Source of the DNA: a virus
Length of the DNA stretch: 64,000 nt
Reading direction: 5' to 3' (one strand)
Virus record (IMG/VR): IMGVR_UViG_3300021964_000014
Shown: piece by piece, positions 1 through 64,000 of the stretch
Layout: each line of letters begins with the position of its first letter
Position numbering within the stretch: the stretch's first letter is position 1
Program-made: the position numbers and the translations under genes
Notes under the pieces: model-generated
What the model saw: the letters and a program-made list of their open reading frames with translations, nothing else
Databases searched by the model: none
Told to the model about the DNA's origin: nothing

Positions 1-782
1 TCAGTTTTCTTAATAAGGTTAATTCCTTTTAATACTTCCTGTAGTTTTATTTTTATTACTTCGTCTTTGATTTTATTTGCTAGTTCATTGACTTCTTTTC
101 TAATCTTTTCTACTTCTTCATTAACTAAGTTTCTTAGTCTAGTAGTAGAGTTAACTGAAGTAATAAATTCTTTTAAAATATTCTTTTGTTCTGGTAATAA
201 AGATTTATAATTAGAGTTAAATTTCTCTAATAAAATCTTATACGTCAATAAACGTAAATCTTTATCATATTTAGAATACTCTTCTATTAATGTATCTTTA
301 ACTGCTTCTTTATCTATTTCACTAGATGTTAAATGCTCTAATACAGTTAGTTTATTGTTAACCAAAAATTCTGGGTTAACTAATGTTGGGTTATTTTGAG
401 CTTCTAACAAACAGTATAAAGCTGCAAGAGGTTTATAGTCTCTTACTTGAATAGCAAAAAAGTCTTCTATGTTATAGTTTTCTTTTAAATCTGCTATTAA
501 TTTATATTTAGACTCTTTTAAAGTCTTCTGGTTAAATTTTCTTGAAATTTCGGTTATTGTAGATACAACTGTTTCTGCTTTTGCTTCACTTAAACTATTA
601 TTCTTTAGAATATAATCGTATAATTTTAGTTCTTTAGCTAGAACAGTATTACCGCCGAAGTATTTCTTTAATATACCAACAGCAGCCGATTCATTTTTGG
701 AAAGCGTATCAGCAGCTATTTGTTTAACTAACAGTTCGAAAATTAAACCGGTATTTTTAAACTTTGAATGTTTTATCTTCAT
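1..782 (-). CDS. Conserved hypothetical protein downstream of portal (3' end runs off window)
   Basis: ATG at 782 (MKIKHSKFKNTGLIFELLVKQIAADTL...), frame open to the window edge, TATTTATA motif at 800-807 upstream; missing from the ORF track because truncated. Confidence 0.85.
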   Translation of the reverse strand, partial: MKIKHSKFKNTGLIFELLVKQIAADTLSKNESAAVGILKKYFGGNTVLAKELKLYDYILKNNSLSEAKAETVVSTITEISRKFNQKTLKESKYKLIADLKENYNIEDFFAIQVRDYKPLAALYCLLEAQNNPTLVNPEFLVNNKLTVLEHLTSSEIDKEAVKDTLIEEYSKYDKDLRLLTYKILLEKFNSNYKSLLPEQKNILKEFITSVNSTTRLRNLVNEEVEKIRKEVNELANKIKDEVIKIKLQEVLKGINLIKKT

Positions 783-799
783 AATATACGGTTACTATA

Positions 800-807
800 T
801 ATAAATA
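800..807 (-). promoter_or_regulatory. Putative late promoter TATTTATA
   Basis: Intergenic, 17 nt before ATG 782. Confidence 0.6.
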
Positions 808-811
808 TGGG

Positions 812-2701
812 TTAGTCCTCTAAATCTCTTAATTGAGTTTCATCTAAGAGGTTAGACTTGGTTTCTTCTGTCTTTTCAAAGATTAATTTCTTTTTATCTT
901 CGAATGAATCTTTAATTTGATGATATATAGTTTGTGCTTTAGTAGTATTAGTTTCCATCATATTTTCATTGTCTGATGGAAATCCTCCGTGCATACCGTG
1001 AACTCCTAATCTATCTCTTCCACCCATAGGATCGTCGTTAGTACCGTATACTGACATTTTTTCTTTAGGTCTACCGCCTTCAGGTCCTACTTCATTATAT
1101 CCGTCTGGTACAGATCCCATTGCTCCGCCTTTCTCTGTAGCGGTAGCTCTTCTACCGTACATTGAGGCTAAGTCATGAGGAGTACCATATGATCTACCTG
1201 ATTTTGCAGGATCATTACCTTCAGCTTCTATTTGAGCATGTCTAAAGGCTCTCTTACCATCTTCTCTAACTAAATCTCTCATCTCATTATAAGTATCTTC
1301 TGACATATCAAATATATTTTCATAAATGTAGTCTGAAGAGAATAACTTAGAGTCTTTCATTTGATTAGCTAGATCAATTTTTTCTTTTAATAGAGCTACC
1401 TTCTCTTGTTCGTATATTACAGAAGGATTAGTAAGCTTTAATTCGAAGTTGGTTAAACTTTCTCCGGTAAAACCTTGAGTATATAAATGAACCAAAGCTA
1501 TTTTAGTTAACTCTGATTCAATAATTTTTTGTATTCTTTCAACAGTTCTAGCGAACCTAATATCTTCTGCTGCTAGTGTTGCTTTACCCTGTAAGTCTCC
1601 TTCATATCCAAAATATGCTTTCGGTATTTTAAGAGCTGCAAACATTTTAGCTTGTAGATATTGAATATCATTTGTTCCGTCATAATCTAAACCTTTAGTA
1701 GTTTCGATTCTAGTTGACTGATCTCCTCCACGTACAGGTATGTAGAAGTCTTCCATCATATTCTGCATGTTAAACTTCAAGTTATATTGACCTGTGTTAG
1801 GATCAACATAAGGAGTCTTTTTCATAGTGTTGATAGTCTTTTGCATAAACTGATCAACTTCTGCAGGAGGAATAGAACCAACATTAACAAAGAAAGTTCT
1901 CTTTTCAGGAGCTCTCATTATACGATGTATTAACATCGCATCTTCCATTAACGTTAATTGCTTATATATTTTTCTAGCTGGTTCAATGTATGATCTACCG
2001 TAAGGTAAGTAAGCATGATCTGATATTAACCTAAAGTGAGCTACTTCGTAGTTATCTAAAGTGATAACTTTATTATCTCTTCTAGGAATATAATTAGGAT
2101 CTTGAGAAGCGGCAATGCCGTCGGGATCTATAGTAAATTGAACTTCAGAAGGTTTTTCAGGATTAGCACCTTCATGTCTTGCTATATTATATACTGTATA
2201 AGGAAGGACGTTATAAACTCCAAACTTTTCTGCTATTTCTAACTTTAAGAAGTAATCTCCGTACTTTAACATTCCTCTAGTCCAGGACCATAAGTTAAAC
2301 TCTACGTTTAGAACATCATAAAATAGATTATAAAGTACTCTTTGTAGGTTTTCATCTGATGATTTAACAGATAGTACTTCTCCAAGATCGTTTTTTAAAG
2401 TAGCTTCATCAGCTAAAATATCTAAGGCAGAAGCAATAATTGGATCAGTGTCCATTGCTTCATAGTCTGAGTATAACTGTATTCTTAACGTTTGGTAGTT
2501 AAGGTTAGGACTAAATAAGTTTTTACTGTTAAATACGTGTAATCTTGAAAATCTGTCAATTAACGCGTTCGTTTTAAAGTCACCAGTAGTCTGTATACGG
2601 TTTACATCCGCCACCTTAAGTTCGGTACCGCCTACGTTTCTTATTATTACATCCGAAGAGAAGAGTCTTTGTAGTCTTCCAAATAATGATTTATCGGCCA
2701 T
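812..2701 (-). CDS. Portal protein, T4 gp20-like
   Basis: YGRSYIEPARKIYKQLTLMEDAMLIHRIMRAPEKRTF, MEDFYIPVRG, LAAEDIRFARTVERIQ motifs; adjacent to terminase. Confidence 0.95.
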   Translation of the reverse strand: MADKSLFGRLQRLFSSDVIIRNVGGTELKVADVNRIQTTGDFKTNALIDRFSRLHVFNSKNLFSPNLNYQTLRIQLYSDYEAMDTDPIIASALDILADEATLKNDLGEVLSVKSSDENLQRVLYNLFYDVLNVEFNLWSWTRGMLKYGDYFLKLEIAEKFGVYNVLPYTVYNIARHEGANPEKPSEVQFTIDPDGIAASQDPNYIPRRDNKVITLDNYEVAHFRLISDHAYLPYGRSYIEPARKIYKQLTLMEDAMLIHRIMRAPEKRTFFVNVGSIPPAEVDQFMQKTINTMKKTPYVDPNTGQYNLKFNMQNMMEDFYIPVRGGDQSTRIETTKGLDYDGTNDIQYLQAKMFAALKIPKAYFGYEGDLQGKATLAAEDIRFARTVERIQKIIESELTKIALVHLYTQGFTGESLTNFELKLTNPSVIYEQEKVALLKEKIDLANQMKDSKLFSSDYIYENIFDMSEDTYNEMRDLVREDGKRAFRHAQIEAEGNDPAKSGRSYGTPHDLASMYGRRATATEKGGAMGSVPDGYNEVGPEGGRPKEKMSVYGTNDDPMGGRDRLGVHGMHGGFPSDNENMMETNTTKAQTIYHQIKDSFEDKKKLIFEKTEETKSNLLDETQLRDLED

Positions 2702-2729
2702 TCAATGAATATTTAGATTCAGTATATAT

Positions 2730-2737
2730 TATAAATA
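2730..2737 (-). promoter_or_regulatory. Putative late promoter TATTTATA (portal)
   Basis: Intergenic, upstream of ATG 2701. Confidence 0.65.
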
Positions 2738-2743
2738 GCTACG

Positions 2744-4318
2744 TTACAATAACCAAGATATATCTTCTTGCTGTCCATAGCCATTATCTATAAGATAAGG
2801 ATTATTTTGCTGATTTCCAACTGATTTAATGACAGCTTTGTTTTTAGCGTTTAGATTCTGAAAAGAAGATAATTGAGCTCTAGCTAAATCCATACCTTGT
2901 TGTCTTAATCTCAATGCAGTATCTCTAACGTATAATGCAGTTGCTGCTGCTATTAGTAAATCATCGTTATAGTTAGTCTGTGCTTGAGGTTTACCGTTTT
3001 TCCATACAAATACACGCATCTCTCCTAATAGCCTCTTAGATTGTATAGTAACTCCTCTTTCTCTAATGTACTCTATCATTTTAGCTACTACCAAAGGTCT
3101 AGTTCTAACTGACATGGTAAAGCCAGGTACTAGTTTATCTCTTTCATATTTAGACATATAGGATTCTACAGTTTCCATTTGAGAGGTAGAACTGTAGTAT
3201 AAGTTACTGTATTGACGTTCTAATATCTGTTCTATAGTAGCCCATCCTATATTTGCATTTTCTACTACTAATAACGCATCGTTATACTCTGATGCAATTC
3301 CTACTAATACATTACCGAAGTCTTTAGGAGATAATTTACCTTTATATTCACCAACCTGTGTACAAGTTTCTATATCAAATATATGAAATGCAGAATAATC
3401 GGCAGAATCACCTCTAGCGACGTCAGCTACTACCATATAAGATTTAGTAAAATCTACTCCTTCCCATATCCATAAGTTACCATCTACACCTCTTTTTTCC
3501 AATGGTTCTTTTAAGTATGTTTGCTCGTAGAACATCATATCATCTGGTTCAAATACTGTATCACCAGAAGCTAAGAAATCACAATCACACTCTTGTCCGG
3601 CCATTCTAGGTCCTAGATCTGAGTCTTGTTGATCTCTCCATTCTTGATCTCTTTCAGGATGTACCGTCCAAGGTAATCTTATAGGTAAGAATGAATTCTC
3701 ACCACTTTCAGCTTTTTCCCAAGTTTGATGGAACCAGTTACCAATACCATTAGGTGTTGATAGAGCCATACATTGACCACCGGTTGCTAGTGTTTGTTGT
3801 GCTGCAGTAAACGTTTCGTCAATGTTATCAACAAAGGCTGCCTCATCGATAAGTAGTAATGATACTGCTTCGGATCTTGCTGCATCAGTATTAGAAGATT
3901 TCGCTGTAATTTTAGATCCATTTTTTAATCTTAAAGATAATTTATTCTTTTCTACTGCTTGTAACCTTAACCATTTAGGTAACTGATCGTACATAAACAT
4001 TGTCTTAGAAACTAAGTTACGAGCAGTTGCTTGTGTTGTAGCTAATGCTAGTACGTTTTTATCTTTATGAAATAACATTAACCATAAAGAATAAGCAGCA
4101 GATAAAGTTGAGATACCTAACTGTCTTGACTTTAAAGTAATTATGTATTGATTGTCTCTAAATAAATGTAGTACTTTAGACTGGAAAGGATAGAGATTAA
4201 ATAATATTCTACCTCTAGTAGGGTGTTGAATATAACAGTACTTCTTCATAAAGTACGCCGGATCTTTGGCGCACTTGATATACTCTTGTGCGATTATTTT
4301 TTTTATGTCTTGACTCAT
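2744..4318 (-). CDS. Terminase large subunit, T4 gp17-like
   Basis: Walker A LKSRQLGIST, Walker B LLLIDEAAF, LSTPNG coupling motif, RNase H-like ADVARGDSADYS and NDDL. Confidence 0.96.
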   Translation of the reverse strand: MSQDIKKIIAQEYIKCAKDPAYFMKKYCYIQHPTRGRILFNLYPFQSKVLHLFRDNQYIITLKSRQLGISTLSAAYSLWLMLFHKDKNVLALATTQATARNLVSKTMFMYDQLPKWLRLQAVEKNKLSLRLKNGSKITAKSSNTDAARSEAVSLLLIDEAAFVDNIDETFTAAQQTLATGGQCMALSTPNGIGNWFHQTWEKAESGENSFLPIRLPWTVHPERDQEWRDQQDSDLGPRMAGQECDCDFLASGDTVFEPDDMMFYEQTYLKEPLEKRGVDGNLWIWEGVDFTKSYMVVADVARGDSADYSAFHIFDIETCTQVGEYKGKLSPKDFGNVLVGIASEYNDALLVVENANIGWATIEQILERQYSNLYYSSTSQMETVESYMSKYERDKLVPGFTMSVRTRPLVVAKMIEYIRERGVTIQSKRLLGEMRVFVWKNGKPQAQTNYNDDLLIAAATALYVRDTALRLRQQGMDLARAQLSSFQNLNAKNKAVIKSVGNQQNNPYLIDNGYGQQEDISWLL

Positions 4319-4322
4319 AACT

Positions 4323-5399
4323 TTAGAAGTTATAACTGAATCGTGGTAAGCCGTCTTTCATGTAGATAGAAATCTTAGTACCAACTGCATCTACTAATTT
4401 ATTTGCAGGTACTACAGCATAATTTCCAGACTTATCATCTAAGAAGAATATTTCTTCAAATTCTTCAGTTTCTGTATATAACTTTATCACTTTTTTAGAA
4501 AACGCTTGTTCTGCAGCATCTGCATCTATTTCGTTTCCTTTTTTATATTTCTTTAAACTAAAATCAGAAAAATCTATTCCTGGGTAGTTACTTCTTAATG
4601 CACCATCCATTGCATCTATCGATGCATCAATTTTATCACTTTCTTGTTCTGCTACAACTGCAAGGATTGTGTTTAATCTATGTAAAGGTCTTTTACCTTT
4701 AGTATCTACTTGAATAGGATTATCTAATTTTGAATTAACTGCTGATATAGCATCCTGTATAAATTTCTTATCAGTATTTTTACCAAATTGAGCTTTTTGG
4801 CCCATTGGTATAGCTCCTCTATTTTTTACTTCAATACCTTTCTTACCAACTCCAACATCACCAGAAGGAGTATCTCCATTAACATCTGCTGTTAAAGCAC
4901 ATAGAAAAACCTCTCCTTTACCTGTAGCTACATTACCTATTTGAGGTTTGATATCGAATAAAAAATTAATCGTTTCATCTGAGAATAATTTTTTAAATTT
5001 TTCTTTTAAGTTACCAGAGGAACCTAAATCAGCATAAGTTATAGCACCGTCGGTAATATACTTATGATATGTTTGAATATCTCCATTTTCTACCATTCTG
5101 TTATAAATGGTTTTAGAAATAGAAGCTACTGATTTGCCTTGTTTATCTAAGAACGATAGTACATCATCCTTATAGGCTACACCAGATATACCGTTGAGTA
5201 TAGATTTTAATTGTTCCGGAGAAAACTCTCCTTTTTGTATGGCATCAATAACTTCTGCTTTAGATATTTGTCCATCTGCATTAGTTAATTCAGCAATTAA
5301 TTTATCTAATATTGCTTTATCTTCAGCATTATCCATAGATGGAGTACCTGTTTTAGATCTCCATGCCCATTCTGTATATAATCTATCTGTTACGTTCAT
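4323..5399 (-). CDS. Putative PD-(D/E)XK (restriction-endonuclease fold) protein with N-terminal EWAWR leader
   Basis: GKGE...GDVGVGKKGIEVK resembles the E...(P)D...ExK catalytic pattern. Confidence 0.5.
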   Translation of the reverse strand: MNVTDRLYTEWAWRSKTGTPSMDNAEDKAILDKLIAELTNADGQISKAEVIDAIQKGEFSPEQLKSILNGISGVAYKDDVLSFLDKQGKSVASISKTIYNRMVENGDIQTYHKYITDGAITYADLGSSGNLKEKFKKLFSDETINFLFDIKPQIGNVATGKGEVFLCALTADVNGDTPSGDVGVGKKGIEVKNRGAIPMGQKAQFGKNTDKKFIQDAISAVNSKLDNPIQVDTKGKRPLHRLNTILAVVAEQESDKIDASIDAMDGALRSNYPGIDFSDFSLKKYKKGNEIDADAAEQAFSKKVIKLYTETEEFEEIFFLDDKSGNYAVVPANKLVDAVGTKISIYMKDGLPRFSYNF

Positions 5400-7522
5400 T
5401 ATGCTTCTGGTTCTTCTGCTGGTTCTTCAAAATCAACTGGTTCTCCTGTTAAGTCAGCTCCACCTTCTTCACCGCCTTCTTCTCCTCCAAGGTCGTCAAC
5501 TCCTAGATCGTCTCCACCACCTCCGGCAGCATCATCTCCAGGAAAATCACCTCCACCGCCTCCAGAAGAGCCTCCTGAATCTACATCAGCAGCTTCTCCT
5601 TCTCCGGCTCCGGTCATTGGACCTTCTTTGTATAATACAGCTAATTTATCTAACGCTTGTTGATAATCGTTTATTTTGTCGATATAAAATCTTTTACCCA
5701 TTATTTGAGCTTGGAATCCAGTACCGGTCCATTTTAAGATATAATCTTGACCGTTCTTTAAGTTGATTCTAAATTCAGTAGGTCTTGGAGAAATCCAATC
5801 TACACTATCAACAAATTCTTTAAAGTCTTCTGTTTGTAGTTTTATAATAGCTGCTTGTAGTGTAGGAAATTTAGCTAGTATTTGATCTGTAGCATCTTCC
5901 AGTACTGTATCTTTAGGAGCTTCTTCATCACCTTCTTCTTCAGGTTCTGGCTCTTCTTCTTCTTTAATATCGTCTAATAGACTTTCTGCTAAACTAAGTT
6001 TACCTTCTTTATAGTAGTCTGGATCTTCATAGTAATCGTCTTCTTCTCTTCTACGTTGTTCGTAGTCGGTATAATCATCATATCTATCTTCATCACTTTG
6101 AGCGTAATTTAATAAGTCGTTTAACGCAGCACTATTATGTAATCTAGGATTTATAATTCTAAGTGTATTAGGATGAGTATCACCTCTTCCTGTGAAGAGT
6201 TCGTAATCTATACCTTCTTCATATTTCTTTTTTAAATAATCTACAACAGCTTGTATTGCGTCTAAATCATATCCAAAATGAACTTCATCATTTGAATTTT
6301 CATTTATATCGTATCTTTGCAGTGCGCTCATTATACGATCAATTTTCTTATCTATATCATTAAGTATAGCTCCATAATCATCTGCAATTGGACCTCCTTC
6401 AGGTTCAGCTTCTTGCTCCATATTTCTTAAAACATCAGCTCTTTCGTCTTCTAAGTCTTGAAGTTTTAATCTCAAGTCCATAGCTTTCTCTAAACTGATA
6501 CCACGGGATTTAGGTGCTTTATCTTTAGGTTGTTGTGCTTTCATTCTAGCAGCTCTCACTTTGATAGCAACTGGATCGTTAATATCCATTCTTTCATTAA
6601 TCTTAGAAAAAGCTGATTCGATGCCTTCCATCATTCTTTGCATCTTAAGCAGATTATATTGCTCAGGTCTTTCTGTTCTTAGGTAGCTTTGTAATTTTCT
6701 AAAATTAGTTTTAGTTAATTCGAAAAACTCTCTAGCTGCTTGATCAGTTCTTATATCATCAGATCCCATTAGTTTTTTAATGTCACTTATAATATCTGAA
6801 AAGTTTTTATATAGAGATCCAAATGAAGGTAATTTAATTACCTTATGTCCTATAGAGCCTGTTTCTTTATTTTTTTCATATGTTTTAAAGTAAGTATCCA
6901 TATTAGAACTAAAGAAATCATGCTTACCGCCAAACATCGGTTCACCATATCTTTTAACAATACCAGCTCTTTGTTTATCTGTTAAGTCTTCCCACTGAGT
7001 AACTCTACTTCCAGCTTTCTTTTCCATGTCAGCTTTTGGCATTTCATCTATAGTACCAGAAGTATTTCCTCTATCTTTATAAAAGTCATGCTGTGCTTGT
7101 GCTTCTCGGCCTAAACCGCCCATCACATGATCAACTATGTCTTTTAAACCTTCAGCTGAAATAGCTACTGGTGTGTAGTTACCATCTGTCATATAAGAAT
7201 CGATTCCAACAACACCTGATTGTCCTGCTTTTCTCATTCCTGCTTTGATAGCATCTTTTTGATCAATTCTATAACCACTCATTCTACTGATTGTAAACTT
7301 ATCAGTGTCTTTATTATACTGGAATATTACTGCTTGAGGAGCTCTACCTTCACCTTTACTTACCATATAACCTTCTACTCCTTCTTTAGGCGGGTAACCA
7401 TCTGGTCTACGTTCTGTTAGGTCGTACCCTTTTGACTTAAAGTAATCAAATAATCGGCCACCATCCATTTCGTTAAGTAGCTGTCCGTAGGACTCTAATA
7501 TGAGTTTTTCTAATTTATGCAT
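5399..7522 (-). CDS. Multi-module acidic protein, putative head-packaged polyprotein
   Basis: N-terminal MHKLEKLILE tag; segments separated by LNE, IDE, INE, IKE; acidic Gly-rich tail. Confidence 0.55.
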   Translation of the reverse strand: MHKLEKLILESYGQLLNEMDGGRLFDYFKSKGYDLTERRPDGYPPKEGVEGYMVSKGEGRAPQAVIFQYNKDTDKFTISRMSGYRIDQKDAIKAGMRKAGQSGVVGIDSYMTDGNYTPVAISAEGLKDIVDHVMGGLGREAQAQHDFYKDRGNTSGTIDEMPKADMEKKAGSRVTQWEDLTDKQRAGIVKRYGEPMFGGKHDFFSSNMDTYFKTYEKNKETGSIGHKVIKLPSFGSLYKNFSDIISDIKKLMGSDDIRTDQAAREFFELTKTNFRKLQSYLRTERPEQYNLLKMQRMMEGIESAFSKINERMDINDPVAIKVRAARMKAQQPKDKAPKSRGISLEKAMDLRLKLQDLEDERADVLRNMEQEAEPEGGPIADDYGAILNDIDKKIDRIMSALQRYDINENSNDEVHFGYDLDAIQAVVDYLKKKYEEGIDYELFTGRGDTHPNTLRIINPRLHNSAALNDLLNYAQSDEDRYDDYTDYEQRRREEDDYYEDPDYYKEGKLSLAESLLDDIKEEEEPEPEEEGDEEAPKDTVLEDATDQILAKFPTLQAAIIKLQTEDFKEFVDSVDWISPRPTEFRINLKNGQDYILKWTGTGFQAQIMGKRFYIDKINDYQQALDKLAVLYKEGPMTGAGEGEAADVDSGGSSGGGGGDFPGDDAAGGGGDDLGVDDLGGEEGGEEGGADLTGEPVDFEEPAEEPEA

Positions 7523-7523
7523 A

Positions 7524-10181
7524 TTATTTGTTTTTCTTTTTGTAGTCTTTATGCCAGTGTTCTTTTTGAGTAACTATTTTAAGTTCTTCAACAGGAATAT
7601 CTTCTACTACTTTTTTACCTTCTTTAAATAATACGTCATAATGAGTAACAACATATTTATTTCCTTCTTTTATCAAAGTATGTTTCTCTGGAATGCAAAT
7701 ACCTTCTCCGTATGTTTCATGTACTACTTTCGCTGCACAATCGTGTTTATATCCAGGAGCTGATTCTTTGGATAGTTTATCTAAATACTTAGCTTGATCG
7801 CCATGTCCTTTAACAGACTTCTTTAATTGCTTTACAATCTTTTTAACGTCTTTCTTTTCTTTCTTATTTAATTCAGCTTCATTCTTTTCAGCTTTAGTAG
7901 CGTAAATAGCTTTTCTTTGAGCGTCAGATTTATACTTACCTTCATCCATATCATCTTCTTCTTCATCGTAATATTCTTGAATCTCTTCGATGATAGATTC
8001 TAATGTAGTGTCGTATCTATTAGAACTTGAACCGAAATCAAAGGCACCGTAAGCATCTCCTTTAGATAGCATTCTTGGAAACTTCTCTCTAACAATTTCT
8101 CTAGCTTCATCTCCTTTTTGAGCCAACTCATCTAAAATAGCTTGTAGATCATAGATAGCATTTTTTTGATCTGATGAAAGTTCTGTTAGTTCTTGTCCTT
8201 TATGAGTACCTGCTACTGCTTGATCTAAATGTTTTTCTAATTCTTTCTTTTTAGCAGTTAAATCTTTTAATTGATCTACTACTGATTTATCACCGGCTTT
8301 ATATTGCTTTGCTAATTCTTTCATCTTATTAACAACTTGACCGTATGCTTTTTGAATTTTAGCTGCTTTTATTTCATCCATATTTTTACGTCTTGGATAT
8401 TGAGTTGACATATCTCTTAAGTCACCAACAACTGATTGCATTGCTTTAGCTAATGTTTCAAACTGATCAGCAGTAACTTGAATATAATCTCCTCCAAATT
8501 CAGTTTGTGATGGTACTGTAATTTGTACCATTACTCCTTTTTTACCACCAGAGAATCTTTTTATTTGCATCCCTCCTTTATCGTATAATTCAGTACCTTC
8601 GTTAACTCCTTCTTCTAAAGCTAACTTATCAATAAGAGGCTGCTTTTCTTCTGAGTCTAAATAATGATATGCTGCAGACATATAATCTCTAGCTAAGATT
8701 AATTTCTTTTGCCACCAGTTAGGAAAATCTACTTCTCCGTCTACTTGATCATATTGAGCTAATTTCTTTGCTAATTTAGCAGCATAGGTAGCTGTTTCAA
8801 AAGCAGAAGACTTTAACATACTAGGCTCATCATCTTGATGTCCTACATCTAAATCTCCTCCTTGATCTTCTACTTCATTTTCTTTTAAGTACCCTAATTG
8901 TTTAGCATACTTATATCTCAATCTAGCATCATCACCAGGTCTTTTACCGAAAGTATAGTTAGGGTCTCTTCTAACTGAGATATCAATATCACTAGCAGCT
9001 TTAGAACCAAGTTTTTCTGTATCACTAAATCCTAGTGCATTTTCTTCAATTGATTCATCCATTTCGGCTGAATGATCTACTACTTCAATATCGTTAGCTT
9101 GTAGATCCATCACTACATCATTCATAAATCCACTTGGATCTTCGTCTGGTTCTTGATATAATTCTGGGTTTTCTTTTCCTTCTGGATCGTCATACATATC
9201 GTCGAATCCGTATTCATGTCTGAATATAAAGTATATAATTACGTTTCCTGCTCCGTCGTCGTCTACTACTTCTGTTTTTACGTAAGTTGGATCTACATTA
9301 TTATCTAAAATAGACATTGTCTTTTTGTAATCTCTTCTAGATACTTTTAAGTAATGGTGATCATCTCCTTCTCCTTCTTTAACTCCCACTTTATCTCTTT
9401 TAGCAAATACCTTTTCTTTGTCTTCATCAGATAGTTGACTAAAATCCTTACCCCCAAATTCTTTATGAGCAATTAAATCCAATCTATCTGTTTCTTCATG
9501 GCTCAACTCTCTACCTTTATAATTTACTTTTTCATTTAGAGATTTGAAGTGTTTTAATAGCTCATTTGCTAGTACATCAACGTTAACGATTGCCTCTCCT
9601 GAAGGTTTAACACCTACATTAACTAGCTCTTTGTCAAATGAAAAATCCACTAGGTGCAACGAATCGTCGCTAATATAAAAAGAAAATTCATCTTCTCCTC
9701 CTTCACCTTTGTATACTACTTGAATATCAAAACTATTGGTATCTATACGATGAGCTTTCATTCTAGCTAATTCATCACCAGCTTTTTTTAATGCTATAGC
9801 TAATGCCTTTCCTACTTGTGTAGCGATGGCTTTAGTCTCATTTTTATCGAATTCGACTCCTGAGGTTTTATCTAATTTATCCACTTCTTTTAGTTTTTGT
9901 CCTTTTGCAGAATCAATTCCAGTTATATTTGGATCTTTTTTAAGGTCCATAGCAGTTTTTCTATCCATTGCAACGGCTTTAGTATCGCCGCCTTTGGTAG
10001 AGATAAACATAGTTTCTTCTTTTTCTGCTAATTGCTTCTGTAGGGATTCTTTTATGGTAGTGAGTTGCTCTACTGTTTTAGTAGAGAAGTGTTTATCTAA
10101 TGCAGGTGACTTAGTAGAGTGAATGCTTTGCAAAGCGGATTCTACCTGCGTTAGACGGTTTTTGATTTCATCGTACGTCAT
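7524..10181 (-). CDS. Multi-module protein, putative head-packaged polyprotein
   Basis: About ten short segments joined by [LIVM]xE; C-terminal HDCAAKVVH...THYDVLF module; TATTTATA motif upstream. Confidence 0.55.
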   Translation of the reverse strand: MTYDEIKNRLTQVESALQSIHSTKSPALDKHFSTKTVEQLTTIKESLQKQLAEKEETMFISTKGGDTKAVAMDRKTAMDLKKDPNITGIDSAKGQKLKEVDKLDKTSGVEFDKNETKAIATQVGKALAIALKKAGDELARMKAHRIDTNSFDIQVVYKGEGGEDEFSFYISDDSLHLVDFSFDKELVNVGVKPSGEAIVNVDVLANELLKHFKSLNEKVNYKGRELSHEETDRLDLIAHKEFGGKDFSQLSDEDKEKVFAKRDKVGVKEGEGDDHHYLKVSRRDYKKTMSILDNNVDPTYVKTEVVDDDGAGNVIIYFIFRHEYGFDDMYDDPEGKENPELYQEPDEDPSGFMNDVVMDLQANDIEVVDHSAEMDESIEENALGFSDTEKLGSKAASDIDISVRRDPNYTFGKRPGDDARLRYKYAKQLGYLKENEVEDQGGDLDVGHQDDEPSMLKSSAFETATYAAKLAKKLAQYDQVDGEVDFPNWWQKKLILARDYMSAAYHYLDSEEKQPLIDKLALEEGVNEGTELYDKGGMQIKRFSGGKKGVMVQITVPSQTEFGGDYIQVTADQFETLAKAMQSVVGDLRDMSTQYPRRKNMDEIKAAKIQKAYGQVVNKMKELAKQYKAGDKSVVDQLKDLTAKKKELEKHLDQAVAGTHKGQELTELSSDQKNAIYDLQAILDELAQKGDEAREIVREKFPRMLSKGDAYGAFDFGSSSNRYDTTLESIIEEIQEYYDEEEDDMDEGKYKSDAQRKAIYATKAEKNEAELNKKEKKDVKKIVKQLKKSVKGHGDQAKYLDKLSKESAPGYKHDCAAKVVHETYGEGICIPEKHTLIKEGNKYVVTHYDVLFKEGKKVVEDIPVEELKIVTQKEHWHKDYKKKNK

Positions 10182-10206
10182 CGTAGTGTGTTTTATTGTA
10201 TAGCTA

Positions 10207-10214
10207 TATAAATA
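10207..10214 (-). promoter_or_regulatory. Putative late promoter TATTTATA
   Basis: Intergenic, upstream of ATG 10181. Confidence 0.65.
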
Positions 10215-10220
10215 AATAGA

Positions 10221-10850
10221 TTAACTCTCCCAAATAATGTTTTTAAACTTTTCAGGGGATAATCCAAAATAATCTGTTCTCCATTGAGTTTGATCAAAGA
10301 AATCTAAATTATACCATTGGTCTTTCTTTTTCCATAGCTTTTTAGCTATATCATCCCAATCTTGTTTAACAACGAATTCTTCAATTTCTTGTTTCTTTTC
10401 CATCACATGGCAGAAATTAAAAGAATCCCATTCATAGTGAAAAACTTCAAAAACTGCTTCTGGAGACACATAATCTATTGATATATCTATTCCCCATTTG
10501 GGTTTCATTTTAACTAATTTCCATAACATTGGATTATCTTCTTCAGCAATATGCTGTATTTGTTCTAATGCTGTGGAATAAAATCCTTTTCTTTCAAATA
10601 AGTCTGAATGGTTTATATGTGCTCCTTCTTTCTTATCCCAAGTAATCCAGTCGTATCTTAAACAATCTTCATGTCTTCTTTGGATAGGTTTAAAACCATT
10701 ATAAGTAAGAAAAGCCTGTTCGGCTTTTGTAAGGTGATAACCATTTTGATCAAATAAATCTACACAGTTGGGATCTTTTAGAGTTTCTATATCTTCAGTA
10801 GGGTCTAAAAAATAAGCATTTCGATGTAATTTATTATCTGTTATTTTCAT
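10221..10850 (-). CDS. Conserved hypothetical phage protein
   Basis: 209 aa, well-formed globular ORF (FDQNGYHLT, INHSDLFERKG, PKWGIDISIDY). Confidence 0.75.
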   Translation of the reverse strand: MKITDNKLHRNAYFLDPTEDIETLKDPNCVDLFDQNGYHLTKAEQAFLTYNGFKPIQRRHEDCLRYDWITWDKKEGAHINHSDLFERKGFYSTALEQIQHIAEEDNPMLWKLVKMKPKWGIDISIDYVSPEAVFEVFHYEWDSFNFCHVMEKKQEIEEFVVKQDWDDIAKKLWKKKDQWYNLDFFDQTQWRTDYFGLSPEKFKNIIWES

Positions 10851-11073
10851 TCTTTTTTCCTGATTTCATATTAGCACACCAATGATACATTTTTCCTTTC
10901 TCACCGCCGTACTTTTTAGCTTTTGCTCTCAAGCTAGTTACAGAACCTTTACAACTAGCTCCAGATTTTTTTACTCTACCTGGTCTAGATTTACCTTTAA
11001 CTTTACCATCTTTAAAGTTTTCATCTAATACTTCTTTTACGAGTTCTAATATTTGTGACTTTTTAAAGGGCAT
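10834..11073 (-). CDS. Small basic protein, putative internal head protein
   Basis: Leader ending LVKEVLDE followed by Lys-rich module NFKDGKVKGKSRPG...HWCANMKSG. Confidence 0.65.
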   Translation of the reverse strand: MPFKKSQILELVKEVLDENFKDGKVKGKSRPGRVKKSGASCKGSVTSLRAKAKKYGGEKGKMYHWCANMKSGKKNENNR

Positions 11074-11260
11074 TTCTTCTTAATAATTCTCTTTTAATTA
11101 TATTCTTTTTCTTTCTATAAGAATTACTTTCATACATCTTTTTTAATTCTTCTGTAGATGTATTAGACGGTGTATAATGAATCCAGGTAAATGTATTTAA
11201 CATCTTACCTCTCTTGTCTTTATCGTATTGTTTAGTACTAGGTTTTAATTTAGCAGGCAT
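11063..11260 (-). CDS. Small basic hypothetical protein
   Basis: Likely start MPAKLK at 11260 (TAATG coupling to upstream stop). Confidence 0.65.
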   Translation of the reverse strand: MPAKLKPSTKQYDKDKRGKMLNTFTWIHYTPSNTSTEELKKMYESNSYRKKKNIIKRELLRRNAL

Positions 11261-11739
11261 TATTTCTTTTTCCAAATTTCGCCTCTTCTACAACGAACAA
11301 CTGCCCCGGAGGCGTATGCTGACGGCCAGGTGTCATATTTTTGTTTTGCTAATCTAGTACATCTATCGTCTTTCTCCATTATAACCTCTTTACCTTCTCT
11401 TTCTTGTAATAAACCTACAACTAGATTTCTAATATCTTCTCTTGTTACTTTTGCTTTCTTAGTATTTTTCACGACTTGTTTTCCTTTAGATCCGGCTTTC
11501 TTTTTCTTTTGAGCTGTTGCTGCTCTTTGGCCTTTAGTTAAACTCTGTGCTTTAGCTTTTGGTAAACATCTATCAGGATTCTTCTTATTTTTAGAAGTAC
11601 CACAAGGTCCTGCTATATTACCAGAGGATGATATTCTCACCCACTTTTCTTTTTTAAACCAATCACGTAAAGATTCCTGTACGAGTTCTCTCATAAAAGC
11701 ATAAACATCGGCAGGTATCTTTTTATTGGTATCGGTCAT
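11260..11739 (-). CDS. Basic two-module protein, putative internal head protein
   Basis: LVQE|SLRDWFKKEKWV...CLPKAKA module, then IME|KDDRC...WPSAYASGAVVRCR module. Confidence 0.7.
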   Translation of the reverse strand: MTDTNKKIPADVYAFMRELVQESLRDWFKKEKWVRISSSGNIAGPCGTSKNKKNPDRCLPKAKAQSLTKGQRAATAQKKKKAGSKGKQVVKNTKKAKVTREDIRNLVVGLLQEREGKEVIMEKDDRCTRLAKQKYDTWPSAYASGAVVRCRRGEIWKKK

Positions 11740-12098
11740 TATCCTCCTATTTTTACAACTTCAGATAAAAGTTTAATTACAACACCGGTTAGTACTGTAA
11801 ATAAAATCCATAATGCTTTATTGACTCCATCTCTCCATCTTGACAGATCTTGAACTTCAGCCATTTTATTTGCAAACTCTTTATCTCCTTGTTCCATTTT
11901 TCTCCTGAAGGCTGTGTTTTGATTTGTCTTAACGATTACTCCGTCTTCAGGATTGAGTAATGTATACTTTAACTCCGACATATCTTCTTTTAAATCCTTA
12001 ACATCTTCTACCATAGCCTGGAGTTCTCCATTAGGCATATGTTTCTTTATATGTACAAGCTCTGATAATACGGATTCTAGCAGCTGCTTTTGTGTCAT
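11739..12098 (-). CDS. Coiled-coil protein with C-terminal TM helix (holin/XhlA-like candidate)
   Basis: Hydrophobic ALWILFTVLTGVVIKLL at C-terminus; double TATTTATA upstream. Confidence 0.45.
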   Translation of the reverse strand: MTQKQLLESVLSELVHIKKHMPNGELQAMVEDVKDLKEDMSELKYTLLNPEDGVIVKTNQNTAFRRKMEQGDKEFANKMAEVQDLSRWRDGVNKALWILFTVLTGVVIKLLSEVVKIGG

Positions 12099-12122
12099 AA
12101 TGCTTTGTAATAGTATTGTAAA

Positions 12123-12136
12123 TATAAATATAAATA
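12123..12136 (-). promoter_or_regulatory. Two overlapping putative late promoters TATTTATA
   Basis: Intergenic, upstream of ATG 12098. Confidence 0.6.
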
Positions 12137-12140
12137 TATA

Positions 12141-12716
12141 CTACTCTACCTTACTCCGAAGGTATGTTATAAATTCTTGGAATTTGTCAGTATACATCTC
12201 TTTTGCCTTAGATTTATTAACCTTCCAGGTTTCTACATCACCCTGTTCAGTAACAAAAGAATCCTCTGCATTTAACATATCCTGTAGTTCTTGCTCTAGT
12301 TGAGCTATGAAAAATTCTATATTCCCTTTACGGGCATGTATTAAATAATTTTCATATTGACCGTTCCTTTTAAGTTCAGCTTCATAGTCAATAAAACAAT
12401 TGAAACACATTTTATTAACCTTATAAATCTTTTTACTCAAATGGTGAGACATAGACCCACTACATTTTGGACAAGCTAAAGGAACATGTACTGCTTTTTT
12501 AGCTTTATCTAATTTGGTGATGTTTTGCTTTAAACCATTTTTAATGGTCCACTGCTTTCCATTTTCTTCCCAGATATCTCCTTCCTCATGTCTAGTTGAT
12601 TGTCTATTATAGCCAGATTGATACTTAGTTTTAGACGTATAATCCTTATTAACTAAGTTTCTTATTCTCTCTACGTCTGATGGTCTAAACTCTTTTTTTA
12701 GAGCATTATCACTCAT
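12141..12716 (-). CDS. Hypothetical protein with CxxC...CxxC zinc site
   Basis: CPKC and CFNC pairs. Confidence 0.7.
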   Translation of the reverse strand: MSDNALKKEFRPSDVERIRNLVNKDYTSKTKYQSGYNRQSTRHEEGDIWEENGKQWTIKNGLKQNITKLDKAKKAVHVPLACPKCSGSMSHHLSKKIYKVNKMCFNCFIDYEAELKRNGQYENYLIHARKGNIEFFIAQLEQELQDMLNAEDSFVTEQGDVETWKVNKSKAKEMYTDKFQEFITYLRSKVE

Positions 12717-13299
12717 AACCTAATTCTTTTAGTCCTTGAATAGCAGGACCAATATCACCACCTTTAACTCTAAAAGCGATTCCTCCAGAAGCTATCCATT
12801 CTTTAATATTTGATTTTTTATCGTCTATAAGAATGCTATTTTCGTTAGCATATCTTTGTTTATCTGCTGAGTAAGCCATTATTACTTTAGGCTTAGGGTT
12901 TAAATTATTTTTAGCCCAGAGTTGTTTACCCAATCTAGATCCATTATCTCTAGAAGGAGAAGTTAAAAGGTCTGGTTTATATGGAGATATAAAGTTCCAT
13001 AATTCTTTACCTTGCGGCATCCAGTCCATTCCAACCCAAAACCCTATACCTACAATCTTATCAATAAAGTTCCAAAACTCCTCTATGCCGAATATAGCTT
13101 CAAAGTCTTTAGGTTTTACTACCTTCTGAATATCTTTCATAGGGTAATAATCAGGACCTACTTCATTAAGTTTTTGATGAAATCTCTTTTCGAAATCAGT
13201 TAGTACACCATCCATATCACAGTATATCTTGTAAGGAGGTACTTCTTTTTGTTCCGGAAGCGGATAAGCTTCTAATAAATCTACAATACTTGTATTCAT
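12709..13299 (-). CDS. HAD-family 5'(3')-deoxyribonucleotidase (NT5C-like)
   Basis: IYCDMDGVLTDF motif I, LLTSP motif II, K...ILIDD motifs III/IV. Confidence 0.85.
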   Translation of the reverse strand: MNTSIVDLLEAYPLPEQKEVPPYKIYCDMDGVLTDFEKRFHQKLNEVGPDYYPMKDIQKVVKPKDFEAIFGIEEFWNFIDKIVGIGFWVGMDWMPQGKELWNFISPYKPDLLTSPSRDNGSRLGKQLWAKNNLNPKPKVIMAYSADKQRYANENSILIDDKKSNIKEWIASGGIAFRVKGGDIGPAIQGLKELGYE

Positions 13300-13329
13300 A
13301 TAACCTTTATTTAACTATAGTTTCTTTAT

Positions 13330-13362
13330 TAAATATAAGAACTTTTACGTTAAGATCCAACT
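13330..13362 (-). promoter_or_regulatory. Bacteroidota-type sigma70 promoter
   Basis: AGTTG-N20-TATATTTA. Confidence 0.8.
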
Positions 13363-13490
13363 TTTCTAGTGACTTTTTTTTCATAAGGCATATCTTGTAT
13401 CATGGTTGTGCTTCCGCATTTACTACATTTTGCTAAATATGAACCTGTTTTCCAGTATGACTTGATCATATACTCGTTACAGCACTTCAT
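13350..13490 (-). CDS. 46-aa zinc-ribbon micro-protein (not in ORF track)
   Basis: MKCCNEYM...AKCSKCGSTT...; TAATG coupling with upstream stop. Confidence 0.6.
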   Translation of the reverse strand: MKCCNEYMIKSYWKTGSYLAKCSKCGSTTMIQDMPYEKKVTRKVGS

Positions 13491-15163
13491 TAACTATTCT
13501 TTAAATTATCTTCCCAGTTTCTAAAAGTTATATTGCCTAATGTATATGCTTCTTTTTCTAATTCTAATAACTTAGAATCAGCAGTAGTATCTTGTGTCTG
13601 TATATTATGTAAAGTACCTTGTAAGTTTTGCATATGATGAATCATTTCATGAGCATATGATCTTACAATATCTTTATCATGTCTTCCTAAGGTATATAAA
13701 ACTATTTCTCTAGCATTAGGATCGTAGTATGCTGTTTTACCAAAAAAGTTAGAAGCATTTGCTTCATCTTTTCTTAATTTAACTTCAGGTAAAGGTTCTA
13801 TATTCATTCCATTATCCAACATGTATTCTGTTAGAGAAGTAATATAGTCTTTGAGTTGAGGTTTGGATTGTTCTACACCTTCTTTCATTTCTGGATGAAA
13901 CATAAACTTAACAATGGTAGCATCTTTAGCTACTTCTTTACCGTCTATTTCTATTCCAATTGGATAAGGTTTAGTTTTATCATCTGCCCAATAAGCTACG
14001 TCGTAACTTTTATCTTCATTACTTGTTACTAATAGACCTCTATTGTATGTATCTTCTTCTGCTTGGAGTACAACCATTTTACCGGTAGGAAGAATCATAT
14101 CACCCATTAGTTTAATATCACCTTCGTCGTACCCGTCTTTATTATATCGATTTTCCTGTAAATTAGAAATATCAACAACCCATATTTGAGGGTCGATTCC
14201 ATTCTTTACTAATCCTGATAGTCTGGTATTACCAGCAACTAAGTCGTAATCGTTGTCAGAGAACTTAACAGCTATCGACATTTCGATTGTACCTCTTTTA
14301 AATGCGTCTAAGAATCTTTGTTTTTTAGGTTCTTCTAAACTATCAAAGTTGAGGTCTACATTTCCTAAGTTTCTTTTAATAGAACTATAAGAAACAGGTT
14401 TTCCTTTTTTAGCTATATTTAACCAACCTTCTTTACCCATTTTTACAAATTCTGGGTATCGGTTAGCTTCTTCCCATTCAGCATCAAAGTTAGGATTAGT
14501 GTATGTTATGTCTTTATTTTCATTAAAGTAACCTTCTACAAATCCTTCAATATTTGATCCTAATATTTCTGCTACTATTTTATCTTTCAAATCGTTTAAT
14601 ATATTTAATATTTCTTCTCTAGATAATTCTTCAGGGAAAAAATCTACAATTGTATCTAAATTACCAGATAGTATATTCTTTCTAAAATCTGTTGCTCTTA
14701 CTCCTGATCCAGGTGCTGATGCAAAAGCTAACCCTTGTACGTTATCAACGTTGTTAAATGTTGTAACTCTCCTTAGATCTACAAAGTCTTCTTCACCTCT
14801 TATCCCTGTTACTGCTACAAATTCACTTTCTGTATTTTCTCTTGCATAATCTTTAGCAGCAAACATTGGATTTTTTTGTCCATCTACTATTTCAACATTA
14901 CCTAGATGTTTCTTATAAATATTCCAAATATGAGTAGCTTCCTCTTTATCTATTCCATTTCTTTCTCCTCCACCTATAAAAATGATTACTTTATCTATTT
15001 TAGGTTTATTGTTATTATTACCTTTAAATAAACTTGAAGCTTTATCTTGGTAATCATCTTTATTATATAACGTACCATTATAAGAGCCGTCGAGTAAAGA
15101 TTTTACTACGTTAAAATGACCTCTATGAGGTGGTTTAAATGCTCCTGGGTATAATGCTATCAT
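13490..15163 (-). CDS. Fusion: HxGH nucleotidyltransferase + ParB-like module + unknown module + HExxH metallopeptidase-like domain
   Basis: YPGAFKPPHRGH at N-terminus; DLVAGNTRL (ParB-like); RSYAHEMIHHMQ...LEKEAY at C-terminus. Confidence 0.75.
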   Translation of the reverse strand: MIALYPGAFKPPHRGHFNVVKSLLDGSYNGTLYNKDDYQDKASSLFKGNNNNKPKIDKVIIFIGGGERNGIDKEEATHIWNIYKKHLGNVEIVDGQKNPMFAAKDYARENTESEFVAVTGIRGEEDFVDLRRVTTFNNVDNVQGLAFASAPGSGVRATDFRKNILSGNLDTIVDFFPEELSREEILNILNDLKDKIVAEILGSNIEGFVEGYFNENKDITYTNPNFDAEWEEANRYPEFVKMGKEGWLNIAKKGKPVSYSSIKRNLGNVDLNFDSLEEPKKQRFLDAFKRGTIEMSIAVKFSDNDYDLVAGNTRLSGLVKNGIDPQIWVVDISNLQENRYNKDGYDEGDIKLMGDMILPTGKMVVLQAEEDTYNRGLLVTSNEDKSYDVAYWADDKTKPYPIGIEIDGKEVAKDATIVKFMFHPEMKEGVEQSKPQLKDYITSLTEYMLDNGMNIEPLPEVKLRKDEANASNFFGKTAYYDPNAREIVLYTLGRHDKDIVRSYAHEMIHHMQNLQGTLHNIQTQDTTADSKLLELEKEAYTLGNITFRNWEDNLKNS

Positions 15164-16092
15164 GCTAAAAATGCTTGTACTTTTGAATCTATTTCTTTAG
15201 GAGTTGAATGCTGTAAAAGTTTTTGAAACTTTTCATTAAATAACATATCAGCTATATTATCTAAAACTTCAGTTTCTCTTTGATCTTGTTTTGCTTTTCT
15301 ATCTCTATACTTTTTTAGAACATCTCTCATTTTATCTAATCCAGGTCCTACTCCATTTTTATCATAAGCATCTTTAAATGCTTTCTTTAAAGCTCTATCT
15401 TCTCCGTACCCTTCTTTATCGTAATCTAAACTACCAATATGTTTTTTAAACTCTTCTTCTTCTTGAGTAGATAATTCAATAGGTTTTCTAAAAGTAGAAC
15501 CCCCTATATTGTTTGCTTCATTATATCTTTCTAAATAATCTTTAATACCAGAAGGTCCATTTTTTGCTGCTGTATTAAAAGCTTCTATTTCTTTACTATA
15601 TTTTCCTCCTCTATCGGAAACATGAATAGCTAAATTACCATTAGTAATTTTATCATATTCAGCAATTAGTTGGTAAACATTTCTCCAGGTTGAGAAGACA
15701 GCTGATCCGGGTACGTTTCTATCAGCTCTAGAAAAGTTAGAAATATAAGAAATCATAGGGTGAGTATACACCATTACCATGAATACATTATACCCTTTAT
15801 TAATTAGCTCATTAACCTTCTTAGGGTTAGAAGCTGTCGTATCCCATACAAAGCTAGTTCCTTTGTCTGATAGTTCCTCCGCCTCTTTGTCCGCTAGTCG
15901 AGCCCCTTGAGATAGATTGTTGTACGCTGGATGATCCTTGTCTTCCACGTATTTGTCTGGGTTGACTTGGGGGAGTGATGATAGGTTTAACTGGTTTAAC
16001 AGGTATGTTTTCCCTGCTCCAGCTCCTCCCGCCATTACTACCACTTTCGGGCCTGAGGTAGATTCTAGGATTAGATCTGTTAATTTGATCAT
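15160..16092 (-). CDS. P-loop kinase, Zeta-toxin/AAA_33-like
   Basis: MAGGAGAGKT Walker A, VNPD, FVWDTT, R..R.VP lid; N-terminal MIKLTDLILE tag. Confidence 0.75.
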   Translation of the reverse strand: MIKLTDLILESTSGPKVVVMAGGAGAGKTYLLNQLNLSSLPQVNPDKYVEDKDHPAYNNLSQGARLADKEAEELSDKGTSFVWDTTASNPKKVNELINKGYNVFMVMVYTHPMISYISNFSRADRNVPGSAVFSTWRNVYQLIAEYDKITNGNLAIHVSDRGGKYSKEIEAFNTAAKNGPSGIKDYLERYNEANNIGGSTFRKPIELSTQEEEEFKKHIGSLDYDKEGYGEDRALKKAFKDAYDKNGVGPGLDKMRDVLKKYRDRKAKQDQRETEVLDNIADMLFNEKFQKLLQHSTPKEIDSKVQAFLA

Positions 16093-16522
16093 TGTTATTT
16101 GAATTAGGTTTTAATATAATACGATTACCTCTGCTGCTTCCTCCAGAATTATTACTTCCTCTTCTTCCGTTTATAAAAACTCTAGGTTTATTAGCTTCGG
16201 GTAATTGTGATCTATAGTTATAAATAGGTGGTTTATAATACCAATCCCTATAGTACCAGCTATTAGGTCTATAGTTAAATCCGTAGTTAAACGGGTAATA
16301 GTAATTATGCCAGCCAAAACCATAGTTAAAGTTAAATCTGTTATTATCAAAGAAGTTAGTATAGTTATGTTTTTGAAATTCTTTGATTGGTATAGCTAAA
16401 GTATCACCTGTTGATGTTATAGTTAAAACTTTAGCTATTTTTACTTTTGGTACGGTACTTATCTGGTAAACACCGCAACTAGTTAAAAGTAAAGAAAAAA
16501 GAATTAATATTGTATATCTCAT
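15854..16522 (-). CDS. Lipoprotein with aromatic core and R/S/N-rich disordered tail
   Basis: Signal peptide II MRYTILILFSLLLTS|C; tail overlaps the kinase gene by 239 nt. Confidence 0.7.
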   Translation of the reverse strand: MRYTILILFSLLLTSCGVYQISTVPKVKIAKVLTITSTGDTLAIPIKEFQKHNYTNFFDNNRFNFNYGFGWHNYYYPFNYGFNYRPNSWYYRDWYYKPPIYNYRSQLPEANKPRVFINGRRGSNNSGGSSRGNRIILKPNSNNNDQINRSNPRIYLRPESGSNGGRSWSRENIPVKPVKPIITPPSQPRQIRGRQGSSSVQQSISRGSTSGQRGGGTIRQRN

Positions 16523-17301
16523 AATTTTAAAGTAGTTGGGTAACTATTATAAATAGGTTCAACCGTAGGATTCTCTAAACTATACAGTTTGTAAATAGTC
16601 TTAAATAGGTCAAAATTATAATCGATTTCATCTACTACTTTAATCTTCCAACCTTTGCCTTGGTATACTCCTTCTTTTTTTGAAGGACCTCTTGACTGAG
16701 CTTTCAACCAAATAATACCGGTTCTTTCTATTTTTATTCCTTTTGATTCTTCTAATGCTTTTGCATAAGAAGCTAACTGTAAATCGTAAGATTTATGAAT
16801 ACTATTAGAAGTTTTAATATCTAACAGCCATACTTCTCCATCCATTTTAACTACTAAATCAGCAGTACCAGCATACTTATGTTCATCTGAATAAACAAAA
16901 TCTTCTGTTGATATAAGTTCTGGTTTATAAGTTGTCCAAAAGTCATGAAACTTTAATATCATCTCCCAAACTAGTTGAGAGTATTTCGCATTTCCATAGT
17001 CGTCCATCCATGAAACTTCTTCTCCTAATACTAACGATTCTGCTGCCTCATGAACTTGAGTACCTTCTTTCCCAGCTCTTCTCATAATAAGATCGGCACT
17101 ATGCCCAACGTCCTTAAGCCAAGACTCAAAGAACTTATTTTTGGGCATATATTGGAGTATGGTAGTTACAGATGGGTAGTATACTCCTTCCGATCTTTTA
17201 TACACTCTTCTATCTAAAAAATTAATTTGTTTTAACTCCGGTTGAAAGTCCAACCTCTTTTTTTCATTCTGCTTGAGAATGTTCATACCTTGTTTTATCA
17301 T
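16519..17301 (-). CDS. PD-(D/E)XK exonuclease (Cas4/RecB-like phage exonuclease)
   Basis: YPSVTTIL, GTQVHEAAE, YAGTADL, LLDIKTS, QLASY. Confidence 0.88.
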   Translation of the reverse strand: MIKQGMNILKQNEKKRLDFQPELKQINFLDRRVYKRSEGVYYPSVTTILQYMPKNKFFESWLKDVGHSADLIMRRAGKEGTQVHEAAESLVLGEEVSWMDDYGNAKYSQLVWEMILKFHDFWTTYKPELISTEDFVYSDEHKYAGTADLVVKMDGEVWLLDIKTSNSIHKSYDLQLASYAKALEESKGIKIERTGIIWLKAQSRGPSKKEGVYQGKGWKIKVVDEIDYNFDLFKTIYKLYSLENPTVEPIYNSYPTTLKL

Positions 17302-18221
17302 AGGTTTAATTTGTGCAGCATTAGACGAGATAGATCTAACTCTTCTGCTGATTGTATATATTCGGTAAAAGCTCGAAAACCCATTTCGGAAGGATCTTTA
17401 TCCTCCATCTCTACTATAAAAACTCTTTTACCATTATTTAAAAATTGTTCTGCTATTTGTAATGCTCTAGTTTTAGCATCGTTATCTAAGGCAATATAGA
17501 TATCCCTTACATTGCTTGTTATAATCTTTTTATAAAGTTCTTTAGAAATACTCTTACCCAATATAGGAATAGCGTTTCGACGTATTGCAATAGCATCAAA
17601 TACTCCTTCACATAAAATGATAGGTGCATTCCAGTTAATCAGGTTTTCGAAAAATATTATGTCTTTGGAAGCTTCAGGATTTTTGTACTTAAAGTAGTTT
17701 CCATCAAAACTTCTTGCAACAAAAAAGTTGAGCGTACCGGATGAAGTATAACTTGGGACAATGACTCTTCCTCCATATTCTCCAGTTGTTGCGTATCCAA
17801 CACCGTATTTAATAAAATCATTGTCGGTAAGTCCTCGTTCATATAAATATTTTTTTACTAGATTAGCTACAACTGATGTATTAGAAGCGGAATAGAGGGG
17901 TTGGTATTCTTTCGGTAGCTCTATTATAGATAGCTGCTTGTATTCTATTTGTGAACCTCTCGGTACATATTTTAATACTTCGTTAGCAGTATCTCTAGGA
18001 GTTTTTAATTGTTTAAGAAGTGACCTAATTGTACGTCCTTTAGTCTGGCATACCCAGCATTCCCAAGGATTATGCCCTTGTTCATTAGTGCTCATCTTAA
18101 TCTCAAGCTTAGGCTTATGGTGATTGCAAAAAGGGCAATGGAAAGCGTGATTATCTCTTGCTCTCTTATGAGATTTGCCTAACAAATTTTCAATAGAGCC
18201 CAGTAGGAATGTATAATCCAT
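17298..18221 (-). CDS. DNA primase (Zn finger + TOPRIM)
   Basis: CPFC...WECWVC zinc finger, YLYERG, ILCEGVFDA, IALDND, KDPSE. Confidence 0.9.
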   Translation of the reverse strand: MDYTFLLGSIENLLGKSHKRARDNHAFHCPFCNHHKPKLEIKMSTNEQGHNPWECWVCQTKGRTIRSLLKQLKTPRDTANEVLKYVPRGSQIEYKQLSIIELPKEYQPLYSASNTSVVANLVKKYLYERGLTDNDFIKYGVGYATTGEYGGRVIVPSYTSSGTLNFFVARSFDGNYFKYKNPEASKDIIFFENLINWNAPIILCEGVFDAIAIRRNAIPILGKSISKELYKKIITSNVRDIYIALDNDAKTRALQIAEQFLNNGKRVFIVEMEDKDPSEMGFRAFTEYIQSAEELDLSRLMLHKLNL

Positions 18222-18247
18222 ACAATGTTCTGTAACTAGTTATACCT

Positions 18248-18280
18248 ATAATATAAGAAGAATTAGTCTAAATATCAACT
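18248..18280 (-). promoter_or_regulatory. Bacteroidota-type promoter for primase operon
   Basis: AGTTG-N20-TATATTAT. Confidence 0.75.
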
Positions 18281-18696
18281 AATTTTAGATGTTTTTTCTG
18301 ATTTACCATAACATTTGAAGGTCTGATATCTAATTCATCAGGGTTTATTCCATATTGTTGAGCTTCTCTTTCTACTGCATCAATCCATTCTTCCGGAATG
18401 TTACCTTTAAACTCTCCTAAAACCTCCATTTGTATAATACCTAATTTAGGGTTAATAACTTCTACATCGTATATTCTAGCGAAGTTATTTGTTTTTTTAC
18501 CTTTAAGTAGTTGTGCGTGTTCTAATTCGATTTCGTCTGTAGTTACTTTATATACTCTGCCGTTAAGTAAATAAGCAGATCCGTAGTCACCTGAGCCGAG
18601 GTGCTTTCCTCCTTGATCTAGTATTTTATCAACCTGTTTTTCAAAATCAGGATCATAGTACAAAATCTCTCCTAATATAACATGTGATAATCTCAT
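18268..18696 (-). CDS. Minimal protein-kinase-like protein
   Basis: LGSGDYGSAY Gly loop, VYKVT Lys, E helix, LDIRPSNVM catalytic loop, KLVDI; ORF ends at the metal-binding Asp motif. Confidence 0.75.
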   Translation of the reverse strand: MRLSHVILGEILYYDPDFEKQVDKILDQGGKHLGSGDYGSAYLLNGRVYKVTTDEIELEHAQLLKGKKTNNFARIYDVEVINPKLGIIQMEVLGEFKGNIPEEWIDAVEREAQQYGINPDELDIRPSNVMVNQKKHLKLVDI

Positions 18697-18700
18697 ATCT

Positions 18701-19000
18701 TTAACTTACATCCATTGCATCATTGTGATCTGCTGCGTATCCTTTTTCTTTAAGTGCAGCCACAATTTGATCTAAAACGTCTATATCGTAGCTACTAGGA
18801 AGTTCTAATCCAGTTAAATCTTTTATAAACTTTTCTGCGTCGTCACCAAATCTAATTTTCTCTTTCCATTGTATATTAGCAGTTACTGGTTTATCGTATA
18901 AGTATATTCCGTAAAATCTTCCGTAATCAGTATATGTTATATCGATTCCTTTTATTTCAAAATCTACCTTAAACTCTAATATTACGCTACTTAACTTCAT
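18701..19000 (-). CDS. Hypothetical protein with MKLSSVILE leader
   Basis: 99 aa ORF in operon. Confidence 0.65.
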   Translation of the reverse strand: MKLSSVILEFKVDFEIKGIDITYTDYGRFYGIYLYDKPVTANIQWKEKIRFGDDAEKFIKDLTGLELPSSYDIDVLDQIVAALKEKGYAADHNDAMDVS

Positions 19001-19260
19001 TGTTTATATATTTTAACTTTAAGATCTCCAGTTCCTTTTATTAAACGGTGATAGGTCTCTTTTGGTATAAATAGTTTATTTTCAGATAATACCTGTGGAG
19101 TGTCGTTATCTAGTTGGAATTTCCAATCTGTTTGATGCATAGCTTGAACGATTCTATCTTCTTTATCTCTATGCCAAACAAATTCAAAAGCTGATGTGTT
19201 AGATGAAAATTCTCTAACTGTATATTCTTCTGTTACCGATTCTGTATAAGGCCTACTCAT
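18997..19260 (-). CDS. Small cupin-fold protein
   Basis: WHRDKEDR...WKFQLDN...FIPKETYHRLIKG; likely start MSRPY at 19260. Confidence 0.7.
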   Translation of the reverse strand: MSRPYTESVTEEYTVREFSSNTSAFEFVWHRDKEDRIVQAMHQTDWKFQLDNDTPQVLSENKLFIPKETYHRLIKGTGDLKVKIYKQ

Positions 19261-19811
19261 TAGGTTGCGAACCATTTCATGAAAAATTCAGACCCTCCAG
19301 TATGAGTTCCAGAATACAGAGAAAAAAGGTTGCCTGTATAGGAATACCCGTTATTAAATGCTCCTGCTGAGTTATAAAATGAATAAGAAGACACACTGTA
19401 ACCGTAATCAGCTGCGATTGTTAAAGTAATAACTGAATAGTCAGAGTAGCTTGTACCTCTAAGGTATAAAGACCTTCCGTTAGTAACATGATCTGTATGA
19501 GAAATTGATAATGCTGCTGTTCCGTTAGCAGCGTCACCTGATTTCCATTTCCACCCATTGTACGTAGTAGGGCTAGAAACAGTTACTGTACAGTTTGAAG
19601 CTTGTAATGCTATCACTCTGTAAGCTTTATTACTAATAAAAGAAAACTTATCTGCATTAGCAGCAACCCCAGTGTTTGGAGCATAATGATTTTCTAATAT
19701 CTCTTTTGTGGAAATATTTGATGTAGGTTCGATTTTGAATGCTGAAGCAGAGTTTAGTTGAATGTCGCTTCGCAAACCAATATTTGTAGTCCCTGCGTTA
19801 TATACTGGCAT
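19260..19811 (-). CDS. Putative virion/adhesin-like beta-rich protein
   Basis: S/T/G/Y-rich composition typical of fibre tip proteins. Confidence 0.45.
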   Translation of the reverse strand: MPVYNAGTTNIGLRSDIQLNSASAFKIEPTSNISTKEILENHYAPNTGVAANADKFSFISNKAYRVIALQASNCTVTVSSPTTYNGWKWKSGDAANGTAALSISHTDHVTNGRSLYLRGTSYSDYSVITLTIAADYGYSVSSYSFYNSAGAFNNGYSYTGNLFSLYSGTHTGGSEFFMKWFAT

Positions 19812-19824
19812 AATGTTGGTTTTT

Positions 19825-20610
19825 TTACCAGTACCCGGAGAAGTTAGAACTCCCCCCTAATGACTTCCAATATCTACCGATATTGCAAGACCAGTAACCG
19901 GCTTTAGTTTTATCTTTTTTCTGTGCACATTTATGTCTAGCGGCAAAAGATGCTCTTGCACCTTTCTTTTTAAACTTAACTGATAATCCAGTATCACCGA
20001 ATGATACTTTCTTTACGTTACCTTTTTTAGATTTAACATAGACGTAGAATTTTTTACTCCCACCTCTTTTAGGTTTGTTAAGTTGAACTTTTTTACCTTT
20101 ATATTCAGCTTCAGGAATATATTCTACAGAAGCTTTTAACATTTCAAAGCCGTTATAATCGAAAGATTCGTTTTGTAGGGATACTGCTTTTCTAAACTTA
20201 TCCATATTCATCTGACCTCCGATAGATTCTACTAACTCTTTTATTAAGTCATAATCAATCATTTCATCTATTGAAGCAGCTTCATCGATAGTATCTTCAT
20301 TTTCGATCATTTCATCGATTAGGTTACCGATTTCAAACATTGGATTGTAGTTTGGAGATACCATTGGAAGATCTAAAGGAACTCTCATTCCATTATATTC
20401 TGCGTATTCTCCAATATCAGTAGTTTCTAATAGTAGAGTATCTTGTTCATTTAATTCTATTTTACCGTCTCTCCATGCTTCTCTAGCTTCTTTAAATAGT
20501 TGTATAAAGCTATCAGAGCTATAACGGTAGACATGCTCAGATAAGGTTAGACCATTATCTAAATGGTATTTTAATGATGGGTAGCCGATAAGTTCTTTTA
20601 ATTGTATCAT
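19825..20610 (-). CDS. Acidic N-terminal region plus basic C-terminal module, putative internal head protein
   Basis: MIQLKELIG leader; repeated IDE/IE/LVE; IPE|AEYKGKKVQLNKP...SFAARHKC...AGYWSC module. Confidence 0.65.
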   Translation of the reverse strand: MIQLKELIGYPSLKYHLDNGLTLSEHVYRYSSDSFIQLFKEAREAWRDGKIELNEQDTLLLETTDIGEYAEYNGMRVPLDLPMVSPNYNPMFEIGNLIDEMIENEDTIDEAASIDEMIDYDLIKELVESIGGQMNMDKFRKAVSLQNESFDYNGFEMLKASVEYIPEAEYKGKKVQLNKPKRGGSKKFYVYVKSKKGNVKKVSFGDTGLSVKFKKKGARASFAARHKCAQKKDKTKAGYWSCNIGRYWKSLGGSSNFSGYW

Positions 20611-21089
20611 TGGTTGAAATCTTTTCTATAAAATTTTCCTAAAACATTGTCATTAATGTAAACGCCATCTTGTTCTAGTACTTCATTTATAAATAGGTAT
20701 TTACATTCAAAATATGTTAATTGCTTTTTATTCTGAACATAATGTAGAATTTTTCTTTCAAAGTCCATTGGAGTTCCTTCTTTAACTAATCTAAGTATCT
20801 CTTTATGAGAACCGTAATAGTCGTTCCAATCTGATTCGGTTATTATTTTTTGTTTGAGCGGTACTCTTCCTCCAATACCTTTAGCTTTTCTTTCCTCTCT
20901 TAAAGCTTCTAAAGCTCTTTTACCTAACCTTTTATTGCGTTCAAAAAATAATACTTTCTTTCCTAAGTATTTTTTACCGCTAGGTCTATGAGTAGTTTCG
21001 TAAATAAATCCATACGTGCCTTTTGGCATGTCTGATATTTCATTTACTATTTTTCCATTAAATGTCCAACCGGGTACTGTTACCATCAT
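20607..21089 (-). CDS. GIY-YIG endonuclease (Seg/EndoII-like)
   Basis: YGFIYETT...KKYLGKK, ESDWNDYYGS, YINDN. Confidence 0.75.
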   Translation of the reverse strand: MMVTVPGWTFNGKIVNEISDMPKGTYGFIYETTHRPSGKKYLGKKVLFFERNKRLGKRALEALREERKAKGIGGRVPLKQKIITESDWNDYYGSHKEILRLVKEGTPMDFERKILHYVQNKKQLTYFECKYLFINEVLEQDGVYINDNVLGKFYRKDFNQ

Positions 21090-21092
21090 ATA

Positions 21093-21125
21093 TAAATATA
21101 AGAAATAAATTCTGGGAAGTCAACT
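21093..21125 (-). promoter_or_regulatory. Bacteroidota-type promoter (overlaps a late motif at 21091-21098)
   Basis: AGTTG-N20-TATATTTA. Confidence 0.75.
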
Positions 21126-21646
21126 TATATATCCTCTATTACACAAGGATCAAAGTCTTTTTTATATTTTTCTTTTAGTTTGGTATAGGCAAAATTATAA
21201 AGATCACTGCCTATAACGTTTAAATCTTTTTTCAACTTTACTGTGGTTGTATTCTCTACAACTACAAACTTTACTTCTTGCTTTACTACTTCTTCTCCAT
21301 TATCATTAAAATCTATATACTCATTCGTTACTTTTTCTACTGATGAAGAAGTATAAGGTTCATGACCGGATTCTTCTGAAAATAAATCTACGGATAATCT
21401 AGGGTTGTAATTAAGTTGTCTTCCATCGAAAGACATAGAGGTAGGAAGGTACCCATCAAAGTCTGGGATGTCGCCAAAATAATTACCGGAAGATGCCTTA
21501 GCAGCTTGAGGTGAATTAAAATGACCGGTAAGTATATCTAAACAACTCCTTCTTTTATATACAGTGTATTTATCTATCCTGACATAAAACTCAGAAAGTT
21601 TTCCTGTATCTTTTACTTCTACTTCTCTTTTAACTATAAACCCCAT
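21125..21646 (-). CDS. Hypothetical protein, possible fibre-associated
   Basis: Last gene of the fibre/modifier operon; C-terminal LYNFAYTKLK. Confidence 0.55.
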   Translation of the reverse strand: MGFIVKREVEVKDTGKLSEFYVRIDKYTVYKRRSCLDILTGHFNSPQAAKASSGNYFGDIPDFDGYLPTSMSFDGRQLNYNPRLSVDLFSEESGHEPYTSSSVEKVTNEYIDFNDNGEEVVKQEVKFVVVENTTTVKLKKDLNVIGSDLYNFAYTKLKEKYKKDFDPCVIEDI

Positions 21647-22533
21647 TATCTATTCTCTATCTGTTTAATGTTATGTTTAATTAAATTAGTATCTATTAAT
21701 CTTCCAGCATTAATACATCTATATAAATATTCAATTGTCGGTTCGTACTTATAACCTTCTCTGTTATCTAATACTTTCCTTTTATCTACTCCATAATGCC
21801 TGTAATACCTTGATGCTTCGTTGAGATCAAAAAAACCATTATCCCAGGTCTTTAAAGTGTACTTAGTTGTTTTACAGTCCCAGATATTTTTAGATAGAGT
21901 TTTATACGGTATATTATCTCTCTCTATCCACTGTCTCAACATAAACTGTTCAGAGTATATCATATGGTTAGGTGTCATACCTTTTTCTTTTAATGCAGAA
22001 AACTCTTGATGATTTATTAAAGTTTGCTTACCGTATTTATTTGCAAATTCTGGGTCAGGTAAGTAAAATAAACTTACATTAGATGCTCTATCTACAATAT
22101 GTTCGATAGGTGTAGTAAGTTTTTTATTCCATTTATCGTTAGATTTTGGATACCAGTTAGATGCTATTTCATCATAAGAACATATTATACTTTCTTCAAA
22201 TAGATTATCTATATTTTTAAATAGTAAAAAGTCATGGTCTACTAAAGTGATAGGAATTTTTGTCTCACTAATAATTTTAGTTTTACAGCCAGACCAAAAA
22301 ACAGGTTTATGTATATTTTCTGGGTATTCTAATTTTCTTACTTCATGCCAAAGCTCTCTAACTTTTAAGTTCTCTAAAGTTTCGTTAGTAAGGTCATCAA
22401 CGTAAAGTACAGTCTTATGTTTAGGATGGTATCTCCTCCATAAAGATACAGAAGCAAAAAGCATGAGTAAATTGAATCTACTATAAAACCTTTTGTGGCT
22501 GTATATGTTATCGTACACCCAAATTATTTCCAT
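21646..22533 (-). CDS. GT-A-fold glycosyltransferase-like protein (DUF6734-like)
   Basis: LYVD, FWSGCK, ITLVDHDFLL (DxD), YSEQ, YRHYG. Confidence 0.55.
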   Translation of the reverse strand: MEIIWVYDNIYSHKRFYSRFNLLMLFASVSLWRRYHPKHKTVLYVDDLTNETLENLKVRELWHEVRKLEYPENIHKPVFWSGCKTKIISETKIPITLVDHDFLLFKNIDNLFEESIICSYDEIASNWYPKSNDKWNKKLTTPIEHIVDRASNVSLFYLPDPEFANKYGKQTLINHQEFSALKEKGMTPNHMIYSEQFMLRQWIERDNIPYKTLSKNIWDCKTTKYTLKTWDNGFFDLNEASRYYRHYGVDKRKVLDNREGYKYEPTIEYLYRCINAGRLIDTNLIKHNIKQIENR

Positions 22534-23084
22534 TTTTTATAAGTTTTTAGGTTTACCCACACCCCTTCGTATATTTTATTTTGAGTTCTTAATTTTCTTT
22601 TTTTATAACTATTAGTTTCTTCGTTTCTATTATAAGTAACCAGGCCGCAATCATATTCTTTTATTATTTTTTCACTCCCTAAATCTTTTACTACTCTCTG
22701 CCCTCGATTACCAAAAGATGTAACTGTTCTATAGAATCGAGTTTGTTCATAAGGTATAAAGATGTCTGGTTCGTGTAGATCAGTAGCGTGAAAAATATCT
22801 ACTAGTAATCTATGTTTGTACCCAATAGATACTCCTCCGTACATCATATCATAAAGTTGCTTTGGATCTTTAATATCATTCATTAAAATAATATCTACAT
22901 CCTTAGGTGCAAGAATACCAGGACCAAAAAAATACTCTGCTGATGAGCCTGTTAATATTACTTCATAGTTTGAGAGATCATATTTAGAGCTCCACTCTTG
23001 GTACCACTTCTGTAATAATTCTATTGTAGGGTCAATAAAGGGTTTATCTGTTGACAACCCTCCTAAGGCATAAAAATAACTCAT
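22524..23084 (-). CDS. Pol-beta-superfamily nucleotidyltransferase-like protein (paralog A)
   Basis: ILTGS...KDVDIIL...LLVDIF: GS, DxD and third Asp. Confidence 0.6.
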   Translation of the reverse strand: MSYFYALGGLSTDKPFIDPTIELLQKWYQEWSSKYDLSNYEVILTGSSAEYFFGPGILAPKDVDIILMNDIKDPKQLYDMMYGGVSIGYKHRLLVDIFHATDLHEPDIFIPYEQTRFYRTVTSFGNRGQRVVKDLGSEKIIKEYDCGLVTYNRNEETNSYKKRKLRTQNKIYEGVWVNLKTYKKWK

Positions 23085-23103
23085 ATAACTGTTTTAAATA
23101 ATT

Positions 23104-23325
23104 TTACGCAGTTCCTCCGCCGCTACCGTAGTTTATATCATCAAAATCTAATCCATAAAATTCAGACATACTTAAACCGGCTGTGCTATCAGACCAGTTT
23201 GTAGCGTTTATATCTAATTGAAAGCCTTCACCAGCTGTCTGTGCATCTAATTGAGCAGTAGACGTATTGTTCATTTCTGTGTTTATGTCCGCAAATGAAA
23301 TTGCACCTGTTGACTGTAATGCCAT
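23104..23325 (-). CDS. Small fibre-tip/adhesin N-terminal-like protein
   Basis: MALQSTGAISFADINTE...LSMSEFYG pattern typical of proteins following chaperone-bearing fibres; TAATG-coupled to the giant fibre. Confidence 0.6.
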   Translation of the reverse strand: MALQSTGAISFADINTEMNNTSTAQLDAQTAGEGFQLDINATNWSDSTAGLSMSEFYGLDFDDINYGSGGGTA

Positions 23326-23630
23326 TATTCTTTATCTTTTAATTTTTGTTCTAATATATCTACTTTCTTAGAAAGCTCTTTAATAGCTTCTACAAGGATA
23401 GGAGTAAGTTTTTCATATTTAACTCCGTAGTACCCTCCATTCATTTCTCCAACTACCTCCGGTAATACTTCTTTAACTTCTTGTGCTATAAATCCTATAT
23501 CATTTCCTTCAAAAGGATGTACCTCTTTATTACCTTCTTTCCAATCAAATCGAGTACCTCTTAGTTTTAATACCTTAGCTAGTGAACCATCTAAGTTTAT
23601 TATATTTTCTTTCAATCTTTCATCCGAAGA
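23325..23630 (-). other. Peptidase_S74 intramolecular chaperone domain
   Basis: SSDERLKENI, RFDW, IGFIAQEVKEVLPEVV, VKYEKLTPILVEAIKEL coiled coil. Confidence 0.9.
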
Positions 23631-26600
23631 ATGGAATGCAGTAATATTTCCTGTTGCTGTAATAGCTCCTGTTACAGAAAGTCCACTAGTAAAGTACCCA
23701 TTCTCAGCATATACTTGATTCCACTGTTTTAAGAAAGTACCGAAATTGTATGTCCCAGAAGTTTCTGGCAGTATATGATTAAACTGTGAGGTACCTCCTT
23801 TAGCTTCAAAAATTATAGAATTACCACTAGCACCTTGAGCTAATCTAGGAGCTCTAACATATTGAGTAGCATCAGAAACAATTTGGAGTCCTCCTGCTTT
23901 TAATTCTACGAAGTTAGTAGGTACACCTACGCCAAGAGATGTATCATATGATGGTGCAGTACCAAATCCAGAGGTACCTAAAGTAGTATTAACTGTGGTA
24001 TTCGTTGTAGAATTAAGAGCGTTTACTGCAATATTATACCCTGCTCGTGCTCCACTTCTAACTCTATATCTAAATTTAACATCAGTTGTTTCAGAGATAG
24101 TCATAAGAACTGTTTCAGCTCCTCCTGTATGTGCTACATTGACACCACCTTGTGCTGCTCTAGTTTTTTGCACCCAAGTATACGTTGTAATAGACGGGTT
24201 GTGAGAAAGTATTCCGTCAGAAATGTAGTTTTGGTATCCTGGTACTACAAACGTATAAACATCAGTTTCGTTGTATATAGTTTCAACGTCTAATACTTTT
24301 TCTTTCTTTATTCCGCCTTCAACTGCTACATAAATTTCAGTTTCGTTAGGTACTAGTTCTACAGATTTTATCTCTTTATTTTCATCTAGCCAGAACCCGT
24401 GATCGTCTGTTACTGTAATTGTTTTAGTTTCAGTAGTTACTTTTAATATAGTACTTGTAGTTCTGTTTCTTATTTCTTTAATAGAACCTGCGCTAATTTC
24501 ATTAATGCCATCTTGCCATTTCCACACTTTAAGTACATCACTCTTTAATATATCTTTAGCCTGTTTAGTTGAACCGTCGTATAGTTCTATTTCTGTAGTT
24601 CCTACAACAGAGGATGGACTTTGTAGACCACCACCTCCACCACCACCGGTAGTAGAGACAGAACCAGAAGCTTCCCAATAGCTATGAGAATTAACACCTG
24701 CTATACGGTATGCGCTTCCTAGTAAAGCTTCACCAACAACAGTTGTTGTTCCGTTTTTAATTGCTTGCAGGTATATATCTGCATAGTGAGCTTTTTTGTA
24801 AAAGTTAGAAGGAAATCCGTGGAGCTGACCTTCTTGGGTACCAACATAAGCCGGTGTTGTTACTGTGTTAATCTGATTTGTAGGGGCATCAACGCTAAAA
24901 GAAGGAGTTGTTATATTAATTTGAGCTTCCCCTTGAGAAGCTGCGAATACAGCGCCTTGAGTTCCATATCTGTTATTATAAACAGGACCGTAGACAGATG
25001 TAGATGTTACAGACTCCATTGCATTACCAGAAGTAATACCCGGTATACTAACAGAAACACTACCGCCTGCTGTACTTGTTAAAGTATCTAAAGGAGAAAT
25101 AATTACTTTCTTATTCCCTCCTGCAAACATTTGAATCTCAGGTATGTTAGGTTCGAATATTATTTCACTGTTATCATCTCTTAACGCATTAGTGGTAGGA
25201 TCGATTATCCAATCTCCGATCTGTCCTGAGGTAGCTGTTATTTCACCTGATATACTAGCATCAGATGCTGTCATAAATCCTTGACTATCGACTGAGAAGT
25301 TTGGAGAGGTAGCATTAGGTATGGATAGTTGACCTCCTTCAATTGTTCCACCAGTCAATGAACCTGCATTTATAGTCGCACCTTGGATAGTACTACCATT
25401 GATACCTGCAGCGGCAGTAATTAGCCCACCAAAATATGTATCACCATTGGACGCTAAAGAAAAGTTTGGAGTAGAAATAGCCCCATTGGTAAGGTCTATC
25501 GCCATACCAGCAGTAGAGAACCCAGATCCATCATCAGTTCCTGCGTGATTATTTGATAATATAGAGCCTGCTCTAATCTTATTACCTGATATGGTAGTTG
25601 AGTTGTTATTTACATCTGTTGCTGCTCCTCCTGGTTGTAGGGAAGAAGCACCATCTGCTGCTCCAGATACAACATCAGAAACGGTTGTATTAGTTGAACC
25701 TACTCTTAAACTACCTGCAAATGTACCTCCTGCTGCTTCTAAGTCTCCTTTAAATTTAGCATTACCTGCTTTGTCTATATAAAATTCTTTAGAATGTATA
25801 GCACCTGAGGAAGATATAATTAGTCTTCCTGCTGTAGATGTAAATGTTGCTGTATTCTCATCTGTTCCTGTAAATATTTTATCTGAATGAATAGTCCATC
25901 CACCAACACTACCTGCTGTTTTATCTTGAGTATTTGAGGCAGCTGATGCTGTTGCTTGTATATCACTATTTGAAACGTTATCTACATTACCTAATCCAAC
26001 ATCTGTTGCTGAAGTATTAGAGTTTAAGGTGTTATTCTCATCAAGGTCTGTGCTGCCTATGGTCACTGTTCCTTTAAATCCAGCATTACCTGCTTTATCT
26101 ACATAAAACTGTTTAGCATGTATAGCACCAGAAGAAGATATGATTAACCTTCCTGCTGTAGATGTATATGTAGCAACATTCTCATCTGTGCCGGTAAATA
26201 TTTTATCTGCATGGATTGTCCATCCGCCTACTGTACCTGCATCTTTATCAGCAGTGTTTGCTGCTGCGGATGCTGAAGCCTGTATATTAGAGTTTGAAAC
26301 GTTATCTACATTACCTAATCCAACATCTGTTGCTGAAGTATTAGAGTTTAGTGTATTATTTGCATCTAAGGTAGTACCGCCTATTTGCATTGTACCTGAG
26401 AATACAGCAGAACCATCTGATGCTATTCTAAAGTTTTTAGCAGATATGGCTCCGTTATCTAAATTGATCGCCATACCAGTTGTTGACATAGCTGATCCAT
26501 CATCAGTACCGGCATGATTACTAGATAATATTTTACCGGTCTGAATTGTATTACCTGATATTTTAGTAGCAGCGCCTAGCTGAGCACCAGCTGCTAATCC

Positions 26601-29600
26601 CCTAAAGATTAATCCTTGAGTTGAGCTACTATTGTCGTAGTGTATAGAAGCTCCCGGTCTAACATATCGGTCAGTAACGTTATTAGCTTGAGAAGAAGTC
26701 ACATAAGCAGGAGAAGTAAAATCTCCATCTTTAAATACCTCGTATCTTGCACCGGTTTCTAAAAGAGTAATCTTAACTCTGTACTGCTGGTTTTCAGAGA
26801 AATCTGTATCAGAAGTCCAGTCGTCATTTACGAGTGCGTGTATTTGGGTTCCGTTTTCTCGAACAGTTATATCATTACTTTGGAAATAAACTGTGTGATG
26901 CTGTTCAGTATGGCTATAGCTTCCAGGACTTTCTTTAAATAATCCAATCATAGTAGCTGGAGTGCTATGTCCTACTACGACATCCCATTCAAAAGAAGGT
27001 CCATCATTTCTATCAAATACTGCTTTAGTAAGGAATCCTTTATTCCATGCATCACCTCCTGAGTTCTGTAATAGTACTCCTAGTACAGGTGAGGTATAAG
27101 TTGTTATATTTGGAATATTAGAATCAAATATATTTGCATCTAACGAACCGCTAAATTGATATGTTATAGTCGGTCCAACACCTCTATTACCAATCCTTAA
27201 GTTCGCACCATCCCAAGTCAATGCATCAGAACCTGTACCTTGATTTGATAGGTAGAAGTTACCTGAGCTATCCATATAGGACTTAAAGTTAGTACCGTCA
27301 TGGTATCCTAAGTACTGAGATGTTAAGTTTAATCCGGCTGCTGCAGTGTTAGTAGCCAAAGCAAAGGCATCTCCTCCAAATGCATATGAAGTTGGATTTA
27401 CTAACGAACTTGTAGCTGCATTAGTAGTATAGGGGCTCAACATAGAGCTTGTAGTACTATTACCTACTGCATTATTATCTGTATATGTTTCTGCTGCCGA
27501 TTGGGCTGCTGATGCTTCCGCACTTGCAGTTGCTGCAGTATTGCTGATGCTAGTTTCTAGAGATCCTGTAGCAGAATCAAGATCTGCTTGTGTAGCGTAT
27601 GTAGCATTTGTAATTGTAATACTACCTTCAATAGTTAGATTAGTACCGTCCCAAACAAACTTATCCCCTAATGAGAATTTACCGCTTGAACTTACAAAGA
27701 ATGGAGTATTTGAATTATCGTAGGTACCTGTACCTATATACATACTCTGTGCAGCTAATTCTATACCTCCGATAGAACCATCTCTTGCTACTATTGTGCC
27801 ATCTACACTTAAGTCTGAGCCATCCCAAGATAATCCGTTATTACCTGAACCTGCTAAATAGAAGTCTCCAGAAGAAGACATATAAGTTTTCCAGGTATCT
27901 GTATCGTAGTATCCTAAGTTATCAGCACTCATAAATAATCCAGTACCTGAAGGAGTAGGATTAAATGCTATCTTACCACTAGCATCTACTGATCTAGTAA
28001 CAGCTGTATTCGCAGTTGCTTGAGCTGCTGCTGCACTTGCTGTTGCAAAGTTTGCGGTTGTTTGTGCTGCTGCTGCTTCGGCAGATGCTGTTGCTGCAGT
28101 ATTACTTATGCTAGTTTCTAATGAGCCTGTTGCTGTATCTAGGTTAGACTGTACTGTAGTAGCTGCATTACTTGCTGTGACTGCGGCTGCAGAGGCACTT
28201 GCTGCTGCTTGTGAAGCTTGAGTAGCTGTACCTGCTGCTGTGGTAGCATCTGACTGTGCTTGAGTAATTGAACCTGTTAAACTAGATGAGGCTTCATTAG
28301 CTGCATTAGTTGCAAAGGTCTGTAGTGATCCTGTTACTGTATTTAAATTATCTTGAGTAACAGCATTACCTCCTACAATATTTATAGTACCTGCGATAGT
28401 TAACGATGTTCCGTCCCATGCTAAGTAGTTACTAGAACTTCCTGTTAAGAAGAAGTTACCGTTATTAGCCATGTAAGTTTTCCACTCACTACCTGAGTAG
28501 TAACCTAAGTTAGTTTGGTCCATAAATAGACCTTCACCTGATAGGGTAGCTGGTTTTTGAATCTTACCTGTACTATCTGTAAAGATATCAGCTGCTAAAG
28601 AGGAAGACGTATTATTAATTAATAAAGATTGATCATAAGTAGTATCGGCAGAAGCTGTCCATGCATTACCTGCACCCCATACATATACTTTGTTTCCATC
28701 ATCATTATCAATCCAAATATCACCTTCTGTTCTGCCTGATGCTCCAGGAGCTGTTGCTTGTCTAAATATAGAATTTTTACCGTCTAATACTCCCTGTAAA
28801 CCTTCATTTACTGAAGCTTGAGACGCAGATACACTATTTAATTCTCCTGATACAGAAGCTACTGAAGAAGATATCTCAGCATTTGAAGCTGAAATTCCTG
28901 TTGCTAAAGAACCTGATAAAGAACTTGTAGCAGTATTAGTAAACGTATTAGCATTTGATTCTGCAGTATTAGCTGCGTTTTGTGCAAATGTTTCTAATGA
29001 ACCTGTAGCTGTGTTTAAGTCTGCTTGTGTGGTAGCATTACCACCTGTTATATTGATAGAACCTGCAATTGTAAGTGAGGTTCCATCCCACGCTAAATAA
29101 TTAGCATCACTTCCAGTTAAGTAGAAGTTACCATTATTAGCCATGTATGTTTTCCAACCACTGCCGGAATAGAATCCTAAATTAGTATCTCCTAAATATA
29201 ATCCAGCACTTGATGTGTTTGGTGTTCTAACTAACTTACCACTTGAGTCTGTAAATATATCTAATGCTACAGAACTTGATAAAGAAGCAGAAGTTGAATT
29301 AATTAATGCTGCTTGATCATATGTACCGTCAGAAGAAGCTGTAAAGCTAGAACCATTCCAGATGTACATTTTATTTTGCTCACCTGTATGAATCCAAACA
29401 TCACCTACTGTTCTACCAGAAGTAGAAGGAGAAGTTCCTTGTCTAAATATAGATGCTTTACCTGCTGCTACTGCATCTAAATCTGATAAATTAGATGCTA
29501 ATGAGCTAGAAGTACTTGCTAAACTATCTGATAGAGAAGCATTAGAAGAAGATAAACTAGTTGCTAAAGAGCCTGATAGAGTATCTACGCTACCTGTTAC

Positions 29601-32600
29601 ATAATCTTGAGTAGCTGCATTACCGCCTGTGATTGTTATAGCACCTTTTATTTCTAAGGTACCAGTTCCTGCATCCCAAGCTAATTTATTTCCTGCTGAC
29701 CCTGTTAAGAAAAAGTCACCAGTGTTATCCATATAAGTCTTCCAGGTACCTGATTCGTAGAATCCTAGGTTAGTAGAAGTTAAATATAAACCTGTAGCAG
29801 AAGCGGTTGGTGGTCTAACTGCTCTACCTGAGCTGTCAGTAAATATTTTTGCATCTAAAGTATTAGTTGTTGTAGCTATAGAGCCAGACAAAGCTGCGTC
29901 TGAAGCTGATATTTCTGTTGCTAATGATCCTGATAAAGAGCTGGTAGCAGCATTTAGTTCTGCTGTATTAACTCCAGTTCCTCCTGTTATGTCAACAGCT
30001 CCTTTGATATTAAGTGTTGAACCATCCCAGTATATATAATTGTTTCCAGATGTTGCAGTACCTACTCTAAACTTACCGGTACCGTCCATATAAATTCCAT
30101 CACCTGCTGTGTTTGTTATTACACTAGCACTAACTCCTGCTTTTAAAGCTCCGTTGTTAAGTGAACTTGAAATTATAAATGTTGGAGTATCTAAACTAAA
30201 TGTTTGAGTCTTTATGTTTAAATTACCGTCTGTAAAGTTATCTAAAGATATAAAGTTGTTAGCTCCTCCTACTTTCCATGCACCATCTGTATACCAGTAG
30301 TTATTGTTGTTTACATAGATACCATCATTAGTACCTTGAACATCTCTACCGATAGAAATCTTTTGACCAGTTTCTAACCCTCCTTGAACAGTTGCTACAT
30401 GAAGTATACCTGCAATAGAACCAGTTTGTGCTGTTATAGCTCCTTTGAAGTATCCATTTTCAGTATAAATACCAAAACCTGGTTCATCATCTCCGTATAA
30501 GTATGCAGAAGATAATCCTGATAGATCTCCTAATCTAGTTCTTAATTCTAAATCATAAACCCCTGATCCTGTTCTTTCTACTATATCCATATAGGGTGTA
30601 GAAATATCTCTAGGATTAGCATTCATGAGCATATAACCAGAAGTAATATCTTTTTCTGGGTTATAAACACCAGTTGAAACTAATACCTGACCTTCATTAT
30701 AAGGTTGAGCAGTTGATACTAAACCGGCTAAAAATTCTTTATCAGAATCAATCAAGTAAACAGTGTCACCATTAGTATGTGAATCTGCAACTGTGTCGTG
30801 GTAATCTCTAATTACTGTTAATACATTACCTGAAGTGGATATAGATGTGATTTTAAATCTTTCATCATCTATTTTAATAATATTTTGAACTGCTAAACTT
30901 GCAGTACTTGCTACAGTGATATCTGTTTCTATATCATCTAAGTCTTCTACTATAGTAGTAACTGAAGAAGATACAGCAGGTACACCTCCAAATGCTCTTT
31001 GAACATATATTTCACCTGCTAGTCCATCAGGGTCTATTGAACCTGTGTTGTAAGATATACTACTATCTTGTGAATATCTTTTAGAACCCGATACATACAT
31101 ATACTCAACTGAGAATCCTGTATTATCGACTGATTTAGCTTTTAATATTTCACCTGTTTCAAATCCAGAAACGTTTGCTACTGAGAATGTAACAGCTGTG
31201 TCAGCATATGAAGAAGAGCCGGCTATAATAGCTCCTGCTTCACTTCTTAAAGGTTGTATGGTTGTAGCATTCGCTACCATCAACTGACCTCCAACTACGT
31301 TAACACTCTCTTTTTCAAATACAGTAGTTTTTAAAGTACCACGTATTCTCATATTTTCAAACTCAGCAGAACCGTTTCCTAATGTATCTATTCTCCAACC
31401 TTTTACGTTGGTAGCAAAGTTAGAAGATTCTAACCTACCATCTGAATGTATTATGAGTCCTGTTTCACCTTCTGCATATGCTCCTCCAAAACCAGAAGCA
31501 GGTATAGATCTAATCTGAGAGTCAGTTACTTCCCATCCTCCGATCTTATTACCTTCCTGACCAAACATTGCAATTGTATCAGCACTACCTGTCCCAGAAC
31601 CATCATATATTTTAATACCGTATAAATCGGAAGCATCGTCTGATATTTCTCCTAATCTTATAATTTCTTTTGAACCGGTATCAAAAATATTAAGTCTTTG
31701 AGTTGTGGTATCTATATCGAAATAAGTCGTGTCTAACTTAAAAGTTTCTGTCCTAATATCAACACCAGTGGTTGTATTGAACCTAAAGTAGTTACTAGCA
31801 TTCTTAGTTAGATCTAATGTTGCTACAGTAGAGTCCATACCAAGTATAACACCGGCATCATTATTACCAAAAGTTGTTTTGGCTCCTGCTACTAAAAACG
31901 CATCATCAGTATTTCCTTCTAGTCTTACCTTATTTGTACTACCGGCTGTTATTTTTCCTTGTGCTCCTAAAAGTTCAACTTTACCGTCACCAAGTGACAT
32001 AGAAGCTTCAGTAGAAGATATTTCTATATTAGAAGCTGATATTTCTAAAAGTCTTGTTGAGATTGATACGTCTGTACCGTCAAATTTAACAAAGCTATCT
32101 GAACCGTCACCTACATGGAATCTTGGAGTTCCGCCGTTGTATTGTAACTGTATACCTTCATTACCATAAGTTGCGCTATTAATAGAAAAACTATTATCAC
32201 TTGCATCTAATACTATATTAGTTGACTTTCTTATTTGAGTATTGGTAATATCCCATCCTGCTATATTACCGCCGGTAAATAAAACATCTGAACCTGTTAT
32301 CTCTCCGTTACCTTTTATGTTAAAAGCAGAAGATGATATGAAATATCCTGAGGTAGAGGCTGAACCTGACATATAAAATGAAGGTACACCTAAAGTTGAT
32401 GGTCCTACTATAGCATCTGGTGTTATATTAAATCCACCAATTAAACCGGCAGAAGCAGTGATCTCACCTTCAATTACAGCACCAGAGGCATGCATATACC
32501 CACTTGAAGATATAGCAAAGTTAGAACCAAAATGTACGTAGTAGTTAGCTGATGGTTGGGGATTGAAAGTAATGTACCATTCATCGGAAGAAAGACCTCC

Positions 32601-32900
32601 GCTATCGCTTCCGGGTCCTTTTATTTTATCGTAGAATGAACCTGAGAATAGGTCTATAATCATCCTACTACCTGTTACTTGACTATTAGCTATATAAACA
32701 TCACCAATAGATCCACCGTTTGTTTGAAAGTTTGCGAATGCTTCACCTCCAATAGGTACAGTTAGAGACGTTCCGTCTTTTCTTTGTAACAATAGTTGGT
32801 TTGCACCGAACGAAGCTGTGAAGAAAAACGATCTAAAATTTGCATCTAGTTCCTCATGAGTAAGAGGAGCGCCTTTTTCGTCTCTGAAAGTTATAGCCAT
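23325..32900 (-). CDS. Giant tail fibre (3191 aa) with internal repeats, Hint domain and C-terminal Peptidase_S74 chaperone
   Basis: N-terminal KGAPLTHEELDANF anchor, IGGW/GNFYL-WDG repeats, Hint motifs, SDERLKENI...GFIAQEV...LVEAIKEL. Confidence 0.88.
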   Translation of the reverse strand: MAITFRDEKGAPLTHEELDANFRSFFFTASFGANQLLLQRKDGTSLTVPIGGEAFANFQTNGGSIGDVYIANSQVTGSRMIIDLFSGSFYDKIKGPGSDSGGLSSDEWYITFNPQPSANYYVHFGSNFAISSSGYMHASGAVIEGEITASAGLIGGFNITPDAIVGPSTLGVPSFYMSGSASTSGYFISSSAFNIKGNGEITGSDVLFTGGNIAGWDITNTQIRKSTNIVLDASDNSFSINSATYGNEGIQLQYNGGTPRFHVGDGSDSFVKFDGTDVSISTRLLEISASNIEISSTEASMSLGDGKVELLGAQGKITAGSTNKVRLEGNTDDAFLVAGAKTTFGNNDAGVILGMDSTVATLDLTKNASNYFRFNTTTGVDIRTETFKLDTTYFDIDTTTQRLNIFDTGSKEIIRLGEISDDASDLYGIKIYDGSGTGSADTIAMFGQEGNKIGGWEVTDSQIRSIPASGFGGAYAEGETGLIIHSDGRLESSNFATNVKGWRIDTLGNGSAEFENMRIRGTLKTTVFEKESVNVVGGQLMVANATTIQPLRSEAGAIIAGSSSYADTAVTFSVANVSGFETGEILKAKSVDNTGFSVEYMYVSGSKRYSQDSSISYNTGSIDPDGLAGEIYVQRAFGGVPAVSSSVTTIVEDLDDIETDITVASTASLAVQNIIKIDDERFKITSISTSGNVLTVIRDYHDTVADSHTNGDTVYLIDSDKEFLAGLVSTAQPYNEGQVLVSTGVYNPEKDITSGYMLMNANPRDISTPYMDIVERTGSGVYDLELRTRLGDLSGLSSAYLYGDDEPGFGIYTENGYFKGAITAQTGSIAGILHVATVQGGLETGQKISIGRDVQGTNDGIYVNNNNYWYTDGAWKVGGANNFISLDNFTDGNLNIKTQTFSLDTPTFIISSSLNNGALKAGVSASVITNTAGDGIYMDGTGKFRVGTATSGNNYIYWDGSTLNIKGAVDITGGTGVNTAELNAATSSLSGSLATEISASDAALSGSIATTTNTLDAKIFTDSSGRAVRPPTASATGLYLTSTNLGFYESGTWKTYMDNTGDFFLTGSAGNKLAWDAGTGTLEIKGAITITGGNAATQDYVTGSVDTLSGSLATSLSSSNASLSDSLASTSSSLASNLSDLDAVAAGKASIFRQGTSPSTSGRTVGDVWIHTGEQNKMYIWNGSSFTASSDGTYDQAALINSTSASLSSSVALDIFTDSSGKLVRTPNTSSAGLYLGDTNLGFYSGSGWKTYMANNGNFYLTGSDANYLAWDGTSLTIAGSINITGGNATTQADLNTATGSLETFAQNAANTAESNANTFTNTATSSLSGSLATGISASNAEISSSVASVSGELNSVSASQASVNEGLQGVLDGKNSIFRQATAPGASGRTEGDIWIDNDDGNKVYVWGAGNAWTASADTTYDQSLLINNTSSSLAADIFTDSTGKIQKPATLSGEGLFMDQTNLGYYSGSEWKTYMANNGNFFLTGSSSNYLAWDGTSLTIAGTINIVGGNAVTQDNLNTVTGSLQTFATNAANEASSSLTGSITQAQSDATTAAGTATQASQAAASASAAAVTASNAATTVQSNLDTATGSLETSISNTAATASAEAAAAQTTANFATASAAAAQATANTAVTRSVDASGKIAFNPTPSGTGLFMSADNLGYYDTDTWKTYMSSSGDFYLAGSGNNGLSWDGSDLSVDGTIVARDGSIGGIELAAQSMYIGTGTYDNSNTPFFVSSSGKFSLGDKFVWDGTNLTIEGSITITNATYATQADLDSATGSLETSISNTAATASAEASAAQSAAETYTDNNAVGNSTTSSMLSPYTTNAATSSLVNPTSYAFGGDAFALATNTAAAGLNLTSQYLGYHDGTNFKSYMDSSGNFYLSNQGTGSDALTWDGANLRIGNRGVGPTITYQFSGSLDANIFDSNIPNITTYTSPVLGVLLQNSGGDAWNKGFLTKAVFDRNDGPSFEWDVVVGHSTPATMIGLFKESPGSYSHTEQHHTVYFQSNDITVRENGTQIHALVNDDWTSDTDFSENQQYRVKITLLETGARYEVFKDGDFTSPAYVTSSQANNVTDRYVRPGASIHYDNSSSTQGLIFRGLAAGAQLGAATKISGNTIQTGKILSSNHAGTDDGSAMSTTGMAINLDNGAISAKNFRIASDGSAVFSGTMQIGGTTLDANNTLNSNTSATDVGLGNVDNVSNSNIQASASAAANTADKDAGTVGGWTIHADKIFTGTDENVATYTSTAGRLIISSSGAIHAKQFYVDKAGNAGFKGTVTIGSTDLDENNTLNSNTSATDVGLGNVDNVSNSDIQATASAASNTQDKTAGSVGGWTIHSDKIFTGTDENTATFTSTAGRLIISSSGAIHSKEFYIDKAGNAKFKGDLEAAGGTFAGSLRVGSTNTTVSDVVSGAADGASSLQPGGAATDVNNNSTTISGNKIRAGSILSNNHAGTDDGSGFSTAGMAIDLTNGAISTPNFSLASNGDTYFGGLITAAAGINGSTIQGATINAGSLTGGTIEGGQLSIPNATSPNFSVDSQGFMTASDASISGEITATSGQIGDWIIDPTTNALRDDNSEIIFEPNIPEIQMFAGGNKKVIISPLDTLTSTAGGSVSVSIPGITSGNAMESVTSTSVYGPVYNNRYGTQGAVFAASQGEAQINITTPSFSVDAPTNQINTVTTPAYVGTQEGQLHGFPSNFYKKAHYADIYLQAIKNGTTTVVGEALLGSAYRIAGVNSHSYWEASGSVSTTGGGGGGGLQSPSSVVGTTEIELYDGSTKQAKDILKSDVLKVWKWQDGINEISAGSIKEIRNRTTSTILKVTTETKTITVTDDHGFWLDENKEIKSVELVPNETEIYVAVEGGIKKEKVLDVETIYNETDVYTFVVPGYQNYISDGILSHNPSITTYTWVQKTRAAQGGVNVAHTGGAETVLMTISETTDVKFRYRVRSGARAGYNIAVNALNSTTNTTVNTTLGTSGFGTAPSYDTSLGVGVPTNFVELKAGGLQIVSDATQYVRAPRLAQGASGNSIIFEAKGGTSQFNHILPETSGTYNFGTFLKQWNQVYAENGYFTSGLSVTGAITATGNITAFHSSDERLKENIINLDGSLAKVLKLRGTRFDWKEGNKEVHPFEGNDIGFIAQEVKEVLPEVVGEMNGGYYGVKYEKLTPILVEAIKELSKKVDILEQKLKDKE
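24198..24611 (-). other. Hint (intein-like) domain, 138 aa, no endonuclease
   Basis: SVVGTTEIELYDG block A, VTDDHGF block B (TxxH), VYTFVV...NYISDGILSHN blocks F/G. Confidence 0.85.
25745..26360. repeat. Tandem 324-nt (108-aa) duplication inside the giant fibre
   Basis: 58-bp identical run at 25969-26026 and 26293-26350; protein NTLNSNTSATDVGLGNVDNVSNS...AGRLIISSSGAIH...DKAGNA twice; outer limits approximate. Confidence 0.9.
27200..30120. repeat. Degenerate protein repeats in the giant fibre
   Basis: GL(Y/F)...LG(F/Y)Y...WKTYM...GNFYL.GS...LAWDG..L.I.G unit recurs about five times, alternating with Ala/Ser/Thr helical spacers; limits approximate. Confidence 0.8.
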
Positions 32901-32916
32901 TCTGTCTGTCCTTTAT

Positions 32917-32924
32917 TATAAATA
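32917..32924 (-). promoter_or_regulatory. Putative late promoter TATTTATA (giant fibre)
   Basis: Intergenic, upstream of ATG 32900. Confidence 0.65.
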
Positions 32925-32940
32925 CGCTCTAATTTGCTTA

Positions 32941-33837
32941 TTAGCCCGTATACATAATATAAGCTAGAGCAAAATAAGGAGGTATATGATTGTCTGTTGG
33001 TACAGGGTGGCTATGACCACCTCCAGTACCTGTTGAGTTAGTAGTTCCACTTCTCCAATAAACATATTTGTTATCGTTATCACTGTCTCCACTACCTTTA
33101 TATTTAGTAGGTCCTACGTAATCAGCTCCACCAAGAGTACCACTTGCTCCGGTACCTGGGTTGTTAATTTCAATGTAGTAACTGTCTTTATATGTATGGG
33201 TATGTGAAGGTATTTGTCCTGCTGTTAATGTGTGAGCAGTTGTGTTACCTCCATGATCGTGAGAAATATCACCGCCTGTCTGAGTAAAGTTGGAAATACC
33301 TTCGATGTAAGTTTTAGCAGTACCGCTTAAGTCTGAATGAGCACCTACGATAAATTTATTTCTTAAATCAGGAGTACCGTTTGATCCATTACATAGTTTC
33401 CAACCTGAAGGTATAGTTGCTATAGTACCAGACCACATTATAATACCTCCTACCGGAATAGGAGCTGCATTAACCTGTCTAACTACTTGATTAGATTGTT
33501 GTACTAAGAAGTCATAATTAGTAGCTGATGATGCGGTTGGTATACTGTTTAGAGTAACTGAACCAGATAAGGTTGAGTTACCGTTTACAATTAGGTTAGC
33601 ATTAGATGTTATAGAGCCTGTTATTACTGTATTACCAGCTACATTTAATCCTGCAGAACCTGATATACTTCCTTGTACTACTAATTGATAACCAGATACT
33701 TTAGTGGAGGTACCAATACCGACATCTCCATCTGAATGGAATGATGCTACTACCCTGTTATAAGAAGCAGAAACTGAAGATGTTACTGGTCCGGATAGTA
33801 TATGGAAACCTTCGTTCCCACCTGACTGTACGCCCAT
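32941..33837 (-). CDS. Tail fibre C-terminal part with tail-collar domain
   Basis: PVGGIIMWSG...PSGWKLCNGSNGTPDLRNKFIVGA, HxH motifs, PPYFALAYIM. Confidence 0.85.
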   Translation of the reverse strand: MGVQSGGNEGFHILSGPVTSSVSASYNRVVASFHSDGDVGIGTSTKVSGYQLVVQGSISGSAGLNVAGNTVITGSITSNANLIVNGNSTLSGSVTLNSIPTASSATNYDFLVQQSNQVVRQVNAAPIPVGGIIMWSGTIATIPSGWKLCNGSNGTPDLRNKFIVGAHSDLSGTAKTYIEGISNFTQTGGDISHDHGGNTTAHTLTAGQIPSHTHTYKDSYYIEINNPGTGASGTLGGADYVGPTKYKGSGDSDNDNKYVYWRSGTTNSTGTGGGHSHPVPTDNHIPPYFALAYIMYTG

Positions 33838-33839
33838 AA

Positions 33840-34574
33840 CTACATGACTGAATGTGGTCCTTCTAAAATTACACCTCTAGTGTTACCTCCTAGTAAGTTA
33901 TTACCTAAGTTATTTTCAATACGAGCATCTGCGGAATCCCATGTGAATAGTTTTGTTCTATAAGAATCTTCTAATGTCTTACCAAATACTATACTACCGC
34001 TAATAACGTTATCACCTAATGGATAGTTTGCCCCTGCACCTCTAGTTTGGAAAGAACCGTCTCCTTTAATTACAAAAGAAGGTCCGCCACCAGTCCAGAA
34101 ATTAATATTAGAGTCCGCACTTTCATATAAATTCTTAATTACTAAATCTGTACCTACTCCATCGTATGCTATACTTGCCGAATTAACTGCTACTGCTATA
34201 TGTAATTCTCCGCCGTTTACAACAACGTTTCCACTATTTACTTTTAATTTTTCGTTAGTGCTTAAAGAAGTTGTACCTATACCTATACCGCCCTTTGCAC
34301 TATCATATACTATATTAGTTGTTCCACCGAACGCTGTTGGAGAACTTTTATATTGTAATTCATTAACACTACCGGCTACTTGAACCGATCCTGTAAATGT
34401 GTTTAAGGGTATGTTTACAACTCCTGCTCCTTGCAGACCACTACCTGTGTAGTGTAGGTGTAAAGAAGAAGAGTCTGCCGGTATAGAAGCAGAATAGAAA
34501 AAACTTTGAAAGTTTATGTCTAACTCTTGGTAGGAAAGTGCAGTTCCTTTATTTGTTCTTAACGTTATTGCCAT
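33840..34574 (-). CDS. Tail fibre N-terminal part (probably one gene with 32941..33837, broken by a frameshift)
   Basis: MAITLRTNKGTALSYQELDINF anchor paralogous to the giant fibre N-terminus; ends 2 nt before the next ATG. Confidence 0.75.
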   Translation of the reverse strand: MAITLRTNKGTALSYQELDINFQSFFYSASIPADSSSLHLHYTGSGLQGAGVVNIPLNTFTGSVQVAGSVNELQYKSSPTAFGGTTNIVYDSAKGGIGIGTTSLSTNEKLKVNSGNVVVNGGELHIAVAVNSASIAYDGVGTDLVIKNLYESADSNINFWTGGGPSFVIKGDGSFQTRGAGANYPLGDNVISGSIVFGKTLEDSYRTKLFTWDSADARIENNLGNNLLGGNTRGVILEGPHSVM

Positions 34575-34576
34575 GG

Positions 34577-35626
34577 TTACATATCTAATTTAACTAGTAC
34601 TGTTGTTTCATTGTTGTCTGATACAGGAATAGGTTGAGCCATTTTTGCTACAGCTATTAATTCGCTTGCATCATTATATAAACCTACCGTTGTAAAATAT
34701 GGTTTGAAAAAGCTTCCGGTTACATTATCTATAAGTGAACCAGATGTTCCATTAGCGATTGCAGATGGATGTTGAGTAAAATTAAACTCGTCTTCTTTTA
34801 CCTCACAATGGTAGTTATATGTATAAATAGGATGAGATGATTGCCAAGCTACACTACCACTAAAATAGTTCTGATAGTATCCTCCTACTGCAGGGTTGGT
34901 TAAAACAATCAACCCGTGAGAGTAGATTACATTTCCTACAATTCTTTGAGGAGAAGATGCTGATAGTATTAAGTTTCCGTTACCGTCATCTAGTAGTGTT
35001 GTTTTCCATTCATCAGCAGCAGCGATAACGAATTCAGATTCAGTTTCGTTTATATATTGTTCTTCATTTTCTACATAGTCTCCATCTGCTAACTGTTCAG
35101 ATGCTCCATACATAGTATCTACTTCTTCTGCAAAACTTTCACTAACGTAATTGCCACTAGCATCACTCCCGGTATAGACATAGTTAGAACCAGAACCTTC
35201 TAGGTCTGGTGTTATCACTACGCTACCTGGTCTAATATAGCATCCGTAAAGATTTTGAGGGATAGAGATTACTGTAAATTCTGATTGAGCTCTTCTTTGG
35301 TTTGAAGTGTAGGAACTTTGTAAGTAGTTATCATACGCAGAGCCAGACATTTCATTTGAGCTAGTTGTAGGTAAACCTAAACTATCATAACCGGAATAAT
35401 AAAGGTGGTGTATACTGTTGTAGACTAACCTTGTATGGTGTTCGTAATCAGTACCAGCTAGGTTGACATCGCTACCACTTGGTAGCCAGGCTCCAGAACC
35501 AGAAACACCGTGATATGTTTCTATACCAAAACTATCGTGTTGACTTCCACTAGCTGTGAAAGCTTTATGCGCTACATACTCTGTAGTGTAGTAATCTTCT
35601 TGTTTGAATTTTTTGAAGGCAGCCAT
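34577..35626 (-). CDS. Baseplate/fibre-attachment structural protein
   Basis: C-terminal PYFTTVGLYNDASELIAVAKMAQP; paralog of next gene. Confidence 0.65.
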   Translation of the reverse strand: MAAFKKFKQEDYYTTEYVAHKAFTASGSQHDSFGIETYHGVSGSGAWLPSGSDVNLAGTDYEHHTRLVYNSIHHLYYSGYDSLGLPTTSSNEMSGSAYDNYLQSSYTSNQRRAQSEFTVISIPQNLYGCYIRPGSVVITPDLEGSGSNYVYTGSDASGNYVSESFAEEVDTMYGASEQLADGDYVENEEQYINETESEFVIAAADEWKTTLLDDGNGNLILSASSPQRIVGNVIYSHGLIVLTNPAVGGYYQNYFSGSVAWQSSHPIYTYNYHCEVKEDEFNFTQHPSAIANGTSGSLIDNVTGSFFKPYFTTVGLYNDASELIAVAKMAQPIPVSDNNETTVLVKLDM

Positions 35627-35629
35627 TCA

Positions 35630-36649
35630 TTAATAATCAAGTTTAATTCTTATTAACGCTTCCTTTGTAAAGTCTTTTAATAGTGGTCTTGATAATTTTG
35701 CTACTCCTAATAAATCATTATTATCGTTATATAAACCAACTGAGGTAATATATGATTGAGGATTGTTAACCATAGCACTATGTCTTAGCTCTCCTGATCC
35801 TGTTATATTAGAAGGGTTGTTAGAATAGTTAAATTCACTATTACGAACTCTTACAAATACGTAATTAGATGAAATAGTTTCTTCTCCGTTTAATTTAAAC
35901 GATTGACCGTTTTTGATTAAGTTATGAAGAACTGTGTTGTTTGTTCCGTTATTAACTGCTGAACCTGTTGATGGATTAGCTACTGTTGAATTATCTCCAA
36001 ATACGTGTGTAATTGCTTTTGCATTAAGTAAAACTAAACCTACATCAGGTAAAAACTTACCAAAAGAAGCAATATACGAACCTGTTGTGTATCCTGTAGC
36101 ACTCCAACTTACTGGTGAGCCATTTGATCCTTGAATTATATCGTAGACTCTTCCCGAATCATTATATGTTACTGTGGTTACATTTTGACTATTCTCGGTT
36201 AAAGATAAAGAAGCAGTACTATCGTTTAACGTAAGGTTAAATGTTCCAGGTAGTAATTTTTCTTTATACCTAGCTCTATCTACTGAGATAGCCCAAATAC
36301 CTTTATCTCCAGACGATTGACCGCCAAAGTTAAAATCTGTTTCTTCATCTCCTAATACTAGAGATCTATATTGACCGTAGATAGTACCTGAAGGAGATTT
36401 ACCGGATACAGCAGAGTTATAAACTGTGGAACCTAATCCGTTCTTTTCTCCATATGCTATAGAGTATTGAACTGAAGAGGTTGTTGCTGTGGCAAATACG
36501 TCTAAGTAATAGTCTCCGCTAGTTGCAGCTTCTTGTGTTGATGAAGTAAAAAACGTAGTTAATTCATATGCTCCAGTACTCCAAACGGTAGAGGATATAG
36601 AGTCTGCACTTACAATTACGTCTTGATTATCGAATTTTTTAAATGACAT
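35630..36649 (-). CDS. Baseplate/fibre-attachment structural protein
   Basis: EFNYSNNPS...YITSVGLYNDNNDLLGVAKLSRP...IKLDY. Confidence 0.65.
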   Translation of the reverse strand: MSFKKFDNQDVIVSADSISSTVWSTGAYELTTFFTSSTQEAATSGDYYLDVFATATTSSVQYSIAYGEKNGLGSTVYNSAVSGKSPSGTIYGQYRSLVLGDEETDFNFGGQSSGDKGIWAISVDRARYKEKLLPGTFNLTLNDSTASLSLTENSQNVTTVTYNDSGRVYDIIQGSNGSPVSWSATGYTTGSYIASFGKFLPDVGLVLLNAKAITHVFGDNSTVANPSTGSAVNNGTNNTVLHNLIKNGQSFKLNGEETISSNYVFVRVRNSEFNYSNNPSNITGSGELRHSAMVNNPQSYITSVGLYNDNNDLLGVAKLSRPLLKDFTKEALIRIKLDY

Positions 36650-36655
36650 ATCTTA

Positions 36656-37312
36656 TTATACTTTAGTTACGTTAATTGGAATAGTTATTCTAGCTCCACT
36701 ATCTCTACCTATGATAGTAATTGTACTGTTGATACTAGTACTAGATGTTCCGTATAACGTGTTAATTGTTGTACCTGTAATATTTACAGAAGTACCTATT
36801 ACTGTTTTAGATACATTAGTACCTAAAGTTGTTACAGTATTTAATCTTTCTGCTTCTGCAGTATTAATCCCTACACCTGTAAAGTTAGAAAGTAGTCTCA
36901 CATCGGCAATAGATACTGTGTATCCACTTGATTCATAAGCTTGTGAAGCTCCTAAGTAGTTGAGTGTTTGAGGAGTAATAGTTAATGAAGCTCCTTGCTT
37001 TAAAGTAATAGATGCATACCCTGCTTCTAGAATTGGTAGCTTTGCAGTACCTCTAGGAAGAGTTGCTAATTTATACTTCATTACTTGATTTTCATCAGGA
37101 AATGCTTCTAATAAAGGCATATTTTCGATAGCCTCACCATAATATGCAGAACCGGATGGGTGTAATGTATTATACAGAGTATAATCAATCTCATCATCGG
37201 CTAGTGCAAACTGGGTGATTCGGAAAGAGCCATCTCCCCTTGCTAAAAGCTCTCTTCCCTTTTTGGTTAAGATTGCGTCGACTGTTACGACTGAGTTGTT
37301 TAAGTATCCCAT
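36656..37312 (-). CDS. Conserved structural protein
   Basis: DAILTKKGRELLA...ITQFALADDEIDY; TATTTATA upstream. Confidence 0.65.
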   Translation of the reverse strand: MGYLNNSVVTVDAILTKKGRELLARGDGSFRITQFALADDEIDYTLYNTLHPSGSAYYGEAIENMPLLEAFPDENQVMKYKLATLPRGTAKLPILEAGYASITLKQGASLTITPQTLNYLGASQAYESSGYTVSIADVRLLSNFTGVGINTAEAERLNTVTTLGTNVSKTVIGTSVNITGTTINTLYGTSSTSINSTITIIGRDSGARITIPINVTKV

Positions 37313-37334
37313 TTTTCTAACTTTGTTTATATAT

Positions 37335-37342
37335 TATAAATA
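37335..37342 (-). promoter_or_regulatory. Putative late promoter TATTTATA
   Basis: Intergenic, upstream of ATG 37312. Confidence 0.65.
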
Positions 37343-37359
37343 TGTGTTGTTATTCTTTT

Positions 37360-39105
37360 TTATACTGTACATACCGGGCTAATTGCTGTAATGAACCCTC
37401 TATCGTTAGTATTTACTATTTTTCTAGTTTCTTTTACCCATATTTTCTGTTTTCCTACCGGAACTAACCTGTTACCTCTAGGTTTAAAAATTCTCGTACC
37501 GTGAAGTAAAGTAACTGATGAACCAGCTGCAAATCCGGCTTGTAGTCCGGCACCGTCGTAGTTTCTACTTACTTCTAATGTATAAAGTACAACTCCTCCA
37601 AACGGAGATGAGCTTTCTTGGGCAGAAAGTACTTGCATTATTTCTGTGTTTGCTCCTTGATCAGTAAACTTTACTACATCTCCAACTGCTATAGTTTGTC
37701 CTTTTGCTGCTGATATTATCACTGATGTGTCGTTTGCAGCGGATATAGGATTTGAAACATTTACGAACCCTAGTTCAACTGATGCAGTTGTTGGCATTTC
37801 TTCAGTACCTTCAAATAAAAAGTCTTCTATATTTCTATCTGAAAGAGATTGAGAGCAAATAAAGCCATTGTCTTCAGTAACTAAGTATGCTGCACCTTCA
37901 AATTGTGTAGCAGATACAGCTGAGCCTACACCTGAAAAGTCTGATTCAGATGTTTTAGTTCCATTGTACCTAGCATTAGAGTGACCGGTATGGGTGTAGT
38001 TTGAATCTTGGACTAGTGCTTGTGGGGCATAAGGTTGTTGAGTATCATAGTAAAACCTAATAGGTAAACTTTCAGGTAAATCTTCAGATGTATGTAAAAA
38101 TGATTTTATAGTCGATGTAGTCCCGTATGTACCTCCGTAGGAAATATAATTTGTCTGTTTTAGTCTTGCGTGTATAGTTGCAATCGCAGTACTACCTGTC
38201 ATAGAATTTGCAATTATAGATAATTCAAAAGGGGTTACTGTGCTGTCTATAGTCCCGTCTATATTGGTTTGAACAGCTAAACTTTGAGTAACAAGATTAG
38301 AGCTATCGAATGAACCTGTGTCATCTATTTCTAAACTTAATGTATGTTGTATGCTGTACGAACCTGTGTTGGGGACTGATCCAAGTATTGGAAGTTTACC
38401 TTGTCCAATAGCAGAGCTTAAAGGACCTCGTTCAACTTTTATAGTAACAGCACGGTCATTAGGCACACTAATGGAATCAGAAATACTTTCTGACATAAAG
38501 TAGTTTGAAGCCGGTGCCCATGGTAGAGTGGTTTCTTTTAGAATTTTAGATCCATTAGAATCTTCAAATTTCAAACCGCTTACGTTTATTTCTCCGATAC
38601 CTGCGATTGCTGGGTAGTTAGTAGGAGCTACAAATCCACCGCCTCTATCTACATCAAATCTCTTATTAGAAGAACGAATAGTGTCAGCATTACTAATTAA
38701 AGCGTTATAGTCGTTATTGAAAAAAGGTTCAGGTAAATAGGGTGTCAGAGTAACGCTTCGTGGTTCTTGAGAAGGTAAAATATCTTGAAGATTAGTTAAA
38801 AACAAATCGTTTACGTCTATGTAGTAGTAAGAGGTATTTCCGGACTTGGGTTTGGATGTTTTGGTTATTACATTGAGCTGCTCCTGTGTTAAAGGGGCTT
38901 CTACAGTCGAGGTATCGTTTAGGGCTGCTCTTATCTGTTCTACTGCATCAAGAGATAGTTTAACGTTGTTACCGTTTATATCTACATTAGATATGGTAAT
39001 AGCTCTAACTTGGTCAGAGCCGTTAGTTGGTTTATATAGTACTCTCATCTGCCCTGCGGCTGGAGCAGTTTCTATAAATAAACCTATAGTAGTTTGTACT
39101 GACAT
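37360..39105 (-). CDS. Virion structural protein (baseplate region)
   Basis: S/T-rich 581 aa, late motif upstream, position in tail module. Confidence 0.55.
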   Translation of the reverse strand: MSVQTTIGLFIETAPAAGQMRVLYKPTNGSDQVRAITISNVDINGNNVKLSLDAVEQIRAALNDTSTVEAPLTQEQLNVITKTSKPKSGNTSYYYIDVNDLFLTNLQDILPSQEPRSVTLTPYLPEPFFNNDYNALISNADTIRSSNKRFDVDRGGGFVAPTNYPAIAGIGEINVSGLKFEDSNGSKILKETTLPWAPASNYFMSESISDSISVPNDRAVTIKVERGPLSSAIGQGKLPILGSVPNTGSYSIQHTLSLEIDDTGSFDSSNLVTQSLAVQTNIDGTIDSTVTPFELSIIANSMTGSTAIATIHARLKQTNYISYGGTYGTTSTIKSFLHTSEDLPESLPIRFYYDTQQPYAPQALVQDSNYTHTGHSNARYNGTKTSESDFSGVGSAVSATQFEGAAYLVTEDNGFICSQSLSDRNIEDFLFEGTEEMPTTASVELGFVNVSNPISAANDTSVIISAAKGQTIAVGDVVKFTDQGANTEIMQVLSAQESSSPFGGVVLYTLEVSRNYDGAGLQAGFAAGSSVTLLHGTRIFKPRGNRLVPVGKQKIWVKETRKIVNTNDRGFITAISPVCTV

Positions 39106-39118
39106 TAATTCTCTTTTA

Positions 39119-39126
39119 TATAAATA
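39119..39126 (-). promoter_or_regulatory. Putative late promoter TATTTATA
   Basis: Intergenic, upstream of ATG 39105. Confidence 0.6.
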
Positions 39127-39134
39127 TTACAGTT

Positions 39135-39662
39135 CTAATTTAATACGTCTTTTAAAGTTCTTCTTGAATTAGGGTAAATACCTTTATCGTACATTTCCTT
39201 CCAATAGAAAAAAGACCTAGGAGGTTCATCGTGTTGTATCTTAAATAGACCTTCTACAATCTCTTCTGTGTATCGATACTCTTTATCAATTTCAATTTCT
39301 CCATCTCTTATTTTAGTATAACCTTTCCAGGGTCTTATTTTATAAAAAGGTTTAAAACCTTCTTCGTATGTAAACACATAAGAACAGTAGAAAATATCTA
39401 CTAACTGAAGGTGTTTAAATCCTAACTTTATACCTTCTACTAATATATTTTTAAGCTCTAAATAATCTTCTATTTCTCCTACTACCATTATATCAGCATC
39501 CCAAGTCTCTGTCGTTAGTAAACTATCGCCTGCTAGATAAGTATACTTTTCAGTACCGGGAATCTTAGAAAAGTCTGTATACCATTTTTTTAATCTCTCT
39601 TTATCGGGACGAAACCATGGAGTGTTAGTTTTTACTTCTCCTATTTTATATTCAAATTGCAT
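39135..39662 (-). CDS. Pol-beta-superfamily nucleotidyltransferase-like protein (paralog B)
   Basis: TWDADIMVV...LGFKHLQLVDIF; aligns end to end with 22524..23084. Confidence 0.55.
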   Translation of the reverse strand: MQFEYKIGEVKTNTPWFRPDKERLKKWYTDFSKIPGTEKYTYLAGDSLLTTETWDADIMVVGEIEDYLELKNILVEGIKLGFKHLQLVDIFYCSYVFTYEEGFKPFYKIRPWKGYTKIRDGEIEIDKEYRYTEEIVEGLFKIQHDEPPRSFFYWKEMYDKGIYPNSRRTLKDVLN

Positions 39663-39673
39663 CTGTTTATGTA

Positions 39674-42600
39674 TTATGGACTTGAGAAGCCTCCTCCGCC
39701 AGAAGCAGAACTAGGGCCTTGGAATACCGGAAATGAATCTAGTGTTATACTTTGGTACACTAGGGCTACTGTACCGGTTCTGTTTTGTGTTGTACTTGGA
39801 TTAGTATCAACTAATGCATTTATTGAGGTATCGTCTCCTGTGCCGGATGCTCCACTTATACCTATCCAGGTTGGTTTAGTAATTTGCCAGCCTAAGTTAT
39901 TTGGAGTAACATTAACTGACATAATAAATCCTTGTCCATTGCCGCTCAAGCTCAGGGTAGGATTAGGTGTTGTGGTGACCGAAATATCACCGCTCAATGC
40001 AGTGTATGAGTTAGTATCGGTAACGTTACTACTTTGATTATTAACATTATCTTTTGCGTAAACTGTAGCTGTTACAGTCCCTGAGTTCATGCTGTGTTGA
40101 TTAGCTATTATAGCTATATTCTTAAAAGTTACACCGCTATAGGATACGGTTCCATTTACAGAACCTCCTCCAGTAGATGCTAGATTCCAATAGATTATCC
40201 CTGAGCTGCTTAGCCCTTCTACTTTTAGGTAAAAGTTACCTGTGTTATTAGTGGTTTCGTCTAAAGAGTAACCTGAGTTTTTAAACTTCACAGAGGTTAG
40301 TGTAGGTGCTGTAGTATCTTTCACTAGGTTGAGAGAGGAACCAAAAATACTTGCAGCAGTTGCTAGTGAGCCTGTTTGGGCGCCATCTGCTAGTCTTACG
40401 TTGAGTAGTAGGGTACCATCAGAGTTAATGTCTGATGCATCAATTGAAATAGATTGAGTGGCTGAATTAGTAATAGTTCCTGTGGATGTGTTACTGCTAA
40501 ATGTTCCACTTAATGATGCTGAAGCAAAATAAGTTGTACCTATTTCTCCTCCGTAAATGTTAGCACTTAAAGTTGTATCATTTGTTGATGCGTTTACATA
40601 AGCAGGGAATTGGGTCCATGAAGTTGTATAGCCAGAAGGTGCTACATTATCAAAAGTACTACAGTCAGTTTGGGCTAATACCTGCCCTTTAGTCACACCT
40701 GGGCTGTCAATCTGTATAACCCTGTTAAATCCTGATATATGCCACCAATTGTCTCCTCCGTCTAGGGTATTAGCACCTGCAGAGTCTGTGTATATCATAT
40801 CCCCAATAGTAGGTATCGTGCCTGTACCACTGTGGTAAAAAGTTGTTGTTGCCCCACTTACTTGACAAGCTAATGAATCTGTGCTTCCCGTGGTTTGGTA
40901 CATACTAAAGTTCTTTAGTGAAGCTACATCTAAAGGAACACCTACTACGTTATAAGTAAGGACAGGGGGTTTTTGTTTTTTAAATATATTTTCTATATTC
41001 AGTTCCCCATTAGTAATAGTAAGAGTACTACCTCCTAGTTCTCCGTTATATTGAGGAGATTCATCATCTACCGATCTTACTAAAGAGCCTGATTTTGTTT
41101 CTACAGTTATGTTGTGTATTGTAGAGCTTTCTAAAGATGCACTTCTATAAACTTGAGCTCCTTGTTTCTCAAGTTGGGTGGTATAGTAGGCTCCTCCATG
41201 TGAGCCGGTAAAGAATGCTGTGTCTATGCTAGCAGAATAGTTAGGTTCAGTAGCTGTTACTATTGGTGATTTTACTTTAGACCTGTCTAAGATATGAGGT
41301 TTAATTATTATACCTGTATCAACTGATGCTCTAGCAGGTACAAAATCTCTAACCATTTTAAAGAGAACATTATCAAAAAATTTGAATATTCTAACAAAAT
41401 CATTTAATTCAAACCTTTGTACAGAACTCAATAATACTCGTTCAGCTTCTTTATTAAGAGAAATATAAGAACTACTATTTAATTCTCTTGGGTCTCCAAT
41501 ATAATCGTCTATATTAAAGTTAGTAGGTAGTTGAGAAAGAATGTAGGTATTAATACTATCTGAAGGTGAAAAACCTACCTCCAGTCTATGGAAGTCTTTT
41601 GTCCTTTCAACTTCTTTTTTCTGAATTGATACATCCTTACTTAGCACTTTTCCTACAGAACCGCTTGCTCTAGTTTCTATACGTACTTTAGAAACCGAGG
41701 TAGTGTGTTCTTTTTCTTCTGCTACAAATTTACTTTCCCCTACTGTTTGACCTCCGTATTGCTTAATTTTAAGAAAGTCTGATGGGATACCAAAGCAATT
41801 AACAAGTGCTCTTAATCCTCTTTCTGTTCCTTTAGTTTTAGATAAAAAAGGTAAATTATGGTATATTCTTTTATAGACTTCTCCTTCGTAGTCTTTTGTG
41901 GATAACGGCTGTGCGTCTGCAGGTAAATCGCTGACAGTAACGAAGTTATTTACGACCTCATTAAAACTTCCGCTATCGTAACTTTCACCTATGAGGTACT
42001 TAAAGAGGTTATTTGAACTCTCTGCTGAGTTATGTAGCTTTACTCCGAAACTTTTTAACACTTCTTGTACTAGGTCTTTAGAAATCCCAACATCTACCCT
42101 ATTGTCGTTATTATATTTATCAGTTATAGCTTTACTATAAATCCATAAATTGTCAAAGTGGTGACCAATCATATGTGCAAATAAGACACCGTTAGTGTTG
42201 TTACTATCTTCTGAGATAAAACTAGGTAAGGTTGCGCTTAAAAGATCATAGTTAGAGGTGTCGTAGTTTGATGCACTAGTTAGTTGGTTAGCGTACCAGC
42301 TTACTGCTTCTGATGATGTAGAGTGTAGGTTTATATGTGGCTTAGTTGTTGTACTTTTAGGCCAGGAGTAGGAACCGCTAGAGTAGTATAAATGTCTTTC
42401 ATAGTGATCAAAATTACTAACTACTCCTCGTATAAGGCTGTTGTAGTTGCTAGCGCTACCAGAAGAGTTATTGCTAACTGTATTAACTGAATCTAAACTT
42501 GCTTGGTACGTTTCTAACAATCGTAATTTGTATCGAAAGTTTTTCAACCTTTCCTCAGCAGAAGAGAAGTTGATAAAGTTACTATAGTTAGTGTAGTCTA

Positions 42601-43462
42601 CGTTTATCTGTACACTGTTGTCCTGTATTAAGGATAGTATTTCTCTATTACTGTTTTCTGAGTTATAACTAAATAATTCATTGTAGTTGAAGTATTCAGT
42701 AGGAGTTGATGATTTAGTATCGGTATCAATATTAAAATTAGCTTGTCTAAGTTTAGAAAATACTTCTACATCATCATACTCTACTTCTGTGTCAATAATA
42801 ACAGCAATAGAATCACTAACTTTCTCTACTACCTGTACAACTGCTTTTTTATTGTGCTTTGATGGAAGGGGTTCGTATAACTTTACAGCTATACCAAACT
42901 TACCGTTTATTTCTATACTGTTTATATTGGTAATAATATAAAGGTCGTTGTCTCCAAAGTTTAACCAAAGCTCTTCAAAATACCCTTCTACAGTTAAATC
43001 ATCTTTTAATGCTTCTGTGATATTAACTATGTCGTTTTTATCTAAGTTATTAGAGTATAAAAACAGCTCTGTTCTATCGGCAGCTATATCTTGAACGAAA
43101 AAGTTTTCTTTTTGTTTACCCTCACTATATACATCATCTAAGAAATGGAATACCATTTTTAGATCTACATTAGAAAATCCTTCTTTAACAGCTATTTCAT
43201 CAGGTTTGATATATATTTGACCTGCTGAACCGTCTTCTAAATCTACATTGTCTGCATCTAAAGATAAAGGGTAGTCGTATAGAGAGTAGAGTTTTTCATT
43301 GTTGATACTATAGAAATGAGACTCTATGAAGTTAGTTTCAAAATCGAATGTTCTATTTACTTCAAAATTATCAATAAGCTTCATATCAGAAGATGAGTAC
43401 GTTTCATTCTCTGGTATAGTGTTTAGCTTTGTGTCTAATATTTGATATGTAACTTTAGCCAT
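39674..43462 (-). CDS. Large baseplate wedge-like protein with C-terminal Ig-like and BACON-like domains
   Basis: LSKTKGTERGLRALVNCFG wedge-type motif; DNVAPS/DTTAPT Ig starts; W..TKPTW...SGTG...N.....RTGTV BACON-like pattern. Confidence 0.65.
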   Translation of the reverse strand: MAKVTYQILDTKLNTIPENETYSSSDMKLIDNFEVNRTFDFETNFIESHFYSINNEKLYSLYDYPLSLDADNVDLEDGSAGQIYIKPDEIAVKEGFSNVDLKMVFHFLDDVYSEGKQKENFFVQDIAADRTELFLYSNNLDKNDIVNITEALKDDLTVEGYFEELWLNFGDNDLYIITNINSIEINGKFGIAVKLYEPLPSKHNKKAVVQVVEKVSDSIAVIIDTEVEYDDVEVFSKLRQANFNIDTDTKSSTPTEYFNYNELFSYNSENSNREILSLIQDNSVQINVDYTNYSNFINFSSAEERLKNFRYKLRLLETYQASLDSVNTVSNNSSGSASNYNSLIRGVVSNFDHYERHLYYSSGSYSWPKSTTTKPHINLHSTSSEAVSWYANQLTSASNYDTSNYDLLSATLPSFISEDSNNTNGVLFAHMIGHHFDNLWIYSKAITDKYNNDNRVDVGISKDLVQEVLKSFGVKLHNSAESSNNLFKYLIGESYDSGSFNEVVNNFVTVSDLPADAQPLSTKDYEGEVYKRIYHNLPFLSKTKGTERGLRALVNCFGIPSDFLKIKQYGGQTVGESKFVAEEKEHTTSVSKVRIETRASGSVGKVLSKDVSIQKKEVERTKDFHRLEVGFSPSDSINTYILSQLPTNFNIDDYIGDPRELNSSSYISLNKEAERVLLSSVQRFELNDFVRIFKFFDNVLFKMVRDFVPARASVDTGIIIKPHILDRSKVKSPIVTATEPNYSASIDTAFFTGSHGGAYYTTQLEKQGAQVYRSASLESSTIHNITVETKSGSLVRSVDDESPQYNGELGGSTLTITNGELNIENIFKKQKPPVLTYNVVGVPLDVASLKNFSMYQTTGSTDSLACQVSGATTTFYHSGTGTIPTIGDMIYTDSAGANTLDGGDNWWHISGFNRVIQIDSPGVTKGQVLAQTDCSTFDNVAPSGYTTSWTQFPAYVNASTNDTTLSANIYGGEIGTTYFASASLSGTFSSNTSTGTITNSATQSISIDASDINSDGTLLLNVRLADGAQTGSLATAASIFGSSLNLVKDTTAPTLTSVKFKNSGYSLDETTNNTGNFYLKVEGLSSSGIIYWNLASTGGGSVNGTVSYSGVTFKNIAIIANQHSMNSGTVTATVYAKDNVNNQSSNVTDTNSYTALSGDISVTTTPNPTLSLSGNGQGFIMSVNVTPNNLGWQITKPTWIGISGASGTGDDTSINALVDTNPSTTQNRTGTVALVYQSITLDSFPVFQGPSSASGGGGFSSP

Positions 43463-43471
43463 ATTGTTTTA

Positions 43472-44293
43472 TTACATTTTTATTAACCTATATTGAAGTC
43501 TCTTTGCGGAGTCTAAACTAAAGTTAACTCTTTGTTTGATGGGAGTGCTATTAAGACCTTCTAATTTTATACTGCCATCGTATTCAGTATCTGGGAATAG
43601 TTGATATAGGTCTTGTATTAGTGCTTTTACCTTCTTATTATCCCTCTTATTATCTAATCTTCTTTTCTTCTTTTTTCTTCTAGCTCTAGAGCTCCAATTA
43701 ATTATGGAATTCATTCTCTTTTGATCATCAACAGATACGTAAGTAGCTACTTCTTGTACTTTCCTATCTCTTTTAGCTTTTTCTTCTGCATCTGCAGCTG
43801 CTTCAGATGCCTGTGCTGCTGCATCGTTTGATGCGGATAGTGCGTCGTTAACCGATTGTTGTGCTTCTAGGGCAGCATTTTGAGCATTTGCTGCTGCTAA
43901 TTGAGCTCTTAAAGCTGCTAATTGTTCTGCACTTGAGAAGTCTAATTCTTCTCCTCCTGCTAATTGAAGTTCGAGTTCTAGGATTTGTCTGTTAGAATCT
44001 AGTAGTTGAGTTCTCAAAGAGGATATTTCGTCTAGTAAAGGCTGTATTGCATCTAGTTGGTTATCTACTGCGTATAGTTCTGAGCTTCTTTCTACTAGGT
44101 ATTGGTGAGTCTGGTTAGGACCTTCTATAGCAATCTGTGCATAAAATTTTTCATATAGTCTAAATAACTCTTCAATAGTATCGGTATCTACCACAGGTTC
44201 AGGTTGCTTAAATACCTTAAACTGCCTGTCTATGACATCTGAATATGCTTCAGAATTAAATACTGTCTTTACTATTTTTACTGTCTTACCCAT
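43472..44293 (-). CDS. Coiled-coil hypothetical protein with basic C-terminus
   Basis: Ala/Gln heptads, RARRKKKKRR tract. Confidence 0.6.
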   Translation of the reverse strand: MGKTVKIVKTVFNSEAYSDVIDRQFKVFKQPEPVVDTDTIEELFRLYEKFYAQIAIEGPNQTHQYLVERSSELYAVDNQLDAIQPLLDEISSLRTQLLDSNRQILELELQLAGGEELDFSSAEQLAALRAQLAAANAQNAALEAQQSVNDALSASNDAAAQASEAAADAEEKAKRDRKVQEVATYVSVDDQKRMNSIINWSSRARRKKKKRRLDNKRDNKKVKALIQDLYQLFPDTEYDGSIKLEGLNSTPIKQRVNFSLDSAKRLQYRLIKM

Positions 44294-45389
44294 TTCTTAC
44301 TACCTTGAAAGTTTGATCTGTATCTACTATAGAAGTAGAACCGTCAATCTCAGTCTTAATTAATAATCTATAATATCTTTCTGGCTGCAATCCATCCATG
44401 TAAATGTCAAAGTAGTTAGATGTATTATCAGCACTAATTTTTGTATACGTAGTATCAAAATCAAATACCATTTCTTCAGTATTCTCATCCTTCAGTCCCC
44501 AATAGGAGGCGGTAGGTAAGGTATAGTTAACAGTGTATGCTGAAGATGTTGTGAAAGTTCTTGTTGGATATTTAGGTCTAGAATGTATTCTAAATCTTTG
44601 TTTACCTTCGTCAGTATAGTTTCCTTTATTATTCTTTATACTCACTACTACTTCTGGGTCTGTTATTTCAGTTAAACTACTTGAATGAGTGTAGTCATCC
44701 CATTTTATATCTAAACTAGGAGGGTAAATAGTGTTGGTATCGTTACCGTAATACTTTAATCTAACAGAAGCTGATAAATTATTTTCAAGATTGTTAGGAA
44801 GTTTTAGTATAAATCCATTATTTGGTAAACTACCACTGTAGTGTTTAAGTACTGCATCAGAGATGTTAATATTTAAATCATAGTCTGAGTTCTTATTAAA
44901 GGCTTGAGAGGCTTCTAGTGTACCGTCTGCAGAAGCTGTGTACCATGTTCCTCCTCCCATAGTATCTGATTCAAAAGAAGCAGTTACGTATGTTGTAAAA
45001 CTACCAGTCTTCCAGTGATCTGCAGCACCTGCATTCCTATAGTTCCAGCTACATCCTGTTTTATTTGTAGGAGTATCTCCGAACTTGCCAGTTCCTTCAT
45101 CCCATGATTCAGCTAAAGGGTAGCAGTTAATATTAAACTCAATAGGTAGTTCGTTAGCATAGTTAAGGTACATATGTAAGTCAGTTCTTACAGTACCGCC
45201 GCCAGCTTTATTATTGATTATATCTTGTATTTCAGTTGTGTCAAACTGTATTAATGTTCTTAATGTTTGACCACCAGCTGATGTGTGATAGCCTCCAACC
45301 TCTAATAGTTCATCTCTACCGTTATTAGCTAGTTGCTTTTCAGTATAGATAAATGAATCTTTTGAACTAAATAATTTATATATTGCCAT
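44286..45389 (-). CDS. Virion protein, DNRLRE-like domain
   Basis: KDSFIY...RTLIQFD...ESWDEGTG...NNGFILK...PSLDIKWDD pattern. Confidence 0.6.
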   Translation of the reverse strand: MAIYKLFSSKDSFIYTEKQLANNGRDELLEVGGYHTSAGGQTLRTLIQFDTTEIQDIINNKAGGGTVRTDLHMYLNYANELPIEFNINCYPLAESWDEGTGKFGDTPTNKTGCSWNYRNAGAADHWKTGSFTTYVTASFESDTMGGGTWYTASADGTLEASQAFNKNSDYDLNINISDAVLKHYSGSLPNNGFILKLPNNLENNLSASVRLKYYGNDTNTIYPPSLDIKWDDYTHSSSLTEITDPEVVVSIKNNKGNYTDEGKQRFRIHSRPKYPTRTFTTSSAYTVNYTLPTASYWGLKDENTEEMVFDFDTTYTKISADNTSNYFDIYMDGLQPERYYRLLIKTEIDGSTSIVDTDQTFKVVRNG

Positions 45390-45390
45390 C

Positions 45391-47190
45391 TTATAATGTT
45401 GTTACTCTTCCTTGTATATCACTGTTAGGGTATTTTACTTCAAATATCATAGGATCTAAAGAAGGGTAAACAATGTTACTTTTAGTTGCTCCTTCTATAT
45501 CATAATCAAACTCAGAGTAGTTTCCTCCTACTTTAGTATTTAATTTTATATTTTGTACAGTTTGTACCCCTTTTACTCTATCTAATAGTGTATAAAGAGA
45601 AGAAAGGTTTATTGGTTGATTTATACTTCTTTTATCTATATTGAAAAAAGATTTTAATTCATTATTACACCTTAGTAGTACATCTCTAGAATTAAAATTA
45701 GGTAATGTAATAATATCAAACTTAACTCCTATATTAATAACAAATGCATCTTTTATAGTTATACTATCAGTAAGCATCATAAACTGTGATATATGTGTTT
45801 TAAGGTTGTTTTTAAGTTCGGTTGAGCTTTGTATTAGGTGTTTATTATTATCGTATGATAGTACGTACATGCTTACCCCTAGAGGGTTACTTTCTTTATA
45901 GTCTGCCGGTTTTACTGTGTCGTCTGTGGTTACGAATGTTTTTGCAATTGAACCCATTGTAGGAGGTAGAGTCATTGCTCTAAATGCGTAATCTTGCTTT
46001 GTAACAACTCTTCCCTGTTCAGCGAATGCTCTTAAAGAGTTCTGTCTTAGCTCTTCCACTGTGTCTCCGTCTTTTCCTCCCGTGGCTCCTTTATTATTGT
46101 TTACTGTTAAGGTAGATTGATACGTTGTATCTGTAGCTGTTGAAGAGACGTTTTTTAATCCAACTATAGTGTTCGCTTCTACGTTTGATGCAATTCCTCC
46201 TCCTTTTAAGTAACGTATAGTTAGTGTTGTGTTAGAGGGAGCGTTACCGTAAGATTCTGAGAATAAAAAATTAGATGGATCATATGCGTGATCTGTTCTA
46301 CGTATTCCTGCGTTAGTGCCGGATCCTACATTGGTTGGGTTAGGTAGAAAGGTGTCGTCATTTGTGCTTGACATCCCTGCCCCGAACTGTATCTGTAATT
46401 TTCCTGTGGAGGTAAATCTACTTACAAACCTGTTGGGTACGTTTTGAAGAGAAAGTAAGTAGGGTACTTTGTCTGCATTAGAGCCTCCGTTTATACTTTC
46501 AACGTATACGGTGTCTTGTCCTAAGAAAGGAACCTCGTACCAGGTGTTACCGCTACTGTCTACTATGTCTAGAATTCCAATTATATCAGTATCGTCTATA
46601 TCTAGGGTAAGAAATTTAGAAGAAGCTCCTATAGTTTCTAGTTTTGTGACTACTGATCCTGCTTTAGCTTTAGCTCTTTTAGTAAGTAAGTATTCTGCCG
46701 GTTGGTTGTTATTAATGCTGTAGATAGTTATGTCGGTAGGGTCATAGGAGCTCGAAAAGCTAAAGTCTACCCTATCATCAATAATAAACTCATAGTCACC
46801 TGCGGCTACTGTAGCTCCGCTGCTTATATTAAGTGCTTGATCCCAGTTAGGTAGAAACTCAGAACCGGTTGCAGCAACTCTTTGAGTAAACTGCACTTCA
46901 ACTGTTGATGCTGTTGTTACCTTGGGAGTGTATCCCATCATGTACGCTAACGAATATAGGTTCCCGGGATCTTGTGCGTACTGTAGTAGAGTTTCTTGGA
47001 GTTGACTATCTTGATAAAATGATAGTATATCTCCTACATATGCAGCCATTTCTACAAACATCATTCCCGGTGATGTAGGGGAGAAATCGTTATAAGTATC
47101 AGGGTAGTAGTTTTTAGCGAATTCTACTAGTTGACTTCTCAAGTTTGAAAAGTTTTTATCTGTATACTTTATTGTTACGTTTTGAGCCAT
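45391..47190 (-). CDS. Baseplate wedge protein, T4 gp6/J-like
   Basis: DFSPTSPGMMFVEMAAYVGDILSFY, IQFGAG, GGKDGDTVEELR, QGRVVTKQDY. Confidence 0.88.
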   Translation of the reverse strand: MAQNVTIKYTDKNFSNLRSQLVEFAKNYYPDTYNDFSPTSPGMMFVEMAAYVGDILSFYQDSQLQETLLQYAQDPGNLYSLAYMMGYTPKVTTASTVEVQFTQRVAATGSEFLPNWDQALNISSGATVAAGDYEFIIDDRVDFSFSSSYDPTDITIYSINNNQPAEYLLTKRAKAKAGSVVTKLETIGASSKFLTLDIDDTDIIGILDIVDSSGNTWYEVPFLGQDTVYVESINGGSNADKVPYLLSLQNVPNRFVSRFTSTGKLQIQFGAGMSSTNDDTFLPNPTNVGSGTNAGIRRTDHAYDPSNFLFSESYGNAPSNTTLTIRYLKGGGIASNVEANTIVGLKNVSSTATDTTYQSTLTVNNNKGATGGKDGDTVEELRQNSLRAFAEQGRVVTKQDYAFRAMTLPPTMGSIAKTFVTTDDTVKPADYKESNPLGVSMYVLSYDNNKHLIQSSTELKNNLKTHISQFMMLTDSITIKDAFVINIGVKFDIITLPNFNSRDVLLRCNNELKSFFNIDKRSINQPINLSSLYTLLDRVKGVQTVQNIKLNTKVGGNYSEFDYDIEGATKSNIVYPSLDPMIFEVKYPNSDIQGRVTTL

Positions 47191-47597
47191 TATTCAAAAT
47201 TAATAGTTAGTTCGTCCTCAGTTTGAGTATTTTTTATTTGGTAACGTAAGGAGAAAGTAACGAGATTACTATCTTCTTTTCTATCAATATTAATTTCACT
47301 TATACTTAAAGATGGAAAATAGCTTCTCAAAGCATCTCTTAATATAAACTCTACTGTATCAGTAGTGCTTCGGTTAATATTCTCAAAAATAAGATTCCTA
47401 ATCCCGGAGCCAAATGTTGGGTTCATGTACCTCTCTCCTTTACCGGTTAGTATAAAGTTAATTAAGTTTGACTTTATAGCTTCCTTAGTTTCATAGGTAG
47501 AATTAAATACAGCTTTACCAGAAAAAGGTAGAGCTACCCCTACCGCTTTTCTTGGCTCTAAGTCAATTGGTTCTATTCTTTTAGCTTCAAATGCCAT
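47190..47597 (-). CDS. Baseplate wedge protein, gp25-like
   Basis: IKSNLINFILTGKGERYMNPTFGSGIRNLIFE. Confidence 0.9.
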   Translation of the reverse strand: MAFEAKRIEPIDLEPRKAVGVALPFSGKAVFNSTYETKEAIKSNLINFILTGKGERYMNPTFGSGIRNLIFENINRSTTDTVEFILRDALRSYFPSLSISEINIDRKEDSNLVTFSLRYQIKNTQTEDELTINFE

Positions 47598-47598
47598 A

Positions 47599-48039
47599 CT
47601 ATATTAAACCTGCTTTTTGTTTATCTTTTTCTTCAGAAGCTTTCAATACAGCTCCTGCTTTTTTTACAAAATCTAAATTAGAGATGTCTAAACCTGGTTG
47701 TTGTCCTGCTCCTCTACCCATTTGAGTAGCCATAGTAGATGCCATATTAGGCATTCCTGTTACCATGTCAGAAGTACCAGAGAATACATTTTTGTATTCT
47801 TCGTTAGTCATATTACTTTTTGTCATCTCTAACATCTGTTCAATTGATGTTTTACCCATTTGTGGGTTCATCTTTGTTGGAGTTGCTGGTTTAGCAACTA
47901 CTTGTTTGTATTCGGTAGCTACCTTTACATTAGGGGTGCTAGCGGCTCTAACTGCTTCGTTCATTACATCTTGTAACTCTTCCTTCACAGCTGATCTGAC
48001 TTCTTCACGAATAATTTTACGTAATTGATCTAGTTTCAT
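47599..48039 (-). CDS. Hypothetical protein with MKLDQLRKIIREE leader
   Basis: TATTTATT late-like motif directly upstream. Confidence 0.65.
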   Translation of the reverse strand: MKLDQLRKIIREEVRSAVKEELQDVMNEAVRAASTPNVKVATEYKQVVAKPATPTKMNPQMGKTSIEQMLEMTKSNMTNEEYKNVFSGTSDMVTGMPNMASTMATQMGRGAGQQPGLDISNLDFVKKAGAVLKASEEKDKQKAGLI

Positions 48040-48056
48040 ATTAATAAATAGTTAAG

Positions 48057-48872
48057 TTATGGAAGTTGATTGTTAATTCTAAATTTTATTTCATCTATTA
48101 GTATTCTAGTAGATGAGCTGAATGATGAAGGTCCTTTCATAAGTACAACTCCGCTTTCATTTTCAACTTGTGCAAACCTTCTTTTAGCAAAGGTTGGTGA
48201 ATTAGGATCTTCAACAATTGTTATTGTATAATTCTTATAAGAAAATACATTATCTTCTGAATCGCCACCTTTAGCTAATGCAAGATTAGAGGGTAGATTA
48301 TCTATAGAGGATAAGATTCTGTTTCTATCTTCCTCATTCATTTGTTCTACACAGGAGGCTAGTTTTATATCTATACTCTGTAGTTTGGCTAATAGAGGGT
48401 CTATCTTACTAAATGTAAGATTGGCTAGTGATCTAATAGCTTCTACGTCGCTAGATAAGTTTTCTACTATCATACATGATATTCTCAATAAATCAGCATA
48501 TCTATTCTGTACACCTATCGGTATAGAAAATATAACACCAATTGGACCAGGTCCACCTATGGTGGTTGGAATTGGGATAGTCTGTAGGATAGTCACTACA
48601 ACTCTAGCAGATTCTATTGGAGGTTCCATTTGATCTGCTATTCTTTTTACTGGTTCTACCTTCTTTTTAAGTCCTAGTATCATATTAACCAGATTGTCTC
48701 TTATCTGTAGTATTCTTTCTATTTCTTCTACAGGAGGGCATACTTGACCAAGTAGCTTTTCTACGATTTTATTTACTTCTTCATTAACCTTGTTTATCAC
48801 ATACGCTTCTGCTTTCGCAAGAAGTTTTGCAATAAAGGCGGATAGTTCGGAAGGTGGGATTCTACAAGGCAT
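48057..48872 (-). CDS. Hypothetical helical protein in baseplate operon
   Basis: TAATG-coupled to gp5-like gene. Confidence 0.65.
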   Translation of the reverse strand: MPCRIPPSELSAFIAKLLAKAEAYVINKVNEEVNKIVEKLLGQVCPPVEEIERILQIRDNLVNMILGLKKKVEPVKRIADQMEPPIESARVVVTILQTIPIPTTIGGPGPIGVIFSIPIGVQNRYADLLRISCMIVENLSSDVEAIRSLANLTFSKIDPLLAKLQSIDIKLASCVEQMNEEDRNRILSSIDNLPSNLALAKGGDSEDNVFSYKNYTITIVEDPNSPTFAKRRFAQVENESGVVLMKGPSSFSSSTRILIDEIKFRINNQLP

Positions 48873-50053
48873 TATTCAACAAATATTTTTTTAGATTTTA
48901 AAGCACTAGTTCCTTTTGGATTCAAATCACTTCTTTTTTGCTTCAATACGTCGGCTACTACATACCCTTCTTTATTGGCCAATGGTATTTTATCTCCTTT
49001 TATAGTCGTTGCTTTACCTATAGCTGTTGCTAGTGATATCATTTGGTCTAAAACATCTACTAAAAACTGTTCCATTCTATGTCCCAATACCATTGGTTGT
49101 TTTGCTGCACCTTCGTTTATTCTTGCTTTGCTTCCTAAATACATTTTATCAGCATCTAGGCATAAGTAATCTGTACTATCTATGTTTACAGAAGTTCCAT
49201 TTATACCTACTGATTCAGCACTTGAAATTAACACGTCGCTTAGTTTAGAGTTTATAGTTACCCTGTTACTGTTGAAGAGTAATTGCGCTCCTTTATAGCT
49301 AGACGGTAAATCTGGTATAGAGTTGTATGAATCTCTTTTATCGTTAGATAGGGTTAATGGTATTATATGATCTGTGGTCATGTATATAGAGCTCATATCA
49401 TTATCTACATCTTCAAATATAGGTAGAAATCCTCTCTCTACTTCTTTTTGACCAGCTCTTAATATTAATAGGGGTTTATTAATGTTACTATCGTCAGACC
49501 AGGGACTGTCTTTAACAACACCTCCACCTAATCTGATAGACTGACCTAGTCTACCTTGAATTAAGGTATCGCCGGGTGTGATTTGAAGAGGTGCAAGTGT
49601 ACTGGCTTCTGTTATACCCTCTCCTAGAGCTACATCGGGCGATTTTGCAGCAGGTGGGAATGCTCCATGATGTGGATTATTCCATATAGAGTAGACTGTT
49701 GTATAATATTTTCTATTAGTCCCGAAATTCTTAGTAATGTTTTGATCAGGGCCGTCTACTAATATTACGATTTCGTTTTTTAACGGAATTGTGCAATTAC
49801 CTATATTAGAAGGGTATGCTATACCGGTGGATGTTTCTTCTTGTGTGTCTGAGTCTGCTGCATTAGAGTTAAACTCTATATACTTTATCACGCCCATAGC
49901 ACTAGGTCCACCGTAAGTGTTCCAGTCAGGGTGGTGCTTGTCTAGTATTACATCTATAACACGAACAGGTTCTTGAAGTTTACTATTAGTGAAGTCCTCT
50001 CTTCTAATACCCGGTGTTGACTCTGTTCTAAAATTATAGTCTAAAAAACTCAT
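48872..50053 (-). CDS. Baseplate hub/spike protein, gp5/VgrG-like
   Basis: N-terminal OB-like IPLKNEIV, PGDTLIQGRLGQSIRL, beta-repeat, QPMVLG. Confidence 0.65.
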   Translation of the reverse strand: MSFLDYNFRTESTPGIRREDFTNSKLQEPVRVIDVILDKHHPDWNTYGGPSAMGVIKYIEFNSNAADSDTQEETSTGIAYPSNIGNCTIPLKNEIVILVDGPDQNITKNFGTNRKYYTTVYSIWNNPHHGAFPPAAKSPDVALGEGITEASTLAPLQITPGDTLIQGRLGQSIRLGGGVVKDSPWSDDSNINKPLLILRAGQKEVERGFLPIFEDVDNDMSSIYMTTDHIIPLTLSNDKRDSYNSIPDLPSSYKGAQLLFNSNRVTINSKLSDVLISSAESVGINGTSVNIDSTDYLCLDADKMYLGSKARINEGAAKQPMVLGHRMEQFLVDVLDQMISLATAIGKATTIKGDKIPLANKEGYVVADVLKQKRSDLNPKGTSALKSKKIFVE

Positions 50054-50418
50054 TCTCTGTCTTCTATTTCGTCGGATTTATTACTAACCTCTTCTTTTAC
50101 TTCTTCTGATTCTTCTAATAAATCAGCTAATTCTGAAAGGTCGAACATTTCTCCATCTCCACCTTTAGCAGAAATGGCTTCTAATCTCTGTATTACTTGA
50201 GCTAGTTTAATAAGGTGTTCATCATTTTTAACACCGATTTCCATATATTCTTTAATCATAGGTACTATCAAAGTAGCATCACCTATGTTTTCAATAAGAG
50301 GTTTTAGTTCACCGATTAAAGCTTTTACTTGAGACTTAGTCTCCTTAGAGTTGTCGTAAATTTCCCCGAATAGATCAGATAGAGATTTTCCTTTAAATAT
50401 TTCTTTACTACTATCCAT
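50050..50418 (-). CDS. Helical conserved protein (small terminase candidate, unproven)
   Basis: 122 aa helical protein, first gene after the late motif at 50434. Confidence 0.35.
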   Translation of the reverse strand: MDSSKEIFKGKSLSDLFGEIYDNSKETKSQVKALIGELKPLIENIGDATLIVPMIKEYMEIGVKNDEHLIKLAQVIQRLEAISAKGGDGEMFDLSELADLLEESEEVKEEVSNKSDEIEDRE

Positions 50419-50433
50419 AATAGGTCTTTTACT

Positions 50434-50441
50434 TATAAATA
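50434..50441 (-). promoter_or_regulatory. Putative late promoter TATTTATA (baseplate operon)
   Basis: Immediately after the sigma stop codon, upstream of ATG 50418. Confidence 0.65.
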
Positions 50442-50444
50442 GAT

Positions 50445-51149
50445 TTAAAGTGCCTTTGTGCGAATAAGACCTTGTTTATAGTATTCGTTGTATATTAAAT
50501 AGTACTCTTCTTTAAGTCTATTCACCACTTTAGTGAGGTGAGGGGTTTCGCAATCAGTCATTTCTCTGATGTATATGTAGAGTGCTTTCTTTTTAAAGAT
50601 ATCTAAGTCCTGTCTTGTCTTAAATATAGTTAGTATAGCGTCAGCTATCTTTCTCTCACTGTCTTTTGGGAATACCTCTTCTAATACCTCGTACATCTCT
50701 CCAACATACAGGTCTAAAAATTGACCTAGTGTTATAGACCCGTGTTCATCTATATCATACTTAGTCTCATACCCATCGTACATTTCATCAAACGTACCAA
50801 TCTTTTTGAGATTCTTATAATTTTTGTTATTATAGTTTATTAACCACCTTTTAACTATAGTCCCAAAATAAGAATAGGCTTTAGCTCCATTATTAGCATC
50901 AAACTTCATAATCTTCTCTTCTAATAACATGGATACTATTTCATGCTTTAGATCTTCTATTTTATCTACATCTGTGTAGTAAAACTTAAAGGTATGTATA
51001 ATATTTTCTGCTAATTTATAGAAAGGGTAGTAAATGTGCTCTGTAAAGATGCTGTTTCTATAAGTGTTGTCTGTTGATGTGTTATATTTGACTATATACT
51101 CTTCTGTTTCCTTAGTAAAGTAATTAGCTTTGCTTTTCTTTCTTGCCAT
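50445..51149 (-). CDS. Late-transcription sigma factor, T4 gp55-like
   Basis: NYFT...IVKY, KLAENII, KFDANNGAKAYSYFGTIVKRWL (sigma region 2). Confidence 0.78.
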   Translation of the reverse strand: MARKKSKANYFTKETEEYIVKYNTSTDNTYRNSIFTEHIYYPFYKLAENIIHTFKFYYTDVDKIEDLKHEIVSMLLEEKIMKFDANNGAKAYSYFGTIVKRWLINYNNKNYKNLKKIGTFDEMYDGYETKYDIDEHGSITLGQFLDLYVGEMYEVLEEVFPKDSERKIADAILTIFKTRQDLDIFKKKALYIYIREMTDCETPHLTKVVNRLKEEYYLIYNEYYKQGLIRTKAL

Positions 51150-51444
51150 AATTTTCGGGGAGCATATATCGGTCTAGCTCTTTTTGTACTAGTTGTAATT
51201 GTTGAAAAAAGTAACCGACCTCGTCGTCCGATTGAAAGACCCCTCTTTCATCAAGCTTATTAAGGTGCTTTTTAGAATCTCCTATTAAATTAGAGATATT
51301 CTGAAGGTATTGTGCTTGATCAGCAGTAACGTCTTCATATTTCTCTACTTTCAACAGTAGGTTTCTTATAATATAAGATAAAATAATTGTAATTCCAACT
51401 AATATTCCGGAAATTATGTAAAAGGTTGTAGGGTTAATGTCCAT
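51124..51444 (-). CDS. Membrane protein with one N-terminal TM helix
   Basis: FYIISGILVGITIILSYII; FQSDDEVGYFF. Confidence 0.7.
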   Translation of the reverse strand: MDINPTTFYIISGILVGITIILSYIIRNLLLKVEKYEDVTADQAQYLQNISNLIGDSKKHLNKLDERGVFQSDDEVGYFFQQLQLVQKELDRYMLPENYGKKEKQS

Positions 51445-52178
51445 TATAGGTTTTTTAACATGTTTGTAAGTCCTTCCGAGGAGTTAACACGCTTTCCTGT
51501 AGAAGATTTCGTCTTTTGTGCTTTAGGGGCGGTAGAGCCGCCGTTTACTAGCCATTTATCGTACTCCACCTTAGAGGCTAAGAAGTCTGCTGAGTGTAGT
51601 ATATTAACTATAGATGTTTTCATTCTAGCATTAGGCTGATTACTAAAGAAGTAAGGTTTATTAGCGTCGGAAAACACTCCATCGTGTAATTTTATAGCTA
51701 AGTACTCGTTTTTGGTAGTTTTTATACCATATTCCTGTAGAGTAAATAGGGATCTGTCTGGAACTAGCATGAAATCAAGCTCTCCATTAGGTGTATACAT
51801 TTCATGTAGCTTATCCTGTCTCCATTTATCAGTCTGAGGTATATATGAAGCATTATCTTTATCACCAATCTTACCTAAATCGTGGAAAATAGCAGAGAAG
51901 ACTAACTCCTCTTCGGTAAAATCAACAGTACCTCCCATTTCCTTGTATAGCTTCATCTGTTTAATAGAATATTCTACTACTCTATTAACATGATCTACAT
52001 ATCCACCGGCAAAAGCATTATGATACCAAGATTTACCACTAGCAGGTGCCATAACATAGGTACCCTCTAGATCTTTTAACATAGCTTTAATAGATTCACC
52101 TCGATCACCAATGTAGTGATCAATAATCTTTAAATGTTTTTCATAGTTCTTGGCAATTTGTTCTGCTGTCAATGACAT
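51444..52178 (-). CDS. HD-domain phosphohydrolase (YhaM-like)
   Basis: APAS...YHNAFAGGYVDH, IFHDLGKIG, IKLHDG, LHSAD. Confidence 0.85.
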   Translation of the reverse strand: MSLTAEQIAKNYEKHLKIIDHYIGDRGESIKAMLKDLEGTYVMAPASGKSWYHNAFAGGYVDHVNRVVEYSIKQMKLYKEMGGTVDFTEEELVFSAIFHDLGKIGDKDNASYIPQTDKWRQDKLHEMYTPNGELDFMLVPDRSLFTLQEYGIKTTKNEYLAIKLHDGVFSDANKPYFFSNQPNARMKTSIVNILHSADFLASKVEYDKWLVNGGSTAPKAQKTKSSTGKRVNSSEGLTNMLKNL

Positions 52179-52287
52179 ATAGTATAACTTTTTAATAATT
52201 AATTAATATTATCATATATAATTATATATCTATATATAAAAATATTATAAAATATAAATAAATAATAATTTATCTATTATATATTAT

Positions 52288-52320
52288 TGAAGATAATAAA
52301 AATATGGCAGAAAGGCAACT
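52288..52320 (-). promoter_or_regulatory. Bacteroidota-type promoter for the HD / membrane protein / sigma operon
   Basis: AGTTG-N20-TATCTTCA. Confidence 0.7.
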
Positions 52321-52654
52321 ATTTTCTAAAATATTTCTTTTTTTCTTCATTTACCCACTTAGCCTGACTAAGATATCTTACAAAATACACTTTTACATCG
52401 GCTTGGTAACGGTATTTAGTGAAAAATACTGTCTTTTCTGACATAAACCTGAATTCTGTAAAGTACCAACTACCTCTATTACCTTTTGCTCGGTGAGGAT
52501 AGGGTGCAATGTATACCAAAACGTCGGCTTGGTTGGGGTAATTTACTTCACAAACCTTAACATCGGCTTGAAAAGCATGATTTACAACATATAACCTTTG
52601 TCCGTATGCATTAAATGCAAAAAGAAAGCAAAGGAGGGTGATAATTCGTTTCAT
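52319..52654 (-). CDS. Secreted protein with ADVKV repeats (DUF6150-like)
   Basis: Signal peptide; QADVKV/QADVLV/QADVKV repeats; GSWYF. Confidence 0.65.
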   Translation of the reverse strand: MKRIITLLCFLFAFNAYGQRLYVVNHAFQADVKVCEVNYPNQADVLVYIAPYPHRAKGNRGSWYFTEFRFMSEKTVFFTKYRYQADVKVYFVRYLSQAKWVNEEKKKYFRK

Positions 52655-52666
52655 ATATTTGATTTA

Positions 52667-52706
52667 GCGAAGCCGCCGCGCGAAACGCGCGCAAGTTGCC
52701 CCGCGG
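52667..52706. other. GC-rich intergenic hairpin element
   Basis: CGCGCG-AAA-CGCGCG at 52677-52691 plus CCGCGG at 52701-52706. Confidence 0.6.
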
Positions 52707-52707
52707 T

Positions 52708-53202
52708 TTATTCTTCTTTAGGGTTATAACGTTTACCAAGTCTCCCTATAACAGCTTTAGCCTCTTCAACACCTATTCGGAAGAACTCTCTACTCTTATT
52801 CACTCTATATGAGTCAAGGTACCCGTGTACTTCTTGCTCTAAGTCGTGACCATTGTAGCAAGGGTAGGCGTATTCTACTATAAAGTCTTGAGCGACACCG
52901 GTAGCAGCATTGATTTGTTTAGCTCTCTTATCAGGTAAGTTCTTTGTGAAACCTATCTTACATAATCCAGGCATTGACTCATTAGTAAGTACATATACGT
53001 ATTGTTTATCAGAATTAGGTGTATATTGTAATGTTCTGGACCTATTCGTATAATACGTTACTGATTCCCAACCATCTTCTGCTGTGTACTGAGTACCAGT
53101 ACTGGGAGTTAAAGTAAAGTAAGAGGGATCGGCTCCGGTGAAATCATCAGAGACTTTGATAAACTGTTGAGCTTCTTCTATTGATATTCTTTTTAAACCC
53201 AT
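52708..53202 (-). CDS. T5orf172-family GIY-YIG domain protein
   Basis: YVYVLTNESMPGLCKIGFT...RAKQI...TGV...EQEVH...REFF. Confidence 0.85.
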   Translation of the reverse strand: MGLKRISIEEAQQFIKVSDDFTGADPSYFTLTPSTGTQYTAEDGWESVTYYTNRSRTLQYTPNSDKQYVYVLTNESMPGLCKIGFTKNLPDKRAKQINAATGVAQDFIVEYAYPCYNGHDLEQEVHGYLDSYRVNKSREFFRIGVEEAKAVIGRLGKRYNPKEE

Positions 53203-53219
53203 ATAACCTTTATTTACTA

Positions 53220-53252
53220 TAAAGATAAGAAAAATAAGTCAGGGGACCAACT
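53220..53252 (-). promoter_or_regulatory. Bacteroidota-type promoter
   Basis: AGTTG-N20-TATCTTTA. Confidence 0.8.
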
Positions 53253-53685
53253 ATTTTATAAGGTTTTTAGCCTCTTCTAAGACTAGCATTTGTATATACT
53301 CTACTATCTTACTACATTTCTCATACTGTTCTATAGACTCAAAGTAATATAACAACTGGTTTAACGCCTCTCCTACCCCTTTTTTCTCAAAAGAGTCTCC
53401 TATAGTGTATATAGACTCTATTGATTTAAGGTTTATACGTAGTAAATACCTGTAAAGCTTAGTGTAATACTTATATTTAATACTAGGCTCTACCTTCTTA
53501 AACTCTTTAGGGTAGTTCTTAAGATACATAAGACACATTAACTGATAATTCTCAAGACCTCTCATAACCATATTCATAAGAACGAACGGATTTTTGAGAA
53601 CTTCTGCTTCTCCGTGTTCTTTATATACCTCTTCATCTCCTTGTTCAAAGATTGAAAATAATGTATGTGGGTCTAGTTTATTCAT
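53251..53685 (-). CDS. Hypothetical protein, C-terminal UVR-like hairpin
   Basis: LLYYFESIEQYEKCSKI. Confidence 0.65.
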   Translation of the reverse strand: MNKLDPHTLFSIFEQGDEEVYKEHGEAEVLKNPFVLMNMVMRGLENYQLMCLMYLKNYPKEFKKVEPSIKYKYYTKLYRYLLRINLKSIESIYTIGDSFEKKGVGEALNQLLYYFESIEQYEKCSKIVEYIQMLVLEEAKNLIK

Positions 53686-53704
53686 CTATTATAAATAGTA
53701 TACC

Positions 53705-53737
53705 ATAAGATAGTAAGAAAAAACCCTATAGGCAAAA
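53705..53737 (-). promoter_or_regulatory. Bacteroidota-type promoter (divergent pair, leftward)
   Basis: TTTTG-N20-TATCTTAT. Confidence 0.55.
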
Positions 53738-53765
53738 AAATTTGCCGAAAAATTTCCCCAAGTAT

Positions 53766-53798
53766 AGTTGGATTTTACCCAAAAAGTTCTTATATTAA
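53766..53798 (+). promoter_or_regulatory. Bacteroidota-type promoter (divergent pair, rightward)
   Basis: AGTTG-N20-TATATTAA. Confidence 0.8.
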
Positions 53799-53819
53799 AG
53801 TATAATAAGAGTTCAATAT

Positions 53820-53972
53820 ATGTCTAGACTGGAAGAAATACTATATTCTGCCGAAGAGCACGGTAAGAGAACAGATTTACTCCAAAGAGTGGGAGAGATA
53901 AGAGATGCTAATCCCAGAATGAAGTTAGACGACATATATGATATGGCTTATAATGAGGTAATGCGTACATAG
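53820..53972 (+). CDS. 50-aa protein, first gene of the only plus-strand operon (not in ORF track)
   Basis: MSRLEEILYSAEEHGKR...; 21 nt downstream of promoter 53766-53798. Confidence 0.7.
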   Translation: MSRLEEILYSAEEHGKRTDLLQRVGEIRDANPRMKLDDIYDMAYNEVMRT

Positions 53973-53976
53973 AGAG

Positions 53977-54135
53977 ATGGAATGTGTTATATGTAATATT
54001 AATATAGAGGATTTCGGCCATAACCCAGATCCTATTAATGAAGGAAAAGGAAGATGTTGTGAGAAATGTAATATAGCCTACGTTATACCGGCTAGAATGC
54101 TTATGATACGTAGGACTACTACTATTAATATATAA
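53977..54135 (+). CDS. 52-aa zinc-finger micro-protein (not in ORF track)
   Basis: MECVIC...GHNPDP...GRCCEKCN...VIPAR. Confidence 0.75.
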   Translation: MECVICNINIEDFGHNPDPINEGKGRCCEKCNIAYVIPARMLMIRRTTTINI

Positions 54136-54282
54136 ATATATATTACTATATAGCTAAAATCATAGGAATTATGCGTATAGGTATGGCAGAATCAGGCAGA
54201 TTACCAACCCTTTAGGGAACTTTACTGTCAGTGTTATATCACCATGCTATCTAGCTTCCGGAAGACTGCCCACCCGGTTGAC

Positions 54283-54489
54283 TTACTTATCACTCACCCT
54301 ATCGACAATGAATAGGAATGTAGTGAATAAGACTATAAAGCATAGAGCCTCTATAGGATGGTTCATCATAGCTAATAGACCTCTAAAGAAGAACTTGATA
54401 GCAGGTCCTACCATAAGGGCCAGTAGTATGAAGGCTATAATGCCTCCAGACCACATACCTATGTTAATAAGTCTATCCCTATTAAGCAT
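54283..54489 (-). CDS. Small two-TM membrane protein
   Basis: Likely start MLNRDRL at 54489; two hydrophobic segments. Confidence 0.55.
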   Translation of the reverse strand: MLNRDRLINIGMWSGGIIAFILLALMVGPAIKFFFRGLLAMMNHPIEALCFIVLFTTFLFIVDRVSDK

Positions 54490-54643
54490 ATACTTCTTTT
54501 TGACGTTGAACAAAATAGATTAACTTATCCAGACAATACTCCATTGTACTGAGATCGTTATCACTCTTAGCCATATCATATCTCTCTTGCCAGAAATTGA
54601 TCTTAGGTTGATAACCATTTGGGTACTTGTTTAACTTACTCAT
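54482..54643 (-). CDS. 53-aa hypothetical protein (not in ORF track)
   Basis: MSKLNKYPNGYQPKINFWQ...; follows promoter 54690-54722 and the ATAAAGGTT leader. Confidence 0.7.
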   Translation of the reverse strand: MSKLNKYPNGYQPKINFWQERYDMAKSDNDLSTMEYCLDKLIYFVQRQKEVYA

Positions 54644-54689
54644 AAAACCTTTATTTAAATTTAACTTAGTTACTCTCTCATTTACTATG

Positions 54690-54722
54690 TAAATATACGA
54701 ACTATAATGTTAAGAAGCAACT
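54690..54722 (-). promoter_or_regulatory. Bacteroidota-type promoter
   Basis: AGTTG-N20-TATATTTA. Confidence 0.78.
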
Positions 54723-55027
54723 TCTTCTTTAACTATTTCCATCTTATATAATGGGAAGTTGTATGTAGTTCTCTGGGACATCATATCGTAAGTGTAAGCC
54801 TTAGCCATAGTAGGACCCAAAGAGTCTATATTCATACCACTAAAACTACTCCAGATACTATATGAGAACTCTTTACTATATTTAGACCAATAGGCCTTTA
54901 TATAATATACATTAGGTTCACCTTTATAGCCTGTGCCATAGATAACCTTAATTGTCTCATTGTTCTTTAGTCCATAGATGGCCTCCAATATGTTTTTACT
55001 TGCTTGTTTCTTCTCTGAATATGTCAT
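54710..55027 (-). CDS. Hypothetical early protein
   Basis: Promoter and ATAAAGGTTATG leader directly upstream. Confidence 0.75.
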   Translation of the reverse strand: MTYSEKKQASKNILEAIYGLKNNETIKVIYGTGYKGEPNVYYIKAYWSKYSKEFSYSIWSSFSGMNIDSLGPTMAKAYTYDMMSQRTTYNFPLYKMEIVKEEVAS

Positions 55028-55045
55028 AACCTTTATTAATATACC

Positions 55046-55078
55046 TTAATATAAGAAAAAAAACGGTAAGAAACAACT
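55046..55078 (-). promoter_or_regulatory. Bacteroidota-type promoter
   Basis: AGTTG-N20-TATATTAA. Confidence 0.8.
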
Positions 55079-55373
55079 ATTCTGTAAGTTATTTTCCGCT
55101 ATAGAGAGAATTTTTTTTAAGGGGGTGGGGCAGGCCTGATGTTCTACCTTGTTATTCCACACACCTATCTATGTTTATTCTAGACAATCTATATATCTTT
55201 ATATGAATCTATAAGTATATTTTTATATCTATATATACACTAGCTATTATTAATATGCTTTAGGTTAGATATAGTCTTCTATCCCTTTATCTGCCTTTGT
55301 ATAGATGGTTCTCCTCTACTATCTAGTATGGATGGTATCTATGTATAGCCTCAGCCGTACACTACCTTAGACA

Positions 55374-55571
55374 CTATCTCTCCATATACGATGATGTACT
55401 CCTAAGACCGGAATACTCACATCTATTTACATAAGTCGGATGAACGTTAGTGATATCCGCGCGTGGCGACCTTCGGTCGAGAGAGGAAAACGCCCCCTCA
55501 CTCTCCCTCAACGCTGCTACATCAAACTCCCACCCTTTCAAAGCCTTCAATAGTTTATTTGTTCTTCTCAT
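55374..55571 (-). CDS. Hypothetical 65-aa protein
   Basis: A-rich leader; ends CEYSGLRSTSSY. Confidence 0.5.
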   Translation of the reverse strand: MRRTNKLLKALKGWEFDVAALRESEGAFSSLDRRSPRADITNVHPTYVNRCEYSGLRSTSSYMER

Positions 55572-55587
55572 ATTTGTTATTATTAAT

Positions 55588-55692
55588 TTAATCTTCTATA
55601 GTAGTACTACCTGTCGGTACTGAGATATAATCATCTATACCATCTTCTACTATATCATCCATCCAATCCCATTCTCTACCGCTATTGATCAT
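55588..55692 (-). CDS. 34-aa micro-ORF
   Basis: MINSGREWDWMDD...; AACACCAAAGAG leader. Confidence 0.5.
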   Translation of the reverse strand: MINSGREWDWMDDIVEDGIDDYISVPTGSTTIED

Positions 55693-55712
55693 ATCTACTC
55701 TCTTTGGTGTTT

Positions 55713-55829
55713 TTATTTCTCGTGCTTATGCTCTCTAATATATTCTAATAATGCCATAGCAACTCTATAGTCTGAGTCAAACATTTGTGTTAGTTTTGTC
55801 TCAAGTTCTATAATATCTTTTAGTGTCAT
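55713..55829 (-). CDS. 38-aa micro-ORF
   Basis: MTLKDIIELE...; ATGA overlap with upstream ORF. Confidence 0.5.
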   Translation of the reverse strand: MTLKDIIELETKLTQMFDSDYRVAMALLEYIREHKHEK

Positions 55830-55981
55830 TGTTTTCTTGATTCAAATATTTCTTTAATCTTTAACATTATATTGTAAGATTCCTGCTTGCTTAAGAAGTA
55901 TCCACTTTGAGAATGAAATGCATTACGAATCAAGTCGTAGATTTCATACTCTTGTTCATTCATCCGTTTTATTGGTTTCAT
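55826..55981 (-). CDS. 51-aa micro-ORF
   Basis: MKPIKRMNEQEYEIYDLIRNAF...; AACACCAAAGAG leader. Confidence 0.5.
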   Translation of the reverse strand: MKPIKRMNEQEYEIYDLIRNAFHSQSGYFLSKQESYNIMLKIKEIFESRKQ

Positions 55982-56004
55982 TTCTCTTTGGTGTTAAAGG
56001 TTAT

Positions 56005-56106
56005 TTAGAATTTACCTTGATTGGTTTTACCTTTAAGATAGTTCTCATTTGCTATCTTTATACCCATCCACATCTCTCTTAATACTCTTTTAATTGCCTT
56101 TATCAT
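56005..56106 (-). CDS. 33-aa micro-ORF
   Basis: MIKAIKRVLREMWMG...; ATGA overlap with upstream ORF. Confidence 0.5.
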   Translation of the reverse strand: MIKAIKRVLREMWMGIKIANENYLKGKTNQGKF

Positions 56107-56606
56107 ATCTTATTGTTTAAATATTGCCATTGCATATAATCTTCTTTGTTGACCATATAACCCCAATGCAATAATGATTGTTGAATGCGCGGGCTTACTT
56201 GCCAATCATTCGTTTCATATATTCTACTATATATTCTTTTCCTCCATCTACCGTTTACACCACAAAAGTCTTGCCATCTTTTTATTTGTCTTTCATCATC
56301 TGGATGCCTTCTACCATTGTAGTATTTCAAATACCATTCAAACCAACCATATGGATCATCTCTATGCATCCAATTCATCTCTGTCCAATAGTCGTAATTC
56401 ATACCGCTTCTTATCTTGAACATATTCATCTTAGGCTTATATTTGTTTCCTAAGTAGAGATGAGGAGACACATCAGCTAACGTTTCTTGAAATAAAGATT
56501 GATAATCGTAATCACCTTCTAACTCTTCTACTCCAAAGTACGATCCTCCGAATGCTCCATTCTTTAGAATATCTGTTGGTGTTAAATAAGGATAAAATTC
56601 TAACAT
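56103..56606 (-). CDS. Conserved hypothetical protein (GAFGG/DPYGWFEWY/DDERQIKRW family)
   Basis: Dense Trp/Gly/Arg motifs suggest an enzyme or nucleic-acid-binding fold; function unknown. Confidence 0.7.
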   Translation of the reverse strand: MLEFYPYLTPTDILKNGAFGGSYFGVEELEGDYDYQSLFQETLADVSPHLYLGNKYKPKMNMFKIRSGMNYDYWTEMNWMHRDDPYGWFEWYLKYYNGRRHPDDERQIKRWQDFCGVNGRWRKRIYSRIYETNDWQVSPRIQQSLLHWGYMVNKEDYMQWQYLNNKI

Positions 56607-57209
56607 TTATATTTGTTTATATCTATTTTTAATATCATAGTAGTTATAGAAGTGGTCCATATCTTGAACTTCTATTTTTAGTTTGTTTACAAACTCTTCT
56701 ACATCTAATCTATTGTCCTTATGAAATAAGTCTTCATAACAAGTTAAAGGAATATTAAATTCATTAGATAAATCAACTATAGTTTTATTCCACTTCGAAT
56801 ACATTTTAAATGTTTGTAATGATGGATCTACACTATGGGAATACTTTGTATGCCAATCTTGAATATGTAAAGCATTTTCATAACTTGTAGCTGCGTCTGA
56901 AACCTCTCTTCTAAGCATTAGAATTACTTTATCAAATTTAGGTATTAACTCTTTATAGAAATCAAACGTCTCATAAAGTCTATAATCTAATAACGGTCCT
57001 CTCTCTATCCCAGGTCTTTGGTGCACTAATGATTTAACAACAGATACTCTATCAGTAAATGTCTCGATAGGGAGATGTGGTAGTCTTTTATGATGCCAAG
57101 GTTCGTAAAAGCTATCATGAAACATTAGTTCATTAGCTATTGACCTATATACAGCACTAGTACCGCTTCTAGCAGTACCTACTATGATGACTTTGCCAAT
57201 TCTTTGCAT
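56607..57209 (-). CDS. Sulfotransferase-family protein
   Basis: IVGTARSGTS PAPS-binding loop, YEPW, ILMLRR...AATS, YEDL. Confidence 0.75.
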   Translation of the reverse strand: MQRIGKVIIVGTARSGTSAVYRSIANELMFHDSFYEPWHHKRLPHLPIETFTDRVSVVKSLVHQRPGIERGPLLDYRLYETFDFYKELIPKFDKVILMLRREVSDAATSYENALHIQDWHTKYSHSVDPSLQTFKMYSKWNKTIVDLSNEFNIPLTCYEDLFHKDNRLDVEEFVNKLKIEVQDMDHFYNYYDIKNRYKQI

Positions 57210-57592
57210 ATCATTTGTTTAAGTTTACTAGCAGACCATCCATGTTCTCTACTTAAGTAATGAGTTCTTATATTGAGATCATCTCCGGTAAATGGTTTAT
57301 CTTTATAATCATCTCCTAAAAACCTAACATCGAACTCTCCTTCTTTAAGTAAATTGTAGAGTTGTTCTTCGTAAGTATACCTAATAACATCATCTACGTA
57401 CCTGATACTACTTAACATATCTTTTCTATACTTTGATGATAAAATTGGTCTCATCTTATAAGGTCTCTCAATTGATGGATCTGTATGAAGTAGCACTACT
57501 AACACAGTACAGTGTTTACTTGCCTCTTTAAATGCTTCATAATACCCAGGATGGTATATATCAAATGCTCCTGCTATAACTCCTTTTATCAT
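57182..57592 (-). CDS. Cytidylyltransferase, TagD/glycerol-3-phosphate-like
   Basis: GAFDIYHPGY (HxGH variant), RYVDDV, LGDDY, REHGWSASKLK. Confidence 0.82.
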   Translation of the reverse strand: MIKGVIAGAFDIYHPGYYEAFKEASKHCTVLVVLLHTDPSIERPYKMRPILSSKYRKDMLSSIRYVDDVIRYTYEEQLYNLLKEGEFDVRFLGDDYKDKPFTGDDLNIRTHYLSREHGWSASKLKQMICKELAKSS

Positions 57593-57750
57593 TTAAACGT
57601 TCCGCTTTTTAATTCGTTTTTAAACTTAACAATCACTTCATAATACTCACCCCACTTATCTCTATCCTCTTCAAAATATGATTGTTCACAACCCCTCTTG
57701 CACTCGTCCTCAACTACCTGTAATAATTTAATTAATTGATCTTTTATCAT
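57589..57750 (-). CDS. 53-aa micro-ORF
   Basis: MIKDQLIKLLQVVEDE...; ATGA overlaps on both sides. Confidence 0.55.
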   Translation of the reverse strand: MIKDQLIKLLQVVEDECKRGCEQSYFEEDRDKWGEYYEVIVKFKNELKSGTFK

Positions 57751-57899
57751 AACCAGTTTATTAATATGTTAATTGATATAAGTACATTAGTTATAATCGC
57801 CTGAAGAATAATCATAGTTCTAATAAATGCTACTCTATCAGCTCTTTTATTATCTTCACCTATCTTCTCTCCTAAAGCTCTAGCCCAAAGACGCCACAT
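57747..57899 (-). CDS. 50-aa membrane micro-protein
   Basis: MWRLWARALGEK...ADRVAFIRT followed by a TM helix. Confidence 0.65.
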   Translation of the reverse strand: MWRLWARALGEKIGEDNKRADRVAFIRTMIILQAIITNVLISINILINWL

Positions 57900-58027
57900 A
57901 CCCACCAAATTAATATTGTTACTATTAATAGTTTAAACGACCAACCTATCATCTTGTAAGTCTTCTCCATACGTTCAGGACTTCTTCCTTGATTTGATCT
58001 ATACTGTCTATACTTCTTTTCTTTCAT
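57872..58027 (-). CDS. 51-aa membrane micro-protein
   Basis: MKEKKYRQYRSNQGRSP... followed by a TM helix; ATGA overlap. Confidence 0.6.
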   Translation of the reverse strand: MKEKKYRQYRSNQGRSPERMEKTYKMIGWSFKLLIVTILIWWVCGVFGLEL

Positions 58028-58227
58028 AACTTATACTTTTTCTTATACTTAGCTTCGAAGCCACTCCCAACTCCTAAGTCTAAAATCTCAGCCCCTACTG
58101 GAAGTAATTTACTTTTAGGGCTGATAATTTTATCAGGGCAAGGTAGATCAGTAAAGATCTTTATCCATACCTTACTCCCGAATTTCTTTTTATAGGCTAC
58201 TACTATCGTTGGTCTGTATAACGCCAT
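58024..58227 (-). CDS. Hypothetical protein
   Basis: 67 aa in tightly packed operon. Confidence 0.6.
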   Translation of the reverse strand: MALYRPTIVVAYKKKFGSKVWIKIFTDLPCPDKIISPKSKLLPVGAEILDLGVGSGFEAKYKKKYKL

Positions 58228-58390
58228 CTATTTCTAATATTTTATAACCTACTACTCTTCTATGCCTACCGTATTGCTCCATTGACCATTCTATTCTATC
58301 AGTTTCTAATTCTAATTCATAGACTTCAACGGAGTTACCGGAGCTTTCGCTTACTTTGATTTTATATTTCTTAGTACTCTCCATTTTCAA
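58190..58390 (-). CDS. Hypothetical protein
   Basis: LETDRIEWSMEQYGRHR motif. Confidence 0.6.
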   Translation of the reverse strand: MKMESTKKYKIKVSESSGNSVEVYELELETDRIEWSMEQYGRHRRVVGYKILEIDGVIQTNDSSSL

Positions 58391-58568
58391 GTCTCCAATT
58401 ATTAACTCTGATTGCTTTCTTCTTCTGCTTTCTCTTAACTACAGAAGGTTTTTCAAAGAATTTTCTATCTCTAATTTCTTTGATTAATTTAGTACTACGT
58501 ACTTTCTGCTTAAACCTTTTAAGCGCTTTGGCGATGTTGTCTCCTTTTTTTAATTTTACTATAAGCAT
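58371..58568 (-). CDS. rpsU: Ribosomal protein bS21 (phage-encoded)
   Basis: MLIV...GDNIAKALKRFKQK...EIRDRKFFEKPSVVKR, Bacteroidota-type N-terminus. Confidence 0.93.
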   Translation of the reverse strand: MLIVKLKKGDNIAKALKRFKQKVRSTKLIKEIRDRKFFEKPSVVKRKQKKKAIRVNNWRLENGEY

Positions 58569-58572
58569 ATAT

Positions 58573-58818
58573 TTAATTTAGTTTTTTAACTTGCTCCCTT
58601 AGAGCTATCTGTAATGTATCGTATTGATGAGCTATACTAGAAGTCGCTAAAAGAGTACCTTTATTATTCAAACAAAATAACTCTATAAAACGATCTGAGT
58701 ACCTCCGGGCTACTTCGATATGTTCTTCGTTTTCACAACTTTGAATTACTCGGAGGCCCTTCCAGAAGGCCTCGTTCTGTAATTCTTTCATATCAAATAC
58801 TTTCTTTTCTTTACTCAT
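58573..58818 (-). CDS. Hypothetical protein
   Basis: RVIQSCENEEHIEVARRY. Confidence 0.65.
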   Translation of the reverse strand: MSKEKKVFDMKELQNEAFWKGLRVIQSCENEEHIEVARRYSDRFIELFCLNNKGTLLATSSIAHQYDTLQIALREQVKKLN

Positions 58819-59336
58819 TAGAATAAACTAAGTTGTACATTTTCTACTTCAGGAGTAATCTTGAATACAGATTCTACTTTTCTAGTAGGTCGGAATTCTT
58901 CACCAACATTATCAATCAACTTACCATCTTTGATGGTAAAAGCATGCTGGCTTACTCCAACGATATACGTTCCTTTAGGATTATCCTTAATGAACGATTT
59001 AACCGTTTTCTTTCTCTTTACGATTTCACCGTAAAGTTTATAACTATTAGTAATCTTTTCAGTAGGTAATACTTTTACTTTAAAGTCTTTACCGTTGATA
59101 TTCATACCTTTTTCTTCAAGTTCCATCATATGTAAAGCTACTAGTTCAGTACCCTTACCTGTTTCTCTTCCAAACTTTTCTTTAACATAACTATGAGCAG
59201 CGTCATAATGAGAACCAGTAGCAGCAGCTACCGCTCTTACAAAGCAGTCATTCTTTTCGTTCTTCGCTACCTCAGAAGTTTGGTAGCCTTTAATTTCATT
59301 ACTTGCGTAACTGTAAGATAAAATTGAATTGTTCAT
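58818..59336 (-). CDS. Hypothetical protein with possible Cys-His dyad (papain-like fold candidate)
   Basis: NDCFVRA...HAFTIKDG; promoter and leader upstream. Confidence 0.55.
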   Translation of the reverse strand: MNNSILSYSYASNEIKGYQTSEVAKNEKNDCFVRAVAAATGSHYDAAHSYVKEKFGRETGKGTELVALHMMELEEKGMNINGKDFKVKVLPTEKITNSYKLYGEIVKRKKTVKSFIKDNPKGTYIVGVSQHAFTIKDGKLIDNVGEEFRPTRKVESVFKITPEVENVQLSLF

Positions 59337-59364
59337 AACCTTTATTGTTTTTATTATTATAATA

Positions 59365-59397
59365 TAAATATAAGAAAAATATTGCAGAATTCCAACT
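59365..59397 (-). promoter_or_regulatory. Bacteroidota-type promoter (operon containing bS21)
   Basis: AGTTG-N20-TATATTTA. Confidence 0.8.
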
Positions 59398-59399
59398 GA

Positions 59400-59789
59400 C
59401 TAACTAAATATTTTCCAATTCTTTTCTTCATCGTAAGCAGCAACCTCATAAGGATGATTATCATATCTATACCCCATATCATAATATCTCTTCATCCAAC
59501 TAGGAGATTGTAAGTAGTGCTGATATTCATGAACTAATGTTTCAATGATATGTTTTCTACTTTCCATATTAGGCCAGTAAACTACAATGCTATTATCTAA
59601 TCTATCATACTCAGCATGACAACCATCTTCTTCACCTTGAGCTTCCGGCTCACCGCTATGACGAGCATAAATATTATAATGAGTTTCTACATATGGAGTA
59701 CATTCAGGGGTAAATTTAGAATACCCGTAATGAGCTTCTATCTTAGGATAAACCTCTTCGATAACTTTTTTAACTTCTTGTAATGTCAT
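59400..59789 (-). CDS. HExxH zinc metallopeptidase-like protein
   Basis: ETLVHEYQHYLQ...HPYEVAA. Confidence 0.75.
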   Translation of the reverse strand: MTLQEVKKVIEEVYPKIEAHYGYSKFTPECTPYVETHYNIYARHSGEPEAQGEEDGCHAEYDRLDNSIVVYWPNMESRKHIIETLVHEYQHYLQSPSWMKRYYDMGYRYDNHPYEVAAYDEEKNWKIFS

Positions 59790-59807
59790 AACCTTTATTA
59801 ATATACT

Positions 59808-59840
59808 ACAATATAAGAAAAATATTCCGGAAAAGCAACT
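59808..59840 (-). promoter_or_regulatory. Bacteroidota-type promoter
   Basis: AGTTG-N20-TATATTGT. Confidence 0.8.
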
Positions 59841-59845
59841 TTTTC

Positions 59846-59971
59846 TTAAAGTATTTTATTTATTCTCTCAGTAAGTTTATTTAACCTTTTATGAATCAGA
59901 TCTGCTTCTTTATAATTCTCTTCTTCAAGAGCTTCGCAAAACTTCTCAGTCCAGTGTTCGTACTCACTCAT
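59846..59971 (-). CDS. 41-aa micro-ORF, UVR-like
   Basis: ALEEENYKEADLI. Confidence 0.5.
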   Translation of the reverse strand: MSEYEHWTEKFCEALEEENYKEADLIHKRLNKLTERINKIL

Positions 59972-60365
59972 TAATTTCTCTAGCAACATCTTTTATATGT
60001 TTACATTTCTTATGGGCAATATACCCCCAACAGTCACAGCTTAAATTGCCATGTTTATTATACTTTACAGTATATGTTTTATTTGAAGAAGCACTTTCGT
60101 AAGTCCAAGTCTTTGGCTCTACAAATAACTCTTCAAAAGGTTTCTTCTCTACTTCTATATCATCAAAAGTAGTTTCTGGATGAACCTCGATCCAGGAAGG
60201 AGTGTGAATCTTTTTTCCATCTTTCATAATAAAACCTCCTTTACCAACATTACTATATGGTACTTTATATGTATGTCTTGTAACCCAAAGGTTACTAGGA
60301 GGGTTAGCTATGCTCAATGACCCCTCAGCATAAACTAACTCTCCGTTCACATTCCACAGTGCCAT
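59964..60365 (-). CDS. SWIM zinc-finger protein
   Basis: YTV...SCDCWGYIAHKKCKHI; likely start MALWNV at 60365 (TAATG). Confidence 0.75.
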   Translation of the reverse strand: MALWNVNGELVYAEGSLSIANPPSNLWVTRHTYKVPYSNVGKGGFIMKDGKKIHTPSWIEVHPETTFDDIEVEKKPFEELFVEPKTWTYESASSNKTYTVKYNKHGNLSCDCWGYIAHKKCKHIKDVAREINE

Positions 60366-61105
60366 TATTCTTGACCTACTGCTAAAGTACCCATCCAACC
60401 AACTCGATTAGGAGTACTAAGGTTAAACATTCTAACAGACATATCTCCACCTCTTCGGTTCTTTGAGAAGAAGAAAGTTCTATCACCTTCTTTAGTCCAT
60501 TTCATATGAGCCATACCAGTCATCATATGCTTAAATCTATTACTACCAGCAAACTCTCCACCTTTAGTAACTTGTTGAATAACTAAGAATGAAGTATTAG
60601 TTTCAGAATCATTCTGACCTAAGTTATGCTTTTCGAATAACGATAATAATTCAGTTTCAGCTTTTTTAGATGACATCCAACCTTTAGTAGTATCAACTAC
60701 AGCATTCTGAATCTCAGCCATACTATCGATAAGTACTACATCCCAACCTTGAGATAAAATACCCTCACATACTTCAAGAGCATTATCGTCACAATGATCG
60801 CCCATAAACAAAATAGGAATCTGACCAAACTTAGGAAAACGTTTTACGTATCCAAACATATCAATACTATTCATCTCACCAGAAATAAACAATACCTTTT
60901 GACCTTTATCTTGCAAATCAGCAAGCATATCCATCATAACGGTAGTTTTACCAATCCCTGGATCTCCTACAATAGCGTAGTTAGTACCTTTCATTAAACC
61001 TCCTTCAGAAGAGAAGTGAGTATCAATAACACGTCCAGATTTCATTGGACGGAATAGAGAAGAATCAAATTTGATATCTTCCATTTTTACTGTTGTAATG
61101 TTCAT
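60365..61105 (-). CDS. RadA/Sms-like RecA-fold ATPase (ATPase domain only)
   Basis: GDPGIGKTT, LFISGEM, VLIDS, TKGGEFAGS, SKNRRG (cf. KNRFG); true start MNITT at 61105 after promoter and leader. Confidence 0.82.
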   Translation of the reverse strand: MNITTVKMEDIKFDSSLFRPMKSGRVIDTHFSSEGGLMKGTNYAIVGDPGIGKTTVMMDMLADLQDKGQKVLFISGEMNSIDMFGYVKRFPKFGQIPILFMGDHCDDNALEVCEGILSQGWDVVLIDSMAEIQNAVVDTTKGWMSSKKAETELLSLFEKHNLGQNDSETNTSFLVIQQVTKGGEFAGSNRFKHMMTGMAHMKWTKEGDRTFFFSKNRRGGDMSVRMFNLSTPNRVGWMGTLAVGQE

Positions 61106-61131
61106 AACCTTTATTGCTTTATTAATATACC

Positions 61132-61164
61132 TTAATATAAGAAAAAACCCAATAGGATCCAACT
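61132..61164 (-). promoter_or_regulatory. Bacteroidota-type promoter
   Basis: AGTTG-N20-TATATTAA. Confidence 0.8.
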
Positions 61165-61174
61165 ATTTCACTAG

Positions 61175-61342
61175 TTATTTCCGGAATTTTTTTCTTTTTT
61201 CTTGGCATTTACAAGAAGAGCAGATACTATTTTCACGCTTTAACTCTTCTTCCATTTCTCGACGTTTGAATTCTAATCTTTCGAATTCCATTCTGTCTCG
61301 TTGACGGGATTGCATATCCCAGGGTCTGTGTTCCCATGACAT
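61175..61342 (-). CDS. 55-aa charged micro-protein with CxxCxC and strong SD (not in ORF track)
   Basis: MSWEHRPWDMQSRQRDRMEFERLEFKRREMEEELKRENSICSSCKCQEKRKKFRK; AGGAGGTGT at 61346-61354. Confidence 0.7.
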   Translation of the reverse strand: MSWEHRPWDMQSRQRDRMEFERLEFKRREMEEELKRENSICSSCKCQEKRKKFRK

Positions 61343-61345
61343 AGG

Positions 61346-61354
61346 ACACCTCCT
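61346..61354 (-). promoter_or_regulatory. Strong Shine-Dalgarno AGGAGGTGT
   Basis: GGAGG core 6 nt before ATG 61342, in AT-rich intergenic DNA. Confidence 0.7.
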
Positions 61355-61369
61355 GTATTTTATTTAATG

Positions 61370-61585
61370 TTAAAATGGTAATGGTTCGTCTTTTGATCTA
61401 TCACTAGGTTTACTGTGATCATCAAACTTTCTGTAATTCATAGAGGCAAAAGGTTGCTCACCTATTTCAGTTACATTAGCATCGATTTTCTCAGCTAACT
61501 TATGAGCTCTTTTACGAGCCATATAATCATTCTCTGCATAGACGTAAACGTCCATTGTTACTACGTATCTATTATCTTTAGCCAT
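61370..61585 (-). CDS. Hypothetical protein
   Basis: 71 aa, ends DEPLPF. Confidence 0.65.
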   Translation of the reverse strand: MAKDNRYVVTMDVYVYAENDYMARKRAHKLAEKIDANVTEIGEQPFASMNYRKFDDHSKPSDRSKDEPLPF

Positions 61586-61817
61586 TAAATGTATAATTTA
61601 TTTTATTATAAATAAACTCATTTCTAAGAAACTCAAGAAGAGTTCTACCAAAGTCAGCTTCGAAATCGCCAACCTCATTCCAATCAAATATAAACCTTTC
61701 AGCTATATCCTCAATTTGAATAGTTTGCAGATTAGGAACAGACTCCTTATTGAGTTGCATAAGCGAAATCGTATCTAGGATCTCGCCAGTAACATAATCT
61801 TTAGTTAAATACCTCAT
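61578..61817 (-). CDS. Hypothetical protein
   Basis: 79 aa, overlapping operon. Confidence 0.6.
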   Translation of the reverse strand: MRYLTKDYVTGEILDTISLMQLNKESVPNLQTIQIEDIAERFIFDWNEVGDFEADFGRTLLEFLRNEFIYNKINYTFNG

Positions 61818-61996
61818 AATGAATAAACTTTATCGCTACCATTAGCTAAAACCAAACAGTTCTCCGAATCGATAACGTATTGATTCATACCTCTATATTC
61901 AATAAGAGTACATTTAGTTTTTACAGGATTATTATCTGGGAAGCTGAGCCCATCCATGTAAAATTCTTCTCCAACTTTCATATCACTTAATACCAT
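61814..61996 (-). CDS. Hypothetical protein
   Basis: Promoter and ATAAAGGTTATG leader upstream. Confidence 0.7.
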   Translation of the reverse strand: MVLSDMKVGEEFYMDGLSFPDNNPVKTKCTLIEYRGMNQYVIDSENCLVLANGSDKVYSL

Positions 61997-62025
61997 AACC
62001 TTTATTTTAACTTTTTAATTATACC

Positions 62026-62058
62026 TTAATATAAGAAGAATAATGCAGAAAAGCAACT
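62026..62058 (-). promoter_or_regulatory. Bacteroidota-type promoter
   Basis: AGTTG-N20-TATATTAA. Confidence 0.8.
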
Positions 62059-62068
62059 ACTTACTAAG

Positions 62069-62593
62069 TTATTTTGTATTAGGTTTCCCCATCATAACCT
62101 TAGTGTGTATTTTTGCTCCTAACTTTCTATCATAAGTACCATCTCCATTCCATTTGATATCCTTACCTTTGAGAGCTTTCCTAACTGTCTCTTCATCATC
62201 AACGATTGCTACTCCTTTTGCTTTTAGAATATCTAATATCTTTCCGGAAACTTCTATGTAGTATCCTTTTTTACTTAAGTCGTCAACTGTTTTAGCGACT
62301 GCAGCTGATCTTGCAGGTTTAGTACCATCATGGCCCATAGCAACTAACTTCTTTCCTCCTGCTCTATTCTTATATGTTACTGTAGCATCGTCTTCTGGAT
62401 CATCATCAAGATCGATAACTGAATAATTATCTCCTGCAGATTTTATATCATCAGGACTAGTCACATTAGGATGGCCGCCAAGAGGAGCATAAGCATTATC
62501 GATAAGTTTAAATAGTTCTTCTTTATCGTCTGCTATCTCTGCTGATGATAATGGTCTCCAGCTCTGCTCTAATAGTATCTTAGTTAACTTCAT
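62069..62593 (-). CDS. Hypothetical protein with MKLTKILLE leader
   Basis: 174 aa globular ORF. Confidence 0.7.
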   Translation of the reverse strand: MKLTKILLEQSWRPLSSAEIADDKEELFKLIDNAYAPLGGHPNVTSPDDIKSAGDNYSVIDLDDDPEDDATVTYKNRAGGKKLVAMGHDGTKPARSAAVAKTVDDLSKKGYYIEVSGKILDILKAKGVAIVDDEETVRKALKGKDIKWNGDGTYDRKLGAKIHTKVMMGKPNTK

Positions 62594-63053
62594 TAGTTGT
62601 TATTTTCTTATAAATATCTTTAAATACCTTTAGATCTGTTCTGTGCCCCATTCCTTCTACTTCAGTCCAGCTTTTAGCTAAGTCCTTATAAACTTTAGTA
62701 GCCTTAGGATCTATTACCTTATCTTCGGTACCAACAACAAAGTTTCTCTCCCAGTTAGTTTCTCCATAAGTTACTCCTTCTGGTTCCATTGATCTACTAT
62801 GAAGTGCTGGGTTAAATAAAAGAACCTCTACATCTAAATGACTACCTAATGCATCAGCAAAGTAACCACCCATAGAAGAACCTATAATCAAGTCTGGTTT
62901 ATTGTGCTTAGCTAACTTTAATAACCCTTCAAACATTCCATGGAAGTTATAGTCCATATAAGGAGCAAATACTTTATCAGCATTTTCATACAAGAAATCT
63001 ACCTTCGGACCTCCGACAGCAGACTCTAAACCATGTAAATACCAAACATTCAT
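62580..63053 (-). CDS. Alpha/beta hydrolase, YqiA/UPF0227-like esterase
   Basis: YLHGLES, IGSSMGGY nucleophile elbow, FNPAL, D...GH triad. Confidence 0.85.
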   Translation of the reverse strand: MNVWYLHGLESAVGGPKVDFLYENADKVFAPYMDYNFHGMFEGLLKLAKHNKPDLIIGSSMGGYFADALGSHLDVEVLLFNPALHSRSMEPEGVTYGETNWERNFVVGTEDKVIDPKATKVYKDLAKSWTEVEGMGHRTDLKVFKDIYKKITTNEVN

Positions 63054-63071
63054 ATCGTAACCTTTTATACC

Positions 63072-63104
63072 TAAATATATGAAAAAAAACGCAGACTAGC
63101 AACT
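63072..63104 (-). promoter_or_regulatory. Bacteroidota-type promoter
   Basis: AGTTG-N20-TATATTTA. Confidence 0.78.
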
Positions 63105-63113
63105 TTATCTTTG

Positions 63114-63187
63114 TGAATCAGGTAGGATTCGAACCTACGACCGTCGCCTTAGAAGGGCGATGCTCTATCCAGCTGAGCTACTGATCC
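63114..63187 (-). tRNA. tRNA-Arg(UCU), CCA not encoded
   Basis: GGATCAG acceptor, TAGCTCAGCTGGATAGAGC D arm, TCGCC-CTTCTAA-GGCGA anticodon arm, GTAGGTTCGAATCCTAC T arm. Confidence 0.95.
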
Positions 63188-63193
63188 ATGTTG

Positions 63194-63466
63194 TTAGAAG
63201 TTCTCTGCCAAGATCTTATTAATATCTTCTCTTGACTGCCATCCTCTCACATCATCTTCTCCTTCAACAAGGACCTCAAAGCTTGAAGCGTCTTCTACGC
63301 TTGTACACTTTGCTTTATTCCCAGCTCTAGAAGTACTGTACAAACCTTCACCACATACTATCGATATAATTTTTCCACCTTTACTTTTTAACCCTCTAAT
63401 TTGAGTCATAATAGCACCAGGTATATTAGGGTGATCTAGAAATAATAAATTATCAAATGTTATCAT
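63194..63466 (-). CDS. Hypothetical protein
   Basis: ISIVCGEGLY...FEV...DVRGWQS. Confidence 0.65.
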   Translation of the reverse strand: MITFDNLLFLDHPNIPGAIMTQIRGLKSKGGKIISIVCGEGLYSTSRAGNKAKCTSVEDASSFEVLVEGEDDVRGWQSREDINKILAENF

Positions 63467-63490
63467 TTTTAATTTTTTAAATTAGGATCA

Positions 63491-63507
63491 GGGGGCAGAG
63501 AGCCCCC
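63491..63507. other. Intergenic hairpin GGGGGC-N5-GCCCCC
   Basis: 6-bp GC stem without an adjacent U-tract; terminator or processing site uncertain. Confidence 0.45.
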
Positions 63508-63526
63508 ATCTCCAGGTTATGAATCT

Positions 63527-64000
63527 TTATGCGTTAATAACGTAATCTCTGTACTGCCATAGAAGACAATCAATATTACTCATTCTTACTTTTTCAAATA
63601 CTCTAGGAGTCTCGTTATAAGTAGTAATTTCAATATCAGCAGATTTTCCAGAAGAAGTTTTTGAAACAATCTTAGCAGAAGTAATACCTCTCAAAGTCCA
63701 ATCCCATCTAAGATCGATAGAACCTTTCTGTTTTTTATCGAATACTAAACCTTCACCTTCTAATAAACTTTTAGCAAGATCTAAAAAAGTTTGATTCTTT
63801 TCATCTTTAAGTTTATGAATATCACCTTCACAGGCCCATTTAGCTTTTTGAGCAATACTATATTCTTCACTAAATGAATCTTTATAGCTATTAAATTTAG
63901 CTATAATATCATCTCCATGGTCTAATAATACTTTAGCAACTTCACCAGCAGTAAATAATCTTTCTAGTTCCCACTGAGAGTTATCATTAGTAGAGTACAT
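63527..64000 (-). CDS. Hypothetical protein (may extend beyond the window)
   Basis: ORF open to the window edge. Confidence 0.6.
   Translation of the reverse strand: MYSTNDNSQWELERLFTAGEVAKVLLDHGDDIIAKFNSYKDSFSEEYSIAQKAKWACEGDIHKLKDEKNQTFLDLAKSLLEGEGLVFDKKQKGSIDLRWDWTLRGITSAKIVSKTSSGKSADIEITTYNETPRVFEKVRMSNIDCLLWQYRDYVINA

Follow-up and report, generated by a model that had tools for sequence, protein, structure and literature searches.

The 64,000-nucleotide sequence analysed here, from an uncultured marine T4-type phage (IMG/VR record IMGVR_UViG_3300021964_000014; hereafter "the window") contains genes whose products, judged by sequence comparison, appear to be modular, cleavable and expandable arrays of small proteins; this interpretation is well supported. 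Since the modules are shuffled among relatives and nearly every joint carries a signal of the T4 protease type, the arrays probably serve as precursors that enter the capsid and are cut there into many small proteins. On balance, we favour the view that the products of two large genes (A and B) and of two ORFs for proteins of 79 and 159 aa are precursors, cut at the joints, of internal head proteins or of proteins of the prohead core. Entry into the prohead, the cutting, what becomes of the pieces and any effector or DNA-condensing function are what we infer from these data.

Array genes and their modules

The array genes and all their parts, as well as the candidate promoter, are on the minus strand. 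Gene A (7524-10181, 885-aa ORF) is an array of 11 modules, and gene B (5399-7522, 707-aa ORF) consists of a leader and N2-N6. The 79-aa ORF (10834-11073) comprises a leader and one basic module, and the 159-aa ORF (11260-11739), the fourth array gene, a leader and two basic modules. Two other ORFs within the block, of 209 aa (10221-10850) and 65 aa (11063-11260), are conserved single units, not arrays. The four array ORFs are situated upstream of a 358-aa ORF, TerL (2744-4318) and a T4-type portal (812-2701). At 10207-10214, 33 nt ahead of the 885-aa ORF, is a candidate core of a late promoter (sense strand TATTTATA). The motif also precedes, by 9-38 nt, the portal and the gene following it, the 3191-aa fibre and a number of other genes; for TATAAATA, 26 of the 27 matches are on the plus strand. 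The 707-aa, 358-aa and TerL genes come after the 885-aa ORF without such a motif of their own. The ORFs agree with the preliminary description, made from the sequence alone, which had placed the block directly upstream of terminase and portal under sequence motifs. The array genes would be expressed late, on the same transcript as the terminase gene. Note that co-transcription with TerL by itself does not mark the array proteins as virion proteins.

Residues 1-217 of gene A take the first position in all relatives. They comprise M1a (residues 1-99, 9885-10181; conserved I-K-E45 inside, end KLKE), after which other modules are inserted in contigs L031, L034 and L066, and the beta-rich M1b (residues 100-217, 9531-9884; end SLNE). 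M2 (residues 218-269, 9375-9530; end GVKE) is present also in one gene-B and one gene-D relative. M3 (residues 270-380, 9042-9374) starts with GEGDDHHY and ends with MDE/IEE, the conserved end being MDE376, not IEE380. M4 (residues 381-436, 8874-9041) is rare (2 relatives) and has low pLDDT. M5 (residues 437-528, 8598-8873; core DLDVGHQD...FPNWWQ, end GVNE) is immediately preceded by DQGG at its junction in the window. It is followed by M6 (residues 529-603, 8373-8597; start GTELYD, end NMDE), the helical, basic M7 (residues 604-667, 8181-8372; end ELTE) and the acidic M8 (residues 668-747, 7941-8180; end DMDE); in L023, L026 and L039 this order is reversed to M8-M7-M6. The last two modules are the basic M9 (residues 748-806, 7764-7940; net +11, start GKYKSDAQ, end LSKE) and M10 (residues 807-885, 7527-7763), a small beta-barrel. 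The junctions are thus at residues 217, 269, 380, 436, 528, 603, 667, 747 and 806, and a further one, absent from the preliminary description, is at E99 (KLKE↓V, the arrow marking the joint).

The gene B leader (residues 1-18, 7469-7522; MHKLEKLILE...LLNE) is kept in all gene-B relatives. It precedes N2 (residues 19-160, 7043-7468; start MDGG, end TIDE), the conserved, basic N3 (residues 161-310, 6593-7042; end KINE), N4 (residues 311-408, 6299-6592; core DINDP...MEQEAEPEGGPIA, end DINE), N5 (residues 409-521, 5960-6298; end DIKE), which matches phrog_23411, and N6 (residues 522-707, 5402-5959), with junctions at residues 18, 160, 310, 408 and 521. N6 combines an acidic linker with a conserved alpha/beta domain and has a disordered tail of Gly/Asp/Glu that ends in EPAEEPEA; it is the last module of gene B in every case. 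The minimal form of this gene among relatives is leader+N3+N6.

The independent mini-domains expected from the preliminary description were also predicted by AlphaFold2, as separate small domains of mixed alpha/beta structure (pTM 0.25 for the 885-aa and 0.28 for the 707-aa protein). Their linkers are of low confidence, with pLDDT <50 at or beside 9/9 junctions of the 885-aa protein and 3/5 of the 707-aa protein; note that few sequences were aligned (23 and 31 rows) and that low pLDDT does not prove disorder. A folded domain or strong basicity (net +11 to +18) is seen in several modules, and many modules are acidic. No Pfam domain above threshold was present in the 885-aa or 707-aa ORF, PHROG matches were only to families of unknown function, and no module matched a known-function family in Pfam, PHROG or fold searches, the last being uninformative.

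Module exchange and the motif at the joints

Comparison of about 60 IMG/VR contigs of relatives shows that modules come and go, change their order and move among four or five genes, and the content varies between phages with TerL and portal 93-97% identical. M1 and N3+N6 are anchor modules conserved in every relative. L013, L019 and L028 carry N2 in gene A; among relatives, M5 is found in gene A and in gene B. M10 occurs alone with a leader (L062:21309-21749) and in proteins of T4-like cyanophages. Furthermore, a search of 1.84 billion proteins revealed N4 in 727 clusters, as well as stand-alone leader+N4 proteins. Flavobacterium phage immuto, a relative in culture, has the same kind of gene (for the 841-aa protein immuto26A_192, with two copies of M5), which makes the idea of cleavage in the prohead directly testable. 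M3, M10 and a stand-alone 75-aa immuto protein are also represented in a variable gene that lies between those for portal and protease. The pieces thus turn up alone, rearranged and in different genes, the breakpoints falling at the motif, as had been anticipated.

All 14 junctions that had been listed coincide with module borders (about 60 relatives), but the window borders themselves were seeded from the listed motif sites, and colinear relatives are therefore not independent evidence; non-colinear borders and the N4 set served as independent tests. Borders in relatives were defined by HMM hits, and the motif [LIVMFY]xE was scored within ±4 residues. It was found at 72% of 215 distinct N-borders vs 23% of random positions. 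At borders with a different upstream module (non-colinear), the value was 78% (43/55; random maximum 22 in 500 draws), and for N4 from the 1.84 billion proteins 94% (135/143 borders, with 130 distinct upstream 8-mers, vs 31 ± 5, or 22%, at random). N2 had the motif at 10/10 N-borders and 11/11 C-borders, and M6 at 15/15 N-borders. Unrelated contexts precede M3 (PLGE, DIYE, SLSE, FIKE, IVKE, GMEE or PLDE) and M9 (VKQE, HIDE, VYQE, EMDE or PADE). L/I/V/M occupies P3 for 63% of the Glu residues nearest to a border vs 21% of other Glu (Fisher p 2e-29); with Glu at P1, the P3 preference at joints is L>V>M>I, and P3 is aliphatic, not S/A/G, in most joints. The motif, as proposed, is concentrated at domain borders (72-94% vs 22-23% random) despite total counts at chance: bare [LIVM]xE is not enriched in the 885-aa (24 vs 17.6 ± 3.6 shuffled) or the 707-aa ORF (10 vs 13.1 ± 3.1). 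The joints had also been called near-identical and acidic. P1 Glu and a hydrophobic P3 do recur, but nothing further is shared, and this wording was overstated. No DNA word is common to the junctions; their codons differ, and the constraint therefore acts on the peptide.

These chance-level totals would fit uncleaved, cytoplasmic multidomain proteins in which hydrophobic-x-Glu belongs to the structure of linker ends (e.g., a helix end) or is a swap-tolerant docking motif. So would the 22-30% of borders without the motif within 4 residues and the fact that Pfam and PHROG detected no known virion domain. Nor is P3 hydrophobic at every joint (VKKE, and LSKE with Ser), a point against the processing we favour. 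We nevertheless consider uncleaved proteins unlikely: P1 Glu with L/I/V/M at P3 is the rule of T4-type proteases and is kept in the 130 unrelated upstream contexts, stand-alone modules with a motif-ended leader of 13-22 residues are not predicted for uncleaved proteins, and the end of the MCP propeptide bears the same motif.

Protease, leaders and proposed processing

The protease is known from relatives, its gene position falling outside the window. In L005, whose TerL and portal are 95% and 94% identical to those of the window, it belongs to Peptidase_S77 (PF03420, E 8.6e-36) and matches T4 gp21 (PDB 5jbl, E 1.5e-23); an S77 protease is annotated in immuto as well. Against S80, the relatives' protease scores 15.7 bits, below the cut-off. 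The MCP propeptides of relatives have a conserved LxE↓G, LLE↓G, ILE↓N or V/L-x-E↓A just ahead of the Gp23 domain, and their scaffolds are rich in V-x-E. A host protease or a non-S77 phage protease acting in the cytoplasm, as in RNA-virus polyproteins, would explain the fixed P1 residue and the stand-alone forms equally well. However, a non-exhaustive scan of ORFs in the window and the relatives' head regions revealed no non-S77 protease, only the S77 homologue. P1 Glu with an aliphatic P3 is typical of T4-type prohead proteases, which are active inside proheads (PMC9026906), and the N-terminal leaders resemble capsid-targeting propeptides; cytoplasmic processing is thus highly improbable.

The 707-aa, 79-aa and 159-aa proteins have candidate short leaders (13-22 residues, motif-ended), as do stand-alone module proteins. 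As the preliminary description had it, the small neighbours are a leader plus basic module(s) after VLDE, LVQE and VIME. The 79-aa protein has its leader in residues 1-18 (end VLDE) and a basic module in residues 19-79 (net +16), which forms the C-terminal unit of 108-366-aa proteins in relatives, after h-x-E↓N. In the 159-aa protein, the leader (residues 1-22, LVQE) is followed by a basic module (residues 23-122, VIME) and a basic Cys module (residues 123-159), between which N4, N5 or M2 is inserted in relatives (L026, L039, L035). Gene A is without a short CTS-like leader, its earliest candidate sites being E45 and E99. A shared leader tag, of a pattern picked post hoc, is present on 5/59 window proteins vs 0.08 expected, namely the gene B protein and 4 others. 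No sequence similarity between the leaders and the T4 CTS was found, as far as comparison is possible.

We propose that the leader of gene B and of the 79-aa and 159-aa proteins carries the whole chain into the assembling prohead, whereas the conserved first module would do this for gene A. Once active, the S77 (T4 gp21-type) protease would cut after Glu in hydrophobic-x-Glu at exposed joints, yielding some 20 small products of 4-24 kDa, both acidic and strongly basic ones. Modules could be inserted, deleted or moved between precursor genes with loading and release kept. As a joint requires only a short motif, modules may be freely exchanged, and their turnover would therefore be fast. Tentatively, this could go as far as plug-and-play capsid cargo, in which any small protein placed between joints in one of the four or five precursor genes is carried in on a common leader or anchor module, released by the head protease and delivered with the DNA, with a turnover faster than that of head genes.

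The pieces could instead be a disposable scaffold, i.e., accessory prohead-core proteins comparable to T4 gp22, gp67 and gp68 that help to build the head, are cut and leave the capsid before DNA packaging and are neither cargo nor effectors. T4 core proteins too are cut at many sites into small pieces (PMC9026906, PMC5694885), many modules are acidic, the anchors M1 and N3+N6 are in every relative, and the related variable gene between portal and protease occupies the place of T4 gp67/gp68. Yet assembly parts do not usually change their content at 93-97% TerL/portal identity, some modules are folded or strongly basic, as in the retained T4 internal proteins, and relatives have a separate gp22-like scaffold between protease and MCP; we therefore regard a disposable scaffold as improbable. 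The gp22-type scaffold itself, a conserved acidic coiled coil encoded between protease and MCP, was rejected as an identity for the arrays, as the gp22-like protein of relatives is already there and the arrays are upstream of TerL and mixed alpha/beta.

Were the joints cut in the prohead, the one-leader-one-protein rule of T4 would extend to one leader and many proteins. This would explain how large phages swap injected proteins with the assembly machinery untouched, make the capsid interior a likely location for hundreds of small viral families of unknown function common in marine viromes, and supply a naturally occurring design by which a single gene could fill a T4-type capsid with several proteins. 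Should the more tentative plug-and-play version be true, marine T4-type phages would possess a large pool of injected host-takeover or anti-defence proteins (N4 alone forms 727 clusters).

Comparison with known systems

In a literature search, no paper describing shuffled protease-jointed arrays of these kinds was found, and no virion proteomics or N-terminomics of immuto or its relatives. In T4, a CTS of 10-20 residues is present, gp21 cuts after Glu, and core proteins are cut at many sites (PMC9026906, PMC5694885). Like T4 IPI, IPII, IPIII and Alt, the arrays have candidate N-terminal leaders that are short and end in aliphatic-x-Glu, belong to a phage group in which relatives encode a gp21-family (S77) protease, would give small and often basic products (4-24 kDa vs 8-20 kDa in T4), and form a highly variable gene set adjoining conserved head genes (PMC9026906, PMC3012670). 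However, T4 has one protein per leader, whereas here up to 11 unrelated modules with internal sites are joined per chain and move among several precursor genes; the arrays, known from sequence alone, have no sequence similarity to T4 IPs or CTS. With T4 gp22, gp67 and gp68 they have in common multiple internal L/I-x-E sites per chain, acidic stretches, (predicted) late expression and a related variable gene between portal and protease, but none of those T4 proteins is a mosaic of folded domains that can be swapped.

Inner-body and ejection proteins of phiKZ, 201phi2-1 and SPN3US, which are processed by gp175/gp245, are likewise cut after Glu at a short motif, as are many head proteins there, and these phages have long multi-site propeptides and abundant internal protein (PMC9026906, PMC5694885, PMC10052503). 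There, the motif is S/A/G-x-E and the protease of S80 type, and propeptides are removed from single proteins rather than chains of swapped modules being separated. The window's arrays fall outside this class, the protease of relatives being S77 (with a faint S80 match) and P3 of the joints mostly aliphatic. Polyvalent proteins (Iyer et al. 2017, PMC5512222) also combine many unrelated domains in variable architectures near terminase and portal, and packaging and delivery to the host are predicted for them. They contain known enzymatic or DNA-binding domains and often their own MPTase peptidase, whereas Pfam and PHROG recognised no conflict or nucleic-acid-binding domain in either large ORF, which places the arrays outside that class too; in the arrays, release is proposed to proceed via the head protease at linker sites.

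Gene layout and module exchange

All genes of the window are encoded on the minus strand. The 119-aa gene comes first, followed by the genes for a 159-aa protein (11260-11739), a 65-aa protein, a 79-aa protein (10834-11073) and a 209-aa protein, gene A (885 aa, 7524-10181), gene B (707 aa, 5399-7522), a 358-aa ORF (4323-5399), TerL (2744-4318), the T4-type portal (812-2701; PF07230, E 2e-68) and a gene cut off by the window edge. No phage record matched the first 20 kb of the window at the DNA level (megablast). The nearest cultured relative is Flavobacterium phage immuto (MW353175), whose single 841-aa protein at the same position (immuto26A_192) combines the gene A start with one segment from the middle of gene A and with pieces of gene B. 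No family match was obtained for the 358-aa gene, and its conservation is poor: at 70% coverage it was not found in the closest relative (L002, TerL 97% identical), and its identity is 78% in another locus (L005) and 28-59% elsewhere.

Similarity was mapped with BLAST and per-module HMMs across 71 IMG/VR loci possessing relatives of the 885-aa and 707-aa ORFs. The preliminary description had read these ORFs as strings of joined beads whose pieces should occur alone or reordered in related phages. Indeed, the modules are real exchange units in these relatives, and both situations were seen. The first 217 residues (M1a and M1b) form the constant start of gene A, and N3...N6 the constant end of gene B, with leader, N3 and N6 as the minimal form (~340 aa). 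The stretch between these anchors varies by module gain, loss and transfer between the genes, and by changes of order (M6-M7-M8, M8-M7-M6, M7-M6). Some relatives have N2, N4 and N5 in their gene A, and others have M3 and M5 in their gene B. The 159-aa gene is an array as well; in relatives, N4, N5 or M2 is inserted between its two basic modules. Elsewhere, proteins of 108-366 aa end with the basic module of the 79-aa protein. Furthermore, some relatives have M3 or M10 in another variable gene, located outside the window between portal and protease; an internal unit of this gene corresponds to a stand-alone 75-aa gene of immuto.

Within residues 99-159 of the 159-aa protein (11263-11445), a leader-like helix (TREDIRNLVVGLLQE...VIME) stands ahead of the second basic module and looks like an internal copy of a leader; in one relative (L035) this module starts right after NLNE|K. 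Gene B ends (5402-5600) with a disordered Gly/Asp/Glu tail, whose terminal FEEPAEEPEA is nearly invariant in all gene-B relatives and may serve to bind a partner protein of the head or the packaging machinery.

Gene A, the portal gene, the next gene after it, a 3191-aa fibre gene and several others have a sense-strand motif, (C/A)TATTTATA(T/A)A, 9-38 nt ahead of their start codons. This motif is a candidate late promoter upstream of structural genes (800-807, 2730-2737, 10207-10214, 12123-12136, 21091-21098, 32917-32924, 37335-37342, 39119-39126, 50434-50441). Note that its identity with the T4 late promoter was rejected, as the sense strand gives TATTTATA, not TATAAATA, i.e., the reverse complement of the T4 word. 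Gene A is followed without gaps by gene B, the 358-aa gene and TerL, none of which has its own motif, which makes late co-expression of the arrays with the packaging genes likely.

The peptide motif at module borders

The T4 cleavage rule is L/I-x-E. All 14 junctions proposed from the sequence coincide with module borders derived from relatives, and one more (KLKE|V, E99) lies between M1a and M1b. Joints predicted in the immuto proteins immuto26A_192, _199, _200 and _202 include those after ELNE198, MMNE389, DMNE483, SLNE532 and ALNE610. The preliminary description had also expected [LIVM]xE to be unusually frequent at domain borders. Simple enrichment was rejected, since the total counts are at chance; it is the placement at borders that is enriched. 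The motif (scored as [LIVMFY]xE) was found within 4 residues of 72% of 215 distinct N-side borders vs 23% of random positions. At borders with an upstream module unlike the window arrangement, it was present in 43 of 55 cases (78%), the maximum of 500 random draws being 22. The junction logo reads L>V>M>I at P3, D/N/K/E/Q at P2, Glu at P1 and G/A/D at P1'. As its anchor choice favoured a hydrophobic P3, the unbiased version is the comparison of Glu residues: L, I, V or M stands two residues before 63% of the border-nearest Glu vs 21% of all other Glu (p 2e-29).

One and the same module start can be preceded by widely differing tetrapeptides (PLGE, DIYE, SLSE, FIKE and GMEE before GEGDDHHY; VKQE, HIDE, VYQE and EMDE before GKYKSDAQ). 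No DNA word is shared by the junctions in the window; their codons differ, and therefore the constraint is on the peptide rather than on a DNA word. For an independent border test, 1.84 billion representative proteins were searched with module N4, which had matches in 727 clusters; the matching proteins are 124-1056 aa long and contain it at any position. Among the best 150 of these 727, the motif was present at 135 of 143 N-borders (31 ± 5 at random), and the upstream sequences comprised 130 distinct 8-mers. Several of the matches were stand-alone N4 proteins, in which N4 follows a leader of 13-22 residues that has the motif at its end.

An N-terminal tag, M-x(1,2)-L-x(2,3)-[LIVM][LIVM]-(G)-E, is present in 5 of the 59 window proteins (~0.08 expected from the internal rate, for a pattern chosen post hoc). 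The carriers, one of them a P-loop protein, are encoded at 5399-7522, 15160-16092, 18268-18696, 18701-19000 and 62069-62593; the tags read MHKLEKLILE, MIKLTDLILE, MRLSHVILGE, MKLSSVILE and MKLTKILLE. In relatives, some small module carriers begin with this tag too (L044:900-1331, L058:9008-9334), and it could possibly target enzymes to the capsid.

Predicted structure and function of the modules

Alignments of full-length relatives served as AlphaFold2 input; a MAFFT alignment of module fragments to the 885-aa protein was discarded, because the fragments were smeared over its whole length. Small alpha, beta or mixed domains without fixed mutual arrangement were predicted (pTM 0.25 and 0.28). 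The expectation of mini-domains with disordered junctions fits the separate domains, all proposed junctions of the 885-aa protein, which lie in or beside segments with pLDDT <50 (218-223, 265-272, 375-419, 429-452, 518-529, 586-600, 659-669, 740-776, 790-811), and three of the five in the 707-aa protein; the remaining two coincide with helix breaks. The last 74 residues of the 707-aa protein form a disordered acidic tail. That the arrays are uncleaved multidomain proteins is one of the main rival explanations.

Some units are acidic and others strongly basic, with a net charge of +11 to +18. Searches for module function gave no usable match in Pfam and PHROGs, in Foldseek comparisons of multi-domain models with PDB and BFVD, or in the ESM Atlas for two anchor modules. 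Their only outcome was the recurrence of the C-terminal barrel M10 in cyanophage proteins. As no module function is recognisable, the earlier proposal of effectors or DNA-condensing units stays a guess. M10 (7527-7763) is a small beta-barrel with HDCA...H...YG.G.C and 36-48% identity to T4-like cyanophage proteins annotated as cytidyltransferase. Note also that a 557-aa ORF of the window (13490-15163) begins with a nucleotidyltransferase-like PPHRGH motif.

Head protease in relatives and comparison with known systems

In immuto and the IMG/VR relatives, the portal gene is followed, a few genes on, by those for a 192-aa protein, an acidic scaffold and a capsid protein of the gp23 type. For the 192-aa protein, matches were obtained to Peptidase_S77 (E 8.6e-36) and to the T4 gp21 structure 5jbl (E 1.5e-23). 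The S77 protease of immuto is immuto26A_201; in one protease-bearing relative, TerL and portal are 95% and 94% identical to those of the window. The capsid propeptides of relatives have conserved sites of the forms LxE|G, LLE|G, ILE|N and V/L-x-E|A, of which the last is immediately before the region matching the Gp23 model, and the scaffolds are dense in V-x-E. The gp22-like scaffold of immuto (immuto26A_204, L073:5627-6868; annotated as 'DNA polymerase phi-like protein') contains a tandem duplication of a ~50-aa unit (GFEQWLDSVSAQMDKFGKNNP...), with copies starting after VNE|G or LEE|G.

Most likely, the arrays are precursors that would enter the prohead and be cut at their joints by the S77 protease, yielding ~20 proteins of 4-24 kDa. 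The other main rivals are processing outside the capsid and a disposable scaffold. Module content differs even among relatives with 93-97% identical TerL, a pace that fits accessory cargo better than assembly parts.

In T4, gp21 cleaves core proteins at numerous positions and also takes off targeting propeptides of 10-20 residues, always after Glu (PMC9026906, PMC5694885). Both the motif and the protease family distinguish the arrays from phiKZ-type inner-body proteins. The arrays also differ from polyvalent proteins (PMC5512222) in having neither known domains nor a peptidase of their own, and membership in that group was rejected for lack of any known domain. A literature search found no description of such module arrays. 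They would represent a form of the T4 CTS/gp21 loading of internal proteins, alike in its predicted working and different in that many swapped units are joined in each chain.

Follow-up and report, generated by a model that had tools for sequence, protein, structure and literature searches.

A 64,000-nucleotide stretch of DNA from an uncultured marine T4-like phage (the window; its genes and proteins are named by start coordinate, as in w7522) encodes proteins with unrelated bodies that begin with a common short peptide, raising the question of what this peptide does. An earlier note had listed eight carriers and regarded the peptide as a portable tag for loading enzymes into the phage head. 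Membership was examined with a nine-column profile trained on 20 families from related contigs, the window being excluded. The eight N-termini, each encoded on the minus strand, agree with the note, and five of them (starts 7522, 16092, 18696, 19000 and 62593) fit the profile with 15.4–21.5 bits, whereas w20610, w48039 and w13299 did not (Table 1). The scores were bimodal, with the sixth-best N-terminus of the window at 1.3 bits, and the best of 19,213 internal positions reached 12.7 bits, below each of the five. The peptide is specific to N-termini and begins at Met1 in all five proteins. Two complete relatives displayed the same split, with six tagged proteins each and runners-up at 11.4 and 5.4 bits. 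The consensus is M-(x)-K-L-x-x-[I/L/V]-[I/L]-L-(x)-E, given for the relatives as M-(x)-K-L-x-x-[IL]-[IL]-L-(x)-E. The stricter pattern of the earlier note occurred at three N-termini and one internal site (20,266 residues; 0.01 expected); the internal match, at the C-terminus of a 3191-residue fibre, was rejected as an unrelated chaperone-domain motif.

Table 1. Features of the window, with tag positions and profile scores
Feature	Coordinates	Strand	N-terminus or element (position)	Score (bits)	Description
Portal gene	812..2701	-			T4-type portal protein, gp20 family (Pfam Portal_T4, E 2.1e-68)
Terminase gene	2744..4318	-			Large terminase subunit (PHROG 2, E 5.5e-48)
w7522	5399..7522	-	MHKLEKLILE (7493-7522)	17.8	Cargo 5, 707-aa acidic modular protein
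w13299	12709..13299	-	MNTSIVDLLEAY		Non-member, 196-aa HAD-type 5'-3' deoxyribonucleotidase (PHROG 2643, E 9.7e-20)
w16092	15160..16092	-	MIKLTDLILE (16063-16092)	21.5	Cargo 1, 310-aa P-loop kinase, polynucleotide-kinase / zeta-toxin fold
w18696	18268..18696	-	MRLSHVILGE (18667-18696)	15.4	Cargo 2, 142-aa minimal protein-kinase-like protein
w19000	18701..19000	-	MKLSSVILE (18974-19000)	15.7	Cargo 3, 99-aa acidic protein
Element	19066..19073	-	TATTTATA (context ACTATTTATAC)		Within the preceding ORF, 73 nt upstream of the tagged w19000
w20610	19825..20610	-	MIQLKELIGYPS (MIQLKELIG)		Doubtful member, 261-aa protein; tag-like head without Glu
w48039	47599..48039	-	MKLDQLRKIIREEV (MKLDQLRKIIREE in the earlier note)		Non-member, 146-aa protein, just upstream of baseplate wedge genes
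w62593	62069..62593	-	MKLTKILLE (62567-62593)	21.5	Cargo 4, 174-aa protein

Concerning the three remaining proteins, the head of w20610 has the form K/Q-L-x-x-hydrophobic-hydrophobic and is absent from the 14 top-scoring N-termini of the window. Its family has a conserved N-terminus of its own, MI[KQ]LK[DE][IV][IV]G, and the motif [LI]xE is enriched 3.4-fold in its body, opposite to the tagged cargo. w48039 was rejected as a tag carrier, as it fails the profile and belongs to a second recurrent N-terminal class, MKKSQLxxxVKEVLEE; sequences similar to it are MKKSQLREIIRKEL and MKKSQLRQIIKEAL in phage immuto and MKKSQLVKAVREVLEE, a 73-residue head-module protein of relatives, and the neighbouring genes w47597 and w47190 encode baseplate wedge subunits. 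The nucleotidase w13299, which had been proposed as a weaker carrier, is out of register and fails the profile, and its body shows no depletion of [LI]xE (observed/expected (O/E) 1.51), so that it is not counted as tagged cargo. A signal peptide or lipoprotein signal was also rejected as an explanation of the tag itself. Such signals need a basic N-terminus followed by a stretch of at least 10 hydrophobic residues, while the hydrophobic residues of the tag number three or four before the Glu is reached; genuine signal-like N-termini, MKRIITLLCFLFAF for example, gave low profile scores.

The bodies that follow the tag were then compared. After removal of the first 12 residues, profile-profile comparison revealed 3 related pairs among 24 tagged clusters, in agreement with the view that the bodies are unrelated. 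Among the 128 related viral contigs compared, about 20 families begin with the tag, and past it no similarity between them could be detected; within families it is near-invariant, and variability is highest in the five residues that follow it. The kinase w16092 matches Pfam Zeta_toxin (E 8.8e-13), and the best Foldseek matches of its AlphaFold2 model are polynucleotide kinase, zeta/PezT and AvrRxo1. The pLDDT of this model is 89.5 overall and below 50 for residues 1-11, with the fold starting at residue 16. Some homologues of the kinase are leaderless; they start at strand 1 and have the P-loop at residues 7-15 (mostly 8-11), compared with 20-23 in tagged kinases. Immediately downstream of the w16092 gene come, in this order, an HxGH nucleotidyltransferase gene, a 46-codon ORF and a nucleotidase gene; neither of the two enzymes is tagged. 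For w18696, all of the best 50 Foldseek matches in the PDB were protein kinases. The invariant residues of its family alignment are G36, D37, Y38 and G39 (Gly-rich loop), K50, E57, D123, N128 and D141, and its AlphaFold2 model has a pLDDT of 73 overall and 35 for residues 1-10. In these two otherwise confident models, pLDDT stays below 50 for residues 1-11 or 1-12. The two predicted structures and the leaderless homologues show the tag to be a flexible add-on before otherwise unrelated folds. As for the other cargo, w19000 had no match in Pfam, PHROG or Atlas, and w62593 none in family searches. w7522 is the second gene in the run w10181, w7522, w5399 and large terminase, with the portal gene next, and its orthologues range from about 240 to 760 residues with variable modules.

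The architecture of the tag resembles that of the T4 capsid targeting sequence. In T4 IPIII, residues 4 and 7 determine targeting and residues 8 and 10 processing (PMC9026906), and the head protease gp21 cuts after Glu in I/L-x-E (PMC12991175). The T4 sequence spans about 10 residues from Met1, with hydrophobic residues at 4 and 7 followed by (I/L)-x-Glu10, and MIKLTDLILE likewise presents L4, L7, I8 and E10. In the profile, Leu occupies the equivalent of residue 4 in 92% of cases, and Ile, Leu or Val the equivalent of residue 7 in 100%. When sequences were selected on K-L-x-x-hydrophobic-hydrophobic alone, ignoring the Glu, 205 of the 206 obtained contained [LI]xE, and in 204 of these 205 the Glu stood at residue 9 or 10; among untagged families, 19% have [LI]xE within residues 5-13. 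The same motif is depleted in the bodies of 17 tagged families (pooled O/E 0.58, median 0.45) relative to 79 untagged families (pooled 1.21, median 1.05; Mann-Whitney p = 1e-4). No depletion was found in tagged bodies for the control motifs [LI]xD, [LI]xQ, [LI]xK and Ex[LI]. In T4 itself this signature is weak, and Alt is not depleted. Site depletion in cargo bodies provides a second, independent signature that could be applied to other phages.

The machinery expected of such a system is present in this phage group, which has a T4-type portal, a gp23 capsid protein and a gp21-type protease. The portal protein of the window is 72% identical to that of Flavobacterium phage immuto and marks a head-morphogenesis module that runs past the left end of the window. 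As the window ends one gene past the portal gene, its own protease and scaffold genes are not visible and are known from relatives. Peptidase_S77 was detected in three relatives (E 1e-30 to 1e-37). A relative's protease is 37% identical to T4 gp21 and keeps the segments GELDHP and GISSRG, holding His85 and Ser140, the catalytic residues of gp21 (PMC12991175). L084 and L002 lie on one contig; the kinase of L002 is 91% identical to that of the window, and in L084 the protease gene is followed by a gene for a tagged 176-residue protein. In five lineages, a tagged acidic protein of about 175 residues is encoded immediately behind the protease, between the protease and scaffold genes.

Taking into account the T4-type head machinery, the architecture of the tag, its occurrence on about 20 families and the avoidance of the protease motif in their bodies, we consider it probable that the tag is a portable capsid-targeting propeptide, the functional counterpart of T4 MKTYQEFIAE, in a Far-T4-like myovirus of marine Bacteroidota. 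The proposal of the earlier note is supported to this extent. As the five unrelated proteins share an N-terminal peptide ending in a T4-type head-protease site, it is probable that the capsid takes them up and that they are injected, like the T4 internal proteins. The tag is a flexible appendage of 9-10 residues ahead of unrelated folds. Its two conserved hydrophobic positions, by analogy with T4 residues 4 and 7, may bind the scaffolding core of the prohead, with the result that the cargo would be enclosed by the shell. The gp21-type serine protease would cut after the Glu of the terminal (I/L)-x-E and free the mature protein in the head, and the cargo would be injected with the DNA and act before any phage gene expression. 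The set carried by this phage would comprise the polynucleotide-kinase/zeta-like P-loop kinase, the minimal protein-kinase-like enzyme, two small proteins and the 707-residue acidic modular protein.

Three of the tagged genes lie inside a replication and nucleotide-metabolism block, a location that a cytoplasmic pathway would fit too. This location, together with the untagged nucleotidyltransferase and nucleotidase genes downstream of the kinase gene, raises the possibility that the tag serves as a leader for docking to, or recognition by, another shared partner in the cytoplasm, such as a modifying enzyme of the RiPP-like kind, a chaperone, or a replisome or nucleotide-synthesis hub. We regard this as unlikely. 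The tagged genes have no candidate partner gene linked to them; the only constant neighbours in the flanks of 128 loci are the genes for primase, an exonuclease and a GIY-YIG endonuclease. With respect to a RiPP-like maturase, the annotated neighbours and larger protein clusters at the 128 flanking loci gave no sign of a radical SAM/SPASM gene, and the radical-SAM genes of the complete relatives G001 and G002 are more than 20 kb from every tagged gene. A docking function also leaves unexplained why (I/L)-x-Glu should be obligatory at residue 9 or 10, why the motif is specifically depleted in the bodies and why a tagged protein is encoded between the protease and scaffold genes.

An even less probable explanation is that the tagged proteins are cut by the head protease without being packaged, the tag being a timing device through which a late cut after Glu toggles them in the cytoplasm. 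The (I/L)-x-Glu end and the depletion in the bodies would fit any exposure to this protease, and a host protein in the cytoplasm can be a target of T4 gp21 (PMC12991175). However, a cleavage site needs three residues, and the six that precede it (K, L, two variable and two hydrophobic) are equally conserved, at the positions used for targeting in T4. The same tag heads a protein of the head module, and the loss of 9-10 disordered residues is unlikely to alter a fold that starts at residue 16. That the similarity stems from nucleic acid or chance, through an A/T-rich start region without a Shine-Dalgarno sequence, a recombination linker or the commonest residues of an AT-rich genome, is highly improbable, for although K, L, I and E are common here and most starts have no Shine-Dalgarno sequence, codon usage and the profile contradict it: the conservation is at the protein level, with synonymous codon usage and variability in 202 distinct tag DNA sequences like those of the bodies, the DNA upstream of tagged genes is not conserved, no internal position scores as high in the bimodal profile distribution, and 6 pairs of N-termini in the window score at least 26, where internal control segments give 0.3 such pairs on average.

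The capsid-targeting propeptide that we favour can be compared with several known systems. T4 has the same gp21-type protease, gp20 portal and gp23 capsid protein, and its targeting sequence is likewise common to proteins with unrelated mature parts, in a fast-changing locus where the tag alone is kept. On the other hand, the sequences differ, being MKLSxIILE or MxKLxxLILE here and MKTYQEFIAE in T4. No homology to MKTYQEFIAE was found; the pattern alone is common to both, and the matching residues are Met1, Glu10 and, in two of the five window tags, Ile8. With so few matches, the tag would be a functional analogue or a very distant relative rather than a copy. The tags here also differ at synonymous sites, whereas those of T4 ipII and ipIII are identical in DNA; as a control, the same N-terminal similarity script applied to T4 ranked ipII and ipIII at the top. 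To our knowledge, work on the T4 capsid targeting sequence has been confined almost entirely to T-even phages, where its cargo is a few small basic proteins. The T4 internal proteins are small, basic and not enzymes, whereas the cargo here is mostly acidic or neutral (pI 4.5-7.0) and includes a P-loop kinase and a protein-kinase-like protein, a difference that stands as a counterpoint to capsid loading. Here about 20 families of putative cargo occur across the relatives, 5-6 per genome. A closer match is the propeptide of the T4 vertex protein gp24, MAKINELLRE as read from the genome, whose pattern M-x-K-hydrophobic4-x-acidic-L7-hydrophobic8-x-E10 agrees nearly position for position with MIKLTDLILE. 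Both this propeptide and that of Alt, MELITELFDE, whose pattern differs from the tag, are removed by gp21. Unlike the cargo, gp24 is a shell protein, and no tagged gp24 counterpart was identified in this analysis. Alt demonstrates that an enzyme can be packaged and injected.

In the phiKZ-like giant phages, the cleavage motif is S/A/G-x-E. In members such as 201phi2-1 and SPN3US, a gp21-related protease cuts the propeptides of inner-body or ejection proteins after Glu, and these propeptides are thought to target many proteins into the head, including subunits of the virion RNA polymerase (PMC5694885). They are mostly longer than 100 residues, unlike one short common tag. The Dar antirestriction proteins of phage P1 are loaded into the head via N-terminal signals, with involvement of DarA and Hdf, and injected to counter host defence (PMC9024508, PMC12810830); the P1 head is of a type unrelated to that of T4. 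Our literature search found no virion proteome for the tag-bearing phage group or phage immuto.

The tagged genes are exchanged as cassettes at a fixed locus. In 59 related loci we found 40 arrangements, and the two genes immediately preceding the primase gene nearly always carried the tag. Across relatives, these two slots hold at least eight unrelated tag-keeping families. In the window, w19000 occupies slot A, which in the 59 loci holds members of at least six unrelated tagged families, and w18696 occupies slot B, upstream of the primase gene. The cargo set turns over quickly, the slots being refilled by unrelated families that keep the tag. Sister lineages carry at least two further tag types, MNNFDLKKFLxENKL and the MKKSQLxxxVKEVLEE of w48039. 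It is conceivable, although we put it slightly below an even chance, that an abundant clade of marine Bacteroidota phages practises plug-and-play injection, in which an address tag and a two-slot cassette locus allow fast exchange of effectors, a minimal 142-residue protein kinase and a polynucleotide-kinase/zeta-like kinase strike the host at infection, and the further tag types of sister lineages hint at multiple address codes working in parallel, each for its own site or fate within the prohead. If the tag works like that of T4, the mechanism would be old and widespread in the T4 superfamily, and uncultured ocean Bacteroidota phages would inject enzymes, kinases among them, from fast-changing cassettes. 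Sequence alone would then suffice to list the effectors that uncultured phages deploy in the first minute, which are likely to serve counter-defence or host takeover, and the short natural tag could serve to load proteins into capsids of phages other than those of E. coli.

Upstream of w19000 lies the element TATTTATA, a candidate late promoter, judged from sequence, common to structural genes. It occurs 21-36 nt before the portal gene, w10181, w37312, w32900 and w39105, and precedes w10181 in 100% of relatives. A further copy, at 62609-62616, lies 23 nt upstream of w62593, the distance found before structural genes. The element is present upstream of 36-73% of the members of slot-A tagged families, while in the primase, exonuclease and nucleotidase families next to them the figure is 0-1%, and its median distance is 76 nt before tagged genes and 18 nt before structural genes. 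The nucleotidase gene w13299 is preceded by another promoter-like element, TTCTTATATT.

All eight N-termini quoted in the earlier note are present in the window as claimed. The strict pattern given there matched three N-termini, against an expectation of 0.01, and one internal site among 20,266 residues, which is the chaperone-domain motif at the giant fibre's C-terminal end. N-terminal 11-mers were also compared all against all, without bias, with internal segments as the control; six N-terminal pairs scored 26 or higher, internal segments averaged 0.3 such pairs, and the top non-paralogous pairs were the tagged proteins. A nine-column profile of the tag, trained on 20 tagged families from the related loci (128 loci fetched from IMG/VR contigs) with the window excluded, gave 21.5 bits for both the P-loop kinase w16092 (window proteins are named by start coordinate) and w62593, 17.8 for w7522, 15.7 for w19000 and 15.4 for the kinase-like protein w18696. 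The next N-terminus scored 1.3 bits. In the profile comparison of N-termini with internal positions proposed in the earlier note, five N-termini thus reached at least 15.4 bits versus an internal maximum of 12.7 over 19,213 window positions. The tag therefore stands for these five of the eight listed proteins, while w20610, w48039 and w13299 fell below the profile class. The same split of scores was found in the two complete relatives from which genome-wide counts were taken, G001 (169,750 bp) and G002 (191,416 bp), with six tagged proteins apiece.

The T4 capsid targeting sequence is MKTYQEFIAE, in which residues 4 and 7 are the main determinants of targeting and residues 8 and 10 those of processing (PMC8442874, PMC9026906). 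The T4 protease gp21 cleaves after Glu within I/L-x-E (PMC12991175). The tag MIKLTDLILE has L4, L7, I8 and E10, and the shorter MKL form presents this pattern displaced by one residue. The T4 gp24 propeptide, MAKINELLRE, fits the tag pattern nearly position for position. As a control, the same N-terminal similarity script was applied to the T4 genome, and ipII and ipIII ranked first. When tagged sequences were selected on K-L-x-x-hydrophobic-hydrophobic alone, ignoring the Glu, 205 of 206 possessed [LI]xE with Glu at residue 9 or 10; among untagged families, 19% have [LI]xE in residues 5-13.

A gp21-type protease is known from the relatives, the window's own protease gene lying beyond the window. 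Peptidase_S77 (T4 gp21) proteins are encoded in three related records (E 1e-30 to 1e-37). The G001 protease shares 37% identity with T4 gp21 and retains GELDHP and GISSRG, which contain His85 and Ser140, the residues named as catalytic (PMC12991175). The capsid protein matches gp23 and gp24. In five lineages, one of them a contig with a kinase 91% identical to w16092, the protease gene is followed directly by a gene for an acidic, tag-headed protein of ~175 aa. In other lineages this position is occupied by a protein with another recurrent N-terminus, or directly by the scaffold gene.

Cargo sharing a prohead with a protease active on (I/L)-x-Glu would be expected to avoid this motif in its body, the part after the tag. 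In the bodies of 17 tagged families, we counted 92 [LI]xE sites versus 158 expected from shuffles (O/E 0.58, median 0.45), as against an O/E of 1.21 (median 1.05) in 79 untagged families (Mann-Whitney p = 1e-4). Depletion was not seen in tagged bodies for the control motifs [LI]xD, [LI]xQ, [LI]xK and Ex[LI]. The nucleotidase w13299 cannot be retained as a tagged protein; besides its score below the profile class, its family displays an O/E of 1.51, with no depletion. In T4 itself, IPII and IPIII have no internal [LI]xE site. The single site in IPI, ITE at residues 17-19, is its processing site. As depletion was not seen in Alt, the T4 control is at best weakly positive. The w20610 family, whose tag-like start is without Glu and whose basic C-terminal domain matches PHROG 7595, is enriched in [LI]xE 3.4-fold (109 observed versus 32 expected, 12 members), within its acidic middle. 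The w20610 protein could be a core protein that is cut up by the protease, freeing the basic domain. The w10181 and w7522 families (window 5399-10181) displayed no enrichment in [LI]xE relative to composition-matched shuffles (O/E 1.28 and 0.82).

The head machinery, the T4-like pattern and the motif depletion support the capsid-targeting reading of the earlier note, with putative packaging, cleavage and injection of the tagged proteins. We consider it likely that the tag is a capsid-targeting signal of the T4 kind; it would then belong to an established kind, and the types of cargo would be new. An alternative is a cytoplasmic switch timed by protease cleavage. This would account for the Glu of the tag, but leaves both the conserved residues before the Glu and the tagged head-module protein unaccounted for, and we regard it as highly improbable. 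A leader for a linked maturase was rejected, as no maturase gene was noticed near the tagged genes in the 128 loci, and in G001 and G002 more than 20 kb separates the radical-SAM genes from every tagged gene.

The tag occurs in 202 distinct DNA versions, with synonymous codon proportions equal to those of the gene bodies, and conservation was not seen in the DNA upstream of tagged genes, indicating that the tag is conserved at the protein level. A nucleic-acid or chance origin, contradicted by this codon usage and by the bimodality of the profile scores, is excluded. Clustering of 2,369 proteins from the window and the loci revealed more than 20 clusters, with protein lengths of 63 to 762 aa, in which nearly every member is headed by the tag. 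The claim that the bodies are unrelated proved sound, as profile-profile comparison of 24 tagged clusters without their first 12 residues detected just three related pairs. The K, L, hydrophobic, hydrophobic, L and E positions hardly vary inside a family, and the five residues after the tag are the most variable stretch of the protein. In the predicted structures of w16092 (pLDDT 89.5) and w18696 (pLDDT 73), the tag is a free appendage. Only the first 11 or 12 residues, together with two short loops near the C-terminus of w18696, have values below 50, and the kinase fold of w16092 begins at residue 16. A homologue search with the kinase covered 1.84 billion representatives (50% level). It recovered homologues of two kinds: some begin directly at strand 1, with the P-loop at residues 7-15, mostly 8-11, and others carry the leader and have the P-loop at residues 20-23. 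A scan of viral contigs with P0229, for the context of distant tagged kinases, gave no match. The unrelated families, the variable linker, the free N-termini in the models and the leaderless homologues together identify the tag as an add-on of ~12 residues.

Among the tagged proteins, w16092 is a P-loop kinase (Zeta_toxin, E 8.8e-13) with Foldseek matches to polynucleotide kinase, zeta/PezT and AvrRxo1. The w18696 product is a minimal protein-kinase-like protein. Its conserved residues occupy the kinase positions (Gly-rich loop, Lys, Glu, catalytic Asp and Asn, metal-binding Asp) and its best 50 PDB fold matches are all protein kinases; a PDB sequence search gave no match. For w19000 and w62593, there was no family match and no lead from Atlas searches. 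The w7522 protein is acidic and modular, and its gene lies in the run w10181, w7522, w5399 and terminase, after which comes the portal gene.

The stretch from the w20610-family gene to the primase gene shows 40 arrangements in 59 loci. The last two genes before the primase gene are almost always tagged, slot A holding one of at least six unrelated tagged families and slot B a 63-aa family or a 142-aa kinase-like family; in the window, the slots are occupied by w19000 and w18696, respectively. T-even internal proteins are a highly diverse set with the targeting sequence alone in common (PMC3012670), and the cassette behaviour of the tagged genes agrees with this diversity. A SegE-type endonuclease at the locus might drive cassette exchange.

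The T4 late promoter TATAAATA was rejected as a promoter in the window, as it occurs once, within a gene. Upstream of the portal gene, w10181, w37312, w32900 and w39105, the element TATTTATA stands at a distance of 21-36 nt. For tagged w62593 the distance is 23 nt, and for w19000, w20610 and w16092 it is 73-134 nt. Among the relatives, 80-100% of the portal, post-portal, w10181 and w37312 orthologues have the element upstream, as do 36-73% of the members of slot-A tagged families, compared with just 0-1% of the primase, exonuclease and nucleotidase orthologues. We infer that TATTTATA is a candidate late promoter. In the window, both the primase gene and the nucleotidase gene are preceded by another promoter-like element, TTCTTATATT (listed also as TTTTTCTTATATT), which is conserved before 82% of primase orthologues but just 1% of nucleotidase orthologues. 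TTTTTCTTATATT also stands before several small genes at the window's right end, and several copies are followed by ATAAAGGTT, directly before ATG. It is probably an early or host-type promoter.

The window has a G+C content of 33%, every long ORF is on the minus strand, and a Shine-Dalgarno sequence is missing at most gene starts. The nearest cultured phage is the Flavobacterium myovirus vB_FspM_immuto (portal identity 72%), followed by Microcystis phage Mel-JY01 (48%) and Rhodothermus phage RM378 (33%). Phage immuto is the sole phage record matching both w7522 and the portal. Megablast of 8 kb of the window against 50,697 phage records, and tblastn with w16092, gave no match. Related IMG/VR contigs number in the hundreds, and the phage presumably fits the uncultured 'Far-T4' group, tied to Bacteroidota. 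A T5orf172/MUG113 protein in the window is likely another mobile endonuclease.

Features of the window and its relatives
Feature	Record	Coordinates	Strand	Match or remark
Portal, T4-type	window			Pfam Portal_T4, E 2.1e-68
Large terminase	window
Baseplate wedge proteins	window			gp25-like and gp6-like
Fibre	window			3191 aa
Primase	window			DnaG-type
Exonuclease	window
w11073	window	10834-11073	minus	third N-terminal class
w20610	window	19825-20610	minus
SegE-type GIY-YIG homing endonuclease	window	20607-21089		Pfam E 6.8e-25; conserved at upstream edge of cassette locus
w48039	window	47599-48039	minus
T5orf172/MUG113 domain protein	window	52708-53202		GIY-YIG-like, E 9.4e-18
bS21 ribosomal protein, phage-encoded	window	58371-58568		Pfam Ribosomal_S21, E 3.9e-16
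tRNA-Arg, anticodon TCT	window	63113-63187	minus	just upstream of w63053
TTTTTCTTATATT	window	13341, 18259, 21104, 53231, 55057, 59376, 59819, 62037	minus	first base
Second N-terminal class	L087	12269-14600
Second N-terminal class	L098	20011-20472, 21096-21521
Second N-terminal class	L141 (phage immuto)	3186-3734, 17011-18311, 24621-24848
Second N-terminal class	G002	92937-93182
Third N-terminal class, 73-aa genes	L084	17160
Third N-terminal class, 73-aa genes	L100	17288
Third N-terminal class, 73-aa genes	L121	16889

Two further N-terminal peptides recur in the relatives, and they are the main tag classes in the 42 kb of phage immuto that the analysis covered. The second class, M(x)N(N)FDL(K/R)KFL(V/T)ENKLTxNS, ~20 residues in length, heads proteins of 75-333 aa, with 38 N-terminal versus 7 internal matches in the related loci; it was not found in the window or G001. 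At times, four such genes directly follow the w7522 orthologue as a tandem array, and the class adjoins the protease gene in some relatives. The third class, MKKSQLxxxVKEVLEE, heads a 73-aa protein; in the relatives, the gene for this protein always lies two positions upstream of the protease gene. The class also occurs on several phage immuto proteins. In the window it is present on w11073, displaced by two residues, and w48039 probably belongs to the same class.

Follow-up and report, generated by a model that had tools for sequence, protein, structure and literature searches.

Background

In Flavobacterium johnsoniae, ribosomal proteins bS21, bS18 and bS6 hold the 3' tail of the 16S rRNA, so that the ribosomes ignore Shine-Dalgarno (SD) sequences (PMC9976891, PMC13000457, PMC13000453); in general, ribosomes of Flavobacteriia and Bacteroidota respond to SDs only when bS21 is missing or mutated (PMC9976891, PMC13000457). 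Residue Tyr54 of the F. johnsoniae bS21 stacks on A1534, hiding the anti-SD (ASD). Reporters with strong SDs are up 2- to 5-fold in this bacterium when bS21 is truncated, carries the Y54A substitution or is depleted (PMC9976891, PMC13000457, PMC13000453), the response of a plain AGGAGGU reporter being only about 2-fold (PMC9976891). The sole native SD gene of F. johnsoniae is rpsU, whose SD-ASD helix is incompatible with bound bS21 (PMC9976891, PMC13000457, PMC13000453); the rpsU SD forms 9-13 consecutive bp with energies of -14 to -21 kcal/mol (PMC9976891). Phages of Bacteroidota and marine phages also encode bS21, and the published work on these proteins proposes ribosome takeover and names no SD-bearing target gene (PMC9723584; Mizuno et al. 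2019 cited in PMC9976891; PMC7162821).

The locus analyzed here lies in a 64-kb stretch of DNA from an uncultured myophage (hereafter, the window). It had been singled out as a strong SD in front of a short unannotated gene (hereafter, the micro-gene), with the suggestion that translation of this gene depends on ASD availability and is switched on when host bS21 is lost or replaced by a phage-encoded bS21. The features discussed below are listed in Table 1.

Table 1. Features of the micro-gene region in the window (all coordinates refer to the 64-kb stretch)
Feature	Coordinates	Strand	Remarks
183-nt cassette (SD and micro-ORF)	61187..61369	minus	bounded by a natural empty-site variant
Micro-gene ORF	61342..61175	minus	55 codons; ATG at 61342, stop 61177..61175
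Shine-Dalgarno AGGAGGTG	61347..61354	minus	8 bp to 16S CACCUCCU; AGGAGGT part the same in 16/16 distinct members
Spacer TCCT	61343..61346	minus	CCT abutting the ATG invariant, giving C at -3; other phage genes favour A there
Conserved core, codons 1-38 (MSWEHRPWDMQSRQRDRMEFERLEFKRREMEEELKRENS)	61229..61342	minus	purifying selection; predicted long alpha-helix, residues 7-43
Lineage-specific tail (ICSSCKCQEKRKKFRK and stop)	61175..61228	minus	final codons run into the conserved TTCCGGAAATAA element common to relatives
Three small upstream genes (60, 79 and 71 aa) of the same early operon	61370..61996	minus	overlapping stops and starts, translationally coupled, without SD
Promoter cassette GTTG-N17-TTCTTATATT, Bacteroidota-type	62028..62057	minus	heads the operon ending in the micro-gene
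Next copy of the same promoter cassette	61134..61163	minus	directly past the micro-gene; drives the RecA/KaiC-like ATPase gene 61105..60365
Phage ribosomal protein bS21	58371..58568	minus	PF01165, E 3.9e-16, 58.9 bits against a cut-off of 27; without its own SD

The phage, its probable host and the gene neighborhood

The window encodes a terminase (TerL) that shares 77% identity with its counterpart in the 160-kb myovirus vB_FspM_immuto, a Flavobacterium phage, and among the 80 bacterial genes closest to the phage bS21 gene almost all come from Bacteroidota. In a complete 167.7-kb relative (G002), none of the 195 genes has an SD at or below -8 kcal/mol, against 19 mock windows, and SD depletion of this pattern has been described for Flavobacteriales (PMC9976891). 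Given the terminase, the bS21 relatives, the Bacteroidota-type promoters and the SD depletion, the phage very probably infects Flavobacteriia. The three Flavobacteriales MAG rpsU genes that are nearest to the phage bS21 (L169, L177, L211) have no SD (-0.9 to -5.6 kcal/mol), so that the rpsU circuit may be absent from some hosts.

All credible genes of the window are on the minus strand, and its G+C content is about 33%. The micro-gene is the last of a four-gene early operon; its leader reads ..AAAATACAGGAGGTGTCCT-ATG, with the stop of the 71-aa gene 27 nt before. The promoter cassette that heads this operon occurs in 12 exact minus-strand copies (besides the two in Table 1, e.g., 59839-59810, 59396-59367 and 55077-55048), which split the early region into short operons. 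The cassette often precedes the leader ATAAAGGTT, which adjoins the ATG directly (7 copies, where 0.95 would be expected). The early region also contains a tRNA-Arg gene (anticodon TCT, 63113-63187, minus strand), and elsewhere in the window a single giant fibre-like ORF of 3191 aa (23325-32900, minus strand) has a G+C content of 37-38%, above that of the rest. Contigs from two oligo-dT seawater RNA-seq runs span the neighbouring genes of a related strain, not the micro-gene stretch, and so do not bear on its expression.

A single strong Shine-Dalgarno sequence

The original prediction described a strong SD in front of a charged 55-aa protein with the motif CSSCKC, and the sequence on the minus strand is as described. 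It further assumed that the SD can pair over 9 nt with the 16S tail. The universal 16S tail is ..GAUCACCUCCUUU (also given as GAUCACCUCC), not ACACCUCCU. Because of this tail, the contiguous pairing comprises 8 bp (AGGAGGUG) rather than 9, the ninth position being a U-U mismatch.

To place this SD in context, the duplex energy with the 16S 3' tail was computed for the 20 nt before each of about 79 minus-strand starts, the scan covering the 64-kb window, not the whole phage genome. The micro-gene SD scores -14.1 kcal/mol (-14.3 with a longer tail) compared with a window mean of -1.6 or -2.1, respectively; it is the strongest of the approximately 79 genes and the only one at or below -13 kcal/mol, which bears out the earlier impression that most other starts lack an SD. 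Mock windows placed inside genes average -4.1 kcal/mol; 7 of them reach -8 or lower, 2 reach -10 or lower and none reaches -13. Given that starts average -2.1 and gene interiors -4.1, SD-like sequences are depleted before starts. Two weaker exceptions had been proposed, at 11739 and 32900. Both sequences are present, but the mock windows give as much by chance: AGGAGG-N3-ATG at 11739, the runner-up of the scan at -10.2 kcal/mol, was rejected as a second true SD, and the start at 32900 (-5.4 kcal/mol) is likewise inside the chance range. Among the window starts, only the micro-gene SD exceeds chance.

The micro-gene start is unusual in other respects as well. It has 40% G+C, compared with an average of 22% G+C (and 49% A) at the remaining starts, and the predicted fold of the region from -20 to +20 is the most structured of all (-8.1 against -1.8 +/- 1.8 kcal/mol, rank 1 of 79). 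Across the family described below, GGAGG is located 5-6 nt from the ATG, which is canonical SD spacing.

The micro-protein family and conservation of the SD

When 1.8 billion representative proteins were searched exhaustively with HMMER, four relatives of the micro-protein were identified, with E values from 3e-20 to 7e-7. Together with peptide-pattern scans of IMG/VR and metagenomes, the contigs found by HMMER bring the family to 16 distinct sequences at 27 loci, the window being one of them. Since the loci were recognized from the protein, by a peptide pattern or by HMMER, the presence of an SD played no part in their selection. Earlier IMG/VR scans with exact peptide words of the window micro-protein, or with a DNA pattern including the SD, gave no match, and the family surfaced only through the exhaustive search. 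The micro-protein has no match in Pfam, PHROGs or an ESM Atlas feature search; the ESM Atlas contains a protein identical to it. In a cultured-phage collection, neither the 5-kb region (searched as DNA) nor the micro-protein (tblastn) has a match, and a description of such a gene was not found in the literature searched.

Members of the family possess a common N-terminal core, MSWDHRPW..SRQR..E.ER..KR.E..EEL, with 18 invariant columns (M1, S2, W3, H5, R6, P7, W8, S12, Q14, R15, E19, E21, R22, K26, R27, E29, E33 and L34). Over 36 codons, dN/dS ratios lie between 0.07 and 0.42 and dS values between 0.2 and saturation (>2), and the codon of Ser2 varies between TCA, TCT and AGT. This substitution pattern indicates that the micro-ORF is a real coding gene, the protein product of which is under selection. 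AlphaFold2 predicts a single uninterrupted helix (residues 7-43, core pLDDT 85-92) with alternating Glu and Arg/Lys. Beyond approximately residue 38, the tails differ by lineage and extend into conserved non-coding elements that belong to each local context; the CSSCKC motif is restricted to the lineage of the window. Given that the tails are lineage-specific, the functional unit consists of the SD and the core.

Conservation of the SD in homologs, proposed as a check in the original prediction, is complete: AGGAGGT is identical, and CCT precedes every ATG, in 16/16 distinct sequences from the 27 loci. The two bases between AGGAGGT and CCT vary, one member being one base shorter, and the SD-ASD helix of the 16 sequences comprises 7-10 bp with energies of -11.6 to -15.9 kcal/mol. 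For comparison, only 1 of 27 columns is invariant in the adjacent upstream segment (-40 to -14), as are 3 of 15 synonymous third positions. The micro-gene is the sole gene at or below -10 kcal/mol in 12 of the 13 related loci scanned, the neighbours averaging about -2.5; in the thirteenth, L049, the gene caller missed the micro-gene and the SD is intact. As judged from this pattern of conservation, the SD itself is under selection, and the micro-gene defines a small, uncharacterised phage family that carries a lone selected SD.

Genomic contexts and mobility of the micro-gene

The micro-gene is found in at least three arrangements. In lineage A, to which the window belongs, it is located between the 71-aa gene and the ATPase gene. 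In lineage B, represented by fragments of jumbo T4-like phages, it lies by the genes for gp32 and UvsW on the strand opposite to its neighbours; the nearest named relatives of this lineage are an uncultured 462-kb phage and the Lak phages of Prevotella. Context C is a third arrangement. Contexts B and C have no gene in common with the window besides the micro-gene. The jumbo group of context B is very abundant in marine viromes, where 375 stretches encode UvsW relatives (the best 80 of these 375, L053-L132, are 78-100% identical). The genomes of this group are estimated at close to 300 kb, and the bS21 and UvsW genes lie about 60 kb apart.

An empty site is observed in one seawater metagenome contig, which joins position 61186 to position 61370 with 5 nt between. 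In close lineage-A relatives (ATPase 85-89% identical), the slot is occupied instead by a gene for a 78-aa DksA/TraR-like zinc-finger protein, without an SD; the match of this protein to PF01258 (E 1.7e-4) is under the curated cut-off. The hot-spot slot extends from the stop of the 71-aa gene to a conserved TTCCGGAAATAAC element (61187-61369 in the window; L001:4663-4899, L006:4626-4883 and L002:4518-4911 in relatives) and holds the micro-gene, the DksA/TraR-like gene, that gene together with a 56-aa ORF, or nothing (the contig from run X3). The micro-gene moves as a cassette. Since close relatives have the TraR-like gene or nothing in the slot, it is also dispensable. The window tail was considered as a relic of the 5' end of the TraR-like gene and rejected (17/20 nt; score 25 against 18.9 +/- 3.0 for shuffles, with a maximum of 31; not significant).

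A recent import from an SD-using lineage had been named as an outcome that would count against the original prediction. Given that the SD is invariant, that the contexts, at least three, are unrelated and SD-poor, and that synonymous sites are diverged (dS 0.2 to >2), such an import is unlikely.

The phage bS21

A bS21 gene had been predicted 2.6 kb downstream, and the start of the gene in Table 1 is indeed 2.6 kb past the micro-gene stop. The encoded protein matches solved bS21 chains, including 7jil_z of F. johnsoniae, with which its alignment is ungapped. It has Arg at the position of Tyr54 and Trp58 one helical turn (four residues) later; the same column contains Arg in L030 and Lys in G002, each with Trp or Tyr at +4, compared with Tyr in 80/80 related bacterial bS21 proteins. 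The Arg54 variant represents a natural experiment on anti-SD sequestration.

Among the contigs examined, the micro-gene and bS21 are present together in the window and L030 only, and several bS21-encoding relatives have no micro-gene. Because the window and L030 have their whole gene order in common, they represent one lineage; the tally stands at one independent case, too few for co-occurrence statistics, with L139 and L140 left out as whole records. The nearest relatives have neither gene (bS21 is absent from G001, which is 94% complete), and G002-type relatives possess bS21 and no micro-gene. Four of the five large contigs of lineage-B relatives encode bS21, about 60 kb from UvsW, and no micro-gene, and completeness is only 6-17% for the lineage-B contigs with the micro-gene. 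Both phage lineages with the micro-gene include bS21-encoding members, the window and L030 directly and the jumbo lineage via relatives.

The phage bS21 of G013, a jumbo-phage fragment in the form of a 119-kb IMG/VR contig (L134:1465-1656, minus strand, identical to L156:1501-1692), is preceded by AAGGAGGT-N6-ATG at -13.9 kcal/mol, the strongest SD of 133 genes and host-rpsU-like; this protein has His in the Tyr54 column. An SD on the phage bS21 gene was rejected as a general feature: it is real in G013 and absent from four other related phage bS21 genes. A complex prediction for the micro-protein and the phage bS21 returned a score of 0.00 and no verdict, which leaves binding neither supported nor contradicted.

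Proposed translation by ribosomes with a free anti-SD and alternative explanations

The best reading of these observations, to which we assign moderate confidence, is SD-gated translation of the micro-gene by ribosomes with a freed ASD. In the likely host, bS21, bS18 and bS6 would hide the 16S ASD, and normal initiation would proceed via A-rich, unstructured leaders. The micro-gene start is the opposite, with a strong SD, high G+C, C at -3 and predicted structure, and would be poorly translated by replete host ribosomes. A 30S subunit with a free 3' tail, i.e., one with no bS21 or with a bS21 unable to hold the tail, would translate it well, so that the amount of micro-protein made during infection would reflect the bS21 state of the ribosomes. 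Given an invariant SD in a phage of an SD-blind-host setting, the micro-gene would most simply be a client of ASD-free ribosomes, and because ribosomes of the likely Flavobacteriia host normally cannot read SDs, it is probably translated only by bS21-less or bS21-replaced ribosomes. The host class, its SD-blindness and the gating itself are what we infer here, and the size of any bS21 effect on the micro-gene is uncertain.

The original prediction went further and invoked a circuit gated by ASD availability in which the phage bS21 is the switch. The retention of the SD, the lack of a recent import and the host context fit this proposal, but the co-occurrence with bS21 comes from one lineage. 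In its full form, the Tyr54-less phage bS21 would replace host bS21, free the ASD and switch on the micro-gene as a delayed early product; we regard this two-component scheme as unlikely, if the least so among the alternatives. The residues in the Tyr54 column argue for it (Arg54 and Trp58 in the window, Arg in L030, Lys in G002, Tyr in all 80 bacterial proteins), as does the 1.7- to 3-fold rise in SD-reporter output caused by Y54A in F. johnsoniae (PMC9976891), and the micro-gene and bS21 genes are located in the same early region behind host-type promoters. However, the co-occurrence is limited to the window and L030, G002-type phages have a Lys/Arg-type bS21 and no micro-gene, jumbo-lineage relatives mostly retain Tyr54, and an aromatic residue at +4 might stand in for Tyr54 (argued in PMC9723584).

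Under another scenario, which we find improbable, the effector would be the RNA: an abundant SD leader would serve as an ASD sponge or a bS21-evicting site, either diverting bS21-free subunits from host rpsU mRNA or stripping host bS21 at initiation, with the ORF mainly recycling ribosomes. The invariance of the SD and of its spacing is compatible with such a role, and on rpsU mRNA the SD-ASD helix excludes bS21, with 65% of replete ribosomes losing bS21 (PMC13000457). A decoy would not need a peptide core under purifying selection over 36 codons, however, and the micro-gene helix is shorter than the 13 bp that clash with bS21.

The SD could also be an ordinary strong ribosome-binding site, either in an SD-reading host or tolerated in a mobile cassette from an SD-using donor. 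The presence/absence polymorphism of the cassette, a micro-gene G+C content (38-45%) slightly above that of its genomes (33-38%) and spacing like that of SD-using bacteria would all fit, but the neighbours in all lineages lack SDs, which are depleted before starts, the SD is invariant while synonymous sites are near saturation, and no bacterial or SD-rich donor of the micro-gene was found among the 1.8 billion representative proteins; this explanation therefore seems very improbable.

Finally, we consider it extremely improbable that the purine box and CCT are not an SD but an RNA structure, a protein-binding site or a leader-peptide element that controls the gene downstream. In some members, the start codon can be contained in a small hairpin (CCUAU/GUC/AUGGG), but folding z-scores range from -1.4 to +0.9 with predicted structures that differ between members (single-sequence folds of six start regions are no better than shuffles), the Ser codon of L138 is AGT, Rfam has no match, and the jumbo lineage, where a convergent gene follows, offers nothing downstream for the micro-gene to regulate.

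Possible significance

To our knowledge, rpsU is so far the one gene found to be served by bS21-less specialised ribosomes in Bacteroidia, and phage bS21, the commonest viral ribosomal protein we know of, has no identified target message. The micro-gene family is a concrete candidate for a second client of bS21-less ribosomes and ties together both of these questions. It is conceivable, if doubtful at this stage, that Bacteroidota phages use the SD-blindness of the host as a private translation channel, with the phage's own Tyr54-less bS21 as the agent here; if true, this would be the first virus to reprogram mRNA selection via a ribosomal-protein swap with an identified target message.

Comparison with known systems

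The micro-ORF was considered as a regulatory leader peptide or uORF and rejected, given that the downstream gene differs between contexts, being convergent in the jumbo lineage and served by a separate promoter in the window. As modelled, the micro-protein helix (residues 7-43) resembles charged single alpha-helix (ER/K-type) peptides. For the invariant N-terminal SWxHRPW, we know of no counterpart. Phage DksA/TraR zinc fingers share the slot with the micro-gene, in the form of the 78-aa protein of relatives, and the CSSCKC of the window recalls the N-terminal CCKC of that protein; unlike them, however, the micro-protein has no match to PF01258 and no second Cys pair, and the Cys motif is missing in the other lineages. 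With respect to the described bS21 proteins of Bacteroidota and marine phages (PMC9723584; Mizuno et al. 2019 cited in PMC9976891; PMC7162821), the window encodes one that differs in being located in the early rather than the late region and in lacking Tyr54, which 54 of the 61 published proteins keep.

The closest likeness is to rpsU autoregulation in F. johnsoniae and other Bacteroidia (PMC9976891, PMC13000457, PMC13000453), with which the micro-gene shares a lone strong SD in an SD-depleted genome, in a setting where the ASD is probably sequestered; its pairing energy is at or just below the low end of the rpsU range, with some overlap. Among 80 Bacteroidota-type bacterial rpsU leaders, 27 are at or below -13 kcal/mol and 25 contain GGAGG, located 8-13 nt (mostly 9-11) from the ATG compared with 5-6 nt in the micro-gene family. 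The micro-gene helix (7-10 bp, -11.6 to -15.9 kcal/mol) is also shorter than the 9-13 bp of rpsU, and the gene is phage-borne and mobile. Because its product is not bS21, no autoregulatory loop of the rpsU type would form. Thus, with its shorter spacing and shorter helix, the micro-gene start is best viewed as working like an rpsU leader in principle rather than as a copy of one.
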